A DNA stretch of 64,000 nt from contig DATDRP010000001.1 in the NCBI GenBank assembly GCA_035291665.1, forward strand, positions 2,569 to 66,568, given 5' to 3'. Both the position numbers and the translations under genes were made by a program. Numbering within the stretch: position 1 is the first letter of the stretch; each line of letters starts with the position of its first letter. This DNA is from Patescibacteria group bacterium. Lineage in GTDB: Bacteria > Patescibacteriota > Microgenomatia > UBA8517. Under the pieces are notes generated by a model. It was not told the DNA's origin. It saw only the letters and a list, made by a program, of their open reading frames with translations, and searched no databases. Shown in pieces: positions 1-64,000 of this stretch.

Positions 1-19
1 GCCCGGACTTCAGATTCAA

Positions 20-556
20 TTGGCCAATTCTGCAGGCCTCCGGAGGCGTCTGGATAAAATTGAAGACTTACAGGTTGTGAACGCCGAGCACGGCGTAAGA
101 ATCGCTCAGGCGTTGTTTGCAGAGAGGTTTGCCGACAGAGTAAAAGTCGACGAAGGAATAAAATCAGTGAATGTTTGGGAGTTGGTTAAAATAGTTTCAA
201 AAGATAAAAAACTGGTTGAAGCGCCTGCGAAAATTGACACCGGAGCCTGGAGAACTTCAATTGACTATGATATGGCTGAAAGTCTGGGACTTATTTACCC
301 CGAAAATATCATTGCCAGTAAAAGTGTCCGGAGCACTCACGGGAGGTCGAAAAGAAAGTGGATCAACTTGTCTTTTTATCTTGCGGGAAGGAAGATAAAA
401 ACTACAGCGAGTCTTGCCAACCGAAAGCAGATGAGAGTGAAACTTATCATCGGACGAAGGGATATCGGAAGCTTTCTCGTAAAATTTAACGAATCGGAAG
501 TAGCCGGACACGATTGGTATAAATCATTATGGACAAAGACCAAGCACTCAAATTAA
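20..556 (+). CDS. retropepsin-like aspartyl protease of the ATP-grasp/RimK-associated 'putative ATP-dependent Zn protease' family; 5' end may lie outside the window (TTG at 20, frame open back to position 2)
   Basis: Motif PAKIDTGAWRTSIDYD carries the D-T-G-A active-site signature typical of the PF05618/COG4067-like family. The 3' end overlaps the downstream ATP-grasp gene by 28 nt, suggesting translational coupling. Confidence 0.55.
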   Translation: MANSAGLRRRLDKIEDLQVVNAEHGVRIAQALFAERFADRVKVDEGIKSVNVWELVKIVSKDKKLVEAPAKIDTGAWRTSIDYDMAESLGLIYPENIIASKSVRSTHGRSKRKWINLSFYLAGRKIKTTASLANRKQMRVKLIIGRRDIGSFLVKFNESEVAGHDWYKSLWTKTKHSN

Positions 557-2823
557 CCCGAGGCATAACCTCAGACATTATAGGCATTGCTCCAAATGCA
601 TTTTCGAGGGTGGTCGCATCTGAGTATTTCCCGAATTTTTCGATAATTTGCTTCAAAAATCGGGGTGAGACCGACTACATTGCCAAAGACATTGAAGTTT
701 TATGCATTGAAAAAGAATATCCCAGGGAAGGGATTGAAAAAACAAATGCACGGGAAATTCTACGCATCCCTCAGGTTCAGGATTATATTTCAAAAAAGAA
801 AGACCCCCGGCTGCTTTTATACAAACCAACAAAAGGGGTAGAGGCAATCGCTGATGAAAAAAATTGGAAATTGTTGGCTAACTCCTGGACGGTTAAGTAC
901 GAAATAGAAAATAAACTTGCTTTCAGGGAAGTTTTGAAAAAAGCAGGGATTGAAGCTATTACCGGCGAAACTGTTTTGTATGATCAGCTTGACGAAAATT
1001 TATTTGTTAAGATGCTGGACAGATACGGACCGAAGATAGTTTTTCAAATAGCGGAAATGACGGCCGGAGGCGGGACCGGAACTGCATTTTTGGAAAATTT
1101 AAGTGATTTTAGAAAATTCAAAGAGAAGTTCGATATGAAAAAAGACCAGTTTACGGCCATAGAAAATGTAAACGTAACCAAATTTAAGGAAGGAGTTCCA
1201 AGCAGTATAGCTGCTTGCGCCACCAAGCATGGAGTTCTTGTGGGCAGGATTCAATCACAAGTTCTTGATATCCCGGATGTGCGGATTCTTTCCGAAGGCT
1301 CAGGGCTTTTTTGCGGACACGATTTTTCATACGGAAGTTTTGGAAGCGATCTTCAGGAACAGGCAAAAACGATTGCGAAAAAGTTTGGTATGTATATTTA
1401 TAACACCATGGGCTACAAAGGAATTTTCGGTATCGATCTGATCACAAACCCTGAAGAGGGGAAAGTTTATCCGATAGAGTGCAACCCGCGCTTTACGGAT
1501 GCTTTCCCTGTTTTATCGGAAATGTACAGCAAAAACGGAATTGTCCCGATGGATGTTTTCCACATTTTGGAGCATTTGGGTGTTGAGTACGATCTTGATG
1601 TCTCAAAGATGAATGACTTATACGATAAAAGCGTAAATGTCGGATCGCAAATCCTTCTGGAGACAAAGACTGACGATTGGACAAAGGTTGAACGCGATAT
1701 GAAAGCAGGAGTATGGAATTTCGACGGATCCGAGATCAAATTTGTGAAGGAAGGATACCGTTTTGAACATCTTGAAAACCAAAATCAATTTTTGTTGACG
1801 GAAGGGGTTCCTTTCAAAGGAAGTATTTATAAACCCGGTGCAAGAATTTTACGGGTAGTTTTTGCGCGGTCGATTTTGGAGAAAGCAAAGGAACTTAAGG
1901 GGGATATCAAATTATTGATCGAAAATATCTATGAAAAGATTGATCTTCAAAAAACCGAACCGGCTGTCGTTATACAGGATTTTCTCGGTTTGAAGATGTG
2001 TAGCATTACTGATCCGCAATATTTATCTGAAGCGGGAAAGATGGGAGCTGATGTTGTGGATCTCATTGGTACAGACGAAAGATTCGGATATGTCCGTCCG
2101 AAAAAGGTCCGTTGGTGGGTGGTTTTTAGCGATAAAATAAAAGATCCTATTGATCTCATTAAATCAAAAAGACTAAGAAAACACCTGAATAATTGGCTAA
2201 ATAATCTTTCAAAGTATGACCTGCGATATGAGATAAAACAAAATATAACGCAGGAAGAATTTACTCAATGGTATGATAAGTTTTTAACAATTTTGTCTTC
2301 CAAAGAAAAGGCAAACATTCGGATTACGAAGAGTTGGCTGAAAGAGAAAAAAATTAAAGCTAAAAAAACGGGTGCAGTTTTCATTTATAAGGGGAATACT
2401 CTTTTGGGGGGGAACCTTTTTATTTATGGGGAAGAAAGTTTATTAGTCGGATTTGGTGCTGTAGAAAAAACCGATACACCCAAGTGGAGTTTGGGAGCAA
2501 TCGTAGATTTCATTTGTGTTAAGCACGCGATGGAAACGGGGATGAAAAAGGTGAGTTTTGGCATCGACACAAATTTATACGGACACCATCTGTCAACCGG
2601 ACTTTTGACTTATAAACTTAATTTCGGACTGACTCCAACCTACAAAGAAACGGCCGATTTAATTTCCACAAAATTTATGAATATGAACAAATTTGAAGAT
2701 TATATTTGCTTCTTGGGAATAAAGGATGGGAAGATTGTCTTTTATTTGATAAAAACTAATGATAAGTCCGAACCCGAAAAACCGATATTAAATACAAACC
2801 TTGAAGTAATAGAAATTGTATAA
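529..2823 (+). CDS. fusion protein: N-terminal ATP-grasp amidoligase (~500 aa) plus C-terminal FemAB/GNAT-fold peptide-ligase-like domain (~260 aa)
   Basis: ATP-grasp hallmarks: GPKIVFQIAEMTAGGGTGTAF, and IFGIDLITNPEEGKVYPIECNPRF (the E-x-N-P-R tail of the ATP-grasp fold). The C-terminal part (KTGAVFIYKGNTLLGGNLFIYGEES..GAIVDFICVKHAMETGMKKVSFGIDTN) follows the FemX/FemAB pattern (..YYGAS..W.AI.WAKE.G.K.YDFGG). Confidence 0.55.
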   Translation: MDKDQALKLTRGITSDIIGIAPNAFSRVVASEYFPNFSIICFKNRGETDYIAKDIEVLCIEKEYPREGIEKTNAREILRIPQVQDYISKKKDPRLLLYKPTKGVEAIADEKNWKLLANSWTVKYEIENKLAFREVLKKAGIEAITGETVLYDQLDENLFVKMLDRYGPKIVFQIAEMTAGGGTGTAFLENLSDFRKFKEKFDMKKDQFTAIENVNVTKFKEGVPSSIAACATKHGVLVGRIQSQVLDIPDVRILSEGSGLFCGHDFSYGSFGSDLQEQAKTIAKKFGMYIYNTMGYKGIFGIDLITNPEEGKVYPIECNPRFTDAFPVLSEMYSKNGIVPMDVFHILEHLGVEYDLDVSKMNDLYDKSVNVGSQILLETKTDDWTKVERDMKAGVWNFDGSEIKFVKEGYRFEHLENQNQFLLTEGVPFKGSIYKPGARILRVVFARSILEKAKELKGDIKLLIENIYEKIDLQKTEPAVVIQDFLGLKMCSITDPQYLSEAGKMGADVVDLIGTDERFGYVRPKKVRWWVVFSDKIKDPIDLIKSKRLRKHLNNWLNNLSKYDLRYEIKQNITQEEFTQWYDKFLTILSSKEKANIRITKSWLKEKKIKAKKTGAVFIYKGNTLLGGNLFIYGEESLLVGFGAVEKTDTPKWSLGAIVDFICVKHAMETGMKKVSFGIDTNLYGHHLSTGLLTYKLNFGLTPTYKETADLISTKFMNMNKFEDYICFLGIKDGKIVFYLIKTNDKSEPEKPILNTNLEVIEIV

Positions 2824-2832
2824 TTTATAACA

Positions 2833-3915
2833 ATGGAAGATGTTTCACCCGAGAGATGGTTAAAAATAAGAAGAGCTGCCGACACGTCTAAAAGATTAGG
2901 GATTAATGATAGAGCGGTACGAAGAGAAGCGGTAATTGATGCAAATTCAGCCAGAAGAAAAGGAATCCTTTCGGATTTGGATGATGATGCTATAGCCCAA
3001 ATTGGTTCAGTTGCTGAAGAAAATATTCGCGACGAACCGAAAGATGTTAGGGAAAGGGCATATAATAAGTATCTTGAGATTACAGTAGGTGAAAGTAATT
3101 TACCCGTGATGGTTGATGCACCCCATTCAATTAAACCTAACAAATCACTTGTCAATGTATTGTTGGAAGAATCCGGTACGGATTCTTCAGATGTCCAGGT
3201 AATTGCTGATAAAATTGCATCAGATAATATCGAAAGTTACACCGGGACTATTGCAATAAAAATTGCAGAAAAACTCCAGATCTCAACCCTGCTTCCGAAA
3301 AAATCAAGAGTCCATGCCGATATAAACCGCCACTGGTTTAACCGCGATGAAAAAAAGTATCCCTCGGGGGAGGGTGACATTACGACGAAAAATTTCGAAT
3401 ACCCCAGAAGCGCAAAAGCGGCTCTTTACTGGGGAATAGATAAGATTTTATCGATGAAAAGATTGCTTGACGATAAGGGAAAATTAAGAAATCCATATTG
3501 CAGATTGTCGATTCACGGTATGAAGGATAATGGGGAGTTTGATTTTGCTGTTGCCGGAGCTGGAAATGCCGCTGATGGAGGTTTAGTTTCTTGGTTTAAT
3601 GATAGATTAAACCAAGAAATTCAAGAAATTGGACTGAATATTGATGGGGAAAATCCAAAATCTGTAATAGCCGAAAGAGGTGATCCAAAAACCGCACTTT
3701 ATTCAGGTGTTGGTAGTTTGTCCAACTTCCGAAAAGATATAAAAGGATCTCAGCATCCTTCATTCGGGGAAAATTTTAATACAATCCAGTTGGAGATTAG
3801 TAAAAGATTAAGAGTTAATAAAGAATATCGGGAAAAAGTCATAAATATTTTGTCGGAAGTATTGAAGGAGACTCCAACTTATTTTACTTCACATAACGCT
3901 CACCCTGAGAATTAA
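2833..3915 (+). CDS. hypothetical protein; possible zinc amidohydrolase of the carboxypeptidase / N-formylglutamate-amidohydrolase-like fold (weak)
   Basis: Begins 10 bp after the ligase gene on the same strand. Motifs RVHADINRHW and CRLSIHGMKDNGEFD loosely resemble the His/Glu and SIH zinc-ligand motifs of M14-like hydrolases. No signal peptide. Confidence 0.35.
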   Translation: MEDVSPERWLKIRRAADTSKRLGINDRAVRREAVIDANSARRKGILSDLDDDAIAQIGSVAEENIRDEPKDVRERAYNKYLEITVGESNLPVMVDAPHSIKPNKSLVNVLLEESGTDSSDVQVIADKIASDNIESYTGTIAIKIAEKLQISTLLPKKSRVHADINRHWFNRDEKKYPSGEGDITTKNFEYPRSAKAALYWGIDKILSMKRLLDDKGKLRNPYCRLSIHGMKDNGEFDFAVAGAGNAADGGLVSWFNDRLNQEIQEIGLNIDGENPKSVIAERGDPKTALYSGVGSLSNFRKDIKGSQHPSFGENFNTIQLEISKRLRVNKEYREKVINILSEVLKETPTYFTSHNAHPEN

Positions 3916-3994
3916 ATCCTTAATATATTAGAGTAGTTTCGTCTTACGATTCATGTTTGAGAATTCTTCATATGATACAAGAATATACTATGTC

Positions 3995-4026
3995 ATGTAT
4001 CATATAATGATATATGATACATGAAA
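3995..4026. repeat. 32-bp hyphenated palindrome, copy P1 (tcatgtatcatata-atga-tatatgatacatga)
   Basis: Perfect 14-bp inverted arms with a 4-bp spacer. Lies in the convergent intergenic region between the 360-aa gene and rplL. Four more copies occur in this window. Confidence 0.8.
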
Positions 4027-4074
4027 GACAAATGGCGAATGTAATTCAAATGCAACCGACCCTGTTTTCGTCTC

Positions 4075-4108
4075 CATCAAAAACCCACTCTTTATATTGA
4101 GTGGGTTT
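4075..4108 (-). terminator. rho-independent terminator downstream of rplL
   Basis: 8-bp stem acccactc/gagtgggt with an 8-nt loop. On the minus strand it is followed by a T-rich tract (tttttgatg), 30 nt past the rplL stop. Confidence 0.55.
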
Positions 4109-4135
4109 AAACTTTCTTGAGAAATCGTAATAATA

Positions 4136-4582
4136 TTACTTCATCTCAACCGTAGCTCCCGCCGCTTTCAGTTTGTCTGCAGCTGCTTTGACGTCTTCGA
4201 CCTTACCGTCTTTTATGATTTCGGCCGGAAGAGTTTCAGTCATATCCTTGGCTTCCTTCAGACCCCAATTCTGATTGATCTCCCGGAGAGCTTTGATAAC
4301 TGCAATTTTATTATCACCGGAACCTGTCATGGTGAGACTTTGTGCACCGCCACCGGATTCTTCACCGGCTGCTGGAGCATCTCCGCCTGCAGGTGCTGCA
4401 GCCGCACTTGCTGCAACCGCAACTGGTGCTGCTGTTACGCCGAGCTTATCCTGCAATGCGTTAACGAGCTCTGATAACTCAACTACTGTGAGTTTTGAGA
4501 TTTCGTCAACCAATTTCTCGACGCCCTTTGATAATTCCTTTTTTGTTTCTTTTTTTTCTTCTTTCTTAGTATCGTCTGCCAT
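4136..4582 (-). CDS. rplL: 50S ribosomal protein L7/L12 with a Lys/Glu-rich N-terminal extension
   Basis: Ala-rich hinge plus C-terminal domain (..SGDNKIAVIKALREI..LKEAKDMTE..VKAAADKLKAAGATVEMK). Lies downstream of rplJ. Confidence 0.9.
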   Translation of the reverse strand: MADDTKKEEKKETKKELSKGVEKLVDEISKLTVVELSELVNALQDKLGVTAAPVAVAASAAAAPAGGDAPAAGEESGGGAQSLTMTGSGDNKIAVIKALREINQNWGLKEAKDMTETLPAEIIKDGKVEDVKAAADKLKAAGATVEMK

Positions 4583-4646
4583 ATTTGCTCACCTCCATTC
4601 GCAAAAGTATCACAAGTAACAAAAGTATCAAAGGTATCACGGGGAT

Positions 4647-5186
4647 TCAACTCGTGGTACTCGTATTACTCGAGATGCTTTTTGTTTTTAATATGAATAC
4701 TAATTTCTGTAAATTTCCCTGCAATGTTCCCAGAAGCCCGTAAACCGGTGCTTGTATTGCCCCAAGGACGGCAGCCTGTAAGGCTGACTTTCCCGGAAGT
4801 TTTGACAGCGTCAGGAGTGCATTTTTATCCTGGAACAATCCTTCTATGACGCCAACTTTCAGGCTCGGGATTTCAAATTCTTTTGCGAATTTGTCAAGAA
4901 CCTGGAGTGCGGCAATCGGATCCCCTTCAGTGACAACTAATGCAGTTGGACCCTCCAAAACCGTATCAGTGGATATTTCTTTCGGACTTTCAGCTTTATC
5001 TGCAGCCAATTTAAATAAGGTGTTTTTGGAAACAGTCATCGTAGCACCAACTCCGCGTAAACGTTTTTTGAGTTCCTGTTGCTGTTTTACTGCAAGACCT
5101 GTGTAGTCAATAAGGACAACCCCTGTTGCACTTTTTATCGTAGCTGACAGGTTGTCAACGAAATATACTTTCTCTGCTTTTTTCAT
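4647..5186 (-). CDS. rplJ: 50S ribosomal protein L10
   Basis: Sits immediately upstream of rplL on the same strand. The N-terminus (KKAEKVYFVDNLSATIKSATGVVLIDYTGLAV..ELKKRLR) is typical of L10. Confidence 0.85.
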   Translation of the reverse strand: MKKAEKVYFVDNLSATIKSATGVVLIDYTGLAVKQQQELKKRLRGVGATMTVSKNTLFKLAADKAESPKEISTDTVLEGPTALVVTEGDPIAALQVLDKFAKEFEIPSLKVGVIEGLFQDKNALLTLSKLPGKSALQAAVLGAIQAPVYGLLGTLQGNLQKLVFILKTKSISSNTSTTS

Positions 5187-5470
5187 GATTTAAAGTTGAA
5201 GAGCTGGAGAGTGGAAGAGTGGAAGATTTTTCTCAAGCTCTTCTACTCTTATACTCTTTTACTCTATAAACCAAAAAACGCGCCCGAAGCGCGCTATAAA
5301 AACTTAACTATAAAAAGTTAGCTTTGATTCGCCTCGGTGTGGATTATAGATAAGAGTGAAAGAGTAGAAGAGTGTAAGTTTTTCAACTTATACTCTCAAG
5401 CTCTCTTTGCTCTTACACTCTTAAAAAACACACTGTCTTCGGACAAAATGTATTATAATATACCACTTAT
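5187..5470 (-). promoter_or_regulatory. structured 5' leader upstream of rplJ (candidate L10-leader autoregulatory RNA)
   Basis: 280-bp non-coding region upstream of rplJ. It holds extensive nested complementarity (gaagagctggagagtggaagagtggaag / cttctactcttatactcttttactc / agagtgaaagagtagaagagtgtaag / cttacactctt) and a GC hairpin cgcgcccgaagcgcgc (5283-5298). Confidence 0.35.
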
Positions 5471-5487
5471 TAAAATCAAGGAGGAAT

Positions 5488-5928
5488 ATGGAAAGAAGTA
5501 AATATCAGGATTTACCGATAGATAAAGCTTTTGAAAGGTTAGTTGAAGGTAGTTTTTATTATATTACGGTTATTTATAAACAAAATGGTGCCTATGGGGG
5601 AAAAGTATTATTTCCTGATGATCTCAAAACGGCTGATCACAAAAATTCCAATTTACCCGATAATAGCGTTGCCGAATCCGTTTTTCTAACCTATGTTTCG
5701 GCAAGCTGCGAAGCCGGATTGGAGCTGGCAGAGGAGTTCAGGCGAAATTGGCCTCCGGATGGGGAAGGAAAATTCACTCAAAGAGTAAAAATATTAAATG
5801 AAAAGTTATGCAAACTTGAAGGTATGGGCAACTCTGAACCTACGATTATCCAAATACGCCTGCCAGAGAATAATAAGAGTATCAATGCAAATGATCTATT
5901 AAATAAGATGTTGGGTGAAGTGAAATAA
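5488..5928 (+). CDS. hypothetical protein
   Basis: 146-aa ORF preceded by a strong RBS aaggagga 4 nt upstream of the ATG. Confidence 0.5.
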   Translation: MERSKYQDLPIDKAFERLVEGSFYYITVIYKQNGAYGGKVLFPDDLKTADHKNSNLPDNSVAESVFLTYVSASCEAGLELAEEFRRNWPPDGEGKFTQRVKILNEKLCKLEGMGNSEPTIIQIRLPENNKSINANDLLNKMLGEVK

Positions 5929-5953
5929 AGTTTAAGTGTAAATATTAATTGCT

Positions 5954-6487
5954 TTACAATCTTTTTCCAGATTTTACAGGTAAATTCCACATAGCTGCAT
6001 TTTCAGAGACACTTCTTCCTCCTAAATCTGTTTTTGGTCGTTGCTTTACGATAACAGGTACTGCCTCAGGTTTTCTGGGGTTTGTTGCTAAATCGGTTAA
6101 TTTTTGAAGCGTTTCGTCTGTGATAGGTAATTCTTCGATTGGGAAATTTTGGTCTGGTCCTTGCCCGTCTGAAAGATATCTCGCTTTTTGTTCATCATTC
6201 AGTTCAGTTGCAACAATTGACCCTTCAGGTGCATCGCCTTGTTTTTCGGATCCATAGACGTAAAATGTTTCGACCGGTGGATGTTTACCGTCAATTTTTA
6301 GTGAGTAAACGACCTTTTCCGAAAGAGGATTCTTAAGAATTAAAGGAATTTCAACTCCCTGTAATCTTCTGGTAAGTGGAATAAGTTCACCGTTTTCGGA
6401 ATGCATAAGTTTGAACTCATCAACCTGTGAATTTTCAGGTTTTACTACGATTTCCTGTTCTGTTAATTCCGCAACTGAATCTGCCAT
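5954..6487 (-). CDS. hypothetical protein (last gene of a three-gene minus-strand operon)
   Basis: 177-aa ORF; its start lies 10 bp downstream of the upstream gene stop. Confidence 0.45.
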   Translation of the reverse strand: MADSVAELTEQEIVVKPENSQVDEFKLMHSENGELIPLTRRLQGVEIPLILKNPLSEKVVYSLKIDGKHPPVETFYVYGSEKQGDAPEGSIVATELNDEQKARYLSDGQGPDQNFPIEELPITDETLQKLTDLATNPRKPEAVPVIVKQRPKTDLGGRSVSENAAMWNLPVKSGKRL

Positions 6488-6496
6488 ATTTACGAA

Positions 6497-6805
6497 TTAT
6501 AAACTTTCCAGATATTCCTTGAAATATTTTTCGATTAAAACACCAACAGTATTATCAGAATTAACTAATTTCAGTTGATATAGGACACTTAATAGTTTTT
6601 CGTCAATTTCAGAATTTTTCTCAAATTTTAAGTCTTTCACTAATTTTTCGGAATCTTCAGACAGATTACCTTTGGCCTCAGAAAGAGTAGCTACAATTGC
6701 GAAATATTGAGCCATTCCTAATACATCATTAATTTCTTCCCGATTTACACCTTTTGCTAACTGCTTCGAAGTAAAATTTTCTATAATTGGTTTCAGGTTG
6801 TCCAT
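6497..6805 (-). CDS. hypothetical protein
   Basis: 102-aa acidic ORF, tightly packed between neighbours (3-bp and 10-bp gaps). Confidence 0.45.
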   Translation of the reverse strand: MDNLKPIIENFTSKQLAKGVNREEINDVLGMAQYFAIVATLSEAKGNLSEDSEKLVKDLKFEKNSEIDEKLLSVLYQLKLVNSDNTVGVLIEKYFKEYLESL

Positions 6806-6807
6806 GT

Positions 6808-7320
6808 TTATTTAGTATATTGTTCTAACATTTTACCTGGAATTGTACCAAGTGCTTCTCCAACCACTCCACCCACAACGAAGCCGCCAACTATCCCTTT
6901 CTTCCCATAAACTAATCCGCCAAGAGCACTTAATCCCAATCCTCCGATAAGCGCCCACGGGTGTTCAGACGCAAATTTTTGCAATCCCTGGTCGGATATG
7001 TCGGCTGTATTAATACCAAGAACTCTTGCTCCGTCTGTTCCCGTTATCCCAACCAACATGGGGTCAAGATTTGATGAAGCTAAAACTCCTATCTCAGCTG
7101 TTAATCTAGCGTGAGCAGCCTGACCGAGTCTTGTGAAAAAATCACCTTCCCCTTCGTTTGCCAAATCAAGAGTTTTTTGAATCTCAGTTTTAATTGAGCC
7201 GGTAAGTCCATCAAGCTTACCAATTTTTTCTATAAAAACCTCTTTGGCTCTTGTTCGTAGGTCTCCGGGGGTTTCAACGGTAGTTGTATTTTCAATTAAA
7301 TCCGTATTCACCTCATCCAT
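6808..7320 (-). CDS. hypothetical protein with C-terminal glycine-zipper membrane segment
   Basis: 170-aa ORF. The C-terminus LIGGLGLSALGGLVYGKKGIVGGFVVGGVVGEALG is a Gly-zipper/TM-like segment. Confidence 0.45.
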   Translation of the reverse strand: MDEVNTDLIENTTTVETPGDLRTRAKEVFIEKIGKLDGLTGSIKTEIQKTLDLANEGEGDFFTRLGQAAHARLTAEIGVLASSNLDPMLVGITGTDGARVLGINTADISDQGLQKFASEHPWALIGGLGLSALGGLVYGKKGIVGGFVVGGVVGEALGTIPGKMLEQYTK

Positions 7321-7386
7321 GACAAGATTTTATACATTAAATAGCTTGTTGTAAACCAACATATTCAAATTAATATTTATACGCAT

Positions 7387-7503
7387 TTCAAGAATACCCC
7401 GATTTAATCGGGGATGAATTGAATTAAGAATATAACCTCGTTTAGACGGATCCGAAAGGATACCCCGCCTGAAAGCGACAGCGAGAGGGCGGGGAGGTTT
7501 CAT
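7387..7503. repeat. intergenic double-hairpin repeat, family A (divergent copy)
   Basis: ttcaagaatacc - hairpin ccccgatttaatcgggg - atgaattgaatt .. hairpin ccccgcc..ggcgggg - aggtttcat. Same architecture as the copies at 18088, 21281, 48847 and 61829. Confidence 0.5.
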
Positions 7504-7516
7504 ATATAATAGTTCT

Positions 7517-8437
7517 ATGGAAATAAGTTTGGGGGCATCAAATTTGGAAGGTGTAAAAAATAAAGAAACAGAAACCCTGAAAAATCTTGAGTCGATGGTT
7601 AAGCTGTGGCATGAGAATGCTGATCAGATGTGGGGGAAAGAATCCTTTCATAATTGGCAGCATATAGTTGCTGTGAGGTATGCAAAAGATGAATATCTGA
7701 AAAGTTATCATGAAAAAGGACTGGATCCGCTTCGAGTTTTCGGTGATGAAGGCGAGCTTACCCGATGGAACCAGAGTAAAACCGATGAGGAAAAAATATC
7801 GCCCGAAGAATTTGAGTACGGGTTGGATGCTTCTATCTTACTCCACGACGTAGGTAATGTTCTCACCAGGATAGATGTTAATGAAGAAGGGGAACTAGTT
7901 CCAACATATCATTATCAGGAAAATACAAATCATGCAAATATTGCATCAGATAAGGTTTATATCGCGGCGGGGGCTGAAGACAGAACAAAGGAGATGATTG
8001 AACCGATTTTTACGAAACTGGGAATAGACAAGAAACTGATTCCGATGGCACAGGATTTTGTTGAGAATACCAAATATCAGTTTACCGAGGGCGGGAAAGA
8101 TACACCGTTTGCTGTTTTTATGAGAGTTGTGGATCAGTTAGGCGTAAATTATTTTTCGGAAGATGACAAACGAGTGCTTGGCTTGGCAAATGAAAATAAC
8201 ATCGAATTTCCAGAAAGGAAGTACAACCCGGATTTTGTTGTAAATTTTACGTTAAGAAGGTGTAGAGAATTGGTTCCCAACGATACAGTTCGGGATACAT
8301 TAGTTAATGGTTCCTGGGGGAAACAATACCCAAAAGAATTCCCCGGTCTTGGAACCGGTCCGATTTCGGGAGTTGAAATACGAGACATATTAGTATCAAT
8401 TAATCATCAAAAATCATCCGATGAAAGTAATTTGTAG
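7517..8437 (+). CDS. HD-domain phosphohydrolase-like protein
   Basis: Carries H..H (WQHIVAV) and the HD motif (ILLHDVGN) characteristic of the HD superfamily. Confidence 0.45.
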   Translation: MEISLGASNLEGVKNKETETLKNLESMVKLWHENADQMWGKESFHNWQHIVAVRYAKDEYLKSYHEKGLDPLRVFGDEGELTRWNQSKTDEEKISPEEFEYGLDASILLHDVGNVLTRIDVNEEGELVPTYHYQENTNHANIASDKVYIAAGAEDRTKEMIEPIFTKLGIDKKLIPMAQDFVENTKYQFTEGGKDTPFAVFMRVVDQLGVNYFSEDDKRVLGLANENNIEFPERKYNPDFVVNFTLRRCRELVPNDTVRDTLVNGSWGKQYPKEFPGLGTGPISGVEIRDILVSINHQKSSDESNL

Positions 8438-8483
8438 ATGTTGATTTAGGTCCGGATTCAAGTTAAGATTATATTTGTAAAAA

Positions 8484-9956
8484 ATGAAGAAATTAGTCTC
8501 AGCTATTATCTCTCTCGTATTATTATATTCTTTAGCGGCTTCAACTTATGCTCAGGAAAGTGGTATCCAAATAGATGCAACGGGTTCGGCTCCTGCGGGG
8601 GTCGAAACAGGAAGTGCGGGTGTTGGTACAAAAATGATTGCTCCCGATGCGATTTTCCCTCCTTATAACAACGGTTCATCGCCATTTGGGCAAAAACATG
8701 GTTATACGGTCACATTTCGGGGAAATGGCGATGCTGTTGTTAGTGCCCGGCTTGTTGTTGGGAATCAAAGCGATAAAGATCTGGAAAAGGTTACTTATCG
8801 AATTCCAAGGGTTTCTCCGACTGACATCTATGTCTTCCAGATCATAAAGCAAAAAAGCTGCAATCGATATGACTATCCGGCTTATGATCCTGTCACAAGA
8901 AGATACCCCCAGCAAGTTTGTACCGAATGGGCTGAACCGGATTATTACAACGACTATTCCTATTATCAGGCGAAATACCAAAAAGCTGATTATGAATTTT
9001 CCGGAGATGAATTAAAAATTACTTTTCCCACCCCAATTGAAAGTCAAAAAGCAGGCGCTTTATTTTTGTATTTCCGCTCATCTGGCTATGCGAAGAAGGC
9101 TTCGTTCGGTGCTTATTCATACACTTTTGAATCTCTGAAGGCGATGGACTCAATCATAAGTTTGAGCGTCGGAATCGCTACCGACTCAGATTTATACCTC
9201 AAGGGAGTTGAGGCTAATGTTAACTACAGATTCGAAGATGTCGCTCCGAAGCTAGCCTCGGTTAATTCCGGTTTCGGTGCAGTCGCCATGGAAAATTCAT
9301 CCCTTGATTCCTATGTTTCTTCTATCGGACAAGGATCTATTTACAAAACCGCTTCAAATTTGGCGCCCCTTGAGTCATACCAAGTAGAAGGCTCATATGC
9401 CGACTCACGCGCAAAACTTTATGCCAAAGAAATTATGTGGGTTGGGGGAGGAGTCCTTTTTGTAATAGTTCTTATCTTACTTCTTGTCCGATTGGTAATT
9501 AAGGTGTTCTCGCACAACGTTCGCGGCGAGGTAAAAAATGACGATAACGAAAAGTCAGGTAAAGAAGGCAACGGACAAATGATGCTTCTTGCGTTGGGAG
9601 TTGGTTTTGTTGCATCTTTCTTAACGCTTGCCTATACGGTGGGAATGTTTATTGCCGGGTCTCTCATGAGCCAAGCTTTGGGGTATTCTTTCCAGTCGGC
9701 GGTTATTGTTTTCTTTATAATTATGTCACTTATGGTGTATCCCTTGCTTTTATTCGTACCGGGCATATTAATCGGTGCAAAAAAGAAAAGCATCGGTTGG
9801 GGAGTTGCTGTGGTGGGGTCAACCTTCGGCTGGGTATTTCTATTGGGGATAGTACTTTTTGTCGTATTTTATTTTTTTCGATCAAGTGGAAATATAGGGA
9901 TTTACGATATGGTGTTGGGTAAATCGGCTCCCATGGGAAGTCCGATGATGGAGTAA
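8484..9956 (+). CDS. secreted/membrane protein (N-terminal signal peptide, C-terminal multi-TM region)
   Basis: Signal peptide MKKLVSAIISLVLLYSLAASTYAQ. The C-terminal third holds about four hydrophobic helices. Confidence 0.5.
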   Translation: MKKLVSAIISLVLLYSLAASTYAQESGIQIDATGSAPAGVETGSAGVGTKMIAPDAIFPPYNNGSSPFGQKHGYTVTFRGNGDAVVSARLVVGNQSDKDLEKVTYRIPRVSPTDIYVFQIIKQKSCNRYDYPAYDPVTRRYPQQVCTEWAEPDYYNDYSYYQAKYQKADYEFSGDELKITFPTPIESQKAGALFLYFRSSGYAKKASFGAYSYTFESLKAMDSIISLSVGIATDSDLYLKGVEANVNYRFEDVAPKLASVNSGFGAVAMENSSLDSYVSSIGQGSIYKTASNLAPLESYQVEGSYADSRAKLYAKEIMWVGGGVLFVIVLILLLVRLVIKVFSHNVRGEVKNDDNEKSGKEGNGQMMLLALGVGFVASFLTLAYTVGMFIAGSLMSQALGYSFQSAVIVFFIIMSLMVYPLLLFVPGILIGAKKKSIGWGVAVVGSTFGWVFLLGIVLFVVFYFFRSSGNIGIYDMVLGKSAPMGSPMME

Positions 9957-10011
9957 GTAAATTAGGGTAGCACCATTTTCTTCTTCTGACCAAAAAACCG
10001 GTTAAAAAATC

Positions 10012-10923
10012 TCAGATTTTTACTTTTATGGAGGGACTCATTGAAGCTTTGAAATAAGCTTTTACGATTGTTTTTGGTCCCAAAGTCTCGAGTATCACAT
10101 TCGCATTTTCAATTAATTTTTTATCATCCATACTTTCTTTTCCGAAAGTGGTGTGGATAATCGGTGCGTCTTTTTCTGTTTTTATTGTTTTTGCGTCAGC
10201 TGAAAATTCTGAAATGGCTTTTGTATTTTTGATCAAAGTTCCATTTTTCGGATTTGGCATCATGCCTTTCGGACCAAGAAGCCGAGCAAATGGCACAAGT
10301 TTTGGCATCATATCTGCTGTTGCCAATAAAACATCAAAGTCGATCTTTCCTTTTTTAAGTTTTTCTATGGTTTTATCGTCCGCTACTTCAACTGCTCTTT
10401 GTTTACCGAATGAATTGGGGAGTGTAACGTTCACATTTACACCGGTTTTTTTGACAACCAGATGCATTTCCAAAGTACCATCAAATTTGGAAATATTTGT
10501 TTCTTTTGCAAGTTTAATAGCATCGGCAGTTGAATAAAGCTTACCCGAATCGATTTTGGCTTTCGCAGCTTTATATTTCGCTCCTCTAACGCGGATTTTC
10601 TTCTGTTTTTTATTTTCAGCTTCGGTAGTTACCGTATCTTCAACGACGACTTCTTCCGCAGGAAGCTCGGCTCCGATAACTTTGATTCTTTCGCCGCCTT
10701 TTAAGCCAAGACCTGCTACTTGAGCTTTGTCTTTCTTTTTTCCGCCATCAGCCTGAACTTTCTGCTTTGCTTCTGCTTCTGCGCGTTTTTGCTGTTTAAG
10801 TTTGTATTTATCTTCGCTGGAAAGCGCTTCTTCCGTGACGCCTCCGACGAATGCTGTTTTAGTTTTTCCCATGATTTTTAATGTTTTTTTATAATTTTTC
10901 TTAAAAAATAAGTAAAAAATCAC
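10012..10923 (-). CDS. rplA: 50S ribosomal protein L1 with ~100-aa Lys/Ala/Glu-rich N-terminal extension (true start possibly ATG at 10872)
   Basis: L1 core motifs are present (FARLLGPKGMMPNPKNGT.., DFDVLLATADMMPKLV). Confidence 0.8.
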   Translation of the reverse strand: MIFYLFFKKNYKKTLKIMGKTKTAFVGGVTEEALSSEDKYKLKQQKRAEAEAKQKVQADGGKKKDKAQVAGLGLKGGERIKVIGAELPAEEVVVEDTVTTEAENKKQKKIRVRGAKYKAAKAKIDSGKLYSTADAIKLAKETNISKFDGTLEMHLVVKKTGVNVNVTLPNSFGKQRAVEVADDKTIEKLKKGKIDFDVLLATADMMPKLVPFARLLGPKGMMPNPKNGTLIKNTKAISEFSADAKTIKTEKDAPIIHTTFGKESMDDKKLIENANVILETLGPKTIVKAYFKASMSPSIKVKI

Positions 10924-10966
10924 AAGATTAGCAGCTTTAGCTGCGCACTTATGATTCGTTTATTGG

Positions 10967-11215
10967 TTACCAAGTTACTTCTTTGTTCCTGGGACACCAG
11001 TCACAACCGTTGTGCGGGACATTTATTTGCTCTAAACCCTCAACGATGCTTTTATCAGAACTTAATATAACTTTAATCATTTTTGTTGAAGGGGGTGTAC
11101 ATGCATTTCCATCTGCTTTACAAACTAATCGAGCCCCTCCTTCTTTTCCATAAGATTCAACTTCCAAATTAGGAAATAACCCTTTCATATTCTTTGATAA
11201 TGGTATGGTATGCAT
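10967..11215 (-). CDS. small Cys-containing hypothetical protein inserted between rplK and rplA
   Basis: 82-aa ORF with CKADGNAC .. CDWC spacing (possible zinc-ribbon-like). The position is atypical for this operon. Confidence 0.35.
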   Translation of the reverse strand: MHTIPLSKNMKGLFPNLEVESYGKEGGARLVCKADGNACTPPSTKMIKVILSSDKSIVEGLEQINVPHNGCDWCPRNKEVTW

Positions 11216-11324
11216 TTTTATTTTAATAAATGTAAATACTTTTACTTTTCTACTTTCCTGCTCTTTTACTCTATTTTCACTGATTTATCTGCGTAAATCC
11301 GCTTCTAATCCGTGATAATCTTTA

Positions 11325-11747
11325 TTACTCTACTTTCACTCCCATTGATCTTGCTGTGCCTTCAACTATCTTCATCGCAGCTTCAACGTCAAGTGCATTC
11401 AGATCATCCATCTTATCTTTTGCAATTTCTTCAACCTGTTTTTTTGTTAGTGTTCCGACAATTTCTCTTGGAGTGGTGCCTGATCCTTTTTCAAGCTTAA
11501 GAACTTTTTTTATCATGTCGGCAACGGGTGCTTTTTTTGTCTCGAAAATAAAACTTCTGTCTTCAAAAATGGTAATTACTGCAGGCACAACTTCACCTTT
11601 TTGAGCTGAAGTCCTATCGTTATAAGATTTCACAAAATCCATGATCGCAACACCGTGTTGTCCCAGAGCGGTACCAACCGGCGGTGCCGGTGTTGCTTCT
11701 CCGGCTTTTAGATTAAGTTTGATTATTGTTTTTACTTTCTTGGCCAT
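11325..11747 (-). CDS. rplK: 50S ribosomal protein L11
   Basis: [43 protein letters not shown].. is a textbook L11 N-terminus. Confidence 0.9.
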
Positions 11748-11941
11748 ACCTAAGATATTAAAAATTAGTAATTAGAAATTAGGAATTACCGTCAGGAGAA
11801 AACATGCGTACATCGGATAAACTTCAACTTTCGATTTAGCCCTTTATTGCTGCCTATAACCTGACGGGCTTAACCTCCCTCGAAAGTCCTTCGAGGTAGT
11901 GCTATTATATTATTAATCGTTTTTTTAGTAAAGAGGAATGT

Positions 11942-12403
11942 ATGGTAAATAATGAACCCGGTAAAGAAGTTGATAATAATCCAGCCATTATAGACCAGGG
12001 CAAGCAAATGAAAGTTCAAATTGACCTGGGTACTACAAATGAAATATGGCGGCAATCGGGAGCTGATTCCTTAAAAATCGAGAATGACAAGGAAATCAGA
12101 TATCAAGCAGTCCCTTTTTCTTATGGGTCTAATGGTGAAATAGTACAAGTTAATAACTTTCTGATTCCAGCAAACATAGGGATCGGTGAATATGGATCGG
12201 TAAAAGTTGGAAAAATAGTACCAGGTGATGATCGCGAAGGAGAGTTTTTGATTTTAAGTGACGTTAAAGATAATGTAATGCCACTATTAAAATTCGTAAA
12301 AAGAATTGAGGAGTTTAATAGGGTAATTGCCATTACACACGGAAAAGAGAATTACTTTGATCCTACAAAGAAAATTTTGATTGATCTTCCGAAAGAAAAA
12401 TAA
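11942..12403 (+). CDS. hypothetical protein
   Basis: 153-aa ORF on the opposite strand inside the secE-nusG-rplKAJL cluster. Confidence 0.4.
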   Translation: MVNNEPGKEVDNNPAIIDQGKQMKVQIDLGTTNEIWRQSGADSLKIENDKEIRYQAVPFSYGSNGEIVQVNNFLIPANIGIGEYGSVKVGKIVPGDDREGEFLILSDVKDNVMPLLKFVKRIEEFNRVIAITHGKENYFDPTKKILIDLPKEK

Positions 12404-12404
12404 A

Positions 12405-12761
12405 ATGTCATATTGCGACAGACCTGGTGTATACCTGCGGGGAAGAGAAATTTGTATAAATTGCTCACCCGGAAGACGGGGTGAAGTTGCCAAAATAGTG
12501 AATCAGACAAGAATTTATTATTTACCCCACACTATCGAATCTGTAGTTGTAATTGCCAGAAAAATATATGAACAGAGGGTTGCAGCTGGAGACCAGGCTT
12601 TTAGTACTGTTGAACAAGAAACTGCCGATTTAGTTAAAGCAGAAGCCCTATTAAAATCTTACATTTCTGAAAACGGAAAACATGAAGTTAATAACGAAGG
12701 TGAAAGAACTAAAGAAATATGTACTGCGTTAGAAGATAGAAGAAATGGGAATGGCAGGTAA
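12405..12761 (+). CDS. hypothetical protein with N-terminal Cys pairs
   Basis: ATG at 12405 (MSYCDRPGVYLRGREICINCSPGRRGE..). The tracked ORF 12381..12761 has an in-frame upstream start. Confidence 0.4.
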   Translation: MSYCDRPGVYLRGREICINCSPGRRGEVAKIVNQTRIYYLPHTIESVVVIARKIYEQRVAAGDQAFSTVEQETADLVKAEALLKSYISENGKHEVNNEGERTKEICTALEDRRNGNGR

Positions 12762-12772
12762 TTTTTACTAAA

Positions 12773-13087
12773 CTAAGATTTTGGATCTGGGTCGATCAGT
12801 TCACCGTTGGATTCTTTCTGTGAAGTAATTTCTTGGATGCGATTATATAATTTTGAAGCACACGCGCAACCCTTACCTGCTTCGACTCTCAATCTTTTCA
12901 CATAGTTATTCCAAGATTCTCTTGGCCAAAAAGGTCCGTTACCAAATCGTTCAAATGAGGAAGTTCTGGCTCCACCAGTCTGGCTTTGACCAATAAATTC
13001 TCTCGAAAGACTACAACCCGTAAGTCCTTCTTTTGGGTCACATAGGCCTAACTTACCATATTGGTGCTTACACTCTATTTCAGGCAT
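12773..13087 (-). CDS. hypothetical protein
   Basis: 104-aa ORF between nusG and rplK on the same strand as both. Confidence 0.4.
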   Translation of the reverse strand: MPEIECKHQYGKLGLCDPKEGLTGCSLSREFIGQSQTGGARTSSFERFGNGPFWPRESWNNYVKRLRVEAGKGCACASKLYNRIQEITSQKESNGELIDPDPKS

Positions 13088-13248
13088 GGGAATATTATAT
13101 AATTTTATTTTAAGTACTTCAACCTATAACAATAATTAATTATACTTTTGTAATCCGGAGTAAATCCAATTCAATCCAACTAATCTTATCTTTTGTCTTT
13201 ACGTTCTGTTCGAAAACGACTCAAGATGCGATTTTAGATGGATTTTCA

Positions 13249-13860
13249 CTAGACTTTAGTAATTTGTAACAAGTCTAGCTCGACCGGAGTTTCGCGGCCG
13301 AATATCGAAACCAGGACTTTAACTTTTCCTTTTTCCTCGTCAATTTCGGAAATTGATCCCAAAAAGTCGGAGAAAGGTCCGTCGGTAATTTTGACGGCCT
13401 CACCCTGGGAAAATCTGGTTTTAAACCGCTTTGCAGGGGTAGATACGAACTTTTGGATATTATCGACTTCTTTTTCAGATAGTGCTGTAGGAGCGTTACC
13501 TGAACCGACAAATCCGGTAACTCCCGGGGTTGTTCGGACGGCGAGCCAAGTCGGATCGTCAAGAACCATCTTAACAAGCATATAACCGGGGAATATTTTT
13601 TCTTTTACATTAGCCTTTTTTCCACCGCGTATGATAACCCGATCCTGAGTGGGGATCATGAGTTCAAAAATATTTTTCTCCAAACTCATTGTCTCAACCC
13701 TTTGACGGAGAGTTTCTGCAACCCGTGCTTCGTGGCCGGATGAGGTGTGAACCACATACCACTTTGCCAATGGGTCATCCGTTTTGGAAATAACGATGTG
13801 GCCGGGGATTTTTTTACTCCCGGTTCCTCGTTCGTCGACGCTTTTGTCTGTGTCGTTCAT
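13249..13860 (-). CDS. nusG: transcription termination/antitermination factor NusG
   Basis: The NGN domain opens with KWYVVHTSSGHE.. and a C-terminal KOW region follows (GEAVKITDGPFSDFLGSISEID). Adjacent to secE. Confidence 0.85.
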   Translation of the reverse strand: MNDTDKSVDERGTGSKKIPGHIVISKTDDPLAKWYVVHTSSGHEARVAETLRQRVETMSLEKNIFELMIPTQDRVIIRGGKKANVKEKIFPGYMLVKMVLDDPTWLAVRTTPGVTGFVGSGNAPTALSEKEVDNIQKFVSTPAKRFKTRFSQGEAVKITDGPFSDFLGSISEIDEEKGKVKVLVSIFGRETPVELDLLQITKV

Positions 13861-13864
13861 ATTT

Positions 13865-14089
13865 TTAAGCTTTAAGCAGATATTCGATTGCTTTTACAAA
13901 TATAAAATCAAGCCCTCCAAGGTATACCGCAACAATCGCCGAGAACACAAATACAACCATAGTAAGCCTTATAACTTCAGCTTTTTTTGGCCATACAACT
14001 TTTGATAACTCGACTCTAACCTCGCGTATGAATTCAATAGCTGCTTTCACAACAACAAGAATTTTAACAAAATAAGCGTAAATAAGCAA
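13865..14089 (-). CDS. secE: preprotein translocase subunit SecE
   Basis: Single TM helix (LTMVVFVFSAIVAVYLGGLDFIF) in a small protein just upstream of nusG. Start codon uncertain. Confidence 0.6.
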   Translation of the reverse strand: MLIYAYFVKILVVVKAAIEFIREVRVELSKVVWPKKAEVIRLTMVVFVFSAIVAVYLGGLDFIFVKAIEYLLKA

Positions 14090-14233
14090 TAAACATTAGA
14101 AGTTAGTGCAGAAAGAAAAGCGAAAAGTAAAATGAGTTTAAAATTACTATATTAACCGTACAAGGACAGTCCTTGTACGTAAAAGGAGTATTTACGAAAA
14201 GCGGGGTATCTTAAATCAACCATTTCTGAAATT

Positions 14234-14806
14234 TTGATCTGGGATGGTATAATGTTGGAAAACATGAGATCCGAAAGAAGATCCTCCAGAATCAGAACGA
14301 GAAGCCTTAGGTTATTCGGTCATCCGGTTTTTGAGGTAGAAGAGACTGTCAAAGAGCCAGACGGGATAAAAGCTGAATTAAAGGGAGACAGGTCGGTGGT
14401 ATTAACTTACCCAGGTGGAGATACGGAAACAATTACATCAAACGTTCCTGTACCTAAACAAGTAATAGATAAAACTGAAATTGCGGCTCTTATAACAACA
14501 AAACTGGCCTTGAACGATGCATTTTCGGACGAGCGAAGCGGAGTCGATCAGGTGGGTTTTGTAACGCAGGAAGATGCGGAAGTGCCTGATCTACCCGAAA
14601 ATAACCGACAACACTATAAAGATGCGTTGGAATGGGCGGGAAATTATTTAAAAGCAATTAAGACAAAAGGCAAACCGAAATGGACACCTGAAACTATAGC
14701 TGAATATTGGGTAGGATCCAATAAATTTGCAAGTAATTTCCCGGAAGAAGACAAACTACGAGCAACTTATAGGTTAGCCAACACTCTACGTGAGTTCTTC
14801 AATTGA
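14234..14806 (+). CDS. hypothetical protein
   Basis: 190-aa ORF. Confidence 0.4.
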   Translation: MIWDGIMLENMRSERRSSRIRTRSLRLFGHPVFEVEETVKEPDGIKAELKGDRSVVLTYPGGDTETITSNVPVPKQVIDKTEIAALITTKLALNDAFSDERSGVDQVGFVTQEDAEVPDLPENNRQHYKDALEWAGNYLKAIKTKGKPKWTPETIAEYWVGSNKFASNFPEEDKLRATYRLANTLREFFN

Positions 14807-14814
14807 GATTAATC

Positions 14815-15105
14815 CTATGGCTTCGGAGTAAACTGATCCGTGGAACAAAGTGCCCCTTCCATAATTCTTGCGAAATTTATTTGTGTAATTCTATTCCTGC
14901 TTAGATCGCAGGGTTTACACCTTTCACCAATTCTGTAAGAAATTGTAAAATTCTCATCATCGATTTGAATATCCTTGTCGGTTGGTACCAAGTGGCTGAC
15001 AATACTTCCAAATCTACCCCAAGGATCTATTTTTTTTACACGAAAATATAAACAATCTTTGCAGGAACCGGGAGGTTTTTCGTATTCACTCATTACAAGT
15101 GACAT
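14815..15105 (-). CDS. small Cys-containing hypothetical protein
   Basis: 96-aa ORF with CKDC .. CKPC pairs. Confidence 0.35.
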   Translation of the reverse strand: MSLVMSEYEKPPGSCKDCLYFRVKKIDPWGRFGSIVSHLVPTDKDIQIDDENFTISYRIGERCKPCDLSRNRITQINFARIMEGALCSTDQFTPKP

Positions 15106-15188
15106 AAATTAATAAAAGAATTATAACTTATGATTATAACTTATTCTGTTGTACGATTTACAAAACCAGTATTGATATTTTGAATCAA

Positions 15189-15563
15189 TCATTCTGTGAA
15201 AAAGGTATTCTTTTTGTTCTTCTTCAGATTAATTCTACCGATGTCATAAGCTGCAAGAATTACCTCTCTGGCTGCATCATATTTAACGAATTGAACCGGT
15301 CTTGCGGTGCAGTTTTCGTCTTTAACAACTGATGACAAGGTAAAGTTTATTAATTGACGGCACCCCCTGAAAAATACTTTATATTTCAGTAGTGGGTTGA
15401 GTCCGTCTGGGGAAATACCCAACGCTTTCAATTCGTCTACGCTTTTCCAACTTGGTACGGCGAGTGCACAATTATTGCAATTTTGTTCCGAACGGTCAAT
15501 TTTCATTTGAATTATTATAATAAAAGATTTGAAGTTGGCAAGGGGAGTTAGATCCAAATTCAA
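15189..15563 (-). CDS. small Cys-containing hypothetical protein
   Basis: 124-aa ORF; the probable start is the internal MKIDRSEQNCNNC. Confidence 0.35.
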   Translation of the reverse strand: MNLDLTPLANFKSFIIIIQMKIDRSEQNCNNCALAVPSWKSVDELKALGISPDGLNPLLKYKVFFRGCRQLINFTLSSVVKDENCTARPVQFVKYDAAREVILAAYDIGRINLKKNKKNTFFTE

Positions 15564-15616
15564 TATTTGTATTCGTTTACTTAATATCCTAATATCTTCA
15601 GTAAGTAAATCCCTAT

Positions 15617-16381
15617 TTGAATATGGTATGTCCGAATTTTAAATTTGAAAAAAGCATTTGGAAAAATGGATACCGAATTATAGCCGGTTGTGATGAAGTT
15701 GGAAGGGGGTCAATTGCCGGACCGGTAGTAGCAGGGTGTGTGGTTTATGACAAAAGTCAGATATCAGGTTTTAGTAGTCCGGTATTAGTTAACAAAAAAA
15801 CCGATTACAGAAATCTGAAAACTGAAAAACCGGTTTTTATAAATGATTCGAAAAAACTTACTCAAAAACAACGAGAAACGGCTAGAATATGGATAAAAAA
15901 GCATTGTCTGGTTTACGGAATCGGAACAGCTTCATCCAAAGTTATTGATAAAAAGGGGATCGTAAAAGCGACTGAAAAAGCTTTTCGCAGGGCAATTTCT
16001 TCAGCCGAAACCAAATTGGGAAAAAAGATTGAATTCTTATTGGTAGACGCATTTTATATCCCTTATATAAAAGGAATACCCATGGCAAGGAAGCGCTATC
16101 GTAGGGGAAAACTTTCAAATGGTGAGATAGACTTTATATCCCGACAGACGGCAATTATAGATGGTGATCAAAAGTCTTTTTCCATCGCTTCGGCTTCGAT
16201 TATAGCGAAAGTCTTTCGGGATAGTCTTATGGTCAGATTGAGTCAGGATCCAAGATATAAAAAATACGGCTGGGATAAAAATAAAGGCTATGGTTCAAAA
16301 CTGCATCGGGAAATGATTCTTAATAAAGGCATATCAACCCATCACAGAAAAAGCTTTTGTTCTAAGTTAATTTCAAATTGA
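15617..16381 (+). CDS. rnhB: ribonuclease HII
   Basis: IAGCDEVGRGSIAGPVVAGCVV, the metal-binding DEVGRG motif of RNase HII. Confidence 0.85.
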   Translation: MNMVCPNFKFEKSIWKNGYRIIAGCDEVGRGSIAGPVVAGCVVYDKSQISGFSSPVLVNKKTDYRNLKTEKPVFINDSKKLTQKQRETARIWIKKHCLVYGIGTASSKVIDKKGIVKATEKAFRRAISSAETKLGKKIEFLLVDAFYIPYIKGIPMARKRYRRGKLSNGEIDFISRQTAIIDGDQKSFSIASASIIAKVFRDSLMVRLSQDPRYKKYGWDKNKGYGSKLHREMILNKGISTHHRKSFCSKLISN

Positions 16382-16500
16382 CTGGTAGGATTAAGTTGAA
16401 AACCGCGTACTACGAACCAAAAAACAAAACCCCACGCTGGAGAAATTATTGAATCATTCAAGATCTTTTCTCTTTTTTTATCTTCGCTTTACTCTTAGGA

Positions 16501-16695
16501 TCAACCCTTCCTTTTTTTCTCAAGGTCAATTTTGTGCTGTTTGGCGTATTTTTGTTCTTTTCTTTTTTCGGACGGAGTCTTGTAGCGTACCCGGTCACGA
16601 AATTCCTGTAGGATACCAGAGAAGGTAACCACTTTCTTGAATCTCGCTATGAGTTTGTCGTCTGATTCGCCTTTTTTCTTTTTGACAATGACCAT
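16501..16695 (-). CDS. rpsU: 30S ribosomal protein S21
   Basis: Pattern ..KKGESDDKLIARFKK .. RYKTPSEKRKEQKYAKQHK.. matches S21. RBS ggagg lies upstream. Confidence 0.75.
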   Translation of the reverse strand: MVIVKKKKGESDDKLIARFKKVVTFSGILQEFRDRVRYKTPSEKRKEQKYAKQHKIDLEKKRKG

Positions 16696-16908
16696 AAAAG
16701 ATCGCCTCCTCTCTCAATAAGCATGTATTTTTATGGAAAAAATATTGCATATTATATCACCTGCCTCCTATTTTAACAGATTTGTAAAGAGAAAACTTAC
16801 GCGCTAGTTAAGAGTAAAAAGCGAATAGAGAGTTGCTCAATGTTTGAAGAATTGAGCAAAATTCCGCATTTTACTTTCAGTATAAATGTTGTATTTTCAT
16901 AAATAGTA

Positions 16909-17727
16909 ATGACAAAGAAAGAAGTTCCCGGACAGTTCAGCTTCGTAGTTGAGGGTGTGGTGGTTCCTCAGATTCAAAGCATTCAAGATCTGCCGGACGG
17001 AAAAGAAATAGCAAAGATTACTGAATCCCGAAAACTTTGGCATTCAGATAGGACGAATGACTTTTCTTTTTATCACGACACTCGAAGAGGGGGGTCGTTA
17101 AAAGTGTTCCGTATGGATAGTTGGCAGATTGATACACCGGTAGGTGAAGATAAAAAAGTAAACGGTGCTGTGATTGTCACACCAACTATTAATTACAGAA
17201 CAATTGAATTAATCAGCCAAAAAATTGAAGATTATTCGCAAAAGTTGAGTAGAAATAGCCCTTTCTTTATTTTCGAAGAAAAAAATGATGAAACTTTAAA
17301 AACCGAGGAAAAATTGACCCTTCTTAAAAATATGGGATTACACGAGAAACACTTTCTTTCCGGTGTTAGTTCTTCGTTTAATTTGCTTGAATCCAGAACT
17401 GAAAAACCAAGAAAAGGAAGAAAGAGTGTAAATCTTCTGGATGCGGAAAAGCACCCCAAAGCTTATCAAACAGCTACCCGAGTCTGGCGGGAAATGGTAA
17501 AGGATTATCAAAAAAGACACTTTTCAATTGTTGATGCCGAGAATTCTCCGATATTGCAGCGAATGCGTAATTCGAAAAATCCTCCGGCTGACTATCAATT
17601 GTTAAGACATGGGTGTGGAGTCAGAGTGAAAAATGAATTTTGCGGTTGTACATATGATATCGATTTTCGCGGTGATGAGCATTCTTTTTGGTTATGCCCT
17701 AACCATAATAATAAACATGAAGATTAA
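16909..17727 (+). CDS. hypothetical protein with C-terminal Cys/His cluster
   Basis: 272-aa ORF ending in CGCTYDIDFRGDEHSFWLCPNH. Confidence 0.4.
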   Translation: MTKKEVPGQFSFVVEGVVVPQIQSIQDLPDGKEIAKITESRKLWHSDRTNDFSFYHDTRRGGSLKVFRMDSWQIDTPVGEDKKVNGAVIVTPTINYRTIELISQKIEDYSQKLSRNSPFFIFEEKNDETLKTEEKLTLLKNMGLHEKHFLSGVSSSFNLLESRTEKPRKGRKSVNLLDAEKHPKAYQTATRVWREMVKDYQKRHFSIVDAENSPILQRMRNSKNPPADYQLLRHGCGVRVKNEFCGCTYDIDFRGDEHSFWLCPNHNNKHED

Positions 17728-17957
17728 TTATTGCCAAATTCAGGTCCTTGAGGTTCACCCGACATTTCTTTTCTAAGTTGTCTCCATTTTTCACCCATTC
17801 TTATTTGTTCTTTTAATTTCAGCTCAGCTTTTACAACCTCTGCTTCAGTTACAACCCTATGGGGAAAAACGAGTTCTTCATTAATTATTGTAATTTGTCT
17901 ATGGATGTAATCGGGGTTGTTAAATTTATTTTCGTACGTCACAAATATTTGTATCAT
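17724..17957 (-). CDS. hypothetical small protein
   Basis: 77-aa ORF convergent with the previous gene. Confidence 0.3.
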   Translation of the reverse strand: MIQIFVTYENKFNNPDYIHRQITIINEELVFPHRVVTEAEVVKAELKLKEQIRMGEKWRQLRKEMSGEPQGPEFGNN

Positions 17958-18087
17958 TTAATTAAAAACGAAAAAAAGGCTTGAAAATAGTGAAAATAGT
18001 AAGTTATAATATTGACTCGTGTTTGCAACAATGAATACATTTTTCGGAAAACAAATTTTTGTTACCCTCGTTCTTGGCTATAACAGA

Positions 18088-18190
18088 TTTCAAGAAAACC
18101 ACCGAGTTTGACTCGGTGAATGAATTGAATTCTGATATGTCATCCTCCTTTCGAGGAAAAACCCGAGTCTGACTCGGGGGAGGATGTCAT
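18088..18190. repeat. intergenic double-hairpin repeat, family A (full copy)
   Basis: tttcaagaaaacc - hairpin caccgagtttgactcggtg - aatgaattgaattctgatatgtcatcctcc - tttcgaggaaaaa - hairpin cccgagtctgactcggg - ggaggatgtcat. Confidence 0.7.
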
Positions 18191-18300
18191 TGGATGAGCC
18201 AAGAGGAGGCTTGTGTTTAGTTAATAATAAACAAATATTTTTACACAAACCTCCGAAAGGGGGTTTTTTAGTTTAAAAAAGTTAGTTGGGAGGTGAAAGC

Positions 18301-18501
18301 ATGAAGCGCGAACAAAAAAACACACGTACAATTTTAGAGACTCTGGCAGAGCAACAATTTGATGGGAAAATTACCAAATTTGAAATAATTGTTGGTAAAA
18401 CTCGTATTGGTACCGATCCTGTTTCCGATTGCGGCGTGCATGCCACAACCGGTATAAAAGTAACTTACAAAGACGGTTCAGAAGAATTAGTAGTACGTTG
18501 A
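18301..18501 (+). CDS. hypothetical small protein
   Basis: 66-aa ORF with RBS gggaggtgaaagc directly before the ATG at 18301. Confidence 0.45.
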   Translation: MKREQKNTRTILETLAEQQFDGKITKFEIIVGKTRIGTDPVSDCGVHATTGIKVTYKDGSEELVVR

Positions 18502-18504
18502 ATA

Positions 18505-18966
18505 TTATTGTTGTAGCTTCAGATCTAATGGTTTTGGAGTTGGAGTGTTTGTAGGTTTGAGTTTCAAATCCTGATCTCCAAGTTTGAATGTGGGTTTGGC
18601 TTGAATCTTGGTCGGTGTAGGTGTTTGCGTTTGAAGATTACCCGAAGCAGTCGAGGTGGGTGTCGGAGTTTGGGTTGGTGTAACCAAAAATTGGTCCGTT
18701 TCACCGAGGGTGTTAAGAGTGGATGTGGGTGTCGGCAGGTTTTCGGTTTTTTTATCAGTCGATTTGGATCCGAAGAAATAAGCACCCCCGCCAACGATAA
18801 CCAGTATCAGGAAGAATATTATTCCAAGAAGCGCTTTATTAATTCCTTCTGAATTTTGATTATCGGTATTGTCCGGAGCAGATTCTTGAGCGGGTACGAT
18901 TTGTTCGTCTTCCATATCTGGGAAACATAATAATATAGTTTTTTCGAATAGGCAAGAGGGGATCAA
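18505..18966 (-). CDS. membrane-anchored Pro/Thr-rich hypothetical protein
   Basis: A single TM (LLGIIFFLILVIVGGGAYFF) followed by TPTPT-type repeats. Confidence 0.4.
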   Translation of the reverse strand: MIPSCLFEKTILLCFPDMEDEQIVPAQESAPDNTDNQNSEGINKALLGIIFFLILVIVGGGAYFFGSKSTDKKTENLPTPTSTLNTLGETDQFLVTPTQTPTPTSTASGNLQTQTPTPTKIQAKPTFKLGDQDLKLKPTNTPTPKPLDLKLQQ

Positions 18967-18983
18967 TAATGGGAATATAGAGA

Positions 18984-19805
18984 TTAGAGACCGGGAAGCC
19001 TGAATATTTGAATTCCGAACAAATTAAGCACATAGGCCGAAAAGATGATAAGAAACAGTCCGGAGACCGCAGCTGTCAAAAGACTTTTTGCGGCTTTGAT
19101 TTTGTTTGGATCTCCTCCGGAAGTGGCAAACTGGAATCCTGAATATACAATTAATAGGAATGTGATTCCTCCACCGATTCCGAGCGACCACCGTAAAACG
19201 AAAATTATGAGCTGAAGTGTGTCATTTGCCGGAATACAACCGATAGCTGAGTTTATTCCAATCACACCCAACGCCCACCCCGGAGTACACAATGTCGTCA
19301 TTGCAGGTCTTGGAATGTTTGGAACCGTAGTTAGTGGAAGACAGTAAGCATTGCATTCGTTTAAATTCGCAAAACAATTGCCGGTATTGGGGGCGCAGGA
19401 AAAGGGAGCTTCAATACATGCATCATAGGAAACTGCACCGCCCGGATTGGCACATAAATATCTTCTTGGTATCGGAGTTGGGGTGGGTGTATTGGTTGGA
19501 CCCGGTGTTGGGGTGGGAGTGTTTGTGGGACCGGGTGGACCGCCGCATGGTCTACAACCATTGGCAACGGAATTTGAACATCCGCCAACTTCACAATCTA
19601 ATGGTCCAATTCCTCCGGAAAGGTTACCGCACCTACAAATACAGCAGACTTCTCCTCCTCCGCACGACCAGCATCCACCCCACCCATCATTTATACAAGC
19701 ATTAACATCGCACGATTGAGCATTAGTAATTGTTGGCAATTTCACAAAAAAGAAAGAAATAAAAATGAATAAAATCAACACACTCCTGAAGAACATTCCT
19801 TTCAT
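18984..19805 (-). CDS. Cys-rich secreted protein with C-terminal VirB2/TrbC-like (T4SS pilin-like) domain
   Basis: Signal peptide, then a ~100-aa Cys-rich module, then a PT linker. The C-terminus LRWSLGIGGGITFLLIVYSGFQFATSGGDPNKIKAAKSLLTAAVSGLFLIIFSAYVL resembles the two-helix VirB2/TrbC pilin core with its TSGGDP..K.AK motif. Confidence 0.45.
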   Translation of the reverse strand: MKGMFFRSVLILFIFISFFFVKLPTITNAQSCDVNACINDGWGGCWSCGGGEVCCICRCGNLSGGIGPLDCEVGGCSNSVANGCRPCGGPPGPTNTPTPTPGPTNTPTPTPIPRRYLCANPGGAVSYDACIEAPFSCAPNTGNCFANLNECNAYCLPLTTVPNIPRPAMTTLCTPGWALGVIGINSAIGCIPANDTLQLIIFVLRWSLGIGGGITFLLIVYSGFQFATSGGDPNKIKAAKSLLTAAVSGLFLIIFSAYVLNLFGIQIFRLPGL

Positions 19806-19948
19806 TAATAAAATTCTAACATTTTTACACTAACCTTTGCGAGAATGTTTCGCAGTTGACAGAAGTGTGGAGTTGCGCCTATCATCGATAACCCGCAGCT
19901 GCTCCTTGGGGGATACTATTGTAATAATCTGAATAAAAATTAAAAATC

Positions 19949-20509
19949 ATGATAGAAGTATTCTTTGAATTCTTACTTCAAATATATTACCAAAAACCAA
20001 TTGTAAAAAATGTACATGAAGAATTGGTTATTGAGAGTAATAATATTAGCAGACCGTTTCCGTTAAACTTAAATGACGAAGGAAAATATTTTAATGGTAA
20101 CTCGGGGTTTACCCACCCTGAGGGAGTCACGGCGTACAATACGGCATCAGACAAAATTATTGAGAAAGTTTCAGAAACTGCTGTTGAAAAGTCTCCGGTA
20201 TTGGTTGAGTGCGGTATAAATATAGAAAAATGTGTACGCTTTCCAACCCCGACATTATCTTATCCAACCTTATATCCCACAGCTTATCCCACTCATAGAC
20301 TTCTTCCGACAATATTGCCTGAACCAACAATTTATCCGACCTTGCCACCCGAACCGGAGCCATCAATTCCGCCAATAATTATTGATCCTCCGGAAATAGT
20401 ACCCATTCCGCCTTATCCTATTTGTCCGCCCGAATATTTAGTGCAACATGCCAATGGCAGCAAGTTAACAGATTCTATGATTTGTTTAGATTACTCGTCT
20501 TTCAATTAA
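19949..20509 (+). CDS. Pro-rich hypothetical protein
   Basis: 186-aa ORF with PTLSYPTLYPTAYPT and PEPEPSIPP repeats. Confidence 0.35.
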   Translation: MIEVFFEFLLQIYYQKPIVKNVHEELVIESNNISRPFPLNLNDEGKYFNGNSGFTHPEGVTAYNTASDKIIEKVSETAVEKSPVLVECGINIEKCVRFPTPTLSYPTLYPTAYPTHRLLPTILPEPTIYPTLPPEPEPSIPPIIIDPPEIVPIPPYPICPPEYLVQHANGSKLTDSMICLDYSSFN

Positions 20510-20575
20510 TGCGGGATTTGACCGATTCATCCTTTACATATTGACAACGTCTACCAATAGTAATGAAATAAGTTA

Positions 20576-21259
20576 ATGCCCCGATATAAATCGAAAAAGA
20601 CTGGTGCTGCGAGATTGTCTTTTAACTCATTCATTATATTGGGAGCGTTGGTGGTACTTGCTGCTACAATTATATTTTTTCGTTTAAATGTTTTTGCATC
20701 ATCAAGCGCACGAGTTGGCAAAGGGGGAGGCACGGTTACGCCTGCACCTTTACCGACTCCTGTTGCAGGTGAACTTCTCACAAATGCTTCCTTTGAATTT
20801 AATACCGACGCGGACAGCCAAACTCCCGATGGTTGGCTTCAACACTATGATCAACCCAACAGACTGGCCAAAGTTGTTTGCGACTCTGGCCATAGCGGCA
20901 ACTGTTCTTATTATGTTGACGGAAAACATTCAAATGCTATAAAACAATATGTTACCTATTCGGCTCCAGCCGGCAGCTTGGTTACGGTTTCGGGGTGGGG
21001 TAAGGGTAAAAATGTAGCCGATAATACGAACGCTTCAGAGGGATCGTTTTGGGTTCAAGCATGGATCCATTACACGGACGGATCAACAGAATATGGCCTT
21101 CATGCAGATTTTGCAAATGGTACGCATCCATTTCAATATGCAACGAAATCATTTACGGCAGGTAAACCTGTTGAGGGATTCACATACTTTGTAAAGTTCA
21201 CAAAGACAGGATATGCTTGGCTTGATGATGTGAGTCTTACTGTAAACACACCCCAATAA
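20576..21259 (+). CDS. membrane-anchored secreted protein, possible carbohydrate-binding jelly-roll domain
   Basis: N-terminal TM anchor. The body (ELLTNASFEFNTDADSQTPDGWLQHYD..) resembles CBM4/9-like modules (weak). Confidence 0.4.
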   Translation: MPRYKSKKTGAARLSFNSFIILGALVVLAATIIFFRLNVFASSSARVGKGGGTVTPAPLPTPVAGELLTNASFEFNTDADSQTPDGWLQHYDQPNRLAKVVCDSGHSGNCSYYVDGKHSNAIKQYVTYSAPAGSLVTVSGWGKGKNVADNTNASEGSFWVQAWIHYTDGSTEYGLHADFANGTHPFQYATKSFTAGKPVEGFTYFVKFTKTGYAWLDDVSLTVNTPQ

Positions 21260-21280
21260 CTTTCAGAAGTTTTGACAGCG

Positions 21281-21354
21281 TTCAAGAAAACCACCGAGTC
21301 TGATCGAGTCAAACTCGACAACCAAGTCAGACTTGGCTCGGGGGAGGATGTCAT
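21281..21354. repeat. intergenic double-hairpin repeat, family A (short variant)
   Basis: ttcaagaaaaccaccgagtctga - palindrome tcgagtcaaactcga - .. ctcggg - ggaggatgtcat. Confidence 0.6.
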
Positions 21355-21415
21355 AAATAAAAAGTATTATACGAATTGTAGTCGTTCGGATTAGTTGGTG
21401 CTATGATGAAAATAT

Positions 21416-22660
21416 ATGCTTCGAAAAGCTGAAACGGCTGTAATAGGTGATCCTGTATGGAGGAGAATTATTACTTTATCACTAATTTTATTTTTCCTTT
21501 TGTTATCTGATGCAATATTATCAACGTGGGTTCCTCAATTGATTGAATCAACATTCGAGAGTTCGATAGTAATGGGTTTTGTCATGAGCTTTTCGTCGGT
21601 CGTCGGTTTCGGGGCTGACCTTATCTTTCCCCAGCTTTTCAAAGGAATAAACTTCAAAAAGTTACTTTTTATGGCAATAATTGCCTCAATTGCTTTTTCA
21701 CTTACATTAATAAGTGCAACGATGATTCCTTTTGTTTTAATTTTTCTTATCTCAATGGCTATTTGGGGTATTTATTATGAAATCGTCGGTTTTGCAAACC
21801 ATCAGTTTGTTGCTGATAGCGTTCCTGTCCGCATGCATGCATCCACTTGGGCATTTATGGGTGTTTTTAAAAATCTGGCATATTTTTTGGGTCCGCTTCT
21901 TGCAGGACTTCTGGTAATGACGAATGCTCAATCTCCCGCATATGTTGCAATCGTTTTTACAATTATTGCTTTAATAATTCTTCTATTATCAAAAAAACAT
22001 CACGAACGGCCGGTTTCGATCGAGATAGATAAAATCAGCCTTCGATGCGAGATGGAGCATTGGGTGGTTTTATTCAGAAAAGTCTGGCCGGTGCTGGTTG
22101 TCGGAATAATCATGGGAATTGTTGATGCTTTCTTTTGGACAGCCGGTGCGGTTTATACAGAAGATCTGGCAAAAATTAGTATTTGGGGAAAATGGTTTCT
22201 TCCCATGTATACGCTACCTGCTCTTTTCATCGGATTTGTAGTTGCAAAAAAGGGAATAATAAACGGCAAGAAGAAAACCGCATTAAAGTTTTTTCTACTG
22301 TCGGGAATTTTCCTGGCGATGATGAATGTTTTTGAAAATGTTGAATGGCAGTTGCTGGTTGTATTTTGTTCCAGTTTTGCATTATCGATTTCCTATCCTT
22401 TGATCGAAGGAGTTTATTCTGATATTGTTCTTCGGATGGGACGCCAAAGAAAACATATGATCGGGTTATGCTCTTCAACAACAAGTATTTCGTATATAGT
22501 AGGACCGATTATTGCCGGTATAACTGCATCAGTATTGGGGAACGTATTAACTTTTGTTTACTTAGGATATTTTGTTGCCGCGGTCGCTTTAATTTTGTTT
22601 GCCTTAACACCAAAAAAACTTAAACTTCCCCAAGTTGAGATAAAGAAATGGAAGGATTAA
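21416..22660 (+). CDS. MFS-type transporter (~12 TM helices)
   Basis: 414 aa of hydrophobic helices in a 6+6 arrangement with a central loop. Confidence 0.5.
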   Translation: MLRKAETAVIGDPVWRRIITLSLILFFLLLSDAILSTWVPQLIESTFESSIVMGFVMSFSSVVGFGADLIFPQLFKGINFKKLLFMAIIASIAFSLTLISATMIPFVLIFLISMAIWGIYYEIVGFANHQFVADSVPVRMHASTWAFMGVFKNLAYFLGPLLAGLLVMTNAQSPAYVAIVFTIIALIILLLSKKHHERPVSIEIDKISLRCEMEHWVVLFRKVWPVLVVGIIMGIVDAFFWTAGAVYTEDLAKISIWGKWFLPMYTLPALFIGFVVAKKGIINGKKKTALKFFLLSGIFLAMMNVFENVEWQLLVVFCSSFALSISYPLIEGVYSDIVLRMGRQRKHMIGLCSSTTSISYIVGPIIAGITASVLGNVLTFVYLGYFVAAVALILFALTPKKLKLPQVEIKKWKD

Positions 22661-22666
22661 TTCGAA

Positions 22667-23398
22667 GTGATCATATTCAAATTTATCAAAAACATAATTC
22701 TGGCAGTCATTATAATAGCAATACTTACGGTTCCGATTTGTGTCTATTTTGTGAAGTTTAATTCAGAGTCTTTTTTGGGAGAAAACCTTAAAAAAGTTGT
22801 GATGCAAAATAATTTTCTGATCGGATTTATGAATCTGGATTCTCCCGGAGATGCGAGATTCTTATATCTCAAACCGGACGGTAAGAGCATATCTGTGAGA
22901 ATTATACCGGTTAATTCAAAGATGCCTGATTTGGATGCGGATCTTTGGGTGAATGAAATGATTTCTCAAACTTTAAATAAAGACGCAGAAATTTCTGTAA
23001 CAAACAATGTTGATTATCCGGTTAATGACCATCTGAAAGATGGGGATCTGAACAACCTTCACAACTTGGTTAAAAAGAATGATGCGGCTGATTTATATAT
23101 AATTTATACAAGTTCATATAATGAGATTCCTTCATCCGTAGGTCTTGTGTTGCATCGCGATACGATATTCATTTTTAAAGATGCAATTGACGGATTAACG
23201 GAAAAAGGCGTTATAAAAGATGTTTTGGAACGGACAACGATAATGCATGAGTGGGGACACTTGCTGGGAATGGATCATGTTTCTGATGAAAAGTGCATCA
23301 TGGATGAACAAGCTGATGTCTATGACACGCCGCCGCTTGGTAAAAAACTCCCAACCGAGTATTGTTGGGAAGAACTCCAAAGTCTTGATCAGTCATGA
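22667..23398 (+). CDS. metzincin-family zinc metalloprotease, membrane-anchored
   Basis: HEWGHLLGMDH (HExxHxxGxxH), then a Cys/Met-containing segment CIMDE..YCWEE. N-terminal TM. Confidence 0.55.
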   Translation: MIIFKFIKNIILAVIIIAILTVPICVYFVKFNSESFLGENLKKVVMQNNFLIGFMNLDSPGDARFLYLKPDGKSISVRIIPVNSKMPDLDADLWVNEMISQTLNKDAEISVTNNVDYPVNDHLKDGDLNNLHNLVKKNDAADLYIIYTSSYNEIPSSVGLVLHRDTIFIFKDAIDGLTEKGVIKDVLERTTIMHEWGHLLGMDHVSDEKCIMDEQADVYDTPPLGKKLPTEYCWEELQSLDQS

Positions 23399-23417
23399 TA
23401 AATCTTATTACCGATCA

Positions 23418-23810
23418 TCAGCCACCGAAGAAGGGTTTATCTTTTTTTGATGGCGGTCCATCTTCCCAAACATTTGAAGTTGTCGGGTAGGGGGATGCAG
23501 TTACCGGAGTTGGGGAGATTGTCAAAGCAGGATATGTAAACGTAGTAGTAGGGGTTGAGGTTGGCACAACAGAACCGCTTTTAAGCTTTGGATATAGAGT
23601 GGGCGATGGGGTGTTAGTTTGTGGCGAACCTGTTTCGGGTATCGTTGGAATATTCTCTTCGGACTTGTTGTTTTCAGATAAATTTACTTTTGATAGTCTG
23701 GTTATTAAGTCTTTAAGATAGTGCGGCTTGTAAATCGAAACAATAAATAAAACAACTAGCGTCAAAAATATGATTACAAGTAGCGGAGCGAATCCATTTT
23801 GTTTCATCAT
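23418..23810 (-). CDS. membrane-anchored Pro/Thr-rich hypothetical protein
   Basis: N-terminal TM plus PT-rich tail. Confidence 0.4.
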   Translation of the reverse strand: MMKQNGFAPLLVIIFLTLVVLFIVSIYKPHYLKDLITRLSKVNLSENNKSEENIPTIPETGSPQTNTPSPTLYPKLKSGSVVPTSTPTTTFTYPALTISPTPVTASPYPTTSNVWEDGPPSKKDKPFFGG

Positions 23811-23965
23811 TTTATCTTAACACCATACGGGGGAGTTAATCATTCTTATCAAATGTGTATTTCAAACTCCCATACATCCTGCATAGAGGCTCCGTGTTTT
23901 TACGTTTTGGGAAAGAAAGTGGTTTTTCACCCGTGGGGTGGCATATTCACCCTTGGAAAGTGAAC

Positions 23966-24604
23966 TTAAATATCTATGTTTCGGAGAAATGCCTTCGCGT
24001 CCTTATTATGAACTTTAAGTGCAGATTTAAAAGGTTGGATAAGGTATTCAGCTATAGCGGTTTTAACACCCAACTGATCTAAATCTTCAAGAATTTTCAA
24101 ACGGCCATTTGACAAATCGCTCATTTCTTTAGGTAAATCACGTGTTTTTCCTGGTAAACGGAAAAGTTCAACACCAGCCTCCCTTCCGATTAATGAATAA
24201 TCATCCGGGTCTCGGGTAAATGTAAGTCTTCGCAACCCGTCTTTTTTAGTTGGTATAAGAATTCCAATATCGCTTATTCTAACGGGTTCATCGCTTTTGC
24301 TTGTAAAACAAAGGTCGCTTAGATAAAATTCAGTACGCTGAAAACGGTTATTATTAGTGATAATTCTATAAGCCGAACCCGACAAACAGTTCTTAATAGG
24401 TGGTAAAGATTTTCCTAAGTTACCTTCTAAAATTTCATGTAATTTTTCCAAACCCTGAGCATTTGAAGCTTCCATCAGGTCATTAGTAGTCACATTTATA
24501 GCAGTAGCATCCAATGACGTTTGAGCATCAATTTGATAGCCGGTCGCGGGAGTGTTGTTATGTTTTAATGTCAAACGTCTTATTATTTCTTTAAGCATAA
24601 ACAA
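23966..24604 (-). CDS. hypothetical protein
   Basis: 212-aa ORF divergent from rpoD. Confidence 0.4.
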   Translation of the reverse strand: MFMLKEIIRRLTLKHNNTPATGYQIDAQTSLDATAINVTTNDLMEASNAQGLEKLHEILEGNLGKSLPPIKNCLSGSAYRIITNNNRFQRTEFYLSDLCFTSKSDEPVRISDIGILIPTKKDGLRRLTFTRDPDDYSLIGREAGVELFRLPGKTRDLPKEMSDLSNGRLKILEDLDQLGVKTAIAEYLIQPFKSALKVHNKDAKAFLRNIDI

Positions 24605-24801
24605 TAATTACAAAATACCTATAATTTATTTATATTGAGACGGATTATAACAGATTATTAATGAGTATTTTGAAGATGAAATTTTACACACTAATAAGTT
24701 CGTATCTATTATAAGATTTTGTGTTGTTGCTGAAGTTGTTGATTTGGATTTATAATATCTGGAATGTAAGATCTGCCTCATTTGTTTTGATTTGTATTAC
24801 C

Positions 24802-26088
24802 ATGGAACACGAACCCAACGGCTATGGTGTTTTTGATCTAAAACTTTTCACCCCCGACGTTATTAGAAATTTGCAGACTGAAGAAATTCCTGTAATTTTA
24901 TCAGAACTTAATAAAAAAGATTTGAGAAAAGTTATTGGTCTTCTTTCAGAAAACGGATTTGAACCGGACGAACTTCAAGAATATATTGGTATAGCGAAAG
25001 ATATTAGAAGAGGGAGAATTGAGACTGTGACGACCCGGGATGAAGAGACGTTCGAAGAGGATGAGGAACTATTAATATATGAAGGAATCCCTCAAGCTGA
25101 CGATACTGAAGTTACCGGAGTATGCCGTAATGAAGTTGACAATATTGCGCCGGACGATGTAATCGGGCAAATGCTTAAAAGTGCAAACCATTCGATTTTA
25201 ACTGAAGCGCAGGAATTTGAACTAACGACACGTATGCGTAAAAGTAAAGATGAAATTGATAGATTAAGATCAAAAGTTACAAGGAATTCGAAAGAGCAGG
25301 AATTGCTTCAAAGCAATATTGAAATTTTTATGACCACAAGAGATATTGTTATGGCTCATAATTATAGACTGACTGTTTCGATTGCAAAAAAGTATAGGGG
25401 TAGGGGGGTTCTTTTTGCGGATCTTATTCAACTGGGTAGTGATGGTCTTCATGTTGCCTGCGAAAAATTTGAGCCGGATAAACGCTTCAAATTTTCTACC
25501 TATGCAACCTGGTGGATTCGGCAGAGGATAACGCGGGGTATTGCGGAACAGTCACGAACCATTCGTGTACCAGTTCATTATTTTGATCATATCCAAAAAA
25601 CGTATAGGGTGACGCAACAATTACAACAGACTACAAGGTTGCGCGAAGGTAGGGATCCAACTATCGCAGAGATAGCTAAAGCACTGGAAACGACTGAACA
25701 AGATGTACAAGATGTTTTCTTGATCGCACAACCACCATCAAGTCTTGAAGAGCCATTGGATACAGAATCATCCGACTCGTCCGAATTTGGCGATTATATT
25801 GAAGACACAATTCCTTCGTTAGAGCAGCAAACAGAGAAAAATATTCTGAAAGAAAAAGTACACGACGCCCTGAATCACCTGGATGAGAGATTGGCTTTGA
25901 TTATCGCCCTTCGGTATGGAATTGAATATCAAGGGAGAAATGTTTATTATCCGGGAACTGAATCACACACTCTTGAGGAAACGGGTGAATTTTTGCATAT
26001 TACACGCGAGCGTATCAGACAGTTGGAAGCAAAAGCTGAAAGTGAATTAAGAATATTATTGACTAAGCATGGTCTCAAAGACTATTAA
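24802..26088 (+). CDS. rpoD: RNA polymerase sigma-70 factor (primary sigma, RpoD-like); ORF is open back to GTG 24721 but ATG 24802 is the likelier start
   Basis: Region 2 ([41 protein letters not shown]), region 3, and region 4 ([26 protein letters not shown]) are all recognisable. Confidence 0.85.
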
Positions 26089-26104
26089 GAAACATACTTA
26101 GTTT

Positions 26105-27574
26105 TTGATAAAAATAATGGAAAGAATTAGCGGAGAACATAGTGCGATTAACCTTCAACGCAAACCGACTGAGGCGGAGTTGTTGTGGCTTGATACAGCC
26201 CCCGCGGTAGATATATTAAAATCAAACCTTCTTTATAACCGTCAGGAAGTTCTTCCTCTATTCACAATCATAAAAGAGGATGTTGAGATAGATGAGAAAA
26301 ATAGGCGGGATATCCAGGCTGGTATTAAGCATCGCGGTCAAGCGAGCCCGATTGGCGTCAGACCTGTATTGGTTTCTGATGAAGAGTGGGAAAGTTTATG
26401 GAATTCACAGGATCCGGAAACAAAAGATTTGTTTCCCGAATATCGGCACCATCATGTTTTGTATGAGATTCACAATGGGTTTCACAGACGCAGCGTTTTA
26501 GAAGAAGAAAAGGCGCCAACAGTAGAGGCTTCAGTTTGGTACAACATGTCGGATGATGAGTTTGATGCTGAAAGGATTAAGGCAAGTTTGGAACATACAG
26601 TTAAATTTTCAAGGCTAGCCACTTGGATACGGGATGCATTTGCAAGGTCTCCCTGGGCTAACAGCGGTTTAAGAATTGATCAGATTTTTTCTTTAGCCGC
26701 AAACGACTCGTCCGGAAGGAATTTGATTAACAGATTCGATTTATTGGAGGCTGACATAAAAAATATGAAAAATTGGGCTAATCGAAAAGCTGAAGAATGG
26801 GAATCCTCAGTCGGCGCTTTATATCAGGACTTGAGTATTATTGTGAACCTTGACCCCGAGTTAATCAAAAAAATCAGGATCGGAGGCGGGGGTAGCAGGG
26901 GGAAAGGTGTCTTGAGCCCGGCTAGAGTGCGGGAGGTTGTGAAAGTCTTTAATCTCGATACGGATCCTTGTTATAAAATGCAAAACCTATTATGCGAATC
27001 AATTATCAATCACGATCTAAACGCAAAAGATTTGGAATTAGTTGCGCCGCTTACTATGATGTTTAAGGATAAAGAAGAAGTTTTACAAATGATATTTAAA
27101 GATCCGCATAATATTGTTCCTGAATATCTTGACCTGTTAACAGAAAGCGAGCAGGATGATCCAACAATTTCAAATTCCAATGAGGATAATCAAAAAACAT
27201 CTGCTGCCGGTCGAAGTATATTTTCTTATGGATCTTCCGGTGGTAATGGAGCTAATCATTATCACAGAAATCCCACGATTGAAGATTTGGAAGCGGAAAA
27301 TGAAGTGCTGAGAAAGAGGTTGGAGTTCAATCCCGGTACGGCTTCGACCGGTGAACTTAAACTGCTTAGGACAAAAAATATTTCAGTCGATGAGCAAAGA
27401 TTACTCGTAGAATTATTTATCGAAGGCAAGCCAATAAGGAAGATTGCGGAAGGTATGAATGTAACAACAAACAAAGTGTGGAGTCTTCTGAATAGTGTAA
27501 TTGTAAAGTTTGACCATGAAAACGAGATCCAACAGCTAAGAGACTTTTTCAATAAATCCAATAAAGATGAATAA
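26105..27574 (+). CDS. hypothetical protein with C-terminal sigma-70 region-4/LuxR-like HTH
   Basis: 489 aa starting 16 bp after the rpoD stop. C-terminal EQRLLVELFIEGKPIRKIAEGMNVTTNKVWSLLNSVIVKF. A coiled-coil-like segment precedes it (IEDLEAENEVLRKRLE). Confidence 0.45.
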   Translation: MIKIMERISGEHSAINLQRKPTEAELLWLDTAPAVDILKSNLLYNRQEVLPLFTIIKEDVEIDEKNRRDIQAGIKHRGQASPIGVRPVLVSDEEWESLWNSQDPETKDLFPEYRHHHVLYEIHNGFHRRSVLEEEKAPTVEASVWYNMSDDEFDAERIKASLEHTVKFSRLATWIRDAFARSPWANSGLRIDQIFSLAANDSSGRNLINRFDLLEADIKNMKNWANRKAEEWESSVGALYQDLSIIVNLDPELIKKIRIGGGGSRGKGVLSPARVREVVKVFNLDTDPCYKMQNLLCESIINHDLNAKDLELVAPLTMMFKDKEEVLQMIFKDPHNIVPEYLDLLTESEQDDPTISNSNEDNQKTSAAGRSIFSYGSSGGNGANHYHRNPTIEDLEAENEVLRKRLEFNPGTASTGELKLLRTKNISVDEQRLLVELFIEGKPIRKIAEGMNVTTNKVWSLLNSVIVKFDHENEIQQLRDFFNKSNKDE

Positions 27575-27638
27575 TAACTCATTTTTTCAATCCTGAATAT
27601 ACGGTTTCAGAAATTTACTGATTTAGAAAACCTACACT

Positions 27639-27676
27639 CCAAATTATTAAAAATAATTACGATCTTTTTACGCTCA
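27639..27676. repeat. family B intergenic repeat, partial (AT-palindrome half)
   Basis: ccaaattattaaaaataattacgatctttttacgctc contains the palindrome aattatt-aaa-aataatt. Confidence 0.5.
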
Positions 27677-27695
27677 TGATTGATATAATCAAATT

Positions 27696-28211
27696 ATGTT
27701 GACCAGGGAAGAAAGGAATTATTTAAAAAAGATTGATCCTTTACGAAAAGCAAATGTTTTTTCGTTTAATCCTAATGGAAAAAAGCTTGGTGACGAGATT
27801 GTTAAAAAGATAAGAAAGAGTTTTCCAAAAGCTGTAATTAAATTTATGGGGTCAGTTGCTTTGGGAATATCCGGGCAAATGGATGTTGATATTTATATTT
27901 TAGCTGACCCGAAGAACTTTGCTGATTATTTACCAGGTCTAGAAAAGTTATTCGGCGAACTGAATAAACAGGGTGATTATGTAAAAAAGCGTTTTGTCGA
28001 ATGGAAGTTTAAACAGGAAGGATATGATATTGAGATTTACCTAACCGAACCTCCAGATAGGCAGATAAAAGTTTATGATATTTTAAAATCAAATAAGAAG
28101 TTATTGAAAGAGTATGAGGAATTAAAGTGGAGATACAATGGCAAGAGTTATCGGGATTATCAAGAGGTGAAGTATATGTTTTATAACAAAATATTGAATA
28201 AAAATAAGTAA
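27696..28211 (+). CDS. GrpB-like / minimal nucleotidyltransferase-fold protein
   Basis: Pol-beta NTase signature G-S-x9-13-DhDh is present (KFMGSVALGISGQMDVDIYI). Its 171-aa length is compatible with the GrpB family. Confidence 0.45.
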   Translation: MLTREERNYLKKIDPLRKANVFSFNPNGKKLGDEIVKKIRKSFPKAVIKFMGSVALGISGQMDVDIYILADPKNFADYLPGLEKLFGELNKQGDYVKKRFVEWKFKQEGYDIEIYLTEPPDRQIKVYDILKSNKKLLKEYEELKWRYNGKSYRDYQEVKYMFYNKILNKNK

Positions 28212-28290
28212 AGAGCCTTAATCTTTTAAGTTCGAACATCCTTTCATCCATCCCTATTTTTTTGTGTAATTTTGAAGCTAAAATTTGTCA

Positions 28291-28384
28291 GCAGCCCTGG
28301 ATGTCGTAGATCCTGAGTGAAACCGAAGGAGAAAGTATACACACCAAATTATTTTTTCAAAATAATTACGAACTTTTTACGCTC
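28291..28384. repeat. family B intergenic repeat (full copy)
   Basis: gcagccctggatgtcgtagatcctgagtgaaaccgaaggagaaagtat .. ccaaattattttttcaaaataattacgaactttttacgctc. The inner palindrome is aattatttt-ttc-aaaataatt. Confidence 0.7.
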
Positions 28385-28419
28385 TAAATCTGGTTTGTGG
28401 ACTTTTAAATTAGTATCTA

Positions 28420-29112
28420 ATGAAGTTGGGTTATATTGTAAAATGTGTAAGTAATATGAAATTACTTTTAACATCAGCGGGATTAAGCAATAAAACAATC
28501 GTAGAGGTGTTTAATAATCTAGTTGGCTTGCCAAATGAGAAAATTAAGATAGTCTATATCCCTACAGCCTCAAATGTGGAGGAGGGGGACAAGGGGTGGC
28601 TGATTGATGATTACACCAATCTTAAAAACCAAAAATATGGTTGTATAGATATTGTGGATATAGCTGCAGTTCCACGGGATATTTGGCTTCCAAGAATCAA
28701 GGAAGCAAATGTTATTTTTATTGGTGGTGGGAATACATACTACCTGATGTCTTGGCTAATAAAATCTGGTTTAGATAAAATTCTTCCAGATTTGTTAAAA
28801 ACAAGAGTTTATGCAGGAATTAGTGCTGGGAGTATGGTAGCAACTATAAATTTACGGTTGAGCACTTCACAAAAATCGTACTCAGAAAAGGTATATCGTT
28901 TAGAAAATGAGAATGGTTTGGGTTTGGTTGATTTTCACATAAGGCCACATCTTAATTCGGATTTCTTTCCTAAGGTTAGGATAAAATTTATTAAGGAAAT
29001 TGCAAAAGATATTCCTGAACCAATTTATGTAATTGATGATAATACTGCGGTAGTAGTAAACAGTGATAAAGTCAGTGTTGTATCTGAAGGAAAATGGAAA
29101 AGGTTCAACTAA
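28420..29112 (+). CDS. peptidase S51 family (dipeptidase E / cyanophycinase-like)
   Basis: S51-like layout with a GISAGS nucleophile motif and upstream FIGGGNTYYL. Confidence 0.6.
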   Translation: MKLGYIVKCVSNMKLLLTSAGLSNKTIVEVFNNLVGLPNEKIKIVYIPTASNVEEGDKGWLIDDYTNLKNQKYGCIDIVDIAAVPRDIWLPRIKEANVIFIGGGNTYYLMSWLIKSGLDKILPDLLKTRVYAGISAGSMVATINLRLSTSQKSYSEKVYRLENENGLGLVDFHIRPHLNSDFFPKVRIKFIKEIAKDIPEPIYVIDDNTAVVVNSDKVSVVSEGKWKRFN

Positions 29113-29317
29113 AGTTCAAACTTCCTTTCACCCACCCTCTGGTTTTATCCAATTTTGAAACCAATTTGCGAAGCCGGGTATCGAATGGTAATCGGCAGGG
29201 GTTGGTTGCTCGATTTCGAACAGCTGGCTTTAAATCAGCTCATTTGACATTGAAAAGTTTGTTCAGTTCTTAAATCCAAGCCAGTAATTGCTTATAACTA
29301 AGATAAGGTTTGTTAAC

Positions 29318-29881
29318 CTAGTGGATTAAAGACCATACCGCTAATACCTCAACCCATAGAAGTGTGGAGAAAACTACCACTCTTTGACGAACGCCATCCT
29401 TAACTCCAAGTTTTCCAGAATAATTCCACCAAAAATAGTCAAACACAGCAATTGTCCATGAAAAAATTGGGATAATGGGTTTGTTCAGATATCCCAAACC
29501 TATTAAAAAGTATGCTAACGCTGTTCCCGACATTCCTAAGTTATAAATATGTTCATGCAACCTACCAGCTTTGGTTCTTACTGATTTTTTAACATCTGTA
29601 TCCAAAATCCCTTCAAGTGCGGTTAGTATTCCCATCAGCGTTCCAAGATACCAACCCAATTTGACCAATAATATATCGGTTTTACCTGCTAGTAATACGC
29701 AAAGTCCGACCACTAGTATCCCACAGATCATAAAGTTAAATTTTTGAATCCAGCCATATTTTCCCAGAGAAAGTTCGCTTATATAATCCTTTTTCCAATT
29801 GTAATTTGGGGTAACTGCTCCTAATATCAAAGTTACTAAAATAAATAGAATTGGCGCTGTCAATAAAATATACATTTTCAA
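29318..29881 (-). CDS. integral membrane protein (5-6 TM), unknown function
   Basis: 187-aa hydrophobic ORF. Confidence 0.45.
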   Translation of the reverse strand: MKMYILLTAPILFILVTLILGAVTPNYNWKKDYISELSLGKYGWIQKFNFMICGILVVGLCVLLAGKTDILLVKLGWYLGTLMGILTALEGILDTDVKKSVRTKAGRLHEHIYNLGMSGTALAYFLIGLGYLNKPIIPIFSWTIAVFDYFWWNYSGKLGVKDGVRQRVVVFSTLLWVEVLAVWSLIH

Positions 29882-29989
29882 AAGTATATCACTCCGGAGG
29901 TTGGTTACAATTTGGTTTTTTTAATTTCTAGACAGTTCGATCAGGAATTCTTTTCTAAGCAGTCCTGGTACGTTTCAGTTTATATGAAA

Positions 29990-30080
29990 ATACCCTGGAT
30001 GTCGTAGATCCTGAAAGGAGTCGAAGGGGAAAATACCCAAGTCAATTATTTTTTCAAAATAATTACGAACTTTTTCGCAC
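29990..30080. repeat. family B intergenic repeat (full copy, diverged 5' half)
   Basis: ccctggatgtcgtagatcctgaaaggagtcgaaggggaaaatacccaagtcaattattttttcaaaataattacgaactttttcgcac. Confidence 0.65.
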
Positions 30081-30127
30081 AATCTTGAGCCGTAGGGGTT
30101 AGTAAAAATGTAGGGAACGCCACTTTT

Positions 30128-30814
30128 TCAAGATTTTCTAACCACCAATTCAAGGCAGAGTAGGTTGTTTGCTTTTGATTTAACATAAATTTTTTGTTTT
30201 CCGAAACGTTCTGTGTAATTGTTAATCTCAAAATTAGTTATACCAGCTTTGTCAAACATCTCCTCATATTGATCTCTGGAAAATCTAGTCTTAATCATAC
30301 CCTCACCATCAACAAAAACCCCCTTATCAATCTCTCTTGAGCCGTCTCGTAAAAAATTCATTTCTTCTAAGTCTTCTGGAGATTTAACTACTATATATGC
30401 TGTTCCGTTATTTTTTAAGACCCGATGAATTTCTTTCAGAATTTCTAGCGTTCTTTCTTGAATAAAGTAATGAATCGAAAGTCTTGAGTAGAGAATATCA
30501 AAGAAGTTATCTGGTGAGGGAATTCTATCTACAGCTAAATCTACCTGGGATGTTTTGAGCCTGGATTCAAAACTTTCACCCTCTACTTTCAGGTGTGCCC
30601 TTGTTAAAGCAGAGCTTGAAATGTCATACAAAAATACAGAATGGCCGTTTTTCAGGAAATAGAGGCTGTCTGTTCCGTCTCCTCCTCCCAAATCGCAAAC
30701 AACAGAATTTTTCGGAAACAACTTTTCCTTTTCAACACCATAATTTGATGGCAACCTAACCATTGGGTGATTTTCGTGACTTTTATTCCAATGCGATCCT
30801 GCGTCGAACGTCAT
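30128..30814 (-). CDS. class I SAM-dependent methyltransferase
   Basis: Motif I VVCDLGGGDGTDSLYF (G-x-G-x-G) plus a downstream acidic residue. Confidence 0.6.
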   Translation of the reverse strand: MTFDAGSHWNKSHENHPMVRLPSNYGVEKEKLFPKNSVVCDLGGGDGTDSLYFLKNGHSVFLYDISSSALTRAHLKVEGESFESRLKTSQVDLAVDRIPSPDNFFDILYSRLSIHYFIQERTLEILKEIHRVLKNNGTAYIVVKSPEDLEEMNFLRDGSREIDKGVFVDGEGMIKTRFSRDQYEEMFDKAGITNFEINNYTERFGKQKIYVKSKANNLLCLELVVRKS

Positions 30815-30845
30815 GTTTGAAGTATATATTACCTGAGGCTAAAAA

Positions 30846-30900
30846 GCAGCCCTGGATGTCGTAGATCCTGAGTGAAACCGAAGGAGAAAGTATTCGAACC
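30846..30900. repeat. family B intergenic repeat (5' half only)
   Basis: gcagccctggatgtcgtagatcctgagtgaaaccgaaggagaaagtattcgaacc is near-identical to the 5' half of the 28291 copy. Confidence 0.65.
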
Positions 30901-30938
30901 TTTTACTCCCACGTTTGAGGTGTTAGAATCCGGAGAAG

Positions 30939-31859
30939 ATGGGAGTTGAAGTTGACAAGCAAAGGACAACTTACATTGTTGAGAAGGCATTAGTGGCGAT
31001 GGACGGTCGACAGGGATTATTTTCTGAGGGTGTATTTCGACCGGAGGAGATGTTCATTGAAGTGGTAAAGAGCCATGGTGAAAGGGTTGGTAAGCCGGAA
31101 TTTGCACCAAATGCTGTATTTTTAACTACGGCTTTTGTGTTTGGTGACGATACAACGAGATTGTTCAAACGGATTACTGACCCTGATGGTGTAAGTGAGT
31201 ATGCATGGATATTTGATCCAAAGGAAGCCGGGAAAAAAAGAGATGAAGTGATTATTAATGGTTGTGCAGAGTTTTTTCGGCCAGCAGGGTATAACAGAAG
31301 GGTGGTCTTGGAATGGCCGTACAACCTTCGATTATTGGAACAGAAGTATGGGGGAGACGTAAGAAATTTTTTTGATAAATACAACGGTGATATGGAGGAG
31401 ATTGTCCGTGCTATGGTTGTTCGACCTCGGGCGAAAACAGAGGAAAAAAGGGAGAAGGAAGCATTTACTAGGTATGGCCCAAAAATTGCCCCGCTAGTGG
31501 TTCAGTGGATGAATCAATATGACTTGTATAAATTTAGAAATTCGAACGGAGGGGGACTACCTGTAGATTTTCAAGTAGCTAGAGTGTTGATTCAAACAGG
31601 TGCAGTGATACTTGATAAACCGGAAAATGCACATCAGGTGACAACTAATGTGGGTAAGTCGCTGGGATTGATGATTAGCGAACATGGTTGGGAGCCCCGC
31701 CGAGTTTCTGAATCCTTATGGAATGTTGGAAATAGGGGGTGCAATCAAAAAAGACATAGCGACTGTCCCTTGCAAGATGAGTGTGATAGGTTAATTTCAC
31801 GAAAACCATATGATAAGGACGGAAAATTCGACCCGAAGGATACTGGGCGGTGGGAGTAA
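30939..31859 (+). CDS. hypothetical protein with C-terminal Cys cluster
   Basis: 306-aa ORF; C-terminal GCNQKRHSDCPLQDEC. Confidence 0.4.
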   Translation: MGVEVDKQRTTYIVEKALVAMDGRQGLFSEGVFRPEEMFIEVVKSHGERVGKPEFAPNAVFLTTAFVFGDDTTRLFKRITDPDGVSEYAWIFDPKEAGKKRDEVIINGCAEFFRPAGYNRRVVLEWPYNLRLLEQKYGGDVRNFFDKYNGDMEEIVRAMVVRPRAKTEEKREKEAFTRYGPKIAPLVVQWMNQYDLYKFRNSNGGGLPVDFQVARVLIQTGAVILDKPENAHQVTTNVGKSLGLMISEHGWEPRRVSESLWNVGNRGCNQKRHSDCPLQDECDRLISRKPYDKDGKFDPKDTGRWE

Positions 31860-31900
31860 AGATTTAAAATACAACTCTGTAATTCTTAACGATAGGATTA

Positions 31901-31921
31901 TTTGCAGGCTTGCCAGGATTC
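31901..31921. repeat. 21-bp direct repeat of the tRNA-Trp 3' end (att-like duplication)
   Basis: tttgcaggcttgccaggattc occurs at 31901-31921 and again at 32005-32025, where it overlaps the tRNA-Trp 3' end. Confidence 0.7.
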
Positions 31922-31967
31922 ACATTCGCTCGTTTCACTCGCTCAGTGTAAACTTCTCATCCTGTCT

Positions 31968-31996
31968 TCAAAACAAAAATAGACCCACGAGGGGTC
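31968..31996 (-). terminator. rho-independent terminator after tRNA-Trp
   Basis: On the minus strand: gacccctcgtgggtc followed by tatttttgtttt. Confidence 0.6.
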
Positions 31997-32008
31997 ATTA
32001 TTATTTTG

Positions 32009-32079
32009 CAGGCTTGCCAGGATTCGAACCTGGAAGAGCGGTTTTGGAGACCGCCATGATACCATTTCATCACAAGCCT
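32009..32079 (-). tRNA. tRNA-Trp (anticodon CCA)
   Basis: Minus-strand cloverleaf: acceptor aggcttg/caagcct, anticodon loop ctCCAaa, T-arm ccagg-ttcgaat-cctgg. Confidence 0.85.
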
Positions 32080-32170
32080 AAGGTGCGTATTTCAGTTCAG
32101 GATACCAGTTTTAACTAAAGCTAATTATACTACACGTTTCTTGCTTTTCAGAGTTATTGTAAATACTATG

Positions 32171-32202
32171 TCATGTATCATATATCATTATATGATACAT
32201 GG
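32171..32202. repeat. 32-bp hyphenated palindrome, copy P2 (spacer tcat)
   Basis: tcatgtatcatata-tcat-tatatgatacatgg. Same arms as P1 with the spacer reverse-complemented; one mismatch at the final base. Confidence 0.75.
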
Positions 32203-32340
32203 GTATGAATGCGGCCTAATTCAAGATAAAGGTATATGCAAAGTTATTTTATGTTATAGCTAATAAATTTATCCGTAGGTGAAGATTCAAATAGTTTCTT
32301 AACTTGACTTATTAATACAAATAAATCTGGAGTGTAATGA

Positions 32341-32745
32341 TCAAAAAGGTGAAATTTTTCTTCTTGTGTTGCTTCGCGAGATGTCAATTTCGTTTAAGGC
32401 TTTTATCACGTCAATTAACTTGGATTTCAATGATGATTGTTTTATACGATTAAAAAGCACTTTTTTGTGTTCAGTCGTAATTACTTTATTTTGAAGAGAA
32501 AAGCGAATGATGGTTTGTCTGGTTGTTTTCAAAATATTAGCTAACTCATCCTGAAAAAATCCTTTGTCCCGAAGATAAAAATATCCTAATCGTTTTTTTA
32601 CCATTTTGAGCTCCGTTTTTGTGAATACTGCAGTTAGAAGTGCGAGCACTTCAGAGTTGGGTAGGTTGGTAAAAGTACTTCTTAATATTTCATCAAGTTC
32701 CTTGTCAACGGAATCTTCTAATTTTTGTTTTGAAACGTGTGTCAT
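32341..32745 (-). CDS. TrpR/YerC-like helix-turn-helix DNA-binding protein
   Basis: LKMVKKRLGYFYLRDKGFFQDELANILKTTRQTIIRFS follows the Trp-repressor-family pattern (..R..I...L..G.SQRE...LG.S..TITRGS). Confidence 0.5.
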   Translation of the reverse strand: MTHVSKQKLEDSVDKELDEILRSTFTNLPNSEVLALLTAVFTKTELKMVKKRLGYFYLRDKGFFQDELANILKTTRQTIIRFSLQNKVITTEHKKVLFNRIKQSSLKSKLIDVIKALNEIDISRSNTRRKISPF

Positions 32746-32773
32746 GTAACATATATCATTATATGTGACATGA
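32742..32773. repeat. 32-bp hyphenated palindrome, copy P3, overlapping the start codon of the TrpR-like gene
   Basis: tcatgtaacatata-tcat-tatatgtgacatga. The cat at 32743-32745 is the ATG of the minus-strand gene. Confidence 0.75.
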
Positions 32774-32916
32774 GGATCGATTACAATTACGTTTATTTAG
32801 TTAATTTGTTTTAAAAAAAACATAATGATATTAAAAAAATAATGGAAGCTTGTTTAAAAGTGTATTTTTCAATCAAAGAATAAAGAAGGAATAATGGGAG
32901 AAGATATTCTTGTAGG

Positions 32917-34707
32917 TTAATACAAATAATCGGGATAATTGGTTGAAGAATTCGGAGATCCTGTAGGGGTGTAATAATAGTAGGGTGTTGGTGTGGGATC
33001 GAGGCTTGAGATATGGTAATTATATGAAGGATCGGGACATGATTGGGGTGATTTTCGGTAGGAATAAGTTTCCGGGTACATCAAATTTGCACATAAATGA
33101 TATTCACTGCCTGTATCGTTCGTTGAATAATAATAATCCGTTCCGTCAGAGTTTTTGGGAATTACTGCCATCTCCTTGCCCCCTCTTGCACAGTACGTAA
33201 CCGAGTCACTTGCCAAATCATTGAGATTGGCAGGATATCTTTGGCAGGATGCGAAGAAAGCTTGCACGCCGTAGCTGAGTTGCATAATATCCGAGAGTTT
33301 TTTTGCATCAACCGCTTTTTTCTGTTGTTCTTTTATGCTGTAACCCAACAGATCTTTGGTAAGTTCATCAAAGTCTGTAACACCATCGGGTACATTAACC
33401 TCAACTTCTTTTGCGAAGTTATCAAAAGTTGTGGCAAGAGAAAATCTCATTTTGATTTCATCCTGGGTCAGGGGATTTGAAAAAATCCCCATCGAATAAA
33501 GCTCCTCCGCATACTGTTTTTCGATGACGATATCAAAACTTATCAATGACTTTCTAAGCAAATAGCTTCTGCGGTCAAACATTGCTTCCAAATAGAAATT
33601 TTTAACAACATCCGAAGGTTTTGATGGTTCCGGATTATTTTCGCTTTGGGTAAATATATCGGTATCGATTCCGAGAACTTTGGCTTCGGTCAAAAGATTA
33701 CCCTCGGACTCTTCGGAAATTTTTTCAAAAATATAATCCGTTAAAGCGTCGTCGGCATTTATGGATAGTTTGTAAACCTTATTATCCTGGTAGTTTGTAC
33801 TTTCCAGTTTTACGGCACTTTGAATTTTCCGATCATTCATGAATTCAAGTGTTTTCTCAATAATCTGATCCGTGATTGGTTTGTCTTTTTTTGTCGAATC
33901 AAGCTGGATCCTGGCCTCCGAATCCAGTGGTTCGGTATCAATGAAGTACCATTTTTCGAGATGTTTTTTGATAGCTTCTTCATTAAATCCAAAAACTGTT
34001 AAATAATTGGTTGGCAATTTGTTAACTTTGAAATAAACTATCTTATCTTTTACCAATAGGTTCATATCAAAATCCTTGTTAAAATTCATCTCGAGGTTTG
34101 TAAGGATATTTGTGGGATCTTTGTATGAAATATCCCCCTTTACAACAGCATCGAGTTTCGCCAGCGGGAGAATGCCTCCGATTTCCGGTGCATCGAAAGC
34201 AGCTGAAAGTTCAAAGTCATGGCTGGCGATTTTTTTATGAGAAAATAGTGCCTTTTCAACAATAAATTCGGGAGTTTTTTTGGTGAAAGGAAGACTCAAA
34301 ACTGCAAATTTAAGTTTATCCTGGGCATCGGGTGCAAAAGGTAGGTGGTAAACATCATAAGAGATAAGAAAGGCCAATGTTATTCCTGAAACGAGAAACA
34401 AAAGGAAAAAAGCCAGTAATAATACAAGCAGTATTTTGGGAAATTTGGATTTTGGCTTTTCCGGTTTTATGGGATTTTGATTCGGGATAATTTGCTCTGT
34501 AGCTGGGTAGGTTGTAGGAAACGGAGTGGATTGTGGTTGAGAAAAATAGGGTATAGTTGGTTGTTGTTCGACTTCGGGAGGTACTTCTGTCTGAGCTTGT
34601 TGCGGCGGTTGATATTGGTTGGGAGAGAGATTCCTTGGAATAACCGGATTATTAGAATTACTCGGACCTTGGGGAAAATTTAAATTATTTTTATTATCGG
34701 GATCCAT
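32917..34707 (-). CDS. large membrane-anchored hypothetical protein (Pro/Gln-rich N-terminus, single TM, Tyr/Pro-rich C-terminus)
   Basis: 596-aa ORF with a TM (ILLVLLLAFFLLFLVSGITLAFLI) after a ~100-aa low-complexity N-terminus. Confidence 0.5.
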   Translation of the reverse strand: MDPDNKNNLNFPQGPSNSNNPVIPRNLSPNQYQPPQQAQTEVPPEVEQQPTIPYFSQPQSTPFPTTYPATEQIIPNQNPIKPEKPKSKFPKILLVLLLAFFLLFLVSGITLAFLISYDVYHLPFAPDAQDKLKFAVLSLPFTKKTPEFIVEKALFSHKKIASHDFELSAAFDAPEIGGILPLAKLDAVVKGDISYKDPTNILTNLEMNFNKDFDMNLLVKDKIVYFKVNKLPTNYLTVFGFNEEAIKKHLEKWYFIDTEPLDSEARIQLDSTKKDKPITDQIIEKTLEFMNDRKIQSAVKLESTNYQDNKVYKLSINADDALTDYIFEKISEESEGNLLTEAKVLGIDTDIFTQSENNPEPSKPSDVVKNFYLEAMFDRRSYLLRKSLISFDIVIEKQYAEELYSMGIFSNPLTQDEIKMRFSLATTFDNFAKEVEVNVPDGVTDFDELTKDLLGYSIKEQQKKAVDAKKLSDIMQLSYGVQAFFASCQRYPANLNDLASDSVTYCARGGKEMAVIPKNSDGTDYYYSTNDTGSEYHLCANLMYPETYSYRKSPQSCPDPSYNYHISSLDPTPTPYYYYTPTGSPNSSTNYPDYLY

Positions 34708-34827
34708 TTACAATTCAGTATATAATTTTTATCCGGGCAACAACAACAGTTTACGGTTTTTGGGGGTTGCAATATTATAATTCATATATATAAAATCATA
34801 TTCCACACCTATAGTGACAGGACGTAG

Positions 34828-35109
34828 GTGTTTTTTATTATTATCGTGGAAAAAACTAAACTGGTGAAAATTATAAATCGGGTTTATGATCGTGCAATAG
34901 GTTCCTATTACGGAACAGGAATAAAAGATAAAGACACATCCATACAAAATGCTTCACCTTCATGCGGATATTTGGAAGCTGGCGGAAATAAAGTTTGTCC
35001 ACTAATGGGCACTCAATGTATAAATGTGGAAAATTGCAATACAGCACAAAATATTCTATCCGCCCACCGTTTCAGAGGGAACTCCCTTGACCACGAAAAA
35101 AGAGCTTAA
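34828..35109 (+). CDS. small hypothetical protein (weak)
   Basis: 93-aa ORF with no clear RBS. Confidence 0.25.
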   Translation: MFFIIIVEKTKLVKIINRVYDRAIGSYYGTGIKDKDTSIQNASPSCGYLEAGGNKVCPLMGTQCINVENCNTAQNILSAHRFRGNSLDHEKRA

Positions 35110-35167
35110 GCGATTATATTAAATCCTCTTTAAAAAACCAATTCTACAATCGAAGAAATTTGGATTG

Positions 35168-35395
35168 TTATTTACTCTTTACAACCTCAACTTTAAGGTT
35201 TTCTGCCATTTTTCTTACTCGATCGTGATATTCTGCTCCGACTCTAGGAATAGCAGTCATATTTGAAACTTGGTCGTCAAAATTTTCTATAGCTTCAGCT
35301 TCTGACTTACCAACTCCCTTTACTCCAATTTCTTCAGCTGTAGCAATATGCGTAACTTTATGTGTATCTTTGTTATGTGTAACTTTTTCTGCCAT
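35168..35395 (-). CDS. hypothetical small protein co-transcribed with rpmG
   Basis: 75-aa ORF with a strong RBS aaggaggtgat before the ATG. Confidence 0.5.
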   Translation of the reverse strand: MAEKVTHNKDTHKVTHIATAEEIGVKGVGKSEAEAIENFDDQVSNMTAIPRVGAEYHDRVRKMAENLKVEVVKSK

Positions 35396-35417
35396 AAAAT
35401 ATCACCTCCTTAATTCA

Positions 35418-35606
35418 TCATTTCAATTTTGGAGATTCCTTGTGTAATTGAACTTTCTTACAATTTTTGCACCACTTTTTGATGTTCAGCTTCGAAGACC
35501 CCTCGGATTTTGTTGCCATGTTGACTTTGTTCCTCTGAGTCACATAATTTTGAGACTTGCAGACTGAACAGATCATTGCAACTATTTCTCTTGCGCCTTT
35601 TTTTGC
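35418..35606 (-). CDS. rpmG: 50S ribosomal protein L33 (zinc-ribbon type)
   Basis: MAKKGAREIVAMICSVCKSQNYVTQRNK..KKWCKNCKKVQLHKESPKLK shows the CxxC..CxxC L33 pattern. The tracked ORF extends 14 codons further upstream. Confidence 0.75.
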   Translation of the reverse strand, partial: AKKGAREIVAMICSVCKSQNYVTQRNKVNMATKSEGSSKLNIKKWCKNCKKVQLHKESPKLK

Positions 35607-35773
35607 CATACAATCTGCTATTCTAGCAGGGAATCGTTCATTTTCCAATTATCATTTCCTTTTTTACAAATAGACATATTTTTTAAAAAACTGATATAAT
35701 TTCATGTGTTCAAGCTTGGATAGCTAGGGGTAGCGTAGCCTGGAAATATTTCAGGACAAATCTTGATTGATAC

Positions 35774-35845
35774 GCCCAAGTGGCTCAGTGGTAGAGCGAC
35801 TTCTTGGTAAGAAGTAGGTCGTGGGTTCAATTCCCACCTTGGGCT
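35774..35845 (+). tRNA. tRNA-Thr (anticodon GGT)
   Basis: Acceptor gcccaag/cttgggc, anticodon loop ttGGTaa, T-arm gtggg-ttcaatt-cccac. Confidence 0.85.
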
Positions 35846-35991
35846 CAACATTTAAAGAGGCGGGAAAACTTACCTTCAATTCCTCCCCAATTATAATTTC
35901 TTTCGTTAATCTTGCATCAGTTTACTTATCTCAATTTTTAAAATGGCTATTGATAGAGAAGCATGAATAGTGTTTAAATAATAATATAAAT

Positions 35992-36849
35992 ATGTCGGGA
36001 AGAAGTGTTGTTGCGAGTATTTTGGGGGTGTTGGTATTAATAGGCGGAGTTGTTGCCGGAATACTTCTGGTGAGAGAAAGACAGGATCTCAGAGAAAAAG
36101 CTGCAGTTCCAGGTGGTCAGGCAAGAGTTTCACTTTTTCCAACAACAGGTAACTTCAAGGTTGGTGACACATTACCGGTGAGCATCTATTTCAACACATC
36201 GGATGTTAGTATTTCGAGTATTAATGTGAGGTTAAGGTATCCTTTTTCGGGGACTACTCCGGAGATTTCAGCCTCAAATGTTACGATCAACTCAGTATTG
36301 GCGAGTTCCGGAAAATGGAGCTGTTCAAAAAAATCAATAACAGCCGATGGAGGAAATGTTTTAATCGATATCGGATGTTCCATTGAAAGTGCTACCGGTT
36401 ATAAAACCAATTCAGACACCCTTTTGGCGACATTTGACTTAAAAGTTGATCGAATCCCATCCACCAACCCTTTTAAAATTACTTTTGACCCCGCTCAAAG
36501 TATTGTTACACAGTTATCAAACGGTCAGGATATTTTGAACATTCCGGATCAGAATGTGGGTGGAGGAAACTACACAATCAGTGCCGGAAGCGACGATCAG
36601 ACAAATCCGACTGTTACCCCAACGAAACAACCGACGGCCACACCGACAAAAGTTCCGACTAATACTCCGACAACGACAGTAAGACCAACGGGAACAATTA
36701 CGCCAACTGTAACTGTGAAACCCACTTCATCGGCTGTAACTCCAACAACAGCTGTGAATTTGCCGGATGCGGGTTTTGGTGCTCCAACTTTAATGGGCTT
36801 AGGGCTTGGAGTGGTATTTATCCTTTCGGCAGTACTTCTTGCATTATAA
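35992..36849 (+). CDS. cell-surface protein with C-terminal sortase-type sorting signal
   Basis: N-terminal TM/signal, Thr/Pro-rich linker, then C-terminal NLPDAG followed by a hydrophobic stretch (an LPXTG-like motif + TM). Confidence 0.5.
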   Translation: MSGRSVVASILGVLVLIGGVVAGILLVRERQDLREKAAVPGGQARVSLFPTTGNFKVGDTLPVSIYFNTSDVSISSINVRLRYPFSGTTPEISASNVTINSVLASSGKWSCSKKSITADGGNVLIDIGCSIESATGYKTNSDTLLATFDLKVDRIPSTNPFKITFDPAQSIVTQLSNGQDILNIPDQNVGGGNYTISAGSDDQTNPTVTPTKQPTATPTKVPTNTPTTTVRPTGTITPTVTVKPTSSAVTPTTAVNLPDAGFGAPTLMGLGLGVVFILSAVLLAL

Positions 36850-36854
36850 TAGTG

Positions 36855-36900
36855 TTCAAGAAAACCCCACCCAAGGCGGAACTTTCCTGATTCATTCAAT
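36855..36900. repeat. family A repeat, 5' box only (partial)
   Basis: gttcaagaaaaccccacccaaggcgg.. shares the ttcaagaaaacc box with family A. Confidence 0.35.
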
Positions 36901-37953
36901 AAAACAGGCATCACCGAATGAAAAGAAGCGATATCTTTTTTGAATGGCTTTTTCGTAGGCATTTCCGATGATACTTGATTCAAAGTCCGAAAAAACATCT
37001 TCGGTATTCGGCTGGGAAACAAACGCACTGATCAATAAGAGAAGTGTTGATTTTGGGAGATGAAAGTTAGTTATCTTGGCGTCGACAAATTTGAATTTAT
37101 ACGGAGGATAGATGAATAATTCAGTATATGGTTTAGTGTATTTTGCAGATAGGGAATTATTTTTTAAAGACAAAGTTTCTAGCACGCGGGTGGTTGTTGT
37201 TCCGACTGCAATGATGCGCTTACCGGATTTTTTGGCATCATTAAGTCTTTTAATCGTCTCCGGTTCAACCTCAAAATACTCTTCATGGATTTTATGGTCT
37301 AAGATATTTTTTTCTTTAACAGGAGCAAATGTACCAAGGCCGACATGAAGGGTCAGAAATTCCATCCGGATACCTTTTCTTTTTAACTTTTTCATTAGAT
37401 CTTTAGTGAAATGAAGTCCGGCTGTAGGAGCCGCGGCTGAGCCTACAGTTTTTGCATAGACTGTTTGATACTTATCCCGAAGATCACGCTCGGAAAGGCT
37501 GGATTTTATATATGGAGGAATCGGAGTATGGCCAATAATACCGATTTTATGAAGTAAATCTATATCATCCAGGTCAAATTTCAGGTGAGTAATGTAATTC
37601 TCTCTTTTTATAACTTGCGCCTCCATATCGTCAAAGAAAATCCGATCATACATAAATAGTCCCGGTTTTGTGATTACTTCACAGACTGATTCAGGTAGAA
37701 AACGTAAAATAAGAACTTCGACATTGCCTTTCGTTTTTTTCTTCCCATATATCCGTGCCGGAAAAACTTTGGATTTATTGAAGACTAAAACATCATTTTT
37801 ATTTAGGAGACTTGGAAGTTCAGAAAACTTAAAATGAGAAATTTTCTTACTTTCCCTGTTAACAACCAAAAGCCTTGACGAATCTCTTGGGTTTGCAGGT
37901 TTATTGGCAATCAGCTCACGGGGAAGAAAGTAGTCGAATTTTGAAATATCCAT
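36892..37953 (-). CDS. queA: S-adenosylmethionine:tRNA ribosyltransferase-isomerase
   Basis: MDISKFDYFLPRELIANKPANPRDSSRLL.. and internal GHTPIPPYI / TAGLHFT are characteristic QueA motifs. Confidence 0.85.
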   Translation of the reverse strand: MDISKFDYFLPRELIANKPANPRDSSRLLVVNRESKKISHFKFSELPSLLNKNDVLVFNKSKVFPARIYGKKKTKGNVEVLILRFLPESVCEVITKPGLFMYDRIFFDDMEAQVIKRENYITHLKFDLDDIDLLHKIGIIGHTPIPPYIKSSLSERDLRDKYQTVYAKTVGSAAAPTAGLHFTKDLMKKLKRKGIRMEFLTLHVGLGTFAPVKEKNILDHKIHEEYFEVEPETIKRLNDAKKSGKRIIAVGTTTTRVLETLSLKNNSLSAKYTKPYTELFIYPPYKFKFVDAKITNFHLPKSTLLLLISAFVSQPNTEDVFSDFESSIIGNAYEKAIQKRYRFFSFGDACFIE

Positions 37954-38010
37954 GAGCGTAATATAGCTGGAAATAGGTGGTGTTTACAAGTATAATTACA
38001 TCTGGTTTGT

Positions 38011-38082
38011 GCCGACTTAGCTCAGTGGTAGAGCAGCTGTTTTGTAAACAGCAGGTCTAGGGTTCGAATCCCTAAGTCGGCT
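38011..38082 (+). tRNA. tRNA-Thr (anticodon TGT)
   Basis: Acceptor gccgact/agtcggc, anticodon loop ttTGTaa, T-arm taggg-ttcgaat-cccta. Confidence 0.85.
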
Positions 38083-38158
38083 CCGACAGTAAGACTAAAA
38101 TTTTTACGGGACAAACAGCAGGACTTTGGGAATGAGTTAATCCCAAAGTCGATACAGT

Positions 38159-38407
38159 ATGGAAAATAAAGTAAACAAGGTCTATTACTTGGCTGCATTC
38201 AATGCTCATTATATTAATTCAGCAAAAAGATTATTAGATTTGCTGGGTGATCAAATATATTCGATCTCGAAAGAGGAAGCAGTGGTGCTGTTGGCAGAAT
38301 TCTTAGAAGATAGAAAAGATACAGGACTACCGACATATCAGATAATGAACGCATTAGAACCAGTAACTTTCAGTAAAAACTCCTCCAAAGAAGAGCTTCT
38401 TAAGTAA
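38159..38407 (+). CDS. hypothetical small protein
   Basis: 82-aa ORF between tRNA genes. Confidence 0.35.
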   Translation: MENKVNKVYYLAAFNAHYINSAKRLLDLLGDQIYSISKEEAVVLLAEFLEDRKDTGLPTYQIMNALEPVTFSKNSSKEELLK

Positions 38408-38447
38408 ATAAGCGCTTAGAAGTGGACTTATTGTATAATAAGCACAA

Positions 38448-38507
38448 GTCAGGATGGCGGAGTGGTCAATCGCACGAGTTTGTAAAACTCGCGCCAGAAC
38501 GGGATAC
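38448..38507 (+). pseudogene. 3'-truncated tRNA-Tyr-like fragment (acceptor 5' strand, D-arm, anticodon arm with GTA, variable arm; no T-arm or 3' acceptor strand)
   Basis: ggatggcggagtggtcaatcgcacgagtttgtaaaactcgcgccagaacggg aligns at ~80% identity to the 5' two-thirds of the adjacent tRNA-Tyr. The anticodon stem is kept intact by compensatory changes (cgagt/actcg vs ccaga/tctgg). Confidence 0.45.
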
Positions 38508-38546
38508 TAATTAGGCTTAATTATAGTAAAATTAGATTTTCGATGC

Positions 38547-38631
38547 GCTGAGGTGGCGGAGCGGCCAATCGCACCAGACTGTAAATCTGGCGCCCGGACG
38601 GGCTACCTAGGTTCGAATCCTAGCCTCAGCA
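38547..38631 (+). tRNA. tRNA-Tyr (anticodon GTA), type II with long variable arm
   Basis: Acceptor gctgagg/cctcagc, anticodon loop ctGTAaa, variable arm gcccggacgggc, T-arm ctagg-ttcgaat-cctag. Confidence 0.85.
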
Positions 38632-38716
38632 CTCGTTGCACTCGTTCTGAGTCCAGTCTTCGATGGTGCACGGGTACTTTACTTTGCACGGCGAATCTCC
38701 TCCAGAGGCGGACAGG

Positions 38717-38728
38717 CTAGCCTCAGCA
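38717..38728. repeat. 12-bp direct repeat of the tRNA-Tyr 3' end
   Basis: ctagcctcagca at 38620-38631 (the tRNA 3' end) recurs at 38717-38728. Confidence 0.5.
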
Positions 38729-39176
38729 TAGATTTGTTAACTTTTTAAGAAGAAGTTTTAGAATTATTTCTTGTTTTTCCTCACCCATAGACATATTAAG
38801 ATAATTTTGGCTTCGTATATCAATGAATTAAGCTATGGGTTTAAGAGAAGCCAAGTAAGAAGGAATATCAAGAATAATCGATACTTTTAGGGCAAAAAGA
38901 TGACCCCGTTATGAGAGGTGCTCAGTAAGAAGTTTTCCCCGGATGTACCAGGTGGGTAAGCTCATCCTGTAAACTAAGTCTACAGGAGATTTGCCTGCGA
39001 TTTAAAAATTAAACCGCGTTTCCTATGAAACTCCCAAAAAGCTTATTTTGATGAGGAAAAAGCTTTCCTGAAACCTTCCCTTAACAGGGTCAAATTCATT
39101 ATATACTCCTCCTGCAATTGTTTACAACAACATGTTCAAAAGGAATAATATCAAGTCGAATTTTAAGTTTAAGATT

Positions 39177-39878
39177 TCAAATGGAGCTTCCCCCGGGAAG
39201 CAGAAGCCGAAGCAAAATATCAAGAATCGGATTAAAAATAATTGAAATAGGTGAGGTCCCGTTAATCGTTGGAAAAATCAATAAGAATAAAATGACCGTG
39301 CCGTATCTTCGTAAAAAAAGTTCTGCTTCTTGAGCTTCTTTTGCCGGTAATAATCCAATGAAAATCTTTCCTCCATCGAGAGGATTGATCGGAATCAAAT
39401 TGAAAAGAGCTAAACTCAAGTTAAGAACGATTATCGGAATCAAAAGGTCGGCTAAAAAGTATAGAGGAGAAAAAGGTGTGTAGGAAAATCGAAGTATCAG
39501 TGATAAAAGAATTGCCAGGATAATATTTGCTCCCGGGCCCGCCAGGGATATTAATGCGCCGTCTTTTCTTGGGTTTTTCAGGTTGTATGGATCAAACATA
39601 ACCGGTTTTGCCCAACCGAATGGGATCACAGGTATCCCGAACGCCCGCATGACGACCAATATCAACAAAAGTGTTGTACCCACCGGGTCATAATGGACAA
39701 CAGGGTTTAAAGATAGTCTCCCCATTAATCTAGCCGTGGGATCACCCAATCGATCGGCCATCCAGGCGTGGGCGGCTTCGTGTACGGTTATCGCGATGAT
39801 GAAAGCTAAGATCCAGCCTATTAATGCCATATTAATTTGTCCTTTGCTAAAAAGATACTTAATTAGTATAATTGACAC
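39177..39878 (-). CDS. M50-family (site-2 protease-like) membrane metalloprotease
   Basis: HEAAHAWMADRLGD (HExxH within a TM helix) in a multi-TM protein; the probable start is the internal MALIGW. Confidence 0.6.
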   Translation of the reverse strand: MSIILIKYLFSKGQINMALIGWILAFIIAITVHEAAHAWMADRLGDPTARLMGRLSLNPVVHYDPVGTTLLLILVVMRAFGIPVIPFGWAKPVMFDPYNLKNPRKDGALISLAGPGANIILAILLSLILRFSYTPFSPLYFLADLLIPIIVLNLSLALFNLIPINPLDGGKIFIGLLPAKEAQEAELFLRRYGTVILFLLIFPTINGTSPISIIFNPILDILLRLLLPGGSSI

Positions 39879-39945
39879 TGTCTTAAATAAAAAGATTCAT
39901 GATTATTCGAATGTATGCGTGAATCTTAAATCAAAGGTATCTAAT

Positions 39946-40197
39946 ATGAGTTACGTTTGCCAAATTTGCGGAAAGAAAAATGTAATGGGGAGTAGTCAGA
40001 AGCACAAAAGAGGTGTGGCGGGTAAGCGGTGGAGAAAAAGAGCACCGGAAACCCCCAGGCTTTTCAAAATCAATCTGCAGAAAAAAACAGTAGTTATCGG
40101 AGGAATTTCAAAACAAATGCGGCTTTGCACAAAGTGCATAAAAAGAATCAAAAACTTCGGAAATATTAAGAAGTATAAGAACATTGCCTTCGTATAA
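39946..40197 (+). CDS. rpmB: 50S ribosomal protein L28
   Basis: MSYVCQICGKKNVMGSSQKHKRG.. matches the L28 N-terminus (MSRVCQVTGKR..GNN.SH). The tracked ORF 39736..40197 extends spuriously upstream, antisense to the M50 gene. Confidence 0.7.
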   Translation: MSYVCQICGKKNVMGSSQKHKRGVAGKRWRKRAPETPRLFKINLQKKTVVIGGISKQMRLCTKCIKRIKNFGNIKKYKNIAFV

Positions 40198-40538
40198 TAA
40201 TGGACAGGAAGTGTGATTTTTGGGTGAATGACGTTGAATAGATTAGTGGAGTAAGAGGTGCGCATGGTAGTGGACTAAGCAAAATTGATTCAGGAGTACA
40301 TTGCCGAATACAACCCGGGATGAAAGCCATTAAACCGTCAAGGCTTCATTGTGACCCAGCACTTTATAAATTATGTGCCAGACAATATGCTGAAGATGAA
40401 GCCAATCGTCCGATTTATTCAAGACCCCCTTACTCTGACGGAGAAGACAGATAGTAAATAGATTTCCCCATTCTATAGTAATTTTTTAAATATCACGGTA
40501 AATCACCAGCGGGGTGGTACACATTGTTCCTTTCTGAT

Positions 40539-41519
40539 CTATTCAAACTTTATCACAGGGTACCCTTGAAGGAACTGTGTCCAGGCAACCGGTGATTTGC
40601 CTTCTAGTTGGACTAAATCAGGCACCAGACAAAAGGTACTAGAAGTTAGTTTTTCCAGATGGGCTTTGATGATTTTCAATCTCTTTTCACTCTTCTCTTT
40701 TCGCCCTAAACTAAGTTGGACATTAGTCCAGCTTATTGGCCACGGATTCATAGCGCGGATGAAATTGTTCAGGCTATAGGGAGTAGGTTGTAGGTTGTGG
40801 GATTTGCCACTTATTTTCATAAAGGGTATGGTCCATTTACCAACAGATTTTTTCCCGGCAAGTGCATTTTTGAGATATTTTCCGGGAATAAAGCTTTCTT
40901 CTTTTTTTATTTGTCTGGCAATAGTTGCTTTTGAGTGATTTTGAGTTTTAATATGAATTTTTTCTTTTACATATGCGTCCATTAACCCGGGTATAATTTC
41001 AGATGCCCGGTCAAACAAACGGCTTCGAAGGGTTTCGGTTGTATCATTTTCAAATATGTCCTCCTTGAATTGACTAATTATCGGACCATGATCCAGAAGC
41101 TCGTCCAGCTTCATGAAAGTACCGCCTGCAACACCCGTTCCGGATACGATAGAAGCCTGAACTGGCGAAGCTCCCCGCCATTCCGGTAAAAGCGAGGGGT
41201 GAAAATTAATAATCCCGTAATGAAAATGTTTAATTACACCATCTGATATTATTTCACCGTAGGATGCAAGAACTCCGATATCAGCCTTAATATCTTTTTT
41301 TATAATGTCATCGGGAGAGAATAAAATCGGAATTTTTTTATGGTAAGCAAAAGTATCAACAGCTGAAAAACTGAGCTGTTGGTCACGCCCTGAAGGTTTT
41401 GGTTTTTGTGTGACAACGGCAACAATTTCCGATCCGTCTTTCAGTGACCTGAAATTTTTATAAATTGCATCCAGTATTTTGACCGAATAATCCGGTGTTC
41501 CGAAATAAATTAATTTCAT
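40539..41519 (-). CDS. fmt: methionyl-tRNA formyltransferase
   Basis: MKLIYFGTPDYS.. and GIINFHPSLLPEWRGASPVQASI (formyltransferase HxSLLP..RG motif). Overlaps def by 4 nt. Confidence 0.85.
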   Translation of the reverse strand: MKLIYFGTPDYSVKILDAIYKNFRSLKDGSEIVAVVTQKPKPSGRDQQLSFSAVDTFAYHKKIPILFSPDDIIKKDIKADIGVLASYGEIISDGVIKHFHYGIINFHPSLLPEWRGASPVQASIVSGTGVAGGTFMKLDELLDHGPIISQFKEDIFENDTTETLRSRLFDRASEIIPGLMDAYVKEKIHIKTQNHSKATIARQIKKEESFIPGKYLKNALAGKKSVGKWTIPFMKISGKSHNLQPTPYSLNNFIRAMNPWPISWTNVQLSLGRKEKSEKRLKIIKAHLEKLTSSTFCLVPDLVQLEGKSPVAWTQFLQGYPVIKFE

Positions 41520-42040
41520 AATTCTACTTCCTCCCATTCGCCGTTTTTGAGTTCGTAAAGAGGTGCTTTTTGCTCGAGTAACCGGTCGATAAAAAGAATT
41601 CCTTCAAGATGATCAATTTCATGCTGGATAATTTGTGCTTCAAAACCTTCAAATAATTTAGTTATTTTGTCGCCTTTTTCATCCATATAATTAATTTTAA
41701 TCGAATCCGGTCTTTTCAAAGGACCATATAAGTTGGGAAGTGACAAACACCCTTCCATAAGTTTGGTTTTTTCGTCATGAAGAATCTTTGGTGTTTTTGA
41801 AATAGAAATTATTTCCGGGTTTATAAAAATAGAAATCTCATCTTTCGGTTTCGCTGCAAAAATCCGGACATTTTTTCCGATTTGTGGTGCAGCTAATCCG
41901 ACGCCAATCGGATCTTTTTGAATTGATAAAGTTTCCCGAAGATCATTCATTAATTTTATAATTTTTTTATCAAGCTGTTGAACTGGTTTGGATTCAATTC
42001 TCAGACTTGGATCTTTGACGGAAATAATTTTTTGTATCAT
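41516..42040 (-). CDS. def: peptide deformylase
   Basis: All three deformylase motifs are present: GVGLAAPQIG, EGCLSLP, HEIDHLEG. Confidence 0.85.
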   Translation of the reverse strand: MIQKIISVKDPSLRIESKPVQQLDKKIIKLMNDLRETLSIQKDPIGVGLAAPQIGKNVRIFAAKPKDEISIFINPEIISISKTPKILHDEKTKLMEGCLSLPNLYGPLKRPDSIKINYMDEKGDKITKLFEGFEAQIIQHEIDHLEGILFIDRLLEQKAPLYELKNGEWEEVEL

Positions 42041-42168
42041 AGTAAATTTACTTTATAAATTTTTCGGAATAAAAGGAATCCTTTGCGATTTAAAATAACC
42101 TTCTGATAAGCGTATTTTAGCAAAAAAATAAGAACTTTTGCTTATTATTTTTTTAATAGGATAATTTT

Positions 42169-44310
42169 TTACGAAGACTTAAGTGTTTTGAGGTATTCTT
42201 TAATATTATTGTCATTCGGATCAATCTGATTAAGAATATATTCCAGCTCCTGAATTGCCTTGTCGTGCTCTTTTCTTTCTTCATATACGATTGCAATCGC
42301 ATATCTGGCTTCTTTATAGTTGGGTTTTAATTTAATTGCCGAGTTTAAAGTTTCGATAGCTTTATCGAGTTCTCCTTTTCGGAAATAGACCAACCCGAGA
42401 TTATGAACAAGTTTCGCTTCGGTTGGTGCATATTGAATTGCCGATTTAAGCGTGTTTTCTGCCTCGATAATATAAAGAGGATTTATTTCAGATAGAGAAA
42501 TTGCTATTCTGGCTCTGTTTCTTTGGATATTAATATTCCTGGGGGATAATTTTAGTGCTTTTAAGCTTGTATCCATCGCAGAAACTGCCATTTTTTTGGC
42601 TCTATCCGGTTCTTCCGATTTATTAAAATATAATGCGACTGTTGCCAATGTACTTGCTTCTTCGTCCTGGTAAAGCGCTTCGTTCGGCGTAAGTTTTATA
42701 GCTTTTTCGATAGAATCAAATGCTGATTGAATACTACCTGATGAGCTGAATTTCTCCGAATTGCTGTAATAAATATCTGCTCTCCAATAATTAACAACTT
42801 TGACTAACAAAAATATGAAAAAGGACCATATTAACAGCAACGGGATTCTTAAAACTTTATCGTCTTTTCCGGTAATCTGAAATTGAGTTTCAGATTTAGT
42901 TGTAAAGATAATTGCAAAAGCCGGGAATGTAAAAAATAATAAATTCACAGGCACAACGGAAAAACCGAAGAAATTAGTAATCAGGATAGATGTGAAGCCT
43001 GATAGTAAGGCAATATTTTTAATACTTATGTCAAATTCGCCACTCAAAAATACGATATCCGATTTTTTAATCGGGATTTTAACTTTATGGTTATGGTTTC
43101 CGGTAATTAGTAGTACGAATATGATAGAAAATATTAAAACGAAATAAGACAGTAACCCGATACTGCCTGTAGTCGCGGCAAAATTTAAATATTCATTGTG
43201 AGCCTTGTTATATAAAAAATCCCATTCAGATACCAAGTTATGCTCGACCGGACGGGTTTCATAGTACGAATATGCAAACGTTTCAACACCCGTGCCGAAG
43301 ATCGGATATTTCTTCCAAAGGTCAATTGCGCCTTTCCAGACAATTTTACGAATTTCAGTTGAGCTGGAACCGCCTATTTCAAGAAGCGGGCCTTGAGCCT
43401 TTTGTTCAATTGGTTGAACCGGCGGTAATGTTTCAATTTTATTAATTAAATTACCAACGCTTGGAGTCCAGGGAGTTCCAACAATTGCAATTATAATGAG
43501 AGATGAGAGATTAAATATCAAAAATATTTTAAATATTTTTTTAGCTGATTTATCTATCCTGTAACTAAGAATTATGGTTACTAGCCAATAGACAGTTGTT
43601 GAGAATGCCATTGCAATTATGCCGGAACGCGATTTCGTAAATAACAGGGCGACAAAGAGTATCAAGAAACAAAATACCCAAATTAACGGTTTTTGAAATT
43701 TTAAATCAGACTTGCGTTTTTCAGTATCTATAGTTGATAAAATGGATAAGCTCCATGTCATGGGAATCATTGCAACCAACCAAGCTGCCATCCAGTTTGG
43801 TTGTCCGAATGTCGAGAAAACCCTATTTTGGACGTCCTGTATCCAAATGTTTTTATCTATGCCGAAATGCTGGGCGATACCATATAAACTCGCCAAAAAT
43901 CCCGACACGAGCGATACCTTAACCAGGTTTAATGCCTCTTTAGGATTAAAGTTTGAAACTATTCCCCAATATAAAATTGAATAGCAAATAAGGCTCAAAA
44001 GTCCGCCATTAAATCTTGAGTAATAGCCGAGGAGTGATGTACGAAAATCAATTGAAAATACAGTCGAAATAAGCATACTACCAAGAAATATCAGGATCGG
44101 GACATCAAGAATGGTCCTTTGGAATAAGATTTTTTTATTCAAAAGCATTTTGGAAATCCAAGAAGCCGATATAATTACTGTCATAAGATAGACGATGATA
44201 ATTTTATTGAATTCGAAAAGTTCGGAAGTCGTTGGCCACAATACAAGTGGCGTAAGAAAAAAAAGCAGATAGTAGGTGTAGATTAAGATTTTATGAAATG
44301 TTTTTATCAT
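42169..44310 (-). CDS. O-antigen ligase/polymerase-like (Wzy_C) multi-TM protein with C-terminal TPR repeats
   Basis: About 12 TM helices and a periplasmic-loop motif HNEYLNFAATTG (the H-N-x-Y-L of the Wzy_C family). The C-terminal ~200 aa are TPR-like (AIKLKPNYKEARYAIAIVYEERKEHDKAIQELE). Confidence 0.5.
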   Translation of the reverse strand: MIKTFHKILIYTYYLLFFLTPLVLWPTTSELFEFNKIIIVYLMTVIISASWISKMLLNKKILFQRTILDVPILIFLGSMLISTVFSIDFRTSLLGYYSRFNGGLLSLICYSILYWGIVSNFNPKEALNLVKVSLVSGFLASLYGIAQHFGIDKNIWIQDVQNRVFSTFGQPNWMAAWLVAMIPMTWSLSILSTIDTEKRKSDLKFQKPLIWVFCFLILFVALLFTKSRSGIIAMAFSTTVYWLVTIILSYRIDKSAKKIFKIFLIFNLSSLIIIAIVGTPWTPSVGNLINKIETLPPVQPIEQKAQGPLLEIGGSSSTEIRKIVWKGAIDLWKKYPIFGTGVETFAYSYYETRPVEHNLVSEWDFLYNKAHNEYLNFAATTGSIGLLSYFVLIFSIIFVLLITGNHNHKVKIPIKKSDIVFLSGEFDISIKNIALLSGFTSILITNFFGFSVVPVNLLFFTFPAFAIIFTTKSETQFQITGKDDKVLRIPLLLIWSFFIFLLVKVVNYWRADIYYSNSEKFSSSGSIQSAFDSIEKAIKLTPNEALYQDEEASTLATVALYFNKSEEPDRAKKMAVSAMDTSLKALKLSPRNINIQRNRARIAISLSEINPLYIIEAENTLKSAIQYAPTEAKLVHNLGLVYFRKGELDKAIETLNSAIKLKPNYKEARYAIAIVYEERKEHDKAIQELEYILNQIDPNDNNIKEYLKTLKSS

Positions 44311-44548
44311 AAATTAAACTTGACTCCAAACTTTAATGTAAATTGAACACAGTCTTTTGAATTTAGTTGAACCGCCTTAACAAGGATAACGTATTTGATG
44401 TAAGTATGACAAATTACAAAACGAATGGTTCTGAATCCGGGATTAATGCTACCAATTCAGATAAAAATAATAGCATCTATCTGCTAGAATCAGTTACCTT
44501 GAAAAAAGGAAGCACTCTTAACAAAGGAGGTAGTGAGATAATATTAAA

Positions 44549-45643
44549 ATGAGGATTAAAATCGGTAAGATCAAATATGATTTTTCGAAGCTGGAATTTC
44601 CGGGGTTAAGCAGGTTTTGGAAAATATTTTCCTATGATATGGCAGTCGATCTGGGTACTGCAAATACATTGGTATGGATACAGGATCAGGGAATTGTGAT
44701 TCACGAACCCTCTGTTATTGCCAGAAATAAAAAAACTAAAGAAATTCTCGCAGTTGGTAAAGATGCTAAAAAGATGATGGGCAGGTCGCCTCAATCTATC
44801 GAAGTCATACGGCCGCTTAAAGACGGCGTGATTGCCGATTTTGATGCTGCGGAAGTAATGCTTTCGCATTATATCAAGAAAGTTCATGAACCGACTTCGA
44901 TGCTTCCAAAAATACCTAAACCCAGAGTTACGATAGGTATTCCTTCAGGAGTTACGGAAGTGGAAAGAAAAGCCGTTGGAGATGCAGTTTTATCGGCGGG
45001 TGCCAGAGAGGCCAATTTAGTCGAAGAACCTATGGCTGCGGCAATTGGAGCGGGTTTGGCTGTAGAGAAACCGGAAGGTAAATTTATTATTGACATTGGC
45101 GGCGGAACTTCTGAAATAGCTGTCATATCACTCGGCGGAATTGTTGTCGGGAGGTCGCTACGGATTGCGGGTGATGAAATGAATGAAGCAATCATAAATT
45201 ATGTAAAGCTTAAGTATTCGTTACTTTTGGGAGAAACAACAGCAGAGGATGTCAAAATATCAATCGGAAATTTTAGTGATGAAAAGGAAAAATTCCACGT
45301 TGTTCGCGGGAGAGATTTGGAAAGTGGTCTTCCCAAATCAATAAAATTGACGACCCATGAGGTGCGTGAAGCTTTGACTCCGGTTGCGCACGAGATAATA
45401 AATGGCGTAACAGCGACCCTTGAAGAAACTCCGCCTGAGCTTCTATCGGACATCATGGAAGGGGGAATTATTCTCGCCGGTGGTGGTGCATTAGTCGGAG
45501 GTATTGATAAACTGATTTCGGAAAAAACTCAAATGCCAGTAAGAATTTCCGACAACCCGATGTCATGCGTTGTTATGGGGTGTGCAGAACTATTAAATAA
45601 CAAACGGTTATTGAACAAAATCAGGGTAACGAAAGGCAAATAA
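44549..45643 (+). CDS. mreB: rod-shape-determining actin homologue MreB (start uncertain; DLGTANT lies 31 codons into the ORF)
   Basis: DLGTANTLVWI, then the canonical MreB core GGGTSEIAVISLGG.. ; ~330 aa downstream of the phosphate-1 motif. Confidence 0.8.
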   Translation: MRIKIGKIKYDFSKLEFPGLSRFWKIFSYDMAVDLGTANTLVWIQDQGIVIHEPSVIARNKKTKEILAVGKDAKKMMGRSPQSIEVIRPLKDGVIADFDAAEVMLSHYIKKVHEPTSMLPKIPKPRVTIGIPSGVTEVERKAVGDAVLSAGAREANLVEEPMAAAIGAGLAVEKPEGKFIIDIGGGTSEIAVISLGGIVVGRSLRIAGDEMNEAIINYVKLKYSLLLGETTAEDVKISIGNFSDEKEKFHVVRGRDLESGLPKSIKLTTHEVREALTPVAHEIINGVTATLEETPPELLSDIMEGGIILAGGGALVGGIDKLISEKTQMPVRISDNPMSCVVMGCAELLNNKRLLNKIRVTKGK

Positions 45644-45646
45644 TTA

Positions 45647-47263
45647 ATGACTGACCAATTAGTCAAAAAAAACATATTACTTAAAATTATTTTAGTTTTG
45701 GGCTTTTTGATTATTTTCGGAAGATTGGTTGAGCTTCAGGTTGTTAAAGGCAATTACTACAGAAACCTTTCTGACGGAAATCGAATACGTCGCGTGAAGA
45801 TCGTTGCTCCAAGGGGAGAGATTTATGCCCGGGGTGGAGAAGTTGTGGTCGGTAATGCCGAAAACCCGAAAAGAGTGTTTTTTGATAGTCAAATGGGTTA
45901 TATAAAGGAAAGCATTCCGGATTCAGAAAAGGATATGGGATCAATAGTCGAATATAAAAGAATCTATCCAATGGGGATGGATTCATCCCATATTAGCGGT
46001 TATTTGGGAAAGGTTACCGAGTCGGAGCTTAATAAAGTTGACGGAAATTGTCCGGACAAGGGTGTAAGAAATTCTGAAGATTGGATTGGAAGAAGCGGTC
46101 TTGAACAATACTATGATTGCTTGTTGCGTGGGGTTGATGGGGAAGAATTGATTGAAGTTGAATCGAATGGCCAAAGAGTCCGTACTTTGGGTATCAAAGA
46201 TCCCGTAAAAGGGGGAGATTTGAAGACAACTCTGGATTTTCCGCTTCAAGAGTATATTGCCAAATTATTAACAAACCAAAAAGGGGCGATTGTTGCAACG
46301 GATGGGTTTGGTGAAGTTCTAGCCTCCTACTCATCACCGTCTTTCGACAGCAGCGCATTTGTTGTCGGTAACGGAGATGTGATTAGTAAAATTTTTGCCG
46401 ATAAAGACCTACCGCTTCTTAACCGAACGATAGCCGGGATTTATGCACCGGGTTCAATCTTTAAGCCCCTGGTTTCATTGGCGGCTTTGGAAGAGGAAAA
46501 AATTAACCCCGATTGGACATACGTGGATACCGGACGGATCAGTTTTCAGACGATTTATGGTGATTACACGTACAATAACTGGTTCTTCACACAATATGGC
46601 GGAACCGAAGGGAAAATTGAGATTACAAAAGCTATTGCCAGATCAACAGACACCTTTTTTTACAAGGTTGGTGAAGAGTTGGGAATAGACAATCTTGTGA
46701 ATTGGGCGAGAAAATTAGGTTTGGGGTCGGTAACGGGGATTGATATTCCGGGAGAGGTTGGAGGTTTGGTCCCGGATCCGGTTTGGAAGGAAAAAACAAA
46801 AGGAGAACGTTGGTTTTTGGGTAATACCTATCATTTGGCAATAGGCCAGGGTGATTTATTGGTCACTCCTATGCAAATGAATATTGCAACCAGTGTAATT
46901 GCAAACGGTGGGAGACTTTGTAGCGCTCACTTCGCGTCCGTTGGCAGACATTGCCTTGACTTGAATATTAAGTCAGAAAATCTTGATCTTGTGAAGACGG
47001 GTATGGAAAAGGCTTGTTCCACAGGGGGAACCGGTTTTACCTTTTTTGATTTTGAAGAAAAGCACGATATTAAAGTTGGCTGCAAGACGGGAACAGCTGA
47101 GGTTGGAAGCGATGATGAGACTCATGCATGGTTTTCTGTTTTTGCTCCGATTGATAATCCTCAGATCGTTCTTACAGTTTTGATTGAAAAAGGCGGCGAG
47201 GGTTCAAAAGTCGCCGGTCCTATTGCAAGAGATATTTTTGATTTTTGGTTTTCGAAGAAGTGA
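45647..47263 (+). CDS. mrdA: penicillin-binding protein 2 (class B transpeptidase)
   Basis: N-terminal TM, then active-site motifs APGSIFKP (SxxK) and KTGTAE (KTG). Immediately downstream of mreB. Confidence 0.8.
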   Translation: MTDQLVKKNILLKIILVLGFLIIFGRLVELQVVKGNYYRNLSDGNRIRRVKIVAPRGEIYARGGEVVVGNAENPKRVFFDSQMGYIKESIPDSEKDMGSIVEYKRIYPMGMDSSHISGYLGKVTESELNKVDGNCPDKGVRNSEDWIGRSGLEQYYDCLLRGVDGEELIEVESNGQRVRTLGIKDPVKGGDLKTTLDFPLQEYIAKLLTNQKGAIVATDGFGEVLASYSSPSFDSSAFVVGNGDVISKIFADKDLPLLNRTIAGIYAPGSIFKPLVSLAALEEEKINPDWTYVDTGRISFQTIYGDYTYNNWFFTQYGGTEGKIEITKAIARSTDTFFYKVGEELGIDNLVNWARKLGLGSVTGIDIPGEVGGLVPDPVWKEKTKGERWFLGNTYHLAIGQGDLLVTPMQMNIATSVIANGGRLCSAHFASVGRHCLDLNIKSENLDLVKTGMEKACSTGGTGFTFFDFEEKHDIKVGCKTGTAEVGSDDETHAWFSVFAPIDNPQIVLTVLIEKGGEGSKVAGPIARDIFDFWFSKK

Positions 47264-47328
47264 TGCTCCAAAAATTAGCAGGAGACTTCGGATAATTCTA
47301 ATTTGAAAATTATCACGTTAATACTATA

Positions 47329-47360
47329 TCATGTTACATATATCATTATATGTGACATGA
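47329..47360. repeat. 32-bp hyphenated palindrome, copy P4
   Basis: tcatgttacatata-tcat-tatatgtgacatga lies in the mrdA-dprA intergenic region. Confidence 0.75.
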
Positions 47361-47539
47361 AAAGGCACGAATATTATACATAATTAATAAACTGATGGTT
47401 AAATTCAAATTCTATAAGATAACCACAATTTCCTTTAACCGCGTTTACTGCGAACAATTTCTTGCATATCAACGCTTTTTTGGATGCGAACTTTGAAATA
47501 ATTGCGATGTTCAAAATGGCGGCATTTTGTTTATCCGCC

Positions 47540-47660
47540 TTCGCAGAAAACCGTGAGTCTGAGCTCTCGGATGAATGCGAAGTGTTTTTCCGCTTCGGCG
47601 GATTTTGCTCCGACGAAGCGAAGGAGAAGAAACCACTGGCGTAAGCTAGTGGAGCTTCAT
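47540..47660. repeat. degenerate family A-like repeat
   Basis: gcagaaaaccgtgagtctgagctctcggatgaatg.. resembles the family A 5' box and hairpin. Small hairpins follow (ccgcttcggcgg; gcttcg..cgaagc). Confidence 0.3.
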
Positions 47661-47727
47661 GTAATAATTTACCCTTTTTAGGAAAAAAGGATATGAAACC
47701 AATCTGTTGTAGATTAGTATTATATTA

Positions 47728-48810
47728 ATGGTTGACAAGGATTATCTTATACTTCTTTCAACATTCATAAATTTCGGTCCTGCAAGGATAAAGCTTCTTA
47801 CCGGCTACTTCAAAGGAGCAAAAAATGTTTGGAGTGCATCAAAAAAGGATTTGTCGGATGTCGGACTTCGAAAATCCTTAGCAGATAATTTTTTACAACA
47901 CAGGAATAAGTTGGATCCGGATCTTTTCTTTTCAAATTTAAAAAAGAAACAAATTAATATTGTTGTACAGAGCGGAGAACTTTATCCTGCCAACCTGAAA
48001 GGGCTTGACGACGCGCCTGTGGTTTTATATTACAAAGGCATTTTATCCAAAAACGATGTTAACTCGGTTGCGATAGTCGGGGCGAGGAAAATGACTTCGT
48101 ACGGCAGAGAAGTAACATCAAAATTTGCCCTTGAGCTTGCAGCTATGGGAATACCGATTGTATCCGGACTCGCATTCGGAGTTGATGTAGAAGCCCACAG
48201 AAGCGCGGTTTCAATAGGGGGAAGATGCATTGCTGTTTTGGCGTCCGGCGTTGATACGATTACACCGCGATCTAATGAATGGCTGGGAAGAAAAATTATT
48301 GAAGAAAGAGGAGTGATATTGTCTGAATATCCACCGGGTACCGTTCCCCAGAGAAATTTCTTTCCCTATCGAAATAGAATTATTTCGGGTATAGCTAGAG
48401 TGGTTATCGTAGTTGAAGGGTTGGAAAAAAGCGGTACTCTTCATACGGCTTCCCATGCGGCAAGTCAGGGGAAGACCGTTTTCGCAGTTCCCGGTCAGAT
48501 TACATCTCCGACAAGCGGTGCGCCTCATTTTTTACTTAAAAACGGCGCTAAAATGGCAACTTGCGTTAAAGACATTCTTGACGATATGGATTTACAGGTT
48601 AAAGTAGATAGAGACGCAGTGGCAAAAATCATGCCGGATTCCGAAGACGAAGTAAAAATATTAAAGTTTTTGGAAGTCGAACCGCTCTTTCTTGACGAAC
48701 TTGTTAGAATATCAGGGGTCGACGTAAAAATTATATCCGCAAAACTCACAATGATGGAAATGAAAGGTTTAGTGAAAAATCTCGGGGGAGGAAAATATAA
48801 GAAAGTATAA
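47728..48810 (+). CDS. dprA: DNA-processing protein DprA (Smf)
   Basis: Rossmann-like core (VAIVGARKMTSYGREV..AAMGIPIVSGLAFGVDVEAHRSA..VLASGVD) followed by a C-terminal winged-helix-like tail. Sits upstream of topA, a common arrangement. Confidence 0.8.
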   Translation: MVDKDYLILLSTFINFGPARIKLLTGYFKGAKNVWSASKKDLSDVGLRKSLADNFLQHRNKLDPDLFFSNLKKKQINIVVQSGELYPANLKGLDDAPVVLYYKGILSKNDVNSVAIVGARKMTSYGREVTSKFALELAAMGIPIVSGLAFGVDVEAHRSAVSIGGRCIAVLASGVDTITPRSNEWLGRKIIEERGVILSEYPPGTVPQRNFFPYRNRIISGIARVVIVVEGLEKSGTLHTASHAASQGKTVFAVPGQITSPTSGAPHFLLKNGAKMATCVKDILDDMDLQVKVDRDAVAKIMPDSEDEVKILKFLEVEPLFLDELVRISGVDVKIISAKLTMMEMKGLVKNLGGGKYKKV

Positions 48811-48846
48811 GTGTAAGTCAAAGAAGTAATTGACTTCATAGCAGAA

Positions 48847-48986
48847 CCCAAGAAAACCCAGAGCGTCCTTCGACATGCTCAGGATGGTGAGCGAAGCCGA
48901 ATCATGAGCTCGTGGGATGAATTGGATTCTGATATGTCATCCTCCGTTAAAGGAAACCCCATTCGTAAGAATGGGGAGGATGTCAT
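48847..48986. repeat. intergenic double-hairpin repeat, family A (full copy)
   Basis: ccaagaaaaccc .. gggatgaattggattctgatatgtcatcctcc - gttaaaggaaa - hairpin ccccattcgtaagaatgggg - aggatgtcat. Confidence 0.65.
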
Positions 48987-49023
48987 AAACTTAGACGCAG
49001 ACTTAATCTTAAACTATTTATAT

Positions 49024-51039
49024 ATGAATTTGATAATAGTTGAATCACCTACTAAAGCGCGTACATTATCTCGGTTTTTGGGGAAAGAATACGATGTGGA
49101 AGCAACCAAGGGTCATATTAAGGATTTACCTAAAAGTACGTTGGGTGTGAATGTCGAAAAAAATTTCACACCTGAATATATTGTCGTTGCAAAACAAACT
49201 GATGTTATTGAGACTCTTAAAAAAGCCTCAAAAAAAGCAAATATTGTCTATCTTGCCACTGACCCTGATCGAGAGGGAGAAGCAATTGCCTCTCATGTTG
49301 AAGAAATTGTTGGAGAGTTTGTTGCGGAGGATAAAATAAAAAGGATAGTTTTTCACGAAATTACCAAAGAAGCAGTAGAGGAAGCGATAGGTAGCCCGCG
49401 AAAAGTTGATCAGCATCTTGTGAATGCACAAATAGCCAGGCGTGTTTTAGATCGATTGGTAGGATATAAATTATCTCCTCTTTTATGGAAGAAAGTCAGA
49501 CGGGGACTTTCGGCAGGTCGTGTCCAAAGTGTGGCAGTTCGGTTGATCGTTGAACGCGAAAGAGAAATTTCTGCTTTCAAGCCGGTTGAGTATTGGGAAA
49601 TATTTTCAGATGTAAGTGGTATCGATGCACCCAAAAAAGATATTTTTAGGGTGAAACTACTAAAAATTAACGGAAAACCCGCAGAGGTTGGTGACGGTGA
49701 AACAGCAAAATCGGTTGTTACCGATTTGAAGGTATTTCCTTACAGAATCTTAGAGGTTACGAAAAAAGAAGTCCATAAACATCCATACCCTCCATATACC
49801 ACTTCCACATTAACTCAAGCGGCAGCGAGAGTGTTCAGGTGGTCTTCAAGAAAAACCATGAGCATTGCACAAAGTCTTTACGAACAGGGATTAATTACAT
49901 ACCATCGTACGGACTCAACCAACCTTGCGGCATCAGCTGTTTTAAAAGCCAGAAGTTTTATTAAAAAGGAATACGGTGAGCAGTATCTGCCATTAAGTCC
50001 GAATTTCTACAAAACAAAATCAAAAGTTGCGCAGGAGGCGCATGAAGCTATTCGCCCCTCAAACGTCAGTATTACAAGCGGAAATGGAAATGCCAAATTT
50101 ACCAGCGATATGGAAAGATTGTATGAGCTGATTTGGAAAAGGTATGTCACGTGTCAAATGTCAGATAGTGTTTACGATGAAACTACAATAGATGTCGAAG
50201 CAAAGAAAGAGGTTGCTTCTTCAAAGTCATATTTACTTCGGACCAGGGGAGCGATAATGAAATTCGACGGATGGAAGAAACTTTATAAAGGATCAAAATC
50301 CTCTGAGGATGATGTTGTTAACTTACCCGAAGTTGTCAAAGACCAACTTCTTACTCTGATCGATGTGATATCTGAGCAAAAGTTCACGCAAGCGCCGGCG
50401 AGATATTCAGAAGCGATGCTTATTAAAACTCTGGAAAGTTTGGGGATAGGCCGGCCGTCAACGTACGCTCCGACTATTTCAACAATCCAGGTACGAAGTT
50501 ATGTTGAAAAAATTGAAGGGCGATTCAAACCAACTCCGGTCGGAATTGCTGTAAATGACTTTTTAATTACGAATTTTCCTGATGTTTTTGAATATAAATT
50601 TACGGCAGATATGGAAAACTCGCTTGATGATATTGCAAACGGTGAAGAAAAATGGAAAGAGTCGATTGGGGATTTTTACCGACCATTCGAGAAGAAATTG
50701 GCAGATGTTGAAAAAAAAGCAAAAAGGGTGAAAATTGAAGCCGAGAAACTTGGCCGGAAATGTCCCGATTGTAAAGATGGAGAGTTGGTAATTCGGATTG
50801 GACGTTTCGGCAGGTTTATTTCCTGTTCGAATTTTCCCGATTGCAGACACACGGAAAAATATGTTGAAAAAGCTCATATGAAATGTCCCGATTGTAAAAA
50901 AGGCGACGTTATTATCAAAAAGACACAAAAAGGAAAAAGGTTTTTCGGATGCAGCCGTTACCCGAAGTGTAAGTGGGCCAGCTGGAGAAAACCTGAGAGA
51001 GTAAAAAAGCTAACTAAAGAAACCTCTAAACAAAGTTAA
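49024..51039 (+). CDS. topA: DNA topoisomerase I with two C-terminal zinc ribbons (likely start ATG 49024; tracked ORF from 48904 runs through the upstream repeat)
   Basis: Toprim N-terminus (MNLIIVESPTKARTL), catalytic region, and C-terminal CPDCKDGELV..CSNFPDC plus CPDCKKGDV..CSRYPKC. Confidence 0.85.
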   Translation: MNLIIVESPTKARTLSRFLGKEYDVEATKGHIKDLPKSTLGVNVEKNFTPEYIVVAKQTDVIETLKKASKKANIVYLATDPDREGEAIASHVEEIVGEFVAEDKIKRIVFHEITKEAVEEAIGSPRKVDQHLVNAQIARRVLDRLVGYKLSPLLWKKVRRGLSAGRVQSVAVRLIVEREREISAFKPVEYWEIFSDVSGIDAPKKDIFRVKLLKINGKPAEVGDGETAKSVVTDLKVFPYRILEVTKKEVHKHPYPPYTTSTLTQAAARVFRWSSRKTMSIAQSLYEQGLITYHRTDSTNLAASAVLKARSFIKKEYGEQYLPLSPNFYKTKSKVAQEAHEAIRPSNVSITSGNGNAKFTSDMERLYELIWKRYVTCQMSDSVYDETTIDVEAKKEVASSKSYLLRTRGAIMKFDGWKKLYKGSKSSEDDVVNLPEVVKDQLLTLIDVISEQKFTQAPARYSEAMLIKTLESLGIGRPSTYAPTISTIQVRSYVEKIEGRFKPTPVGIAVNDFLITNFPDVFEYKFTADMENSLDDIANGEEKWKESIGDFYRPFEKKLADVEKKAKRVKIEAEKLGRKCPDCKDGELVIRIGRFGRFISCSNFPDCRHTEKYVEKAHMKCPDCKKGDVIIKKTQKGKRFFGCSRYPKCKWASWRKPERVKKLTKETSKQS

Positions 51040-51043
51040 TCCA

Positions 51044-51583
51044 ATGATAATAGGACCAAAAAAGTTACTTCAATTGGTTAAATCAATAAAACTTGTAGAA
51101 AACCTCTCCGGTCGCGAGCTCACAAATCCCGAAGGGGCAGGCTTTGACTTGCGGCTGGGTGAAGTTTATCGGATCGAAGGAGATGCTTTTTTGGGAATTG
51201 AAGAAAGATATACTCCGAAATCGAAATTAGTAAAAAATTATAAAGAATCAAAAAAAACATCAATTATTATTAAACCCGGTGATCAGTTTGTGGTTACAAC
51301 AATGGAAAGTCTTAATTTACCCGGTAACATCACCGCGAATTTGTGGCTTAGAAGTACTCTTTATCGAAGCGGGATTATCTTAAGCGGAGGTAATATTGCA
51401 CCAGGATATTCGGGTAAGCTATCGTTTACCTTGTTTAATTCCGGAAAATCCAGAGTAGAAATAGAACTAGGTGCAAGGATTGTACACATATTATTTTATG
51501 AAGTTAAGGCAGGAGGGACTTTGTATCGGGGCCAATGGCAGGGCGGAAGAGTCACAGCGGCTAAAAAAGAGAAACAAGTTTAG
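51044..51583 (+). CDS. dcd: dCTP deaminase / dUTPase-fold enzyme
   Basis: 179 aa with the Dcd-like N-terminus (ELTNPEGAGFDLRLGEVY) and the beta-barrel motif GNIAPGYSGKLSFTLFN. Confidence 0.55.
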   Translation: MIIGPKKLLQLVKSIKLVENLSGRELTNPEGAGFDLRLGEVYRIEGDAFLGIEERYTPKSKLVKNYKESKKTSIIIKPGDQFVVTTMESLNLPGNITANLWLRSTLYRSGIILSGGNIAPGYSGKLSFTLFNSGKSRVEIELGARIVHILFYEVKAGGTLYRGQWQGGRVTAAKKEKQV

Positions 51584-51683
51584 TAACTTATAATAAACAC
51601 TAGTTTTTTTATTATCTTTATAAGTCAGTTCCATTTAAGGGAATGTATTATTAAACAAATACAAATTTAGACAATTTACTATA

Positions 51684-51715
51684 TCATGTAACATATAATG
51701 ATATATGTTACATGA
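51684..51715. repeat. 32-bp hyphenated palindrome, copy P5 (perfect)
   Basis: tcatgtaacatata-atga-tatatgttacatga lies between dcd and the thyX-tmk-glyA block. Confidence 0.8.
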
Positions 51716-51771
51716 CGTAGAAGAGAGTTTTGATGATTGACAATATGGGAAATGTTTTTTAATTTGAAGAG

Positions 51772-52005
51772 ATGTCAGTTGATAATCCGATTTTTGAAAA
51801 ACAACCATGTGAGTATGAATCTCCAACAAACGTTTCTGCATATGATCTTCAGAGGTTGGGTAAAGAAGTACCTCATTGGCAAGCTGAAGCTGAGAGACGA
51901 GCATTAGAAAAGTCCGGTGTGAAATTTACTGCAAGCAGTTCCGGCGAGGAAATCGGATCAATAAAATTAATTCCTGAGATTCGAAAATCAAAACATAATA
52001 GTTAA
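51772..52005 (+). CDS. hypothetical small protein
   Basis: 77-aa ORF. Confidence 0.3.
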   Translation: MSVDNPIFEKQPCEYESPTNVSAYDLQRLGKEVPHWQAEAERRALEKSGVKFTASSSGEEIGSIKLIPEIRKSKHNS

Positions 52006-52006
52006 A

Positions 52007-52378
52007 GTGGGAATTGAAATTGAAAGTCTGGAAAAAAAAATAAAAGTAAATTTTTTGTATCGCGGCGACTTTGACCCCGAACCTTTACGAAATATACTTG
52101 GCTTTAATGGTCAAAAACCGGTTTTAAAATTTCCCATCGAGGAACGGCTTCGGGAACTCCAACTACTTACTCGAGGCGGATATTTGCGAAAAGGAGAATT
52201 GGCATTATTTCGCGGTCAATTAACAAAGGAGGAAAATCCACCTGATGGATGGGAAATAAAACGATGCCCCGATCATGGGAATACTTATCACGACGTTGTA
52301 GGATGTATGCATCATGAACATGACGATGGTGTTAAACACAGTGATTTACCACCTATAGATAGGGCGTATAAGGAGTAA
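52007..52378 (+). CDS. hypothetical protein with His/Cys-rich C-terminus (GTG start)
   Basis: 123-aa ORF containing CPDHGNTYHDVVGCMHHEHDDG. Confidence 0.35.
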   Translation: MGIEIESLEKKIKVNFLYRGDFDPEPLRNILGFNGQKPVLKFPIEERLRELQLLTRGGYLRKGELALFRGQLTKEENPPDGWEIKRCPDHGNTYHDVVGCMHHEHDDGVKHSDLPPIDRAYKE

Positions 52379-52387
52379 TGAACATTT

Positions 52388-52606
52388 GTGGCAATTGAAA
52401 AAATAGAATTTGAGAATATTGAAATATTTCCGGACGGAAGAAAAGTGCGTTTTGCATATGTTGATTTTATCGATAGGAGAGAACTTGAAAGTCAGCTGGC
52501 TAATCCGGGTACTTCGGAAAGGATCAGACAAAATTGTCGTTTCAGATTGCAAAATGCCGGATATTTACCTGGTCCAAATATTAAAACATTATTTACAAAA
52601 CCTTAA
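52388..52606 (+). CDS. hypothetical small protein (alternative overlapping ORF 52410..52697 cannot be excluded)
   Basis: 72-aa ORF with a GTG start. Confidence 0.25.
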   Translation: MAIEKIEFENIEIFPDGRKVRFAYVDFIDRRELESQLANPGTSERIRQNCRFRLQNAGYLPGPNIKTLFTKP

Positions 52607-52686
52607 AGATAAGTGGTATGAGGACATTGACAAGTTAGTTGCAGTGGTTAATAATTTTAACAATTTTCCTGCCGCCAAAAAATTAA

Positions 52687-54318
52687 ATGTCATCTGAATA
52701 TCAACGGGAAAATTACAAAGAGAACCAAGTTGAAGACTTGGTATCTGAATATGTTGGATTAGGAAAAAAGTTTGAAAACCCTCCGCAAATAAAATTGTCC
52801 TTAATTTCAGGAATACCAGATAGTCAGGAAATAATTGGAGCAAGAGACATTGCAGTGACAACCGCATTCCAGTGTTATGCACCGGGAGTTACCGTAATGA
52901 AAAAACGAGACGATGATAAATCCCAAAGTGTTGCCGATAGTACATTAGAGGCAGGACACCACACAACAAGGATGCATCAGCACTTAACTTGGAGAATTGT
53001 TGGAGCTACTAGAAGTGTTACACATGATGTTTTTCATTCTCATCCCTTCTACAACTCGGAACAACAAAGTCAAAGATATGTTGAGGCAAAAGAAGGTAGC
53101 TTTTTATTGCCTACGGATTTGACCCAAGACCAAAAACAATTGTATCTGAACTCTGCCAACTTCGCGAATCAAGCCTACTTTGGACTATTAAAACAATTGC
53201 ACCCCGAAGCGGATCGACGGATCGTAGAGATGTATCCAAAGGGAGGTTGGAAAGTTGATTCTACAAAGGAAAGGTTGGAATCAAAAGGGAAGAAGGTTGC
53301 ACAAGAGGTGGCGCGTTATGTCCTTCCGATTGGTCAATTGACTACTTACTATCATACTTTAAATACAATCCAACTGGCGCGCTTGTTTAAGGCTTCCCAA
53401 ATGGGTCATGTGTCTGATGAAGGAAAATTTATTATCGGGAAAATGATTCAGGAAGTTGCGGCCTACGACCCTACAATATTAAAAGAGATACCATTACCCG
53501 ATTCTTACGAAAAGCACGACACCTCGGGGGGTGTGAATAAATATAAAAATGAATTTGATAAAAGATTAGGGGATTTTTCATCGGCATTAATTTCTTCCCC
53601 AACTGATCTTCGGCAAGTTCTACTGTACTCTTTACGCAATACTCATGGTACCGGAAGTGATCAGATTTCCGACGATGAAGTAATTAGAAATTTGGCTGAT
53701 CCGAAGTACAATCGATTACTTGCGGATGTTTTTGAAACCGGCATGTTGGATCCGGCAACCTCGTCTTTACGAAGTGTTAGCTTAACTTTCGCAACAAAGT
53801 TATCGCACACAGCGGATTCTCAAAGACAAAGGCACAGAAGAACTCCCGGTGCAACTCCGGCTATAAATGAAATCTATGACGGCCGGAGAGATTATATGAC
53901 CCCGATGATTATTCGGGAAAACCCCGCACTGAGAGATGTTTATGATGAAACAATGAGGACAATATTTACAAACGTTGAAAAAGCAATTGATGCCGGAATA
54001 CCTCGGGAATATGCATTGCTACTCCTGCCAAATGCATCAACTCTTCGCGTTGTCGAGTCGGGTGATTTATTTGACTGGCTGCATCGCTGGAAGCAAAGGC
54101 TTTGTTACCTGGCACAGGAAGAGATCTTTTTTATATCTGTTGAACAAGTCGAACAGGTTGGAAAGGTTTTGCCCGATTTAAAAAATATGCTATTGGCGCC
54201 ATGCGGGGTTCGTCAGCGGGCGGGGGTGCGACCAAGATGTCCGGAAGGAGACCGTTGGTGTGGAAAGCCAGTTTACAATTGGAGTTTGGATAAGTATAAA
54301 GAAGAAAGATTGGTATAA
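52687..54318 (+). CDS. thyX: FAD-dependent thymidylate synthase ThyX, tandem-duplicated (two ThyX-like domains in one 543-aa chain)
   Basis: Domain 1 carries ..GHHTTRMHQHLTWRIVGATRSVTHDVFHSHPFYNSEQQSQRYV, i.e. the ThyX fold with HSH in place of RHR before the SxxSQRY motif. Domain 2 carries QRQRHRRTPG, a canonical RHR. Confidence 0.65.
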   Translation: MSSEYQRENYKENQVEDLVSEYVGLGKKFENPPQIKLSLISGIPDSQEIIGARDIAVTTAFQCYAPGVTVMKKRDDDKSQSVADSTLEAGHHTTRMHQHLTWRIVGATRSVTHDVFHSHPFYNSEQQSQRYVEAKEGSFLLPTDLTQDQKQLYLNSANFANQAYFGLLKQLHPEADRRIVEMYPKGGWKVDSTKERLESKGKKVAQEVARYVLPIGQLTTYYHTLNTIQLARLFKASQMGHVSDEGKFIIGKMIQEVAAYDPTILKEIPLPDSYEKHDTSGGVNKYKNEFDKRLGDFSSALISSPTDLRQVLLYSLRNTHGTGSDQISDDEVIRNLADPKYNRLLADVFETGMLDPATSSLRSVSLTFATKLSHTADSQRQRHRRTPGATPAINEIYDGRRDYMTPMIIRENPALRDVYDETMRTIFTNVEKAIDAGIPREYALLLLPNASTLRVVESGDLFDWLHRWKQRLCYLAQEEIFFISVEQVEQVGKVLPDLKNMLLAPCGVRQRAGVRPRCPEGDRWCGKPVYNWSLDKYKEERLV

Positions 54319-54343
54319 ATATTGAAATTAGATATTTATTTTA

Positions 54344-55090
54344 ATGAAAAATAAAGGGAAGTTTATCGTTGTTGAGGGAGCGGATGGTACGGGAAAGAAA
54401 ACCCAGACGGATATGTTGAATGAAGCATTGAAACGGGAAGGTTATCCCGTCGAAATGTTCGATTTTCCCCAATATGAGACTACTTTTTTTGGCGCTCTTG
54501 TCGGACGATTTTTGAAAGGTGAGTTTGGCTCATTAAACGATGTTAATTCATACCTTGCTTCATTAACTTTCGCAGGAGACAGATGGCAGGCAAAAGAAAA
54601 AATATCAGCTCTTAAAGATGAGGGAAAAATTGTAATTGCTAATCGGTATTTTTTATCAAACGTGGCACACCAATCGGCAAAACTGCATCGCGATAAAAGG
54701 GATGAATTTGAAAGATTTTTACAAACACTTGAGTACGGAATATACGGAATCCCGAAAGAGGATCTGAATATAATTTTAACGGTTCCTCCTGAGATTAGCC
54801 AAAGGCTTATTGAAGAAAAATCAACCCGAGCATATTTGGGTGGAATAAAAAAAGATATCCAGGAAGATAACCTTGATTATCAAAGAGAAGTGTCTGCAGT
54901 ATATCTGGAATTGGCAAAACGTTATCCCGGTGTTGTAGAAATAGATTGCTCCGGGGTTAATGGTGGCGAGCTTAAAACCAGAGAGGAAATACACAATTTA
55001 ATTCTTAATGAGGTACGTAGGGTACTGGAGATGCCGGAAGGTCGAATAGTTAGGGAAGGGTCCGCGTTTCGCAATGAGCGGAGATATTGA
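54344..55090 (+). CDS. tmk: thymidylate kinase
   Basis: The P-loop reads GKFIVVEGADGTGKKTQ. A DR(W/Y)-like motif (GDRWQ) and a lid region follow. Confidence 0.8.
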   Translation: MKNKGKFIVVEGADGTGKKTQTDMLNEALKREGYPVEMFDFPQYETTFFGALVGRFLKGEFGSLNDVNSYLASLTFAGDRWQAKEKISALKDEGKIVIANRYFLSNVAHQSAKLHRDKRDEFERFLQTLEYGIYGIPKEDLNIILTVPPEISQRLIEEKSTRAYLGGIKKDIQEDNLDYQREVSAVYLELAKRYPGVVEIDCSGVNGGELKTREEIHNLILNEVRRVLEMPEGRIVREGSAFRNERRY

Positions 55091-55108
55091 TTATAATCAA
55101 GTGGTGCT

Positions 55109-56419
55109 ATGGATAAAATAATAAAGCTAATAAAAAAAGAAGAAATCAGGCAGCAAGAGACATTGATGATGATCCCCTCCGAAAATTACACTTACCCTGA
55201 AGTTCGAAGTGCGGTTGGGTCGGTACTGATGCATAAGTATGCGGAAGGACAACCCGGTAAAAGATACTATCAGGGGAATGAAATAGTAGATGAGATAGAG
55301 TTTGAGGCGGAAAAGGCGGCACTTACGGCCTTCGGACTAAAGGACACAGAATGGGCAGCGAATGTTCAACCATATTCCGGTTCTCCGGCAAATGTTGCAG
55401 TATACAATGCACTATTGAATCCGGGTGACAAAATTATGGCTATGTATCTCCCCGATGGGGGGCATTTATCACATGGCTGGCAGTATGGTGATAAAAAATT
55501 GACCTTTGTTTCCAAAATCTGGAATGTTGATTTCTACCACGTTGACAAGAATTCAAAAGTTTTTGATTATGATCAAATCGAAAAACAAGCAACTAGTTTT
55601 AAACCGAAGCTGATTATATCGGGAGGTACTGCCTATCCCCGGGATATTGACCATAAACGTTTGGGAGAAATAGCAAAGAAAGTGGATGCGTATTACATGG
55701 CTGATATTGCTCATGAAGCAGGACTGATTGCAGCAAGGGTTAACTCTTCACCTTTTCCGCATGCGGATGTTGTGACGATGACGACTCATAAGACTCTCCG
55801 AGGTCCAAGAGGTGCAATTATAATAGCCAGGAAAGAGCTGATTGATGTGGTTGATGCATCAATATTTCCGGGTTTTCAGGGCGGACCGCATATTCATACG
55901 ATTGCCGGAATTGCGATTGCACTTCGGCAAGCTCAGAGTAAATTGTTTCAAAAATATGCCAAGCAGGTAGTTTTGAATGCACAACGTTTTGCACAAAATC
56001 TTAAGAATAAAGGTTACGATATTGTTAGTGGCGGAACTGATAAACATTTGGTATTGGTGGATTTGCGGAATAAAAATGTAAACGGTTGGTTTATTGCCTG
56101 GGCACTGGAGGCGGCGGGTATAGTTGTAAACCGAAATACCGTGCCCTATGACACAGGCTCGCCTTATTATCCATCCGGTTTACGCCTCGGGACTCCGGCG
56201 ATTACAACCAGGGGGATGAAAGAACCCGAGATCGACAAGATTTCGGATTGGATAGATGAAGTTGTAAAGCACATCGGAAAACAAACGCTTTCCGAGAATA
56301 AAGATGAAAGGAACGAACTCCTTAAAAAGTATAAGGATTCGATTATGAAGGACAAATTTCTTTCCGATATATCACTCAAAGTAAAATCTCTTTGTAGGGC
56401 TTTCCCTTTAAATTTTTAA
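55109..56419 (+). CDS. glyA: serine hydroxymethyltransferase
   Basis: The PLP-lysine motif [12 protein letters not shown] is present. The N-terminus ([29 protein letters not shown]) is diagnostic of SHMT. Confidence 0.9.
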
Positions 56420-56450
56420 ATCTTCTATCGAAAAAACCAATTCTCGGAAT

Positions 56451-56711
56451 TTAATCTTCAGAGGGCTTTTTGAAACTTTCAAATTTACTTGCTACTTCAG
56501 GATTTACCAATTTCAAAACTTCAAGCCCCTTTACTCTTATATCAAGCGAGTTGACTACTCCGTCAACAGCCGCGGTAGGAAGCCAGTTTTCTATTTCAGT
56601 TGCCACTTTTTCAGCCTCTTCGTCTGATGTTCCTGCGTTTTTTAGGCCGCTGATAATTTTTGATCTATCAAATTCCTCTAAACTTCCGTCTTTTTTCTGT
56701 ACCTTGTACAT
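56451..56711 (-). CDS. stand-alone ATP-cone domain protein (no zinc ribbon)
   Basis: MYKVQKKDGSLEEFDRSKIISGLKNAG..AEKVATEIENWL fits the ATP-cone consensus (M.VIKRDG..E.FD..KI..A.). Confidence 0.5.
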   Translation of the reverse strand: MYKVQKKDGSLEEFDRSKIISGLKNAGTSDEEAEKVATEIENWLPTAAVDGVVNSLDIRVKGLEVLKLVNPEVASKFESFKKPSED

Positions 56712-56868
56712 TTTTAACCACCCCGATTCTTGTTTATATAATACAATTTCCCGATAAATGTTCCTATCCTTAATTTGTTTTAGCGTGACTGTTGATAGGG
56801 ATTTTGTTAAAGTTTCTCGCCTTAGCCTAACTCGGTTGTTATCTTGAACGCTGTTATAATATATCAGG

Positions 56869-57711
56869 ATGAAAACTAATCCCTATATCTTTGACGGCCG
56901 AAAATTTGCTCAGGAAAAGCTAGTAAGACTCAAACCGAGCGTTGACGAGTTCAAAAAATCCGGTATCAAGCTTAAATTAGCCTCGTTAATAGTGGGAGAT
57001 AATCCGGGAAGTAAACTTTATTTGGACCTAAAGAAGAAAAGGGGAGAAGAGGTTGGAATTGAAGTAAAAGTTGTCAGTTTAAGTCTGAGAAGTAGCACAT
57101 ATGAAATTATTAATCTTATTAAAAATTTAAATACTGATAAAACTGTAAATGGGATAATGGTACAGCTGCCTCTGCCTGACAGTTTTTTAGAAGAAGATAA
57201 AAAGAAAATAATAGATTCAATTGATCCGAAAAAAGATGTCGACGGACTTCGTGAAGACAGTCTATATATACATCCGACGGTAAAAGCAATTCTTGAAGTA
57301 TTTGAATTTTCTTTAAATATTGTACGACTAACGCTCAAGGACAATCCTTGTACCGTGTGTGTTGTTGGTGCGACTGGTATGGTTGGAAAGCCTTTAGTAA
57401 GAAAATTAAAAACGCAGAAGTTTAATAATTTAACAATAAAATTAATAGAGCTTGATATAAATTCAAAAAATATTTCGGAATTTACCCAAACTGCTGATGT
57501 GATAATAAGTTGTACCGGAAAACCCGGTTTAATTAAAAAAGAAATGATTAAAAAAGGCGTTATCCTTTTGGACGTTGGTTCACCAGATGGCGACATTGAA
57601 AAAAACTCCTACACAAAAGCTTCATTTGTATCACCGGTGCCGGGTGGAATCGGACCAGTTACAATTGCATGTTTAATGGAAAATGTTGCAGAAAGTCTTG
57701 GAAGCAGGTAA
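56869..57711 (+). CDS. folD: bifunctional methylenetetrahydrofolate dehydrogenase/cyclohydrolase
   Basis: IMVQLPLP and PGGIGPVTIACLMEN signature motifs, plus the NAD(P)-binding GxSxxVG. Confidence 0.85.
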   Translation: MKTNPYIFDGRKFAQEKLVRLKPSVDEFKKSGIKLKLASLIVGDNPGSKLYLDLKKKRGEEVGIEVKVVSLSLRSSTYEIINLIKNLNTDKTVNGIMVQLPLPDSFLEEDKKKIIDSIDPKKDVDGLREDSLYIHPTVKAILEVFEFSLNIVRLTLKDNPCTVCVVGATGMVGKPLVRKLKTQKFNNLTIKLIELDINSKNISEFTQTADVIISCTGKPGLIKKEMIKKGVILLDVGSPDGDIEKNSYTKASFVSPVPGGIGPVTIACLMENVAESLGSR

Positions 57712-57778
57712 ATAGATATTCTTCAAACTAACGCTCTTTGAAAGTTGATATTTATGGAAAAATTCCTATAATAATGAC

Positions 57779-58063
57779 ATGTCACCTATTAGAGTGGAAA
57801 TAGAAGGCGATATTCGGATTAATAATGAGACTTTGACCCCCGGTGAAAGCCGTGTGATAAATTTGGGAGGAGGAGAAGGTGTTGTAGTGGAAAGAGTAGA
57901 TGAAGATAATAATGAATTGTACAGTGTATTTCAAACCGATCCGTTTGATCCTGATCCCACTGAATGTTTACAAAAGATAAATATAGCTGAAGATCAAAAA
58001 AGCGGCCATTTTTATATAGGTGACACAAAAGTCTCGGCATGGTATGTTAAAAAAACAAGTTGA
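57779..58063 (+). CDS. hypothetical small protein
   Basis: 94-aa acidic ORF. Confidence 0.35.
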   Translation: MSPIRVEIEGDIRINNETLTPGESRVINLGGGEGVVVERVDEDNNELYSVFQTDPFDPDPTECLQKINIAEDQKSGHFYIGDTKVSAWYVKKTS

Positions 58064-58226
58064 CGGCTATTGTTAAAGTCAATCAGGTGGTATAAAATAC
58101 CCAAAGTATAAAACACATCGGTCTGGCCTCCTGAAGCTATAAGACCGGTGGATGAAATAAGGAGGCGAACACAAGAAGGTTTTTGATAAACTTTTTGTAT
58201 TTCAAACTTAGCTTAAATAATTTTAT

Positions 58227-59060
58227 ATGACAATCGACATTTCACTCGAAGAATTGGTCAAAACAGGAGCTCATTTTGGGCATCAGGTCAAACGTTGGAA
58301 TCCCAGAATGGAGAAATTCATTCATTCATCCCAAAACGGAGTTCATATTTTTGATTTGATAAAAACAAAGGAGTGTCTCGGGGAGGCACTTGATGTACTT
58401 CGTAAATCCGCTAATGAAGGTAAAACGATCGTGCTTCTCGGAACAAAAAAACAGATAAAAGATAAAATCAAAAGCGTTGCTGAGGATGCAGGAGTTTCGT
58501 ATGTTAATGAAAGATGGCTGGGTGGGACGATTACCAATTTCGAGCAGGTTAAAAAGTCCAGCGATAAATTGGAGAAGCTCTCAAAAGGTCTTGCCAGCGG
58601 AGAATATGATACATATACAAAAAAAGAAAAACTTCTGATGGAGCGTGAAATTCAAAGGTTGGAAAGGTTCTTCGGAGGTATAAAAAACATGACAAAAGTT
58701 CCCGACTTAGTATTTATTATCGATATCCGCAAGGAAAGGGGCGCCGTACGTGAAGCAAGCGTCAAGGGAGTGGAAACAATCGGTATTGTTGATACAAATT
58801 CTGATCCGAACCTTGTTGATTATCCGATTCCAATGAATGACGATGCGAAAAAAGCAATTGAATACGTACTTGACCTTGTGTCCGCAGCCATAAAAGAAGG
58901 TAAAAAAGGTGATATAAAAGAAAAAAGCGATATCGTTAAAAAAGCGGTTAAAAAGGATGTTGTCGAAAAGGTAGTACTAAAAAAAGCAAAGACTCCAAGC
59001 AAGCGTAAGCCGGCAAAAACAAACACAAAGGTCAAAACAAAAAAAACCAAAAGTAAATAA
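58227..59060 (+). CDS. rpsB: 30S ribosomal protein S2 with Lys-rich C-terminal extension
   Basis: LVKTGAHFGHQVKRWNPRM..F.. opens the S2 fold, with conserved IVDTNSDP further on. About 50 extra K-rich residues at the C-terminus. Confidence 0.9.
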   Translation: MTIDISLEELVKTGAHFGHQVKRWNPRMEKFIHSSQNGVHIFDLIKTKECLGEALDVLRKSANEGKTIVLLGTKKQIKDKIKSVAEDAGVSYVNERWLGGTITNFEQVKKSSDKLEKLSKGLASGEYDTYTKKEKLLMEREIQRLERFFGGIKNMTKVPDLVFIIDIRKERGAVREASVKGVETIGIVDTNSDPNLVDYPIPMNDDAKKAIEYVLDLVSAAIKEGKKGDIKEKSDIVKKAVKKDVVEKVVLKKAKTPSKRKPAKTNTKVKTKKTKSK

Positions 59061-59075
59061 ACTCATAAAATTGAT

Positions 59076-59534
59076 ATGGCTGTAAAAATAAGTGCGGATG
59101 ATATCCGTAAAGTTAAGGAAGAAACAGGATCTCCTGTGATCAGGGCTAAAGCGGTTTTGGAAGAGCAGAAAGGCGATATTAAAAAGGCAATTGAGATTCT
59201 TCGGAAAGAAGGTTTTGAAAAAACCCAAAAGAGAGCAGGTAGAGAGACTAAAGCCGGAATTTTATCATCGTATGTCCATCACACACAAAAAGTTATAGGT
59301 ATCGCTGAGGTTTTTTGCGAAACAGATTTTGTCGCAAAAAATGAACTTTTTCAACAACTCGGTAAAGATATTGCTATGCAAGTCGCTTCCATGGGAGAGA
59401 AAGATATTTTAGATCAGGAATTTATAAAGGATCCTTCAAAAAAGATTTCAGATCTTTTGAAAGAGGTAATTGCAAAAACCGGTGAAAATGTAGTTTTGGG
59501 TAGGGTTATGCAAATTTCTTTGGGAGAAAAATAA
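59076..59534 (+). CDS. tsf: elongation factor Ts (short form)
   Basis: DIRKVKEETGSPVIRAKAVLEEQKGDIKKAIEILRKEG (UBA-like N-domain) and ETDFVAKNELFQ. Confidence 0.8.
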   Translation: MAVKISADDIRKVKEETGSPVIRAKAVLEEQKGDIKKAIEILRKEGFEKTQKRAGRETKAGILSSYVHHTQKVIGIAEVFCETDFVAKNELFQQLGKDIAMQVASMGEKDILDQEFIKDPSKKISDLLKEVIAKTGENVVLGRVMQISLGEK

Positions 59535-59617
59535 TCAGTTTAGTCGGTTTCTTCAAACGCTATCGTAAATTTTCAAATAAGAGTTAACAATTTTGAAAAT
59601 ACGTTATAATAGATATT

Positions 59618-60172
59618 ATGGACGATGCAAATACAAGCAAGAAAATGCAGGACATCGTTGACCTGATTGTAAAAGATATTGCCTCCATTAGAACAGGAAG
59701 AGCCACCCCCGCACTTGTTGAAGATCTATCAGTTGTCGTTTACGGAGGGGTACAGAAGCTACGGATTCAGGAACTGGCAACAACCAGCACTCCCGACGCA
59801 CAAACTATAGTTATTGACCCTTGGGATAAATCAATCATTGGCGAAATTAGAAAAGGAATTCTGGAAGCAAATGTCGGAATGAATCCGTCAATAGACGGTC
59901 AGATTTTGAGAATTGCATTTCCACCTCTTACTACTGAAGACCGCGAAAAATATGTAAAACTTCTTTCTCAAAAACTTGAAAGCGGACGTGTGATGGTGAG
60001 ACAAGTCAGGGGTGAGGCTATGCGCGATGTCAAAAAGTCGTTTGAAGAAAAAGAAATCAGTGAAGATGAAAAATTTGCTGCTGAGAAAAAAGTTCAGGAT
60101 TTAACCGATGAATATATTGAAAAAATAAATACAGTTGGAGAAAAGAAAAAGCAGGAACTTCTGCAACTATAA
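59618..60172 (+). CDS. frr: ribosome recycling factor
   Basis: Carries the RRF motifs IRTGRATPALVEDL, LTTEDREKYVK and VRQVRGEAMRDVKK. Confidence 0.85.
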   Translation: MDDANTSKKMQDIVDLIVKDIASIRTGRATPALVEDLSVVVYGGVQKLRIQELATTSTPDAQTIVIDPWDKSIIGEIRKGILEANVGMNPSIDGQILRIAFPPLTTEDREKYVKLLSQKLESGRVMVRQVRGEAMRDVKKSFEEKEISEDEKFAAEKKVQDLTDEYIEKINTVGEKKKQELLQL

Positions 60173-60389
60173 TATAGGATTAGAATCGCACGAAATCAAT
60201 CAAGGAGAAATATTAAATAGTTACCAAACTTCAGTCCCGGTTAAGTTAATTTTAAGTATATAATTTTATTTTTAAGAGATACGAAAGCATAAATTATTTC
60301 AATTGAGGTAATTCATTTCTTGATTGTGCAAGATTGATTTTTAATTGTTAAACTGTAATTTCGAATTATAAATGGTAAACTCTTAACGT

Positions 60390-61511
60390 ATGTTTGCGTC
60401 AATTCTTACATTTATTATTGTTTTGTCCATATTGGTCTTGGTGCATGAATTCGGACACTACATTGTTGCAAAAAAAAGCGGTATTTTGGTGGAGGAATTC
60501 GGGTTGGGGCTTCCTTTTGCACCAAAAATATTCGGAAAAAAAATCGGCGAAACGACATATTCAATTTATCCAGTTCTCTTTGGCGGATTTGTCCGGCTAC
60601 ATGGTGAGCTGACCGAAGATGGAGTAACCGACCATAAACGCGCTTTTATAAACCAAAAAAGCTTTACAAAAGTAAAAGTGATAACTGCGGGTGTAATAAT
60701 GAACCTGATTTTAGGGATAGTGTGTTTTTCTATAATTTACAGCGTTCAGGGGATTCCAAAACCGGGTAATAATGTAACCATAATCGATGTTGCTCCCGGG
60801 ACGCCCGCTTCGGATGCGCAACTACCGAAAAATTCTATTGTTAAGAAAGTTAATTATGTGGAGGTAACCTCCGAAAAACTTTTTATTGAAGAAGTAGCAA
60901 AATTCAAAGGATCGGAAATATCATTGACACTGTTGCCTGAAAACTCGGAAGAATCGAAAGTGTTTAAGATTACTCCAAGGAGCGAGTATCCAGAAGGCCA
61001 GGGACCTTTGGGGATAGTAATTTCAACTCCTTATGAAACGTATTTTCCGCCAATCTGGCAAAGGCCATTCTTGGGAGTTTACTATGGATTTCAGGAAGCT
61101 TTCTTTTGGGGGTCGTCAATCGCACTTTCTCTCTTTGAACTCATAAAAAATCTTTTCAGCGGAATTGTGCCAAAAGGTTTGGCCGGACCGGCGGGGCTTT
61201 ATGTGATAACAGATGAAACGAGAAAAGCCGGGATATTACCTCTGATAAGTCTATTGGGGGTAGTTTCCATAAACTTGGCAATTTTGAATATTCTTCCGAT
61301 TCCCGCACTTGACGGCGGGCGGCTTTTATTCATTTTAATTGAGAAATTATTCGGTAGAAAAATTGTTCCGAAAGTAGAAGCAGCTATCCATGGCGTTGCG
61401 ATGGTTATCCTTGTAGGGCTGATGGTTTTGGTGACAATTAAGGAAGTCATAACTATCCGAAGAGTGGGTTTTTCAGGTTATTTAAACGAGGTGATGATGA
61501 GTGGTGAGTAG
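60390..61511 (+). CDS. rseP: RseP-like site-2 zinc metalloprotease (M50) with PDZ domain
   Basis: HEFGHYIVAKKSG (HExxH within the first TM), a central PDZ-like segment, and C-terminal LNILPIPALDGG (LDG motif). Confidence 0.8.
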   Translation: MFASILTFIIVLSILVLVHEFGHYIVAKKSGILVEEFGLGLPFAPKIFGKKIGETTYSIYPVLFGGFVRLHGELTEDGVTDHKRAFINQKSFTKVKVITAGVIMNLILGIVCFSIIYSVQGIPKPGNNVTIIDVAPGTPASDAQLPKNSIVKKVNYVEVTSEKLFIEEVAKFKGSEISLTLLPENSEESKVFKITPRSEYPEGQGPLGIVISTPYETYFPPIWQRPFLGVYYGFQEAFFWGSSIALSLFELIKNLFSGIVPKGLAGPAGLYVITDETRKAGILPLISLLGVVSINLAILNILPIPALDGGRLLFILIEKLFGRKIVPKVEAAIHGVAMVILVGLMVLVTIKEVITIRRVGFSGYLNEVMMSGE

Positions 61512-61522
61512 AAATCTGTGTG

Positions 61523-61804
61523 TTACCTTGGGTGAGCATGGATACATATTTTTAAATTGTATTGTTTTGCATCTTCACTATTGAGTTGGCCATCAACAAA
61601 TTCGATTTTTGTATTAATACTTAAGTTTCCATGAAATATGCTTCCGGAGAAACAGTAAACATCTCCGTTTGTTAATGAAAAGGTTTCACAACAACCCACC
61701 AGACGTCTTTTAGGATCTTTTGTCGTGGTAACCGTGGCTTCCCGGGCTTCCAGGAAACTATTTAAAGGCCCCTTGCATTTTACGGGTGGAACAAATTCAG
61801 ACAT
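61523..61804 (-). CDS. hypothetical small protein, possibly cupin-like (tracked ORF 61523..61972 has a spurious N-terminal extension encoded by a family A repeat)
   Basis: Internal start MSEFVPPVKCKG.. ; motif GDVYCFSGSIFHGNLSI resembles cupin motif 2. Confidence 0.3.
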   Translation of the reverse strand: MSEFVPPVKCKGPLNSFLEAREATVTTTKDPKRRLVGCCETFSLTNGDVYCFSGSIFHGNLSINTKIEFVDGQLNSEDAKQYNLKICIHAHPR

Positions 61805-61828
61805 ATAGATTTCGATATTATAACAGAA

Positions 61829-61947
61829 ATCAAGAAATCCACACCCTTTAGGGCGTGGATGAATTGAACTCAGACCTGCCTGCCGGCGGGCACGGTATGT
61901 CATCCTCCTTAGGGAAACCCCCGAGTCTGACTCGGGGGAGGATGTCA
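61829..61947. repeat. intergenic double-hairpin repeat, family A (full copy with extra GC-rich insert)
   Basis: tcaagaaatcc .. gtggatgaattgaactcagacc - insert tgcctgccggcgggcacgg - tatgtcatcctcc - ttagggaaa - hairpin cccccgagtctgactcggggg - aggatgtcat. Confidence 0.65.
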
Positions 61948-62055
61948 TAGGTTTTACTGATTTAAAATACAATTAAGATTTTATTATACTTAGCTTTTAT
62001 GTTAATAATTTGATATATTTTAAGCTGTCAAACAAAAAATAAGCCGTTTTTTTAT

Positions 62056-63279
62056 ATGAAACAATCAAAACTTTTTCCGAAAACAATAAAAAATGCTCCG
62101 AAAGACGCAGTAAGTGCCAACCACAAGTATTTGGTCAGGGCAGGCTTTATCGATCAGCTGATGGCGGGTTCCTGGACCATTCTTCCTTTGGGGTGGAAAG
62201 TTATCGATAAAATTATAAAGATTATCCGTGAAGAAATGAACGCAATAGGAGCGCAGGAAATGCTGATGCCTTTGATGCATCCGAAGGATATTTGGAATGA
62301 AACCGGCAGATGGGATAGTGCATCGGAAGTGATGTATCAGTTGAAAGATTCCAGGGATAAAGAATTTGCATTGTCATTTACGCACGAAGAGATTGTGATG
62401 GATCTTCTTCGTAAGCATATAAATTCCTACACTGATCTTCCGGTTGCCATTTACCACTTTTCGACAAAATTCAGAAACGAACCCCGTCCTACAGGCGGAA
62501 TTTTGCGGGGTAGAGAATTTTTAATGAAGGATTTGTACAGCGCCCATGCGACGGAAGAAGACCTTAAAGAATTTTATGAAATGGTTTCGGATGCCTATAT
62601 GAAAGTTTTTGAGAGGATTGGTTTTGAAACTTATATAACTGAGGCTGCCGGCGGTGTGTTTACAGAGAATCGAACACGGGAATTCCAGGTTGTTGCCGAC
62701 GCCGGCGAAGATACAATTTATATTCAAAAAGGTACAAAAAAAGCAATTAATAAGGAAGTTTTTGACAAAAACCTTATGGATTATGAGGAAAAAAGAGCTA
62801 TAGAGGTGGGAAATATTTTTCCTTTCGGGAATAAGAAGTATGCCGAAAAAATGAACGTAGGCTTCACCGACAAGGACGGACAAAAGAAATTAGTATATTT
62901 TGCTAGTTACGGAATTGGCGTCACCAGGTTACTGGGAACAATTGCTGAGGTATTTCACGATGACTCCGGATTAATTTGGCCTAAGGTTGTTACACCATTT
63001 GATGTCCATTTGCTTCAAATAGGTGGAAAAGATAACGGTGAAGTCGAGAAAAAGGCTGAAAATTTATATAAAAAATTAACCGATGACGGAATCGAAGTGT
63101 TGTGGGACGATAGGGATATTTCTGCCGGTGAAAAATTTGCCGATTGCGACTTAATCGGAATTCCGGTGCGGGTTGTTGTTTCAGAAAAGACCGAAGACAA
63201 GTTTGAATTCAAAAAAAGAGAAGATAAAGATTCATCAATTCTTTCTTATGACGAATTGCTGACCAAATTAAAGAGTTGA
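62056..63279 (+). CDS. proS: prolyl-tRNA synthetase (short class II archaeal/eukaryote-like form without INS editing domain)
   Basis: YLVRAGFIDQLMAGSWTILPLGWKV, then class II motifs (FRNEPRPTGGILRGREFLMKD; GIGVTRLLG) and a C-terminal anticodon-binding domain. Confidence 0.85.
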   Translation: MKQSKLFPKTIKNAPKDAVSANHKYLVRAGFIDQLMAGSWTILPLGWKVIDKIIKIIREEMNAIGAQEMLMPLMHPKDIWNETGRWDSASEVMYQLKDSRDKEFALSFTHEEIVMDLLRKHINSYTDLPVAIYHFSTKFRNEPRPTGGILRGREFLMKDLYSAHATEEDLKEFYEMVSDAYMKVFERIGFETYITEAAGGVFTENRTREFQVVADAGEDTIYIQKGTKKAINKEVFDKNLMDYEEKRAIEVGNIFPFGNKKYAEKMNVGFTDKDGQKKLVYFASYGIGVTRLLGTIAEVFHDDSGLIWPKVVTPFDVHLLQIGGKDNGEVEKKAENLYKKLTDDGIEVLWDDRDISAGEKFADCDLIGIPVRVVVSEKTEDKFEFKKREDKDSSILSYDELLTKLKS

Positions 63280-63281
63280 AA

Positions 63282-64000
63282 GTGAATAATTTAAAACGCA
63301 GGAAAAAAGTGGTAGTTGTTGGTGGCGGAACGGGAACATTCACGATACTCTCAGGATTAAAAAAGTATCCCCAGCTTGATCTTTCTGTAATCGTTTCAAT
63401 GATGGATGACGGAGGAAGTAACCGTATCATCCGTGATGAATTCGGACTTCTGCCAACTTCTGATCTTCGTCAGTGCATGGTCGCGCTATCGGAAGAAAAA
63501 CCCGGTGATTTGCTGCGAAAGCTTTTTACTTACCGCTACAGTTCCGGAACCGGAATTTCCGGTATGACGTTCGGGAATCTTTTCATGGCGGCACTTGCCG
63601 ATATCTATTCCGATCAGCAAATTGCTATCGAAAAAACGTGTGAATTTTTGGACGTGAAAGGAAATATTATTCCGGTTACGTTTGACAAGACCCATCTTGT
63701 AGCCCGCTATTCAAACGGTAAACAGGTTCTTGGAGAACGCGATATTGACGAACCGGATGATGAGCTTGCGAAATATAAAATTATCGATCTTGAGGTTTTT
63801 CCTGAAGCAACTGTCAACCCCAAAGCAATTAAAGCGATTTCCGAAGCTGATTACATTATTTTCGGTCCCGGGGATTTGTACACAAGTATACTTCCAAACA
63901 TTTTAATCCAGGGGGTTGCAAAAGCGGTTATATATTCAGATGCGAAAAAAATATTCATTGTAAATCTTATGACAAAATACGGACAAACTTCAGGCTTCAA
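63282..64000 (+). CDS. YvcK/CofD-like (UPF0052, gluconeogenesis-factor family) protein, 3'-truncated by window end; GTG start
   Basis: Rossmann motif KKVVVVGGGTGTFTILSGLK and downstream SMMDDGGSNRIIRDEFG, characteristic of the YvcK/CofD family. Confidence 0.55.
   Translation, partial: MNNLKRRKKVVVVGGGTGTFTILSGLKKYPQLDLSVIVSMMDDGGSNRIIRDEFGLLPTSDLRQCMVALSEEKPGDLLRKLFTYRYSSGTGISGMTFGNLFMAALADIYSDQQIAIEKTCEFLDVKGNIIPVTFDKTHLVARYSNGKQVLGERDIDEPDDELAKYKIIDLEVFPEATVNPKAIKAISEADYIIFGPGDLYTSILPNILIQGVAKAVIYSDAKKIFIVNLMTKYGQTSGF

What the first reader, a model, noticed from the sequence alone, without database searches (positions are those of the whole stretch)
1..3915. Candidate peptide-ligase system: retropepsin-like protease + ATP-grasp/FemAB-fold fusion ligase + putative amidohydrolase
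Three co-directional genes are tightly coupled (a 28-nt overlap, then a 10-nt gap). Gene 1 carries the AKIDTGA signature of the retropepsin-like protease family described (Iyer, Abhiman, Burroughs & Aravind, Mol Biosyst 2009) as a partner of RimK-type ATP-grasp ligases. Gene 2 fuses two unrelated amidoligase chemistries in one 764-aa chain. One is an ATP-grasp domain (GGGTGTAF loop, E-C-N-P-R tail). The other is a C-terminal GNAT-fold domain with the FemX/FemAB pattern, and that family normally uses aminoacyl-tRNA as donor. I am not aware of a described enzyme combining these two domains. Known relatives act in peptidoglycan cross-bridge synthesis (ATP-grasp D-Asp ligase Aslfm; tRNA-dependent FemABX) or in peptide tagging and cyanophycin-like polymer synthesis. 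A fused enzyme could therefore add two successive residues to a cell-wall precursor, or build and later trim (via the protease and the gene-3 hydrolase) a peptide tag or storage polymer. Gene 3 (360 aa) has weak HADxNR / SIHGM motifs reminiscent of carboxypeptidase/FGase-fold zinc amidohydrolases, which are also recurrent ATP-grasp neighbours.
Basis: partly seen in the sequence, partly recalled or inferred. Interest (0 to 1): 0.8.

Follow-up and report, generated by a model that had tools for sequence, protein, structure and literature searches.

The report
Expanded Rlo/RimK-type peptide-ligase operon
A conserved operon of an uncultured Patescibacteria bacterium joins three peptide-bond-forming domains, two peptide-cleaving enzymes and a membrane protein; it is an undescribed, enlarged relative of the Pseudomonas RloABC/RimBK polyglutamate systems, and its product is unknown.

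Summary
Gene 1 carries a retropepsin domain whose best solved relatives are the RloA crystal structures. Gene 2 is an ATP-grasp ligase fused to a GNAT-fold domain whose closest structures are all aminoacyl-tRNA-dependent transferases (FemX, Sbb17, MprF). Gene 3 has the N-formylglutamate-amidohydrolase / poly-gamma-glutamate-hydrolase fold.

The unit is mis-delimited, though. The window start cuts gene 1. The whole gene (469 aa) is a RimK-related ATP-grasp (RloC-like) fused to the retropepsin, and an RloB-like 7TM membrane-protein gene lies upstream.

In every related locus that extends far enough (about 14), the 7TM gene, the ATP-grasp-peptidase gene and the gene-2-type ATP-grasp are kept in that order. 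The FemX-like domain and gene 3 are swappable modules. The FemX-like domain can be absent, split off, or replaced by MATCAP. Gene 3 alternates with a Peptidase_C26-like protein, and GNAT acetyltransferases and extra RimK-like ligases come and go.

Best reading: a membrane-associated system that builds and trims a short, probably glutamate-rich, non-ribosomal peptide or peptide tail. The acceptor and product are unknown. It is a new variant of a known kind, and the ATP-grasp/FemX-like fusion is unannotated in Pfam and absent from the literature I could search.

The parts
1..556 (+). 3' end (last 185 codons) of a 469-aa gene cut by the window start. The full protein is a RimK-related ATP-grasp ligase (RloC-like, PF14397 ATPgrasp_ST / TIGR02291) fused to a C-terminal retropepsin-like protease.
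   Evidence: The frame is open to base 2. The full gene is on the window's own contig, L001 7947-9356. Pfam ATPgrasp_ST E 2.1e-60 and RimK 1e-10. TIGR02291 rimK_rel_E_lig E 1.2e-72, 244 bits, below the 314-bit cutoff.
209..553 (+). Retropepsin-like (RloA/RimB-type, PF05618) aspartic protease domain. The catalytic D-T-G-A is at nt 236-247 and the IIGRRD motif lies near the C-terminus. The domain is strongly basic.
   Evidence: PF05618 scores 26.7 bits against a cutoff of 27. A domain profile hits RloA structures 9G59/9G58 at E 1.1e-7 and 8.2e-6, then 2pma, Ddi1 and ApRick. DTGA and IIGRxD are conserved in 15 of 16 homologs. K+R is about twice D+E.
529..1935 (+). Gene 2, residues 1-469: a second ATP-grasp carboxylate-amine ligase (PRK06524-like, specificity unknown). 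It is the third core component of the system.
   Evidence: ATP-grasp_3 scores 25.1 bits against a cutoff of 23.2. NF005096 E 7.2e-39 over residues 68-469. The glycine loop GGG(T/S)GT and E317-C-N319-P-R321 are invariant in 24 homologs. It always follows the 7TM gene and the ATPgrasp_ST gene.
1936..2823 (+). Gene 2, residues 470-764: a FemX/MprF/Sbb17-like GNAT-fold domain, a putative aminoacyl-tRNA-dependent aminoacyl transferase. The well-modelled core is nt 2104-2643. It belongs to a family with no Pfam model.
2833..3915 (+). Gene 3: a metal-dependent amidohydrolase of the N-formylglutamate amidohydrolase / poly-gamma-glutamate hydrolase (PghP, YndL) fold, with a family-specific N-terminal helical extension of about 80 aa. 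It is an accessory module of the system.
4081..4108 (.). A 10-bp GC-containing hairpin between the convergent gene 3 and rplL. It is a likely terminator marking the 3' end of the operon.
   Evidence: Consensus scan only.

Best explanation
The locus is the 3' two-and-a-half genes of a four-gene operon of a Patescibacteria (Microgenomates/Woesebacteria-like) bacterium.

Gene order:
- an RloB-like 7TM membrane protein
- a RimK-related ATP-grasp fused to an RloA/RimB-type retropepsin
- a second ATP-grasp fused to a FemX-like GNAT-fold transferase
- an FGase/PghP-like amidohydrolase

I read it as a membrane-associated, non-ribosomal machine that builds and trims peptide chains, homologous to Pseudomonas RloABC and RimBK.

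Inferred steps:
1. The RimK-related ligase extends a free carboxylate with alpha-linked amino acids, most likely glutamate, through an acyl-phosphate intermediate.
2. The second ATP-grasp adds a different residue, or makes the priming bond.
3. The fused FemX-like domain acylates a free amino group of the same intermediate, using an aminoacyl-tRNA as donor. The chain can then grow or be capped at both ends.
4. The basic, fused retropepsin cuts the acidic chain internally, as RimB and RloA do with polyglutamate. The FGase/PghP-like enzyme removes a terminal or N-acyl/gamma-linked glutamyl unit. Together they set chain length or recycle the product.
5. The 7TM protein anchors the complex, or passes the product to the envelope.

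Shown here: domain identities, conserved catalytic motifs, and conserved gene order with modular replacement. Inferred: substrate identity (glutamate-rich), aa-tRNA use, order of reactions, and the role of the 7TM protein.
For: Homology to Rlo/Rim:
- The upstream protein matches PF14402 at E 2.7e-23 and the 7TM part of the NCBIfam RloB model at E 5.6e-16.
- The gene-1 ATP-grasp matches ATPgrasp_ST at E 2e-60 and TIGR02291 'alpha-L-glutamate ligase-like' at E 1e-72. RimK is its best solved relative.
- The retropepsin profile hits the RloA structures.
- RimB and RloA cleave polyglutamate, RimK makes it, and deleting rloB or rloC suppresses the defects of the rloA1-3 triple protease mutant (PMC11957791, PMC12239564).
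- RimB-RimK hybrid proteins exist.

Conservation:
- The 7TM, ATPgrasp_ST-peptidase and gene-2-type ATP-grasp genes occur in that order in all loci that extend far enough, including distant ones in a different genomic neighbourhood.

Modular swaps that all point to amide-bond making and breaking:
- The C-terminus of the second ATP-grasp is absent, FemX-like, split into its own gene (L011, L018), or replaced by MATCAP/DUF1704 (P0077).
- Downstream, an FGase-like protein alternates with GATase1/Peptidase_C26-like proteins. GNAT acetyltransferases and extra RimK-like ligases are variably present.
- A distant stand-alone FemX-like protein (P0129) also sits in a locus with 7TM_transglut, ATPgrasp_ST, MATCAP and two RimK-like genes.

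The glutamate theme:
- RimK-type ligases are present.
- The nearest structures to gene 3 are N-formylglutamate amidohydrolase and poly-gamma-glutamate hydrolases.
- Its alternates in L011/L018 are class-I glutamine amidotransferase proteins that also match Peptidase_C26, the gamma-glutamyl hydrolase family.
- The retropepsin domains are strongly basic.

FemX-like fold and invariant residues.
Against: - No acceptor or product was identified.
- No conserved small ORF, acidic-tailed protein or tRNA gene lies nearby.
- Glutamate specificity is extrapolated from distant relatives. TIGR02291 scores below its cutoff, and the gene-2 ATP-grasp has no characterised close relative.
- The FemX-like assignment rests on a medium-confidence model (pLDDT 70, TM about 0.45) and marginal sequence statistics (E 0.0018). 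Only one GNAT lobe is modelled confidently, whereas Fem enzymes have two.
- aa-tRNA use cannot be read from sequence.
- RloA is secreted and RloB carries an inactive transglutaminase domain. Here the protease is fused to a cytoplasmic ligase and the transglutaminase domain is missing, so the cell biology may differ.
- The Pseudomonas system itself has no known product.
Confidence: 0.6

Rival explanations
1. Cell-wall reading. The gene-2 protein modifies peptidoglycan precursors. The ATP-grasp half would add a D- or acidic amino acid (like the D-aspartate ligase Aslfm) and the FemX-like half an L-amino acid or glycine from aa-tRNA, to build a cross-bridge on lipid II at the membrane. The hydrolases would remodel stem peptides.
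For: FemX enzymes are the best structural matches and act on UDP-MurNAc-pentapeptide or lipid II. A membrane partner is present. Several next-best matches to gene 3 are cell-wall amidases and carboxypeptidases such as Csd4 and MpaA. Pseudomonas rlo mutants have shape and hypo-osmotic defects. In L021 and L022 a class A PBP gene lies two genes downstream.
Against: The FemX-like domain is dispensable. Many systems have a 474-511-aa ATP-grasp with no such domain, or MATCAP in its place. The invariant partners are a RimK-type ligase and a polyglutamate-type retropepsin, not mur/fem genes. Sbb17 and MprF match as well as FemX does, so the fold does not specify a peptidoglycan acceptor. No Mur, Ddl or racemase genes are linked.
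Confidence: 0.13
2. Ribosomal-protein tail modification. As with RimK on S6, the ligases add residues to the C-terminus of a ribosomal protein and the peptidases remove them. The target could be S6, or the adjacent L7/L12 or L10.
For: RimK and RimB are the best-characterised relatives. In Microgenomates the operon always abuts rplL-rplJ.
Against: The orientation is convergent, so there is no shared transcript. Distant members sit elsewhere, between ruvC and tyrS. L7/L12 here ends in ...TVEMK, which is not acidic. A dedicated 7TM protein and the RloB/RloC-type signatures point away from the RimK-S6 system. The P. aeruginosa genetics separated Rlo from Rim function.
Confidence: 0.1
3. The C-terminal domain of gene 2 is not tRNA-dependent. 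It would be an acyl-CoA-dependent GNAT that N-acylates or caps the ATP-grasp product (as in the GNAT plus ATP-grasp enzyme Ngg of N-acetylglutaminylglutamine amide synthesis, recalled from memory). Alternatively it is a non-catalytic substrate-binding module.
Against: Both structure-comparison methods rank aa-tRNA-dependent enzymes first, by a clear margin. The only near-significant sequence links are to FemX and Sbb17. The invariant FG-D-N-YG...YK...G motif is not the CoA-binding Q/RxxGxG/A motif. Several systems carry a separate classical Acetyltransf_1 GNAT in addition, which argues that the two have different jobs.
Confidence: 0.17
4. Biosynthesis of a diffusible small peptide metabolite, such as an antibiotic or signal-like aminoacylated compound (as Sbb17 does in streptothricin-type pathways). 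The 7TM protein would be the exporter and the peptidases would provide self-protection or maturation.
For: Sbb17/Sba18 are the top Foldseek hits. Multiple ligases, a tailoring GNAT and a membrane protein are typical of such clusters.
Against: The operon keeps a stable chromosomal position next to core ribosomal genes across a whole lineage and shows no variable-island behaviour. No scaffold-forming, PLP-dependent or redox enzymes are linked. Relatives in Pseudomonas affect envelope physiology. There are no PADLOC hits.
Confidence: 0.1

Closest known systems
Pseudomonas RloABC operon (RloA secreted retropepsin, RloB inactive-transglutaminase/7TM protein, RloC ATP-grasp; mBio 2025, PMC12239564)
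   Same: The same three protein families are linked in one operon: a 7TM_transglut membrane protein, a RimK-related ATP-grasp, and a PF05618 retropepsin with DTG. The protease has a basic, polyglutamate-type character.
   Different: The protease has no signal peptide and is fused to the C-terminus of the cytoplasmic ligase. The membrane protein lacks the inactive transglutaminase domain and has a signal peptide plus a Pro/Thr-rich linker instead. A second ATP-grasp, here fused to a FemX-like domain, and an FGase-like hydrolase are added. The phylum is also different: RloB was reported to be 96% proteobacterial.
RimK-RimB and the RimBK hybrid (J Biol Chem 2025, PMC11957791)
   Same: An ATP-grasp alpha-L-glutamate-ligase relative is physically coupled to a retropepsin that trims what the ligase makes. 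Fusion of the two has a precedent.
   Different: The domain order is reversed: RimBK has the protease at the N-terminus, whereas here it is at the C-terminus. The ligase belongs to the ATPgrasp_ST/TIGR02291 branch, not RimK proper. RimBK has no 7TM partner or further ligases.
Fem-type aa-tRNA-dependent transferases (FemX, MprF/aaPGS, L/F-transferase, ATE1, Sbb17)
   Same: They are the best structural matches to gene-2 residues 470-764. There is a marginal profile match to S. aureus FemX across the strands leading to the conserved FG..N motif.
   Different: No Pfam FemAB hit. Only a single confidently modelled lobe. Fusion to an ATP-grasp ligase. The family is its own unannotated clade of about 500 cluster representatives. 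tRNA dependence is untested.
N-formylglutamate amidohydrolase (PF05013) and poly-gamma-glutamate hydrolases PghP/YndL
   Different: The window protein has no Pfam hit. It carries a family-specific N-terminal helical extension of about 80 residues and an insert at residues 100-135. The family is small, with 11 close homologs found.
Tubulin tyrosine ligase / MATCAP cycle (analogy only)
   Same: An ATP-grasp ligase is paired with a dedicated carboxypeptidase. In one relative (P0077) a MATCAP/DUF1704 domain is fused to the gene-2-type ATP-grasp, and in L023 it is a separate gene.
   Different: The window's own operon has no MATCAP domain. The analogy only suggests addition and removal of residues at a C-terminus.

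Membership tests
PF05618 RloA/RimB-type retropepsin-like protease (gene 1, C-terminus) | Significant profile similarity to family members | tested here: met
   A single sequence scores 26.7 bits, just under the Pfam cutoff of 27. A profile of 11 homologs hits the RloA structures 9G59 and 9G58 at E 1.1e-7 and 8.2e-6, and 2pma at 5e-4.
PF05618 RloA/RimB-type retropepsin-like protease (gene 1, C-terminus) | Catalytic D-T/S-G motif and C-terminal hydrophobic-G-R/x-D motif | tested here: met
   KIDTGA and IIGRxD are conserved in 15 of 16 homologs. The one exception (L023) carries a separate MATCAP peptidase gene.
PF05618 RloA/RimB-type retropepsin-like protease (gene 1, C-terminus) | Retropepsin fold / homodimer | not tested
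RloABC system | Operon of a 7TM_transglut membrane protein, a RimK-related ATP-grasp and a retropepsin | tested here: met
   The arrangement is conserved in about 17 loci.
RloABC system | Periplasmic inactive transglutaminase domain on the membrane protein | tested here: not met
   The NCBIfam RloB model matches only over profile positions 312-507 of 508, the 7TM part. The N-terminus is a signal peptide plus a Pro/Thr-rich linker.
RloABC system | Secreted, stand-alone protease with a signal peptide | tested here: not met
   The protease domain is fused to the C-terminus of the ATP-grasp.
RimK family alpha-L-glutamate ligase (gene 1, N-terminal part, outside the window) | Score at or above the curated cutoff of TIGR00768 or TIGR02291 | tested here: not met
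   TIGR02291 scores 244.5 bits against a cutoff of 314.2. TIGR00768 scores 49.5 against 143.4. It is a relative, not an equivalog, so glutamate specificity is inferred only.
ATP-grasp superfamily (gene 2, residues 1-469) | Pfam ATP-grasp model above cutoff, glycine-rich loop, and Mg-binding E-x-N with catalytic R | tested here: met
   ATP-grasp_3 scores 25.1 bits against a cutoff of 23.2. GGG(T/S)GT and E317-C-N319-P-R321 are invariant. Weak hits to biotin carboxylase structures.
NCBIfam PRK06524 'biotin carboxylase' equivalog (gene 2) | Score at or above 684 bits | tested here: not met
   133 bits. It is only a distant relative, and nothing suggests carboxylase function.
Fem/MprF/LF-transferase clade of GNAT-fold aa-tRNA-dependent transferases (gene 2, residues 470-764) | Fold closer to this clade than to acetyl-CoA GNATs | tested here: met
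Fem/MprF/LF-transferase clade of GNAT-fold aa-tRNA-dependent transferases (gene 2, residues 470-764) | Sequence-profile membership (PF02388 FemAB, PF13480, PF04339) | tested here: inconclusive
   PF02388 gives no hit. PF13480 scores 11.6-14.2 bits against a cutoff of 22. PF04339 hits 3 of 16 members, best E 8.5e-4. The family profile against S. aureus FemX gives E 0.0018.
Fem/MprF/LF-transferase clade of GNAT-fold aa-tRNA-dependent transferases (gene 2, residues 470-764) | Two tandem GNAT lobes | tested here: inconclusive
   One lobe is well modelled (fragment residues 57-236). The N-terminal 56 residues and the C-terminal strands have low confidence.
Fem/MprF/LF-transferase clade of GNAT-fold aa-tRNA-dependent transferases (gene 2, residues 470-764) | Use of aminoacyl-tRNA as donor | not testable with these tools
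   This needs a biochemical assay. The invariant Y/F-K (K696) resembles the Fem F-K motif, but I recall that motif from memory and did not verify the equivalence by alignment.
FGase (PF05013) / PghP-type zinc amidohydrolases (gene 3) | Fold | tested here: met
FGase (PF05013) / PghP-type zinc amidohydrolases (gene 3) | Pfam PF05013 match | tested here: inconclusive
   The window protein has no hit. Three of 8 homologs hit weakly, best E 0.0014. The family profile reaches the PF05013 protein P0106 at E 2.8e-20. It is a divergent sister family.
FGase (PF05013) / PghP-type zinc amidohydrolases (gene 3) | Metal-ligand and catalytic residues | tested here: inconclusive
   H98, D163 (E in L020), H228 and E321 are invariant. 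Their spatial equivalence to the ligands of the solved enzymes was not checked.

The most novel reading that the evidence does not exclude
Gene 2 encodes the first enzyme that unites the two non-ribosomal ways of making a peptide bond in one chain: ATP-grasp acyl-phosphate chemistry and Fem-type aminoacyl-tRNA transfer. It would work within a membrane-anchored, self-editing system that writes and erases a hybrid peptide tail on a protein or envelope molecule in reduced-genome Patescibacteria. The tail would be partly ATP-built and partly tRNA-built. That would also give the first biochemical handle on what Rlo-type systems make.
Probability: 0.3. Interest if true: 0.75.

Novelty: new variant of a known kind. 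Interest (0 to 1): 0.6.

Why it matters
[quoted passage not shown] Their product is nevertheless unknown (PMC12239564).

The Patescibacteria version fuses or links more of the pathway, which narrows the chemistry to a short chain that is extended and trimmed:
- ligase fused to protease
- ligase fused to a tRNA-type transferase
- alternative glutamyl-type hydrolases
- a capping acetyltransferase in some loci

It offers compact constructs for reconstitution. It also exposes a family of about 500 clusters of FemX-like domains that has no Pfam model and is tied to these systems. If tRNA dependence is confirmed, it would add a case of aa-tRNA use outside translation in organisms with minimal metabolism.

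Tried and rejected
- A PDB sequence search with the narrow 16-sequence profile of the gene-2 C-terminus found nothing, even at E 10. Only a broader 36-sequence profile reached FemX.
- A PDB sequence search with the gene-3 profile gave only chance hits. The link to FGase came from fold comparison and from a profile search of the large protein database.
- The AFDB50 fold library was unavailable.
- Iyer et al. 2009 (PMC3268129) is not held, so its description of these contexts could not be checked.
- Literature searches for PF14402/ATPgrasp_ST and for DUF1704 with ATP-grasp found no papers.
- The PADLOC scan found no defence-system match, so I dropped the defence-island reading.
- The nearest tRNA genes are 28 kb or more away. 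The whole-window Rfam scan found only tRNAs.
- A search of the window for proteins with acidic C-terminal tails, as possible RimK-type acceptors, found nothing convincing.
- The contexts of two further distant FemX-like proteins were uninformative: a 1,713-aa protein (L025) and a 1.3-kb contig (L026).
- I rejected the biotin carboxylase annotation for gene 2: 133 bits against a 684-bit cutoff, with no biotin carrier or carboxyltransferase partners.
- I rejected a cyanophycin-synthetase-like reading, because there is no Mur-ligase-type domain.

Full report
OBSERVATION

The three ORFs exist as described: 20..556, 529..2823 (764 aa) and 2833..3915 (360 aa), all on the + strand. The gene 1/gene 2 overlap is 28 nt. 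The gene 2/gene 3 gap is 9 nt, not 10. All quoted motifs are present.

The gene-1 frame is open to window base 2, so gene 1 is incomplete. The gene-2 protein is identical to a database protein from a 'Patescibacteria group bacterium' MAG. Its contig was recovered from three independent assemblies (L001-L003; window position = L001 position - 8800).

On that contig gene 1 is 469 aa, starting 853 nt before the window. It is preceded by a 307-aa gene on the same strand.

WHAT THE PROTEINS ARE

Upstream gene, outside the window:
- It matches PF14402 7TM_transglut at E 2.7e-23.
- It matches the 7TM part (positions 312-507 of 508) of the NCBIfam model for the Pseudomonas membrane protein RloB at E 5.6e-16.
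- It has a signal peptide, a Pro/Thr-rich linker of about 75 aa, and about seven hydrophobic helices. It has no transglutaminase-like domain.

Gene 1, full length:
- Residues 1 to about 310 are a RimK-related ATP-grasp. Hits: PF14397 ATPgrasp_ST at E 2e-60; RimK at 1e-10; TIGR02291 'alpha-L-glutamate ligase-like' at E 1e-72, which is 244 bits against a cutoff of 314. RimK is its best solved relative.
- Residues from about 355 to 469 lie entirely inside the window (nt 209-553). They form a retropepsin domain.
- A single sequence scores 26.7 bits against PF05618, whose cutoff is 27.
- A profile of 11 homologous domains hits 9G59 and 9G58 at E 1.1e-7 and 8.2e-6. It then hits 2pma, Ddi1 and ApRick. 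9G58 and 9G59 are the RloA crystal structures of PMC12239564.
- KIDTGA and IIGRxD are conserved in 15 of 16 homologs.
- The domain is basic, with K+R about twice D+E. This fits the positively charged, polyglutamate-cleaving channel described for RloA and RimB.

Gene 2, residues 1-469:
- It is an ATP-grasp. Pfam ATP-grasp_3 is above its cutoff, and NCBIfam PRK06524 gives E 7e-39 but only 133 bits against 684.
- The glycine loop and the E-C-N-P-R motif are invariant across 24 homologs.

Gene 2, residues 470-764:
- They have no significant Pfam hit. Acetyltransf_6 gives E 0.05-0.3, and 3 of 16 homologs hit FemAB_like at about 1e-3.
- An AF2 model has pLDDT 70 overall and above 85 for the core.
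- Foldseek independently ranks only aa-tRNA-dependent transferases in its top 15, E 2.5e-8 to 1.4e-5.
- An exhaustive profile search found 504 cluster representatives of this domain. Most are stand-alone proteins of 250-300 aa, and nine of the ten tested had no Pfam hit at all.
- A profile of 36 diverse members has S. aureus FemX as its best PDB hit (E 0.0018), with Sbb17 at 0.044.
- G678, N682, G685 and K696 (gene-2 numbering) are invariant across the family.

Gene 3:
- It has no Pfam hit and only about 11 close homologs.
- The family profile reaches a PF05013 (FGase) protein at E 2.8e-20.
- H98, D163-x-N-R, H228 and E321 are invariant.

CONTEXT

Twelve loci came from a genome scan. Further loci came from contig look-ups. 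I compared them by tblastn and ORF mapping.

The core:
- Wherever the contig extends far enough, the order is 7TM_transglut, then the ATPgrasp_ST gene (in all but L023 fused to the retropepsin), then the gene-2-type ATP-grasp.
- This holds down to 32-35% identity for gene 2.
- It also holds in distant loci that sit between ruvC and tyrS and not next to rplL-rplJ (L021, L022).

The C-terminus of the second ATP-grasp is variable:
- absent in proteins of 474-511 aa (L005, L020, L021)
- FemX-like in proteins of 764-800 aa
- encoded as a separate adjacent gene (L011, L018)
- replaced by a MATCAP/DUF1704 metallopeptidase domain (P0077, L022)

The downstream genes are also variable:
- Gene-3 homologs occur in the window, L004, L005 and L020, and in divergent form in L015.
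- GATase1/Peptidase_C26-like proteins take that place in L011 and L018.
- Classical Acetyltransf_1 GNATs occur in L004 and L014-L017.
- Additional RimK-like ligases occur in L005 and L014.

A distant stand-alone FemX-like protein (P0129) lies in a locus with 7TM_transglut, ATPgrasp_ST, MATCAP and two RimK-like genes. There the retropepsin motif has decayed to NTSR.

The core is thus a triad. The FemX-like domain and gene 3 are accessory modules, and every accessory makes or breaks amide bonds.

MECHANISM

Known relatives:
- RimK polymerises alpha-L-glutamate on ribosomal protein S6 and as free chains.
- RimB stimulates RimK and cleaves polyglutamate, and RimB-RimK hybrids exist (PMC11957791).
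- In P. aeruginosa, RloA retropepsins cleave E8 or longer in vitro. Deleting rloB or rloC suppresses the defects of the triple protease mutant. This implies that RloB and RloC make something the proteases must process (PMC12239564).

By homology and context, I infer that the window's operon builds and trims a short non-ribosomal peptide chain, probably rich in glutamate.

Inferred steps:
1. The RimK-related ligase extends a carboxylate end.
2. The second ATP-grasp adds another residue, or makes the priming bond.
3. The FemX-like domain acylates a free amine from aa-tRNA.
4. The basic retropepsin cuts the acidic chain internally.
5. The FGase/PghP-like enzyme removes a terminal, N-acyl or gamma-glutamyl unit.
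6. The 7TM protein anchors the complex or hands the product to the envelope.

Where present, the extra GNAT would cap an amine.

The glutamate theme rests on four points:
- the RimK-type ligases
- the nearest structures to gene 3
- the Peptidase_C26-like alternates
- the basic protease

Shown: domain identities, motif conservation, co-conservation and modular replacement. Inferred: substrate, tRNA use, reaction order and the 7TM role. I put this at about 0.6 overall, and at about 0.4 for glutamate specifically.

RIVALS

- A peptidoglycan cross-bridge role fits the FemX resemblance and the membrane partner. It does not fit the dispensability of the FemX-like domain, nor the invariant RimK/retropepsin partners.
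- A ribosomal-protein tail role fits RimK and the rplL-rplJ neighbourhood. However, that neighbour is convergent and is not conserved outside Microgenomates, and L7/L12 ends in ...VEMK.
- The C-terminal domain could be CoA-dependent. But both fold methods prefer tRNA-dependent enzymes, and separate classical GNATs co-occur.
- A diffusible metabolite cluster is possible. The conserved chromosomal position and the lack of other tailoring enzymes argue against it.
- There is no defence-system signature.

NOVELTY

The association of 7TM_transglut, ATP-grasp and retropepsin is known. It is encoded in Pfam and NCBIfam family definitions and was studied genetically in 2025.

What appears undescribed:
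- the Patescibacteria form, with the protease fused behind the ligase
- the obligatory second ATP-grasp
- the fusion of that ATP-grasp to a FemX-like domain from a family that has no Pfam model
- the FGase-like accessory

Public names for gene-2 homologs are only 'ATP-grasp domain protein' or 'biotin carboxylase-like'. Literature searches found no description, but Iyer et al. 2009 could not be read. I rate it a new variant of a known kind, with interest 0.6.

Noticed in passing
window 5488-9956 (between rplJ at 4647-5186 and rplA, L001 18812-19672): Six ORFs of unknown function interrupt the usually contiguous rplK-rplA-rplJ-rplL cluster (146, 177, 102, 170, 306 and 490 aa, on both strands). 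In relatives L004 and L020, rplA follows rplJ directly. Pfam gives only sub-threshold hits: DUF4271 for the 490-aa membrane protein and a CH domain for the 306-aa protein.
   Followed up: partly
L007 1268-2740: A gene-3 homolog (393 aa) lies outside any ligase operon on this 5-kb contig. It is immediately followed by a 95-aa zf-UBP protein (PF02148, E 2e-14), a domain that in eukaryotes binds free C-terminal tails. P0104 looks like a frameshift fusion of the two. This hints that FGase-like enzymes of this family act on free peptide C-termini.
   Followed up: partly
L022 3443-6118 (P0077) and L023 2959-3924: A MATCAP/DUF1704 metallopeptidase is fused to the gene-2-type ATP-grasp (L022) or encoded beside it (L023). 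This is a bacterial ligase-plus-carboxypeptidase pairing reminiscent of the tubulin TTL/MATCAP cycle.
   Followed up: partly
L025 98-5239 (P0143) and P0152, P0177, P0186, P0193, P0206, P0232, P0243, P0255: Giant proteins of 1,566-2,256 aa contain one copy of the same FemX-like domain (E 1e-17 to 1e-27). The three tested (P0143, P0186, P0232) had no Pfam domain. P0143 sits next to OEP/CusB-type efflux genes, so it probably comes from a Gram-negative bacterium.
   Followed up: no
L001 6462-6797 (-), about 2 kb upstream of the window start: A 111-aa protein with a T4SS_pilin match (PF18895, E 6e-6) lies divergently upstream of the 7TM gene. In L004 and L020 a MerR-type HTH gene occupies the position just upstream of the 7TM gene and could be a regulator.
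   Followed up: no
L009, L011, L012, L014, L018, L019 record titles: Several MAGs carrying this Patescibacteria-type operon next to Patescibacteria-like ribosomal genes are labelled 'uncultured Gammaproteobacteria bacterium' in their public records. This is probably a taxonomic mislabel.
   Followed up: no

Follow-up and report, generated by a model that had tools for sequence, protein, structure and literature searches.

To our knowledge, transcriptional control is almost unstudied in the CPR/Patescibacteria, which encode only a handful of regulators and cannot be grown in pure culture. A stretch of 64,000 nucleotides (the window) from an uncultured groundwater member of this group carries several copies of a 32-bp palindrome, one of which covers the start codon of a small gene for a helix-turn-helix (HTH) protein. 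Is the palindrome the operator of this protein, and what is the role of the copies located elsewhere?

Palindrome copies and their distribution

A scan of the window with the motif TCATGTWWCATATA-N4-TATATGWWACATGA, tolerating up to three mismatches, yielded exactly five matches (P1–P5, Table 1), each with 0–1 mismatch. The chance expectation is 0, as is the number of matches in 100 dinucleotide shuffles of the window, and the five palindromes are confirmed as real. Four of the positions given by a first-pass annotation of the sequence stand, whereas its first copy is placed by the scan at 3993–4024 and not at 3995. All copies lie outside credible genes, although the sequence is ~86% coding. 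The arms contain TGTA(A/T)C...G(A/T)TACA, a span of 26 bp within the palindrome, and come in the two sub-variants described before, GTATC in P1 and P2 and GTAAC, GTTAC or GTCAC in the remaining copies. The spacer, too, is found in both orientations as reported: ATGA in P1 and P5, TCAT in P2, P3 and P4. P1 and P2 are identical in arms and flank, with the central 4 bp inverted, and P3 matches P6, a sixth copy beyond the window end, at 32 of 32 positions. Of the flanks described as conserved, ACTAT[GA] is indeed carried by P1, P2, P4 and P5, but P3 lacks it. Within the window this flank is constantly on the 5′ side of the + strand regardless of the spacer, so that the first-pass claim of an entire element present in both orientations cannot be derived from the spacer. 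No intermediate-strength (graded weaker) sites were found in 73 kb. Likewise, the copies share no sequence past the 7–11-nt flank, no conserved small ORF or RNA was found downstream of them, and Rfam, whether searched with gathering scores or with E ≤ 1, gave no match at or beside any copy.

Beyond the window, no GTDB species genome (185,579 searched) and no viral contig has the exact 22-base motif. It is present in 11 metagenome contigs, of which only L006–L010 resemble a relative; L001–L005 and L011 were discounted as unrelated for their repeat-rich flanks, and one of these, L002, is satellite-like tandem-repeat DNA.

Table 1. Palindrome copies and associated features (window coordinates unless indicated)
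Feature	Position	Strand	Description
P1'	3951..3982		Degenerate tandem copy with 6 of the 24 specified positions mismatched; 42 bp upstream of P1
P1	3993..4024		Extra copy, between convergent 360-aa ORF and rplL terminator
tRNA-Trp (CCA) gene	32008..32079	-	Downstream of P2
tRNA-Trp promoter	32151-32124		CTGAAA-16-TATAAT; own promoter of the tRNA-Trp gene
One-sided flank TACTATG	32164..32170	+	Flank of P2, common to P1; ACTATA at P4, P5 and P6
P2 (operator O2, putative)	32171..32202		139 nt past regulator stop; 20 nt upstream of -35 of tRNA-Trp promoter
Regulator gene	32341..32745	-	134-aa TrpR-family HTH regulator; NCBI hypothetical protein VI819_00230, Patescibacteria MAG
P3 (operator O1, putative)	32742..32773		32-bp palindrome over -10, inferred transcription start and regulator ATG (to +4)
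Regulator promoter (predicted, sigma-70-type)	32758..32786	-	TTGTAA (32786-32781), 17 nt, TATAAT (32763-32758); 10/12 matches
P4	47329..47360		Extra copy within 465-bp gap between mrdA and dprA
P5	51684..51715		Extra copy, between dcd and unannotated 77-aa ORF preceding thyX; TTGACA box 21 nt downstream
P6	L030 16770-16801 (window-equivalent 68825-68856)		Perfect sixth copy, 4.8 kb beyond window end

A Patescibacteria-specific clade of the TrpR/YerC family

The N-terminus MTHVSRKKL, conserved in 66 homologue clusters, confirms the start codon of the regulator gene. By itself, the window protein matches Pfam Trp_repressor (PF01371) over profile positions 2–84 of 88 with E 0.009 and 16.5 bits, under the 27-bit gathering cut-off; among homologues, 39 out of 40 match this profile (E ≤ 0.01, best E 4e-11). 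The family profile matches PDB 3kor, a ‘possible Trp repressor’ (E 6e-6), and the best sequence-profile matches are the YerC-type structures 3kor, 3frw and 3g1c. The AF2 monomer model (pLDDT 88) comprises eight helices, and its top 24 Foldseek matches in PDB are E. coli TrpR or YerC-like, headed by TrpR structure 1TRR, with probability up to 1.00 and TM values of 0.5–0.78 (0.60–0.78 when target-normalised); the corresponding E-values are modest (0.03–0.3). With moderate confidence (hhalign probability 54%, E 1.3e-4), the clade-invariant residues T42/E45/R52/T78/R81 align with T44/E47/R54/T81/R84 of TrpR, with which the protein shares fold and HTH signature; T44, R54, T81 and R84 of TrpR contact the corepressor or DNA. 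Profile and predicted-structure comparisons thus show the product to be a member of the TrpR/YerC family, upholding the first-pass assignment, and to belong to a small clade restricted to Patescibacteria-type metagenomic genomes.

Two putative operators at the regulator gene

As described earlier, and with agreeing coordinates, P3 covers the ATG of the 134-aa ORF together with the preceding 28 bp, and P2 lies at the 3′ end of the gene. The predicted -10 of the regulator is made up of the end of an arm and the ATGA spacer. It stops 13 nt short of the ATG, which would leave a leader of ~6 nt or less. Among all copies, a proper -35 is found only at P3, with weak candidates at P4 and P6.

We compared nine lineages, the window plus L021–L025 and L027–L029, the regulators of which share ~34–42% identity with the window protein. 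Homologue loci were fetched using a 10-sequence alignment, the 40-sequence alignment having no stretch conserved enough. In all nine, a related, AT-rich and lineage-specific element ends at -1 of the regulator ATG, followed by the start context ATGAC.CA.GT, and the position of P3 is equivalent to that of the ATG-abutting element in the other eight. In seven lineages the element contains a -10 with a -35-like hexamer ahead of it, namely, five strict calls, with the -10 ending at -10 to -13 from the ATG, and two near-misses (TTGACT-19-TATCAT and TTGACA-17-TATCAA); L021 and L027 have no clear -35. A clear second copy is present past the regulator stop in 8/9 lineages, the candidate in L025 being weak and under the scan threshold. 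In seven of the eight fetched homologue loci, this post-stop copy is the best non-self match to O1 across the whole locus. O1 and O2 are identical in L028 and L029 and agree at 16–21 of 22–24 positions in the other loci, and the two elements of one genome are more alike than either is to the copies of other genomes. Symmetry centre and spacer orientation differ between lineages. Synonymous positions in codons 2–5 of the regulator vary as well, placing the N-terminal conservation at the protein level and the end of the operator near +4. No further copies were detected in ~56 kb of the relatives' flanks. In the L009 relative, O2 is present, O1 is unrecognisable and the regulator reading frame is apparently frameshifted. 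The first-pass annotation had suggested asking whether the motif co-occurs with regulator orthologues. It does so in 9/9 lineages, and the closest long-contig relative has neither gene nor element within the 33 kb examined. Overall, the conserved element positions and the O1/O2 similarity support the proposed autoregulated repressor, with two operators in place of one.

A tRNA-Trp gene that was absent from the first-pass annotation lies 92 nt downstream of P2. The order regulator, element, tRNA-Trp is found in six lineages (window, L009, L022, L025, L028 and L029), and in the window and the five others the promoter next to O2 would drive tRNA-Trp.

Extra copies and the proposed regulon

It had been suggested that the copies near dprA-topA, thyX-tmk-glyA-folD and rplL define a small regulon, and we examined its conservation via the loci of TopA and QueA homologues. 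Four relatives keep the synteny across mreB-mrdA-dprA-topA and tmk-glyA and have no palindrome there; a conserved regulon of these genes is not supported. The gap between mrdA and dprA measures 465 bp in the window versus at most 12 nt in three of these relatives and 69 nt in the fourth. P1 and P6 are found between convergent genes, and the intrinsic terminator of rplL sits between rplL and P1. A common promoter geometry was sought for P1, P2, P4, P5 and P6, with a -35 in register with internal TATAAT/TATCAT, the flank TACTAT as -10, or flank-side ATG-NNN-TAG mini-ORFs, and no consistent layout emerged. Rather than graded sites, the extra copies are paralogues, nearly identical and with a common flank on one side. 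We read them, from sequence comparison, as operator duplicates specific to this lineage that probably still bind the regulator. The fallback reading of the first-pass annotation, a repeated element, is thereby partly vindicated for the extra copies.

Relation to TrpR and HisR/YerC

The form expected in the TrpR family is an intertwined homodimer that requires an amino-acid corepressor for DNA binding. E. coli TrpR has operators at trpR, trpEDCBA and aroH, and trpR is autoregulated through a palindrome that overlaps its core promoter; the window element is likewise a palindrome over the predicted core promoter of the regulator gene. The outer half-site begins with TGTA, like the TrpR operator consensus, TGTAcTnGTnnACnAgTACA (PMC9413887). 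However, TGTA...TACA spans 26 bp and the palindrome 32 bp, versus 18–20 bp for the TrpR operator, and the window protein is ~30 residues longer than TrpR, having additional C-terminal helices besides the conserved MTHVSRKKL motif at its N-terminus. Furthermore, unlike in E. coli, a second putative operator is conserved past the regulator gene and no trp biosynthesis genes are found among the neighbours.

HisR/YerC, the TrpR-family histidine repressor of Firmicutes, is also a small protein; its sites are 20-bp palindromes, and in about half of the genomes one of these ahead of the repressor gene is predicted to mediate autoregulation (PMC9413887). Its motif, cacTTTAnnnnnnTAAAgtg (cacTTTA-N6-TAAAgtg), which precedes genes of his biosynthesis or transport, is unrelated to the window element, and HisR lacks the TrpR pocket residues, whereas the window clade retains R52, T78 and R81. 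Moreover, the window regulator has no his genes or transporters nearby, its neighbours being tRNA-Trp, dprA, topA, dcd and thyX.

Alternative explanations

The copies might primarily be a dispersed repeat of the REP/MITE type, with the copy at the regulator gene as source or by-product and most copies devoid of a regulatory role. We regard this as possible but doubtful. Like REP/BIME elements, the copies are short, near-identical intergenic palindromes, often at gene 3′ ends, of a kind that proliferates in single lineages and can be bound by host proteins. They form two near-identical subfamilies, with the arms and 8 nt of flank common to P1 and P2, and with P3 equal to P6, and there are no sites of intermediate strength; the orthologous positions are empty in the four relatives, and P4 lies in an enlarged gap. 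In addition, the reading frame of a GTPase gene runs through the L007 palindrome, part of which forms a 6-aa insertion, and the flipped central 4 bp of otherwise identical copies is typical of hairpin-mediated events. On the other hand, there are only six copies in 73 kb, in no clustered arrays, with neither target-site duplications nor direct repeats at the flanks and no transposase or RAYT-like gene seen in the same 73 kb. The element is only 32–40 bp, and all contigs of the species, from different samples, are 100% identical, with no presence/absence polymorphism among them. Unlike in REP/BIME, the founding copies occupy a fixed promoter position of a transcription-factor gene across distant lineages; indeed, fixation of O1 and O2 relative to the regulator in nine lineages, together with the conserved neighbouring tRNA genes, indicates vertical inheritance and not mobility. 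A repeat origin of the extra copies is, moreover, compatible with operator duplicates and not opposed to them.

It is improbable that the sites are bound by another protein, for example a recombinase, a partition (ParB-like) or a replication-terminator protein, with the HTH gene adjacent by coincidence. The site is long and has several copies within 73 kb, P1, P4, P5 and P6 are at junctions of altered gene order (the rplL end at P1 is not followed by rpoB), and the HTH region of the family weakly matches resolvase/invertase HTH families. Yet the element co-varies with the regulator lineage, holds its exact position at the ATG in all nine lineages and accompanies a 134-aa protein with the TrpR fold. 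The recombinase or partition site entertained by the first-pass annotation finds no support, no recombinase or ParB gene being adjacent in any locus. parS is a 16-bp palindrome clustered near oriC and bound by ParB, which has an N-terminal CTPase domain; the window palindrome bears no evident resemblance to the parS consensus. RTP of B. subtilis, a small dimer, offers a comparable layout, with ~30-bp composite two-dimer Ter sites beside rtp, where they are autoregulatory, and more copies dispersed in intergenic regions. This is an analogy only; RTP is a winged-helix and not a TrpR-like protein. Its Ter sites lack symmetry and lie on either side of the replication terminus, whereas the window shows a monotonic GC skew with no switch, indicating no terminus here. 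Less probable still, in our judgement, is that the palindromes act as RNA hairpins terminating or stabilising the 3′ ends of upstream genes. Every copy is downstream of some gene, three copies in the Ga0209345 relative begin 2–13 nt past a stop codon, the predicted RNA hairpins reach dG of -11 to -17 kcal/mol and no canonical terminator follows the regulator gene or ybaB or is found near P4 or P5. However, the stems are AT-rich and have no U-tract on either strand, a terminator scan reports none of the copies, and the genome has ordinary GC-rich U-tract terminators (e.g. 4081-4108 and 31982-31996). Three of the six copies contain an uncompensated mismatch, the arm sequence is conserved between lineages beyond mere pairing, and O1 is at or upstream of the presumed transcription start of its gene.

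Proposed mechanism and significance

We consider it likely that the TrpR-family protein has the palindrome as its operator, with autoregulation at P3, an auxiliary role for P2 and duplicates elsewhere. O1 would cover the -10, transcription start and start codon of a short-leader promoter, where bound protein would shut off its own transcription (negative autoregulation). O2 is most likely auxiliary, either binding cooperatively or looping with O1 or affecting the next promoter. The element length of 24–32 bp and the repeated TATCAT/CATATA-type hexamers suggest that more than one dimer is bound, by analogy with the tandem multi-dimer binding known for TrpR (PDB 1TRR). P1, P4, P5 and P6 would be recent operator duplicates, gained between genes where no copy stood before, and in no lineage but this one.

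A more speculative proposal, which we think rather unlikely as a whole, is that this Patescibacteria-specific TrpR-type protein, having kept the pocket residues, is an amino-acid-responsive (possibly tryptophan) regulator in auxotrophs that may control the adjoining tRNA-Trp, and that its unusually long operator was copied, as a ~40-bp unit, to boundaries of DNA-precursor and DNA-processing operons, whether as regulon growth through operator duplication or as protein-bound roadblocks/insulators separating transcription units. The boundaries in question are dprA-topA-dcd, thyX-tmk-glyA and dnaX-ybaB/recR, and holB-gyrB in a relative.

The locus thus provides a concrete, testable candidate regulator–operator pair, in which the arrangement of two operators and a short-leader promoter is conserved, and a regulator family recognisable in ~66 sequence clusters. 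The recurrence of a TrpR-type protein beside tRNA-Trp is a specific lead on the ligand. Finally, the palindromes represent a clean case of operator copies multiplying in one lineage, which bears on the origin of regulons or of small palindromic repeats.

The regulator and its predicted operator

The database record of the protein whose gene begins inside palindrome copy P3 says only that it is hypothetical and from a Patescibacteria MAG. Taken alone, this 134-aa regulator matches Pfam Trp_repressor weakly (E 0.009), nearly over its full length. An exhaustive HMMER search gathered 66 representative clusters of homologues, nearly all of 130–137 aa, which align from residue 1 and conserve the N-terminus MTHVSRKKL, thus confirming the start codon within P3. 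Trp_repressor is matched by 39 of 40 clade members (best E 4e-11), the clade profile matches the YerC-type structure 3kor (E 6e-6), the top 24 fold matches of the AlphaFold model (pLDDT 88) are TrpR and YerC-like chains, and in a profile alignment the clade-invariant T42, E45, R52, T78 and R81 align with TrpR T44, E47, R54, T81 and R84. Since the Pfam, profile, fold and residue-alignment results agree, the TrpR/YerC-like assignment of the first-pass annotation is right at the family level. Orthology to HisR/YerC was rejected, because both the motif and the neighbouring genes differ.

For comparison, eight further homologue loci were fetched (L021–L025 and L027–L029), several of them from Candidatus Woesebacteria; their regulators are 34–42% identical to that of the window. 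In all eight, an AT-rich element ends exactly at position -1 of the regulator's ATG, with the core ATGATATATCAT / TATCAT..TATATG, or, in L023, GTTACATATA-TCAA-TATATGTAAC. A -35-like TTGACx lies 15–19 nt upstream of TATATC/TATCAT at the regulator elements, and in a strict scan five of the nine lineages, the window included, gave a promoter whose -10 ends at -10 to -13, with near-misses in two more. The window promoter reads TTGTAA-17-TATAAT, where TATAAT is made of the arm end and the ATGA spacer. By this geometry, transcription is predicted to start 4–6 nt ahead of the ATG; the element would cover the -10, this putative start site and the initiation codon, the classic repressing position. Synonymous sites of codons 2–5 vary among lineages, so the candidate operator (O1) does not reach far into the gene.

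Both the window (P2) and seven of the eight fetched loci have a clear second copy after the stop codon (O2), the candidate in L025 being weak and below the scan threshold. In all seven of these loci, this copy matches O1 better than any other non-self sequence of the whole locus, and in L028 and L029 the two copies are identical; thus, O1 and O2 co-vary, being more alike within a genome than across genomes. The ~56 kb of flanking DNA of the fetched relatives contained no further element copy. A tRNA-Trp gene follows the second copy in the window, L022, L025, L028, L029 and one additional locus, L009. In L023 and L027 O2 is present without tRNA-Trp, indicating that it goes with the regulator gene and not with the tRNA. 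Regulator and element are also absent together: neither occurs in 33 kb of syntenic DNA of the closest long-contig relative (QueA 69% and TopA 64% identical to the window's). As a separate observation, in L023 (region 5880–6300) the second operator and a strong TTGACA-17-TAGAAT promoter precede a GC-richer stretch that looks structured, lacks a tRNA and matches nothing in Rfam above noise; this stretch may be an unknown RNA gene in the place of tRNA-Trp.

Palindrome copies in the window genome

The contig that contains the window (ENA ERZ27254851 k141_611322) is 513 kb long and comes from aquifer-type metagenomes; the window spans its positions ~2.6–66.6 kb. A degenerate 14-4-14 search returned exactly five copies of the palindrome, each with 0–1 mismatch, and no match in 100 shuffles of the window. 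The five copies of the first-pass annotation are thereby borne out, together with its arm sub-variants and two spacer orientations; four of its coordinates stand, and the start of P1 is corrected from 3995 to 3993. None of the five falls within a credible gene, and ~86% of the sequence is coding. A sixth copy (P6) is located beyond the window end.

Palindrome copies and associated features (window positions unless stated; single numbers are starts)
Feature	Position	Context
P1', degenerate tandem copy	3951-3982	42 bp upstream of P1; half-site search
P1	3993	between a 360-aa ORF and rplL, mutually convergent
tRNA-Trp	32008-32079	preceded by promoter CTGAAA-16-TATAAT
P2 (O2)	32171	139 nt past regulator's stop; 20 nt upstream of -35 of tRNA-Trp promoter
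Regulator ORF	32341-32745 (-)	134 aa
P3 (O1)	32742	over regulator's ATG
P4	47329	465-bp gap between mrdA (PBP2) and dprA-topA-dcd
P5	51684	between dcd and an unannotated 77-aa ORF, then thyX-tmk-glyA-(ATP-cone)-folD
P6, perfect copy	L030 16770-16801 (window-equivalent 68825)	9-kb extension along the window's contig; between ybaB and a convergent 96-aa ORF preceding recR
CCCGAGTCTGACTCGGGGGAGGATGTCAT repeat	18155-18193, 61913-61951, 21319-21357; L021 4353-4377	92% identity between two copies
56-nt repeat (<=95% identical) and adjacent 32-nt repeat (100% identical)	28290-28378, 29988-30075, 30845-30900	three intergenic regions around Peptidase_S51, DUF998 and methyltransferase genes

By sequence, the copies fall into two near-identical sets. 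In one, P1 and P2 have common arms and a common flank of 8 nt, ATACTATG, the essential difference being that the central 4 bp are inverted; in the other, P3, P4, P5 and P6 mutually differ by at most 1–2 bases, with P6 equal to P3 at 32/32 positions. Sites of intermediate quality were not found in the window genome sequence examined. The flank ACTAT[GA] accompanies P1, P2, P4 and P5 and is absent at P3; in the window it is always on the 5' side of the + strand, whichever way the spacer points, and the P6 flank is on the other side. P3 alone has a -35 in register. Convergent gaps house P1 and P6, and no common sequence, ORF or known RNA was found downstream of the copies.

Several observations concern the surroundings. 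Near P1, rplJ-rplL (4136-5460) is isolated, with no rpoB after it and no rplK, rplA, nusG or secE before it; the flanking ORFs have no Pfam match, and a weak L10-leader match (5263-5460, E 0.2) is below gathering. Between P4 and dprA is a GC-richer, hairpin-rich, non-coding stretch (47420-47660), a candidate lineage-specific small RNA. It contains CCGCTTCGGCGG plus a following T-run at 47589-47610, as well as CCACTGGCGTAAGCTAGTGG, and neither an Rfam match nor a convincing ORF was found in it. Next to P5, TTGACA-17-TAATTT-6-ATG (51737-51774) precedes the 77-aa ORF (51772-52005), suggesting another leaderless or short-leader mRNA; of 56 long ORFs, only 5 are preceded by SD-like motifs, with start-codon calls being crude. 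The thyX-tmk-glyA-folD cluster encodes an 86-aa protein consisting of an ATP-cone domain alone (56451-56711, -), kept at the same place in relative L032 and possibly a nucleotide-sensing regulator that lacks a DNA-binding domain. The CCCGAGTCTGACTCGGGGGAGGATGTCAT repeat, present also in a Woesebacteria relative, reads on the other strand as ATGACATCCTCCCCCGAGTCAGACTCGGG, the N-terminus MTSSPESDSG of a 141-aa ORF (61523-61948, -), which suggests an N-terminal or 5' module common to several genes. The 56-nt/32-nt repeats make up another repeat family, which has no relation to the palindrome.

Probable operator duplication and alternative readings

Among RNA-level and other ALTERNATIVES, the palindrome copies could be read as RNA hairpins, and they are indeed foldable as RNA (dG -11 to -17 kcal/mol); however, U-tracts are absent, uncompensated mismatches occur in half of the copies, conservation across lineages extends to the sequence of the arms, and ordinary terminators are in use in the window genome. 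P1 is not the terminator of rplL, since this gene has its own GC-rich terminator at 4081-4108. The copies show no target-site duplications, no transposase, recombinase or ParB genes lie near any locus, and contigs of the window species from several samples are 100% identical.

If the palindrome is an operator, the extra copies may be regulon sites or duplicates. Four relatives keep the order mreB-mrdA-dprA-topA and the downstream tmk-glyA segment, and no copy of any family variant occurs in ~21 kb of each, so P4 and P5 are lineage-specific. The window's 465-bp mrdA-dprA gap is not present in these relatives (gap <=69 nt): in three the genes overlap or are 3 or 12 nt apart, and L031, in which the called DprA is just a 78-aa fragment, has a gap of 69 nt. 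On five contigs of a relative in metagenome Ga0209345 (regulator 33% and tRNA-Trp 95% identical to the window's) the same 32-bp form occurs, its spacer being TTGA; one of these contigs has the regulator/tRNA-Trp locus. On three contigs, this locus included, the copy starts 2–13 nt past a stop codon; one copy precedes holB-gyrB, and another (L007 1425-1456) lies in frame (HVTYIDICYM) within a gene for a DRG/Rbg-type GTPase, where part of it makes up an insertion of 6 residues compared with yeast Rbg1/Rbg2. Given the lineage-specificity, the near-identical sets, the lack of intermediate sites, the placement and the Ga0209345 copies, duplication of an operator unit fits the extra copies better than independently evolved regulon sites. 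Of the extra sites, three of four in the window genome and two in the Ga0209345 relative adjoin DNA-precursor or DNA-processing genes, an adjacency that is suggestive but was noticed post hoc. Other metagenome contigs with a 22-base motif (L001–L005, L011) were taken as unrelated chance matches; L002, consisting largely of short tandem repeats, resembles satellite-type DNA, and the rest were discounted solely on repeat-rich flanks.

Putative mechanism and comparison with TrpR and HisR

We propose that a TrpR-type dimer would bind O1 and block RNA polymerase at its own promoter; at least two dimers are probable, because the site is 24–32 bp long and built of TATCAT/CATATA-type hexamers. O2 may help O1 or act on the promoter that follows. 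Since the arginines and threonines of the TrpR pocket are retained, a small-molecule corepressor is plausible. The additional copies would be duplicated operators, with repression, a roadblock or no effect as possible outcomes. What the analysis establishes is the sequence, the family, the position, the co-variation and the co-occurrence; binding, repression, start site, stoichiometry and ligand are predictions.

Literature searches found no description of this regulator clade or palindrome motif. TrpR autoregulates. The system described here is of the same kind as those of TrpR and HisR (PMC9413887 for HisR), with a small repressor, a palindromic operator and putative autoregulation. It departs from them in a longer protein with a conserved N-terminal motif, a much longer and composite predicted operator, a second predicted operator conserved after the gene, and a very short predicted leader. 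Moreover, the regulator gene is recurrently next to tRNA-Trp, and the predicted operator has expanded in copy number in the window lineage.

Follow-up and report, generated by a model that had tools for sequence, protein, structure and literature searches.

Copies of the repeat in the window

The window, the whole 64-kb stretch of DNA that was analysed, carries seven sites of an intergenic double-hairpin repeat, Family A, all seven on the plus strand (Table 1). Five copies are complete, one is internally rearranged and one is a left-end remnant. All seven sites had been located by the original prediction. The copy at 47540, described there as degenerate, is a complete member of a diverged subfamily, and the copy at 21281 is a rearranged mosaic. 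The conserved block opens at TTAT(A)ACAG, so the predicted element start was about 10 nt too late. Two ORF calls had been seen to run into the repeat, the topA ORF from 48904 and ORF 61523-61972, and both are genuine ORF-calling features; the public topA call (711 aa) begins within copy 4.

Table 1. Coordinates of the Family A copies and associated features in the window (z, folding z-score; bits, covariance-model score).
Feature	Position	Strand	Details
Copy 1, TTAT flank	7377-7380	+	target/left cleavage tetranucleotide outside the element; from flank comparison across elements
Copy 1, complete but diverged	7381-7503	+	40 bits, E 2e-7 (match 7377-7503); z -4.7
Copy 1, left hairpin	7397-7413	+	after guide AATA
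Copy 1, right hairpin	7463-7494	+	after GATA
Copy 1, tail		+	AGGTTTCAT, last four nt TCAT
Copy 2, best preserved	18082-18190	+	108 bits (match 18078-18190); z -6.9 RNA, -7.75 DNA
Copy 2, CTAT flank	18078-18081	+
Copy 2, hairpin 1	18099-18118	+	guide AAAA
Copy 2, hairpin 2	18162-18178	+	tail GGAGGATGTCAT
Copy 3, internally rearranged derivative	21275-21354	+	undetected by the model; z only -2.2
Copy 7, TTAT flank	36844-36847	+
Copy 7, left-end remnant	36848-36879	+	9.4 bits, not significant; AATAGTGTTCAAGAAAA, then decayed hairpin
Copy 6, TTAT flank	47531-47534	+
Copy 6, complete, diverged subfamily	47535-47660	+	27 bits (match 47531-47624); z -5.4
Copy 6, hairpin 1	47551-47570	+	guide AAAA
Copy 6, hairpin 2	47633-47652	+	guide GAAA; tail AGCTTCAT
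Copy 4, TCAT flank	48836-48839	+
Copy 4, dprA-topA spacer	48840-48986	+	95 bits (match 48836-48986); z -4.7
Copy 4, enlarged hairpin 1	48857-48916	+	guide AAAA
Copy 4, hairpin 2	48957-48976	+	guide GAAA; tail AGGATGTCAT
Copy 5, promoter-like junction site	61814-61825	-	reads CTGTTATAAT, an extended -10 from the element end, the TTAT target and one flank base
Copy 5, TTAT flank	61818-61821	+
Copy 5	61822-61948	+	66 bits (match 61818-61948); z -5.2
Copy 5, hairpin 1	61839-61858	+	guide AAAT
Copy 5, nested additional GC-rich hairpin	61875-61895	+
Copy 5, hairpin 2	61918-61938	+	guide GAAA; tail AGGATGTCAT

Copy 1 maintains the long right-end helix through compensatory changes, with AACCTC/GAGGTT replacing CATCCTCC/GGAGGATG, and copy 6 preserves the helices flanking both hairpins with wholly different sequence (CTTCGCA/TGCGAAG). 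Only the two termini of copy 3 remain, the guide-bearing left linker (ACAGCGTTCAAGAAAA) and, on the right, the tail GGAGGATGTCAT; between them, hairpins of the CGAGTYNGACTCG type, one in inverted orientation, form a mosaic in place of the core. Copy 7 occupies the spacer before the stop codon (36892-36894) of the convergent gene 36892-37953. The guide/cleavage pairs of several window copies are imperfect (CTAT, TCAT, AAAT), and these copies may be unable to move.

Hairpin structure and covariation

In the window, GGAGGATGTCAT has four exact plus-strand matches and its near-complement has three, against 0.15 expected, and two sites match the 30-nt core with no more than 1 mismatch, where 0 are expected. 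Searched for on its own with 2 mismatches allowed, the 5' box does not exceed chance there (27 matches against 16 ± 4 expected) and is meaningful solely in combination with the remaining modules. A covariance model trained on homologues from other genomes was then run on the window. Its matches, all on the plus strand, are copies 2, 4 and 5 and, more weakly, copies 1 and 6; copies 3 and 7 were not significant with this model.

Every complete copy folds into two long hairpins (z from -4.7 to -6.9 as RNA and from -4.6 to -7.8 as DNA). The alignment has 96% of cells paired and 126 double-change cells, compared with 34 ± 6 after shuffling and at most 26 in slid controls. Four helices covary strongly, and the outer helices also covary between subfamilies. 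The hairpin structure is under selection. The outer helices exceed the minimal TnpA substrate, and as a result the element may have an added RNA-level or host function.

Such covariation could reflect RNA structure. Family A would then be a multi-copy structured RNA from the plus strand, either a set of small-RNA genes or a cis-regulatory or guide-RNA-like module such as an omega-RNA-type scaffold. A conserved purine-rich 5x5 internal loop (GAAAA/AUGAA), the G.T (G.U) excess over A.C on the plus strand of hairpin 1 (25:11) and slightly better folding on the plus than on the minus strand (86 vs 54) are consistent with this reading, as are unpaired stretches that are unusually conserved across species with genes just 65-70% identical. 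Omega-RNAs are also often carried by palindrome-associated transposable elements (PATEs) elsewhere (PMC10055086). We nevertheless consider a structured RNA very unlikely, since Rfam has no family matching the element even at E ≤ 10, and the four neighbour-gene contexts are about equally frequent (++ 15, -- 15, divergent 11, convergent 8). Neither a conserved promoter upstream nor a plus-strand terminator downstream of the elements was found. The proposal of a discrete small-RNA gene is thus not upheld, the elements being oriented independently of neighbouring genes and lacking their own conserved promoter or terminator. In single-stranded DNA, too, G.T is the best-tolerated mismatch. No tnpB occurs in the CPR loci searched, and known TnpB guide-RNA scaffolds are longer than the Family A element. 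The conserved loop, moreover, is exactly an IS608-type guide with the 3' AT extension, part of a module common to the left ends of insertion sequences (ISs) that carry tnpA and/or tnpB.

Element ends, guides and target site

The element is ~105-125 nt long and consists of a left end and a right end without genes. The left end is a 17-nt linker finishing in the guide AAAA, followed by hairpin 1 and then AT; the right end is the guide GAAA, hairpin 2 and a 10-nt tail finishing in the cleavage site TCAT. The modules of the original prediction therefore exist, but its 5' box corresponds to the left-end linker with the AAAA guide and its 3' box to the right-end tail, TCAT cleavage site included. 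TTAT flanks the element 17 nt 5' of hairpin 1. It is present at the left flank in 98 of 145 cases against a background of 0.8%, and upstream of it there is no conservation. Main-type elements were also found directly 3' of a TTAT that ends an element of the A2 subfamily (L016, L019). TTAT is the target and lies outside the element. No target-site duplication was found at the element flanks.

IS608 is cleaved on the left at a site outside the IS, 19 nt 5' of the left hairpin, and on the right at a site within it, 10 nt 3' of the right hairpin; the four nucleotides 5' of each hairpin foot serve as guides (PMC3201880, PMC5934647). Family A resembles the IS608/IS605 group (Helicobacter, Campylobacterota) in having subterminal hairpins on one strand at both ends, an outside left target tetranucleotide ~17-19 nt 5' of the left hairpin, an inside right cleavage tetranucleotide whose last base is 10 nt 3' of the right hairpin, a 4-nt guide at the foot of each hairpin and an AT extension 3' of the left hairpin. 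Classical inverted terminal repeats and target duplications are absent from both, and both show a lagging-strand-template bias. The tetranucleotides differ, with TTAT as target and TCAT as right cleavage site in Family A and TTAC and TCAA in IS608.

Guide and cleavage site covary across subfamilies according to the IS608 pairing rule, AAAA for TTAT and GAAA for TCAT. The pairs are GAAA-TCAT (41), AAAA-TTAT (7), GAAA-TTAT (6, a G.T wobble) and AAAA-TCAT (1), and the association is significant (Fisher p = 0.0013). The variable guide position is the third, the non-canonical one in IS608. Bona fide CPR IS200 elements also obey the pairing rule, with AGTG matched to CTAC.

Gene-bearing relatives and identity

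The left-end module, TTCAAGAAAAC-hairpin-GATGAATTGAA with TTAT at 18 nt before it, recurs as the left end of complete IS605-type elements. At L175 and L190, where the module is identical to that of Family A over 22 specified bases, tnpA (Pfam Y1_Tnp, E 2e-42) and tnpB (OrfB_IS605/Cas12f1-like TNB) come next. L124 (with tnpA) and L163 (with tnpB alone) share this left end. At its right end, L190 reads GAAG, hairpin, TAGTTCAC, similar to the A2 subfamily tail TAGTTTAT. No gene-carrying IS examined has the right end of the main subfamily (AGGATGTCAT, long helix CATCCTCC/GGAGGATG). In this subfamily a long extra helix pairs the right tail with the sequence 5' of the right guide, and this helix is not seen in the autonomous L190.

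Family A is in all likelihood a PATE/MITE-like, gene-less derivative of IS200/IS605-family insertion sequences, which transpose as single-stranded DNA. The original prediction of a REP/MITE-like mobile element with hairpin-preserving variation was right in kind and can now be specified in this way. Unlike the IS608/IS605 group, Family A has neither tnpA nor tnpB, and its hosts are CPR Microgenomates. IS200-type TnpA genes are present in Microgenomates and Patescibacteria, and tnpA was found neither in the window nor in the Woesebacteria loci fetched. For the autonomous elements that share the left-end module exactly, the closest TnpA relatives come from Campylobacterota and not from CPR, and the CPR IS200 elements examined have guides and tails that differ from those of Family A. 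The search therefore yielded no cognate transposase for the main subfamily.

The IS200/IS605 family is known to give rise to gene-less PATEs. Those in Haloquadratum and Geobacillus are multi-copy and consist of a left and a right end only, and TnpA is presumed to mobilise them in trans (PMC10055086; see also PMC3119063). Family A is likewise a minimal multi-copy element of two ends, presumably mobilised in trans by TnpA. It is a further example of an already known kind of element and no new type of system. In contrast to the Haloquadratum and Geobacillus PATEs, it occurs in a different phylum with a different sequence, class-level conservation and many subfamilies, it is too short for a typical TnpB guide RNA, and no resident transposase was found for it.

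Small intergenic hairpin repeats of high copy number are also known as REP/BIME (RAYT) and, in Neisseria, Correia (CREE) elements. Both are able to terminate transcription, and the Correia type can also provide promoters that face outwards. Unlike Correia elements, with their 26-bp terminal inverted repeats and TA duplication, Family A shows neither feature, and its ends are IS605-like. REP units, each 20-40 nt long with GTAG at the 5' end, form inverted pairs and are tied to a single-copy RAYT, a relative of the IS200 TnpA. Family A could be a repeat of this type, kept by a domesticated RAYT, and no MITE of an IS. The repeats are indeed intergenic, hairpin-forming, abundant and terminator-like, their modules form mosaics in which a hairpin unit is sometimes inverted (copy 3), and one subfamily tail, GGTAGTTTAT, contains GTAG. 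We regard this origin as highly improbable, since the unit has two parts, a left and a right end that differ from each other and keep a fixed order and orientation, with IS-like bounds (a target tetranucleotide and a terminal cleavage site) and a left end shared with ISs that carry tnpA and/or tnpB. It is no 20-40 nt REP with a 5' GTAG in inverted pairs, and the genes between inverted element pairs are dnaA and a peptidase-like gene, with no transposase. A tblastn search of 1.17 Mb of loci with an approximate E. coli RAYT query gave no match.

Distribution, strand bias and proposed mechanism

A search beyond the window, set beforehand as a possible refutation of mobility, found many further, varying copies elsewhere, and the mobile reading stands. 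Family A has spread among Woesebacteria and related candidate-phyla bacteria, whose genomes are small. Dozens of Woesebacteria/Microgenomates (CPR) genomes carry it, as do over 100 metagenome contigs, and it is conserved over a class-level clade with many subfamilies. A single genome holds five copies that are 98-99.5% identical with unrelated flanks. L041 and L042 differ by the presence or absence of an element, and short-read assemblies break within copies.

The plus strand of the element is the G-rich strand in 45 of 61 loci, in 30 of 43 after correction for gene orientation and in 7 of 7 window copies, a bias of ~70-75% that is not absolute and is based on the local GC skew of 8-kb pieces. 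A lagging-strand-template bias is known for the IS200/IS605 family (PMC5027513), and the orientation of Family A favours the G-rich strand, the lagging-strand template. The excess of G.T over A.C in hairpin 1 (25:11) is likewise on the plus strand.

By homology with IS608, a Y1 HUH transposase (TnpA) acting in trans would bind both hairpins on the top (plus) strand while the replication fork exposes this strand as single-stranded DNA. To recognise each cleavage site, the 4-nt guide at the foot of the corresponding hairpin would base-pair with it. The top strand would leave as a circle and be pasted 3' of TTAT in single-stranded target DNA, presumably without target duplication. Such a mechanism explains why the hairpins covary, why the invariant flanks are short and the ends sharp, and why TTAT is constant on the left, as well as the G-rich-strand bias and the near-identical copies within one genome. 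The dyad predicted to be a protein-binding site would thus lie in a Y1 transposase binding site, but as a single-stranded DNA hairpin and not as a sequence-specific dyad, and its sequence varies freely.

Possible minus-strand effects

On the minus strand, the element hairpins are the top terminator-like matches. The A-rich guides would yield U-tracts after GC hairpins on this strand, and the predicted terminator module appears to be a consequence of the transposon ends. The minus-strand junction of element and target is TGTTATAAT (TGTT|ATAAT), which resembles an extended -10 and lies 6-10 nt before many start codons. Insertion into the -10 boxes of leaderless genes would thus regenerate a promoter and be tolerated or co-opted. 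Among 37 nearby minus-strand ORFs, 17 start 6-9 nt after the junction hexamer (p = 6e-11), and the genes that start there include rpmH and a PBP-like gene. At copy 5, an ATG (61806-61804) 12 nt downstream of the junction site opens a 94-codon ORF (61523-61806).

These sites raise the possibility that the copies are now immobile, domesticated host punctuation, a bottom-strand terminator with an extended -10 for leaderless genes, and that their transposon origin is only historical. Consistent with this reading, the box is degenerate in the window copies without a minus-strand gene (copies 3 and 4), the orthologue of the PBP-like gene has its own TGCTAAAAT at the same place, and the dprA-topA spacer carries an element in another species too (L014). 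We consider domestication unlikely, though less remote than a structured RNA or a RAYT-maintained repeat. A minus-strand start adjoins only ~18% of elements, half of the elements are antisense to both neighbours or lie between convergent genes, and recent spread is evident from the near-identical copies of one genome. Most of the promoter comes from the TTAT target, and therefore the junction may just mark insertion into pre-existing -10 boxes.

Family A as a probable gene-less IS200/IS605 derivative

Judged from its sequence, Family A belongs with the PATE/MITE-like elements (PATE, palindrome-associated transposable element): it derives from an IS605-group element, carries no genes and has spread among Microgenomates. 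Gene-less IS200/IS605 elements are already known as a kind (PMC10055086). With this assignment, an abundant and formerly unannotated repeat of Woesebacteria and other Microgenomates becomes recognizable as an IS200/IS605 relic, and its exact boundaries are now usable for masking and annotation.

Copies in the window

All seven sites named in the original prediction are present, and an ORF map places every one of them between genes, as had been claimed. All lie on the + strand of a window whose GC skew is positive over its entire length. The 3' box GGAGGATGTCAT has 4 exact + strand matches and its near-complement ATGTCATCCTCC has 3, against a chance expectation of 0.15. The 30-nt core gives 2 matches at one mismatch with 0 expected, and the count of the 5' box on its own, with two mismatches allowed, is not above chance in the window. 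A covariance model built from the homologue alignment recovers five window copies, all on the + strand (108, 95, 66, 40 and 27 bits). Each of these folds far better than its shuffles (RNA z -4.7 to -6.9; DNA z -4.6 to -7.8). In copies 1 and 6 both outer helices persist with altered sequence.

Two mechanical ORFs, topA from 48904 and 61523-61972, do run into copies as predicted. The public topA gene call begins within copy 4. As the conserved N-terminus MNLIIVESPTKA begins only downstream, the call is probably extended spuriously by some 40 residues.

Positions of repeats and associated features in the window
Feature	Position	Strand	Remark
Family A copy 1	from 7381	+	
Family A copy 2	from 18082	+	
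Family A copy 3	from 21275	+	rearranged
Family A copy 4	from 48840	+	dprA-topA spacer
Family A copy 5	from 61822	+	
Family A copy 6	from 47535	+	
Family A copy 7	from 36848	+	left-end remnant
Mechanical topA ORF	from 48904		runs into copy 4
Mechanical ORF	61523-61972		runs into copy 5
Probable spurious extension of public topA call (711 aa)	48904-49024		begins within copy 4
Conserved TopA N-terminus	from 49025		
Ends of other assemblies	48934, 48949, 61818, 61839, 61873		within or at element edges
CCTGCC...GGCAGG mini-hairpin	61875-61895		nested in Family A
TATAAT-type start	7504-7519		CATATATAATAGTTCTATG ahead of gene at 7517
Terminator-like hairpin	18247-18266	+	canonical, AAACCTCCGAAAGGGGGTTT then TTTAGTTT; 57 nt downstream of copy 2, no long ORF there
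D1 repeat	3976-4028, 32154-32206, 32725-32777, 47312-47364, 51667-51719		five copies
Third repeat	28290-28378, 29988-30075, 30845-30900		adjoins genes at 28420, 30128-30814 and 30939

Distribution

Exact-pattern matching (TGTCATCCTCC-N10-40-GGAGGATGTCA) in one genome per species gave 58 stretches. Nearly all come from MAGs of Candidatus Woesebacteria or other Microgenomates/Patescibacteria, and one genome, GW2011_GWA1_39_21, contributes about 16. The left half alone (TTCAAGAAAAC-N12-30-GATGAATTGAA), scanned independently against metagenome contigs, matched at least 117 of them, mostly from groundwater, sediment and lake samples. A phage origin was rejected, with 0 matches in viral contigs. Literature searches for a repeat or RNA motif of CPR, Woesebacteria or Microgenomates yielded nothing relevant and no description of Family A, and both the family and its host range appear to have been undescribed before.

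The Woesebacteria-type element also occurs in MAGs labelled 'uncultured Gammaproteobacteria' (TPA_asm; loci L007, L009, L011, L014, L021, L022, L031, L038, L041, L044, L051, L052 and L054), a label that is probably wrong. One of them, L014, has dprA-topA synteny in common with the window. The spacer is occupied by an element in both and the flanks do not align; ancient retention or recurrent insertion would each account for this arrangement.

Hairpin structure and conservation

Aligned matches form a sharply bounded unit of about 106-117 nt, TTAT-AACAGCATTCAAGAAAA-(hairpin 1)-ATGAATTGAACGCTGATATGTCATCCTCC-TTTAGAGGGAAA-(hairpin 2)-AGGATGTCAT. The proposal that variation preserves the hairpins was borne out by RNAalifold and explicit pair counting over 37 non-identical copies, which gave four helices with 96.3% of cells paired. 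Changes on both sides of a pair were found in 126 cells, against 34 +/- 6 in column shuffles and at most 26 when the partners were slid. The two hairpins stand in fixed order, with compensatory changes in 13 of 14 hairpin pairs. Subterminal hairpins on the same strand at both ends are therefore kept as structure and not as sequence, as in a PATE.

The long right-hand helix is invariant in the 37-copy set because the search pattern imposed it. In the left-half scan, where this bias is gone, the helix covaries among subfamilies (CATCCTCC/GGAGGATG; CGTCCTCC/GGAGGACG; CATCTTCC/GGAAGATG; AATTCTCC/GGAGAATT; CATTTTC/GAAAATG). The unpaired parts of the element are more conserved than the surrounding genes (65-72% identical). 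G.T outnumbers A.C in hairpin 1 by 25 to 11 in the larger set, and folding is slightly stronger on the + strand than on the - strand; both observations fit a functional top strand, DNA or RNA alike. In the first 37-sequence alignment the hand count of G.U against A.C, 16 against 14, was uninformative on strand.

Some copies carry additional sequence. In several from GW2011_GWA1_39_21 (L020, L027, L034, L037, L047 and L053), the left and right halves are separated by a tandemly repeated unit of about 24 nt (GCTTTGCTTTTGATAAAATCTTAA) together with a CCCGCCTGCTTAGCTGCGCAAGCTAGCGGGCAGG hairpin, which lengthens the element to about 200 nt. A GC-rich mini-hairpin, CCTGCC...GGCAGG, is nested at varying positions within Family A, in the window and in L049, L054 and L013. 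It also adjoins a CPR IS200 element (L176, about 960-990) and may be a separate mini-repeat.

Ends, target and guide sequences

IS608 is cleaved on the left at TTAC, which is also its target and stands outside the IS, 19 nt from the left hairpin on its 5' side. The sites are read by 4-nt guides directly 5' of the hairpin foot (AAAG left, GAAT right); guide-site pairs include A+16:T-3 and A+17:T-4 (PMC3201880, PMC5934647). These pairs imply a rule in which guide bases 1 and 2 pair crosswise with site bases 2 and 1, and guide bases 3 (non-canonical) and 4 each pair with the site base of the same number. Family A has TTAT at 17 nt from the foot on the left and TCAT ending 10 nt after the foot on the right; its guides, AAAA and GAAA respectively, are those that the rule predicts. 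The rule also holds in L190, a gene-carrying relative (GAAG with TCAC), and in CPR IS200 elements (AGTG with CTAC; AGGT or AGAT with an upstream CTAA). TTAT, TCAT, TCAC and CTAC together provide a natural series of guide and cleavage-site variants.

Guide and site vary together across subfamilies: GAAA-TCAT occurs 41 times, AAAA-TTAT 7, GAAA-TTAT 6 (a G.T wobble) and AAAA-TCAT once (Fisher p = 0.0013, uncorrected for relatedness among copies that are related and hence non-independent). Within the aligned guides it is base 3, the non-canonical one, that varies. Some window copies have imperfect guide/site pairs; these copies are probably fossils.

Of 145 distinct left flanks, 98 have TTAT where it is expected, the background frequency being 0.8%, and conservation drops sharply upstream. 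It is assigned to the target, outside the element, because in L016 and L019 a main-type element begins directly after the TTAT that closes an element of A2, a subfamily with a different tail. No target-site duplication was found, the longest direct repeat being 0-1 nt in 47-48 of 52 full elements under either choice of boundary. A classical MITE was rejected on this absence of duplication and on ends that are only weakly alike over 10 nt (TTATAACAGC versus TTATGACATC).

Gene-carrying relatives

IS608, IS200 and RAYT (REP-associated tyrosine transposase) protein queries were compared by tblastn with 1.17 Mb of collected loci DNA. Matches fell in three loci, L175, L124 and L117, all recruited by the left-half pattern. 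L175 and its longer twin L190 carry the module TTAT-CAAAAACATTCAAGAAAA-CCCCTTTCTTTAAGACGGGG-ATGAATTGAA, followed by tnpA (138-143 aa, Pfam Y1_Tnp E 2e-42) and tnpB (445 aa; HTH_OrfB_IS605, OrfB_IS605 and Cas12f1-like TNB), and end with GAAG-CCACCACTTCTATAAGTGGTGG-TAGTTCAC. The same left end precedes tnpA in L124 and tnpB only in L163. At L117, an IS200-type tnpA flanked by CCACGGCTTTAGCCGTGG hairpins adjoins a complete A2 double-hairpin element with the tail GGTAGTTTAT. These likenesses suggest that the ends of Family A are homologous to those of an element encoding a Y1 transposase, again as in a PATE.

At the right end, the A2 tail alone resembles L190, and the main-subfamily right end has no gene-carrying counterpart among the collected loci. 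No cognate transposase gene was found within the 64-kb window or the collected CPR loci. The closest source-named relatives of the L175 TnpA are from Campylobacterota. The L117 TnpA has annotated relatives in Gottesmanbacteria, Patescibacteria group and Peregrinibacteria, and their loci hold IS200 elements with the hairpin type of L117; the guides of the IS200 TnpA elements of Gottesmanbacteria and Patescibacteria differ from those of Family A. Genes between inverted element pairs were considered as transposase candidates and rejected, being a peptidase/TPR-like gene in L030 and dnaA in L026.

The REP/MITE-like reading of the original prediction holds as to the kind of element and can be narrowed to a PATE, with IS605-type ends and no duplication. 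A REP or BIME, in which short units with a conserved 5' GTAG form inverted pairs and flank a single-copy RAYT gene, is not supported, as the unit here is bipartite and directional and the RAYT query had no tblastn match in the 1.17 Mb.

Mobility and strand bias

Five copies in GW2011_GWA1_39_21 are 98-99.5% identical and have unrelated flanks. Presence/absence polymorphism, expected of a mobile element, was found among relatives, the element being present in L041 and absent at the orthologous locus L042. The window's own population offered no empty site, since each contig with the proteins that flank the copies in the window proved identical to it. Independent short-read assemblies of this population (L182-L188) end within copies or at their edges, as expected of a dispersed repeat, which makes the element a cause of contig breaks in these MAGs. 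Its identity as a relic explains both such breaks and spurious N-terminal extensions in public gene calls. The sequences also point to past activity of single-strand 'peel and paste' elements in the ultra-small genomes of CPR.

Read in the orientation of the element, 45 of 61 loci show positive local GC skew (p = 0.0003), and 30 of 43 do so once gene orientation is corrected for (p = 0.014); all seven window copies lie on the positive-skew strand. The lagging-strand template is the strand preferred by the IS200/IS605 family (PMC5027513). The top strand of Family A favours this template, the G-rich strand, as read from local GC skew and not from mapped origins.

RNA readings, terminator-like hairpins and a possible junction promoter

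The alternative of a small-RNA or terminator module finds some support in putative bottom-strand terminators. Because the guides are A-rich, a T-run follows each hairpin on the minus strand, where the element hairpins were the top terminator-like matches in both 15-kb regions scanned. A gene-linked RNA is not supported: gene contexts are even (++ 15, -- 15, divergent 11, convergent 8, from crude gene calls), and the aligned matches show no conservation outside the two element boundaries. Rfam at the gathering threshold found four tRNAs only in the window, and copy 2 searched at E <= 10 gave nothing meaningful. Judged by eye, the GAAAA/AUGAA loop did not fit a ribozyme, a K-turn or a loop E. 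Small ORFs (an ATG in GGAGGATGTCAT; minus-strand ATGACATCC) were rejected, as length differences between elements do not keep the frame and the SD directly abuts the ATG, with zero spacing. A putative RNA role of the conserved outer helices, guide-RNA-like or as a processing signal, is a possibility.

On the minus strand the left junction has the sequence TGTT|ATAAT, with TGTT from the element, ATAA from the target and the last base from the flank. Minus-strand ORFs with 80 codons or more begin within 60 nt of 37 of the 104 elements; of these 37, 17 have their start 6-9 nt past the hexamer and 19 at 6-10 nt (p = 6e-11 versus a uniform spread). In a Patescibacteria MAG (L026 351-2454), two inverted elements flank dnaA, which rpmH adjoins, in what is likely the origin region, and one junction gives TGTTATAAT plus 6 nt ahead of the rpmH ATG. 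A PBP-like gene stands at the junction in L041, and its L042 orthologue carries a TGCTAAAAT of its own at equal distance. We infer that the element either enters the complement of -10 boxes (ATTAT|A), regenerating them, or donates a promoter. Such a putative junction promoter suggests how insertions may be neutral or useful in compact genomes with leaderless genes.

It is conceivable, though rather unlikely, that in Microgenomates the relics have joined the gene-expression grammar of their host as portable cassettes, in which two bottom-strand terminators would block antisense transcription or read-through, an extended -10 TGTT|ATAAT would be rebuilt 6-8 nt before leaderless genes such as rpmH, and purifying selection would act even without a transposase.

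TATAAT 6-8 nt ahead of a start codon, without Shine-Dalgarno spacing, is frequent in the window and in many locus flanks, which suggests that leaderless transcripts may be common in this lineage.

Other repeats in the window

A second intergenic repeat, D1, is a long AT-rich palindrome CATGTATCATATATCATTATATGATACATG preceded by ACTATGT, with a sequence unrelated to Family A. A third repeat consists of CCCTGGATGTCGTAGATCCTGAG..GAAGGAGAAAGTATACACACC and then AATTATTTTTTCAAAATAATTACGAACTTTTT, with three copies in 2.6 kb. In another Woesebacteria genome (L016 5994-6104), a related sequence is joined to a left end of Family A that is truncated.
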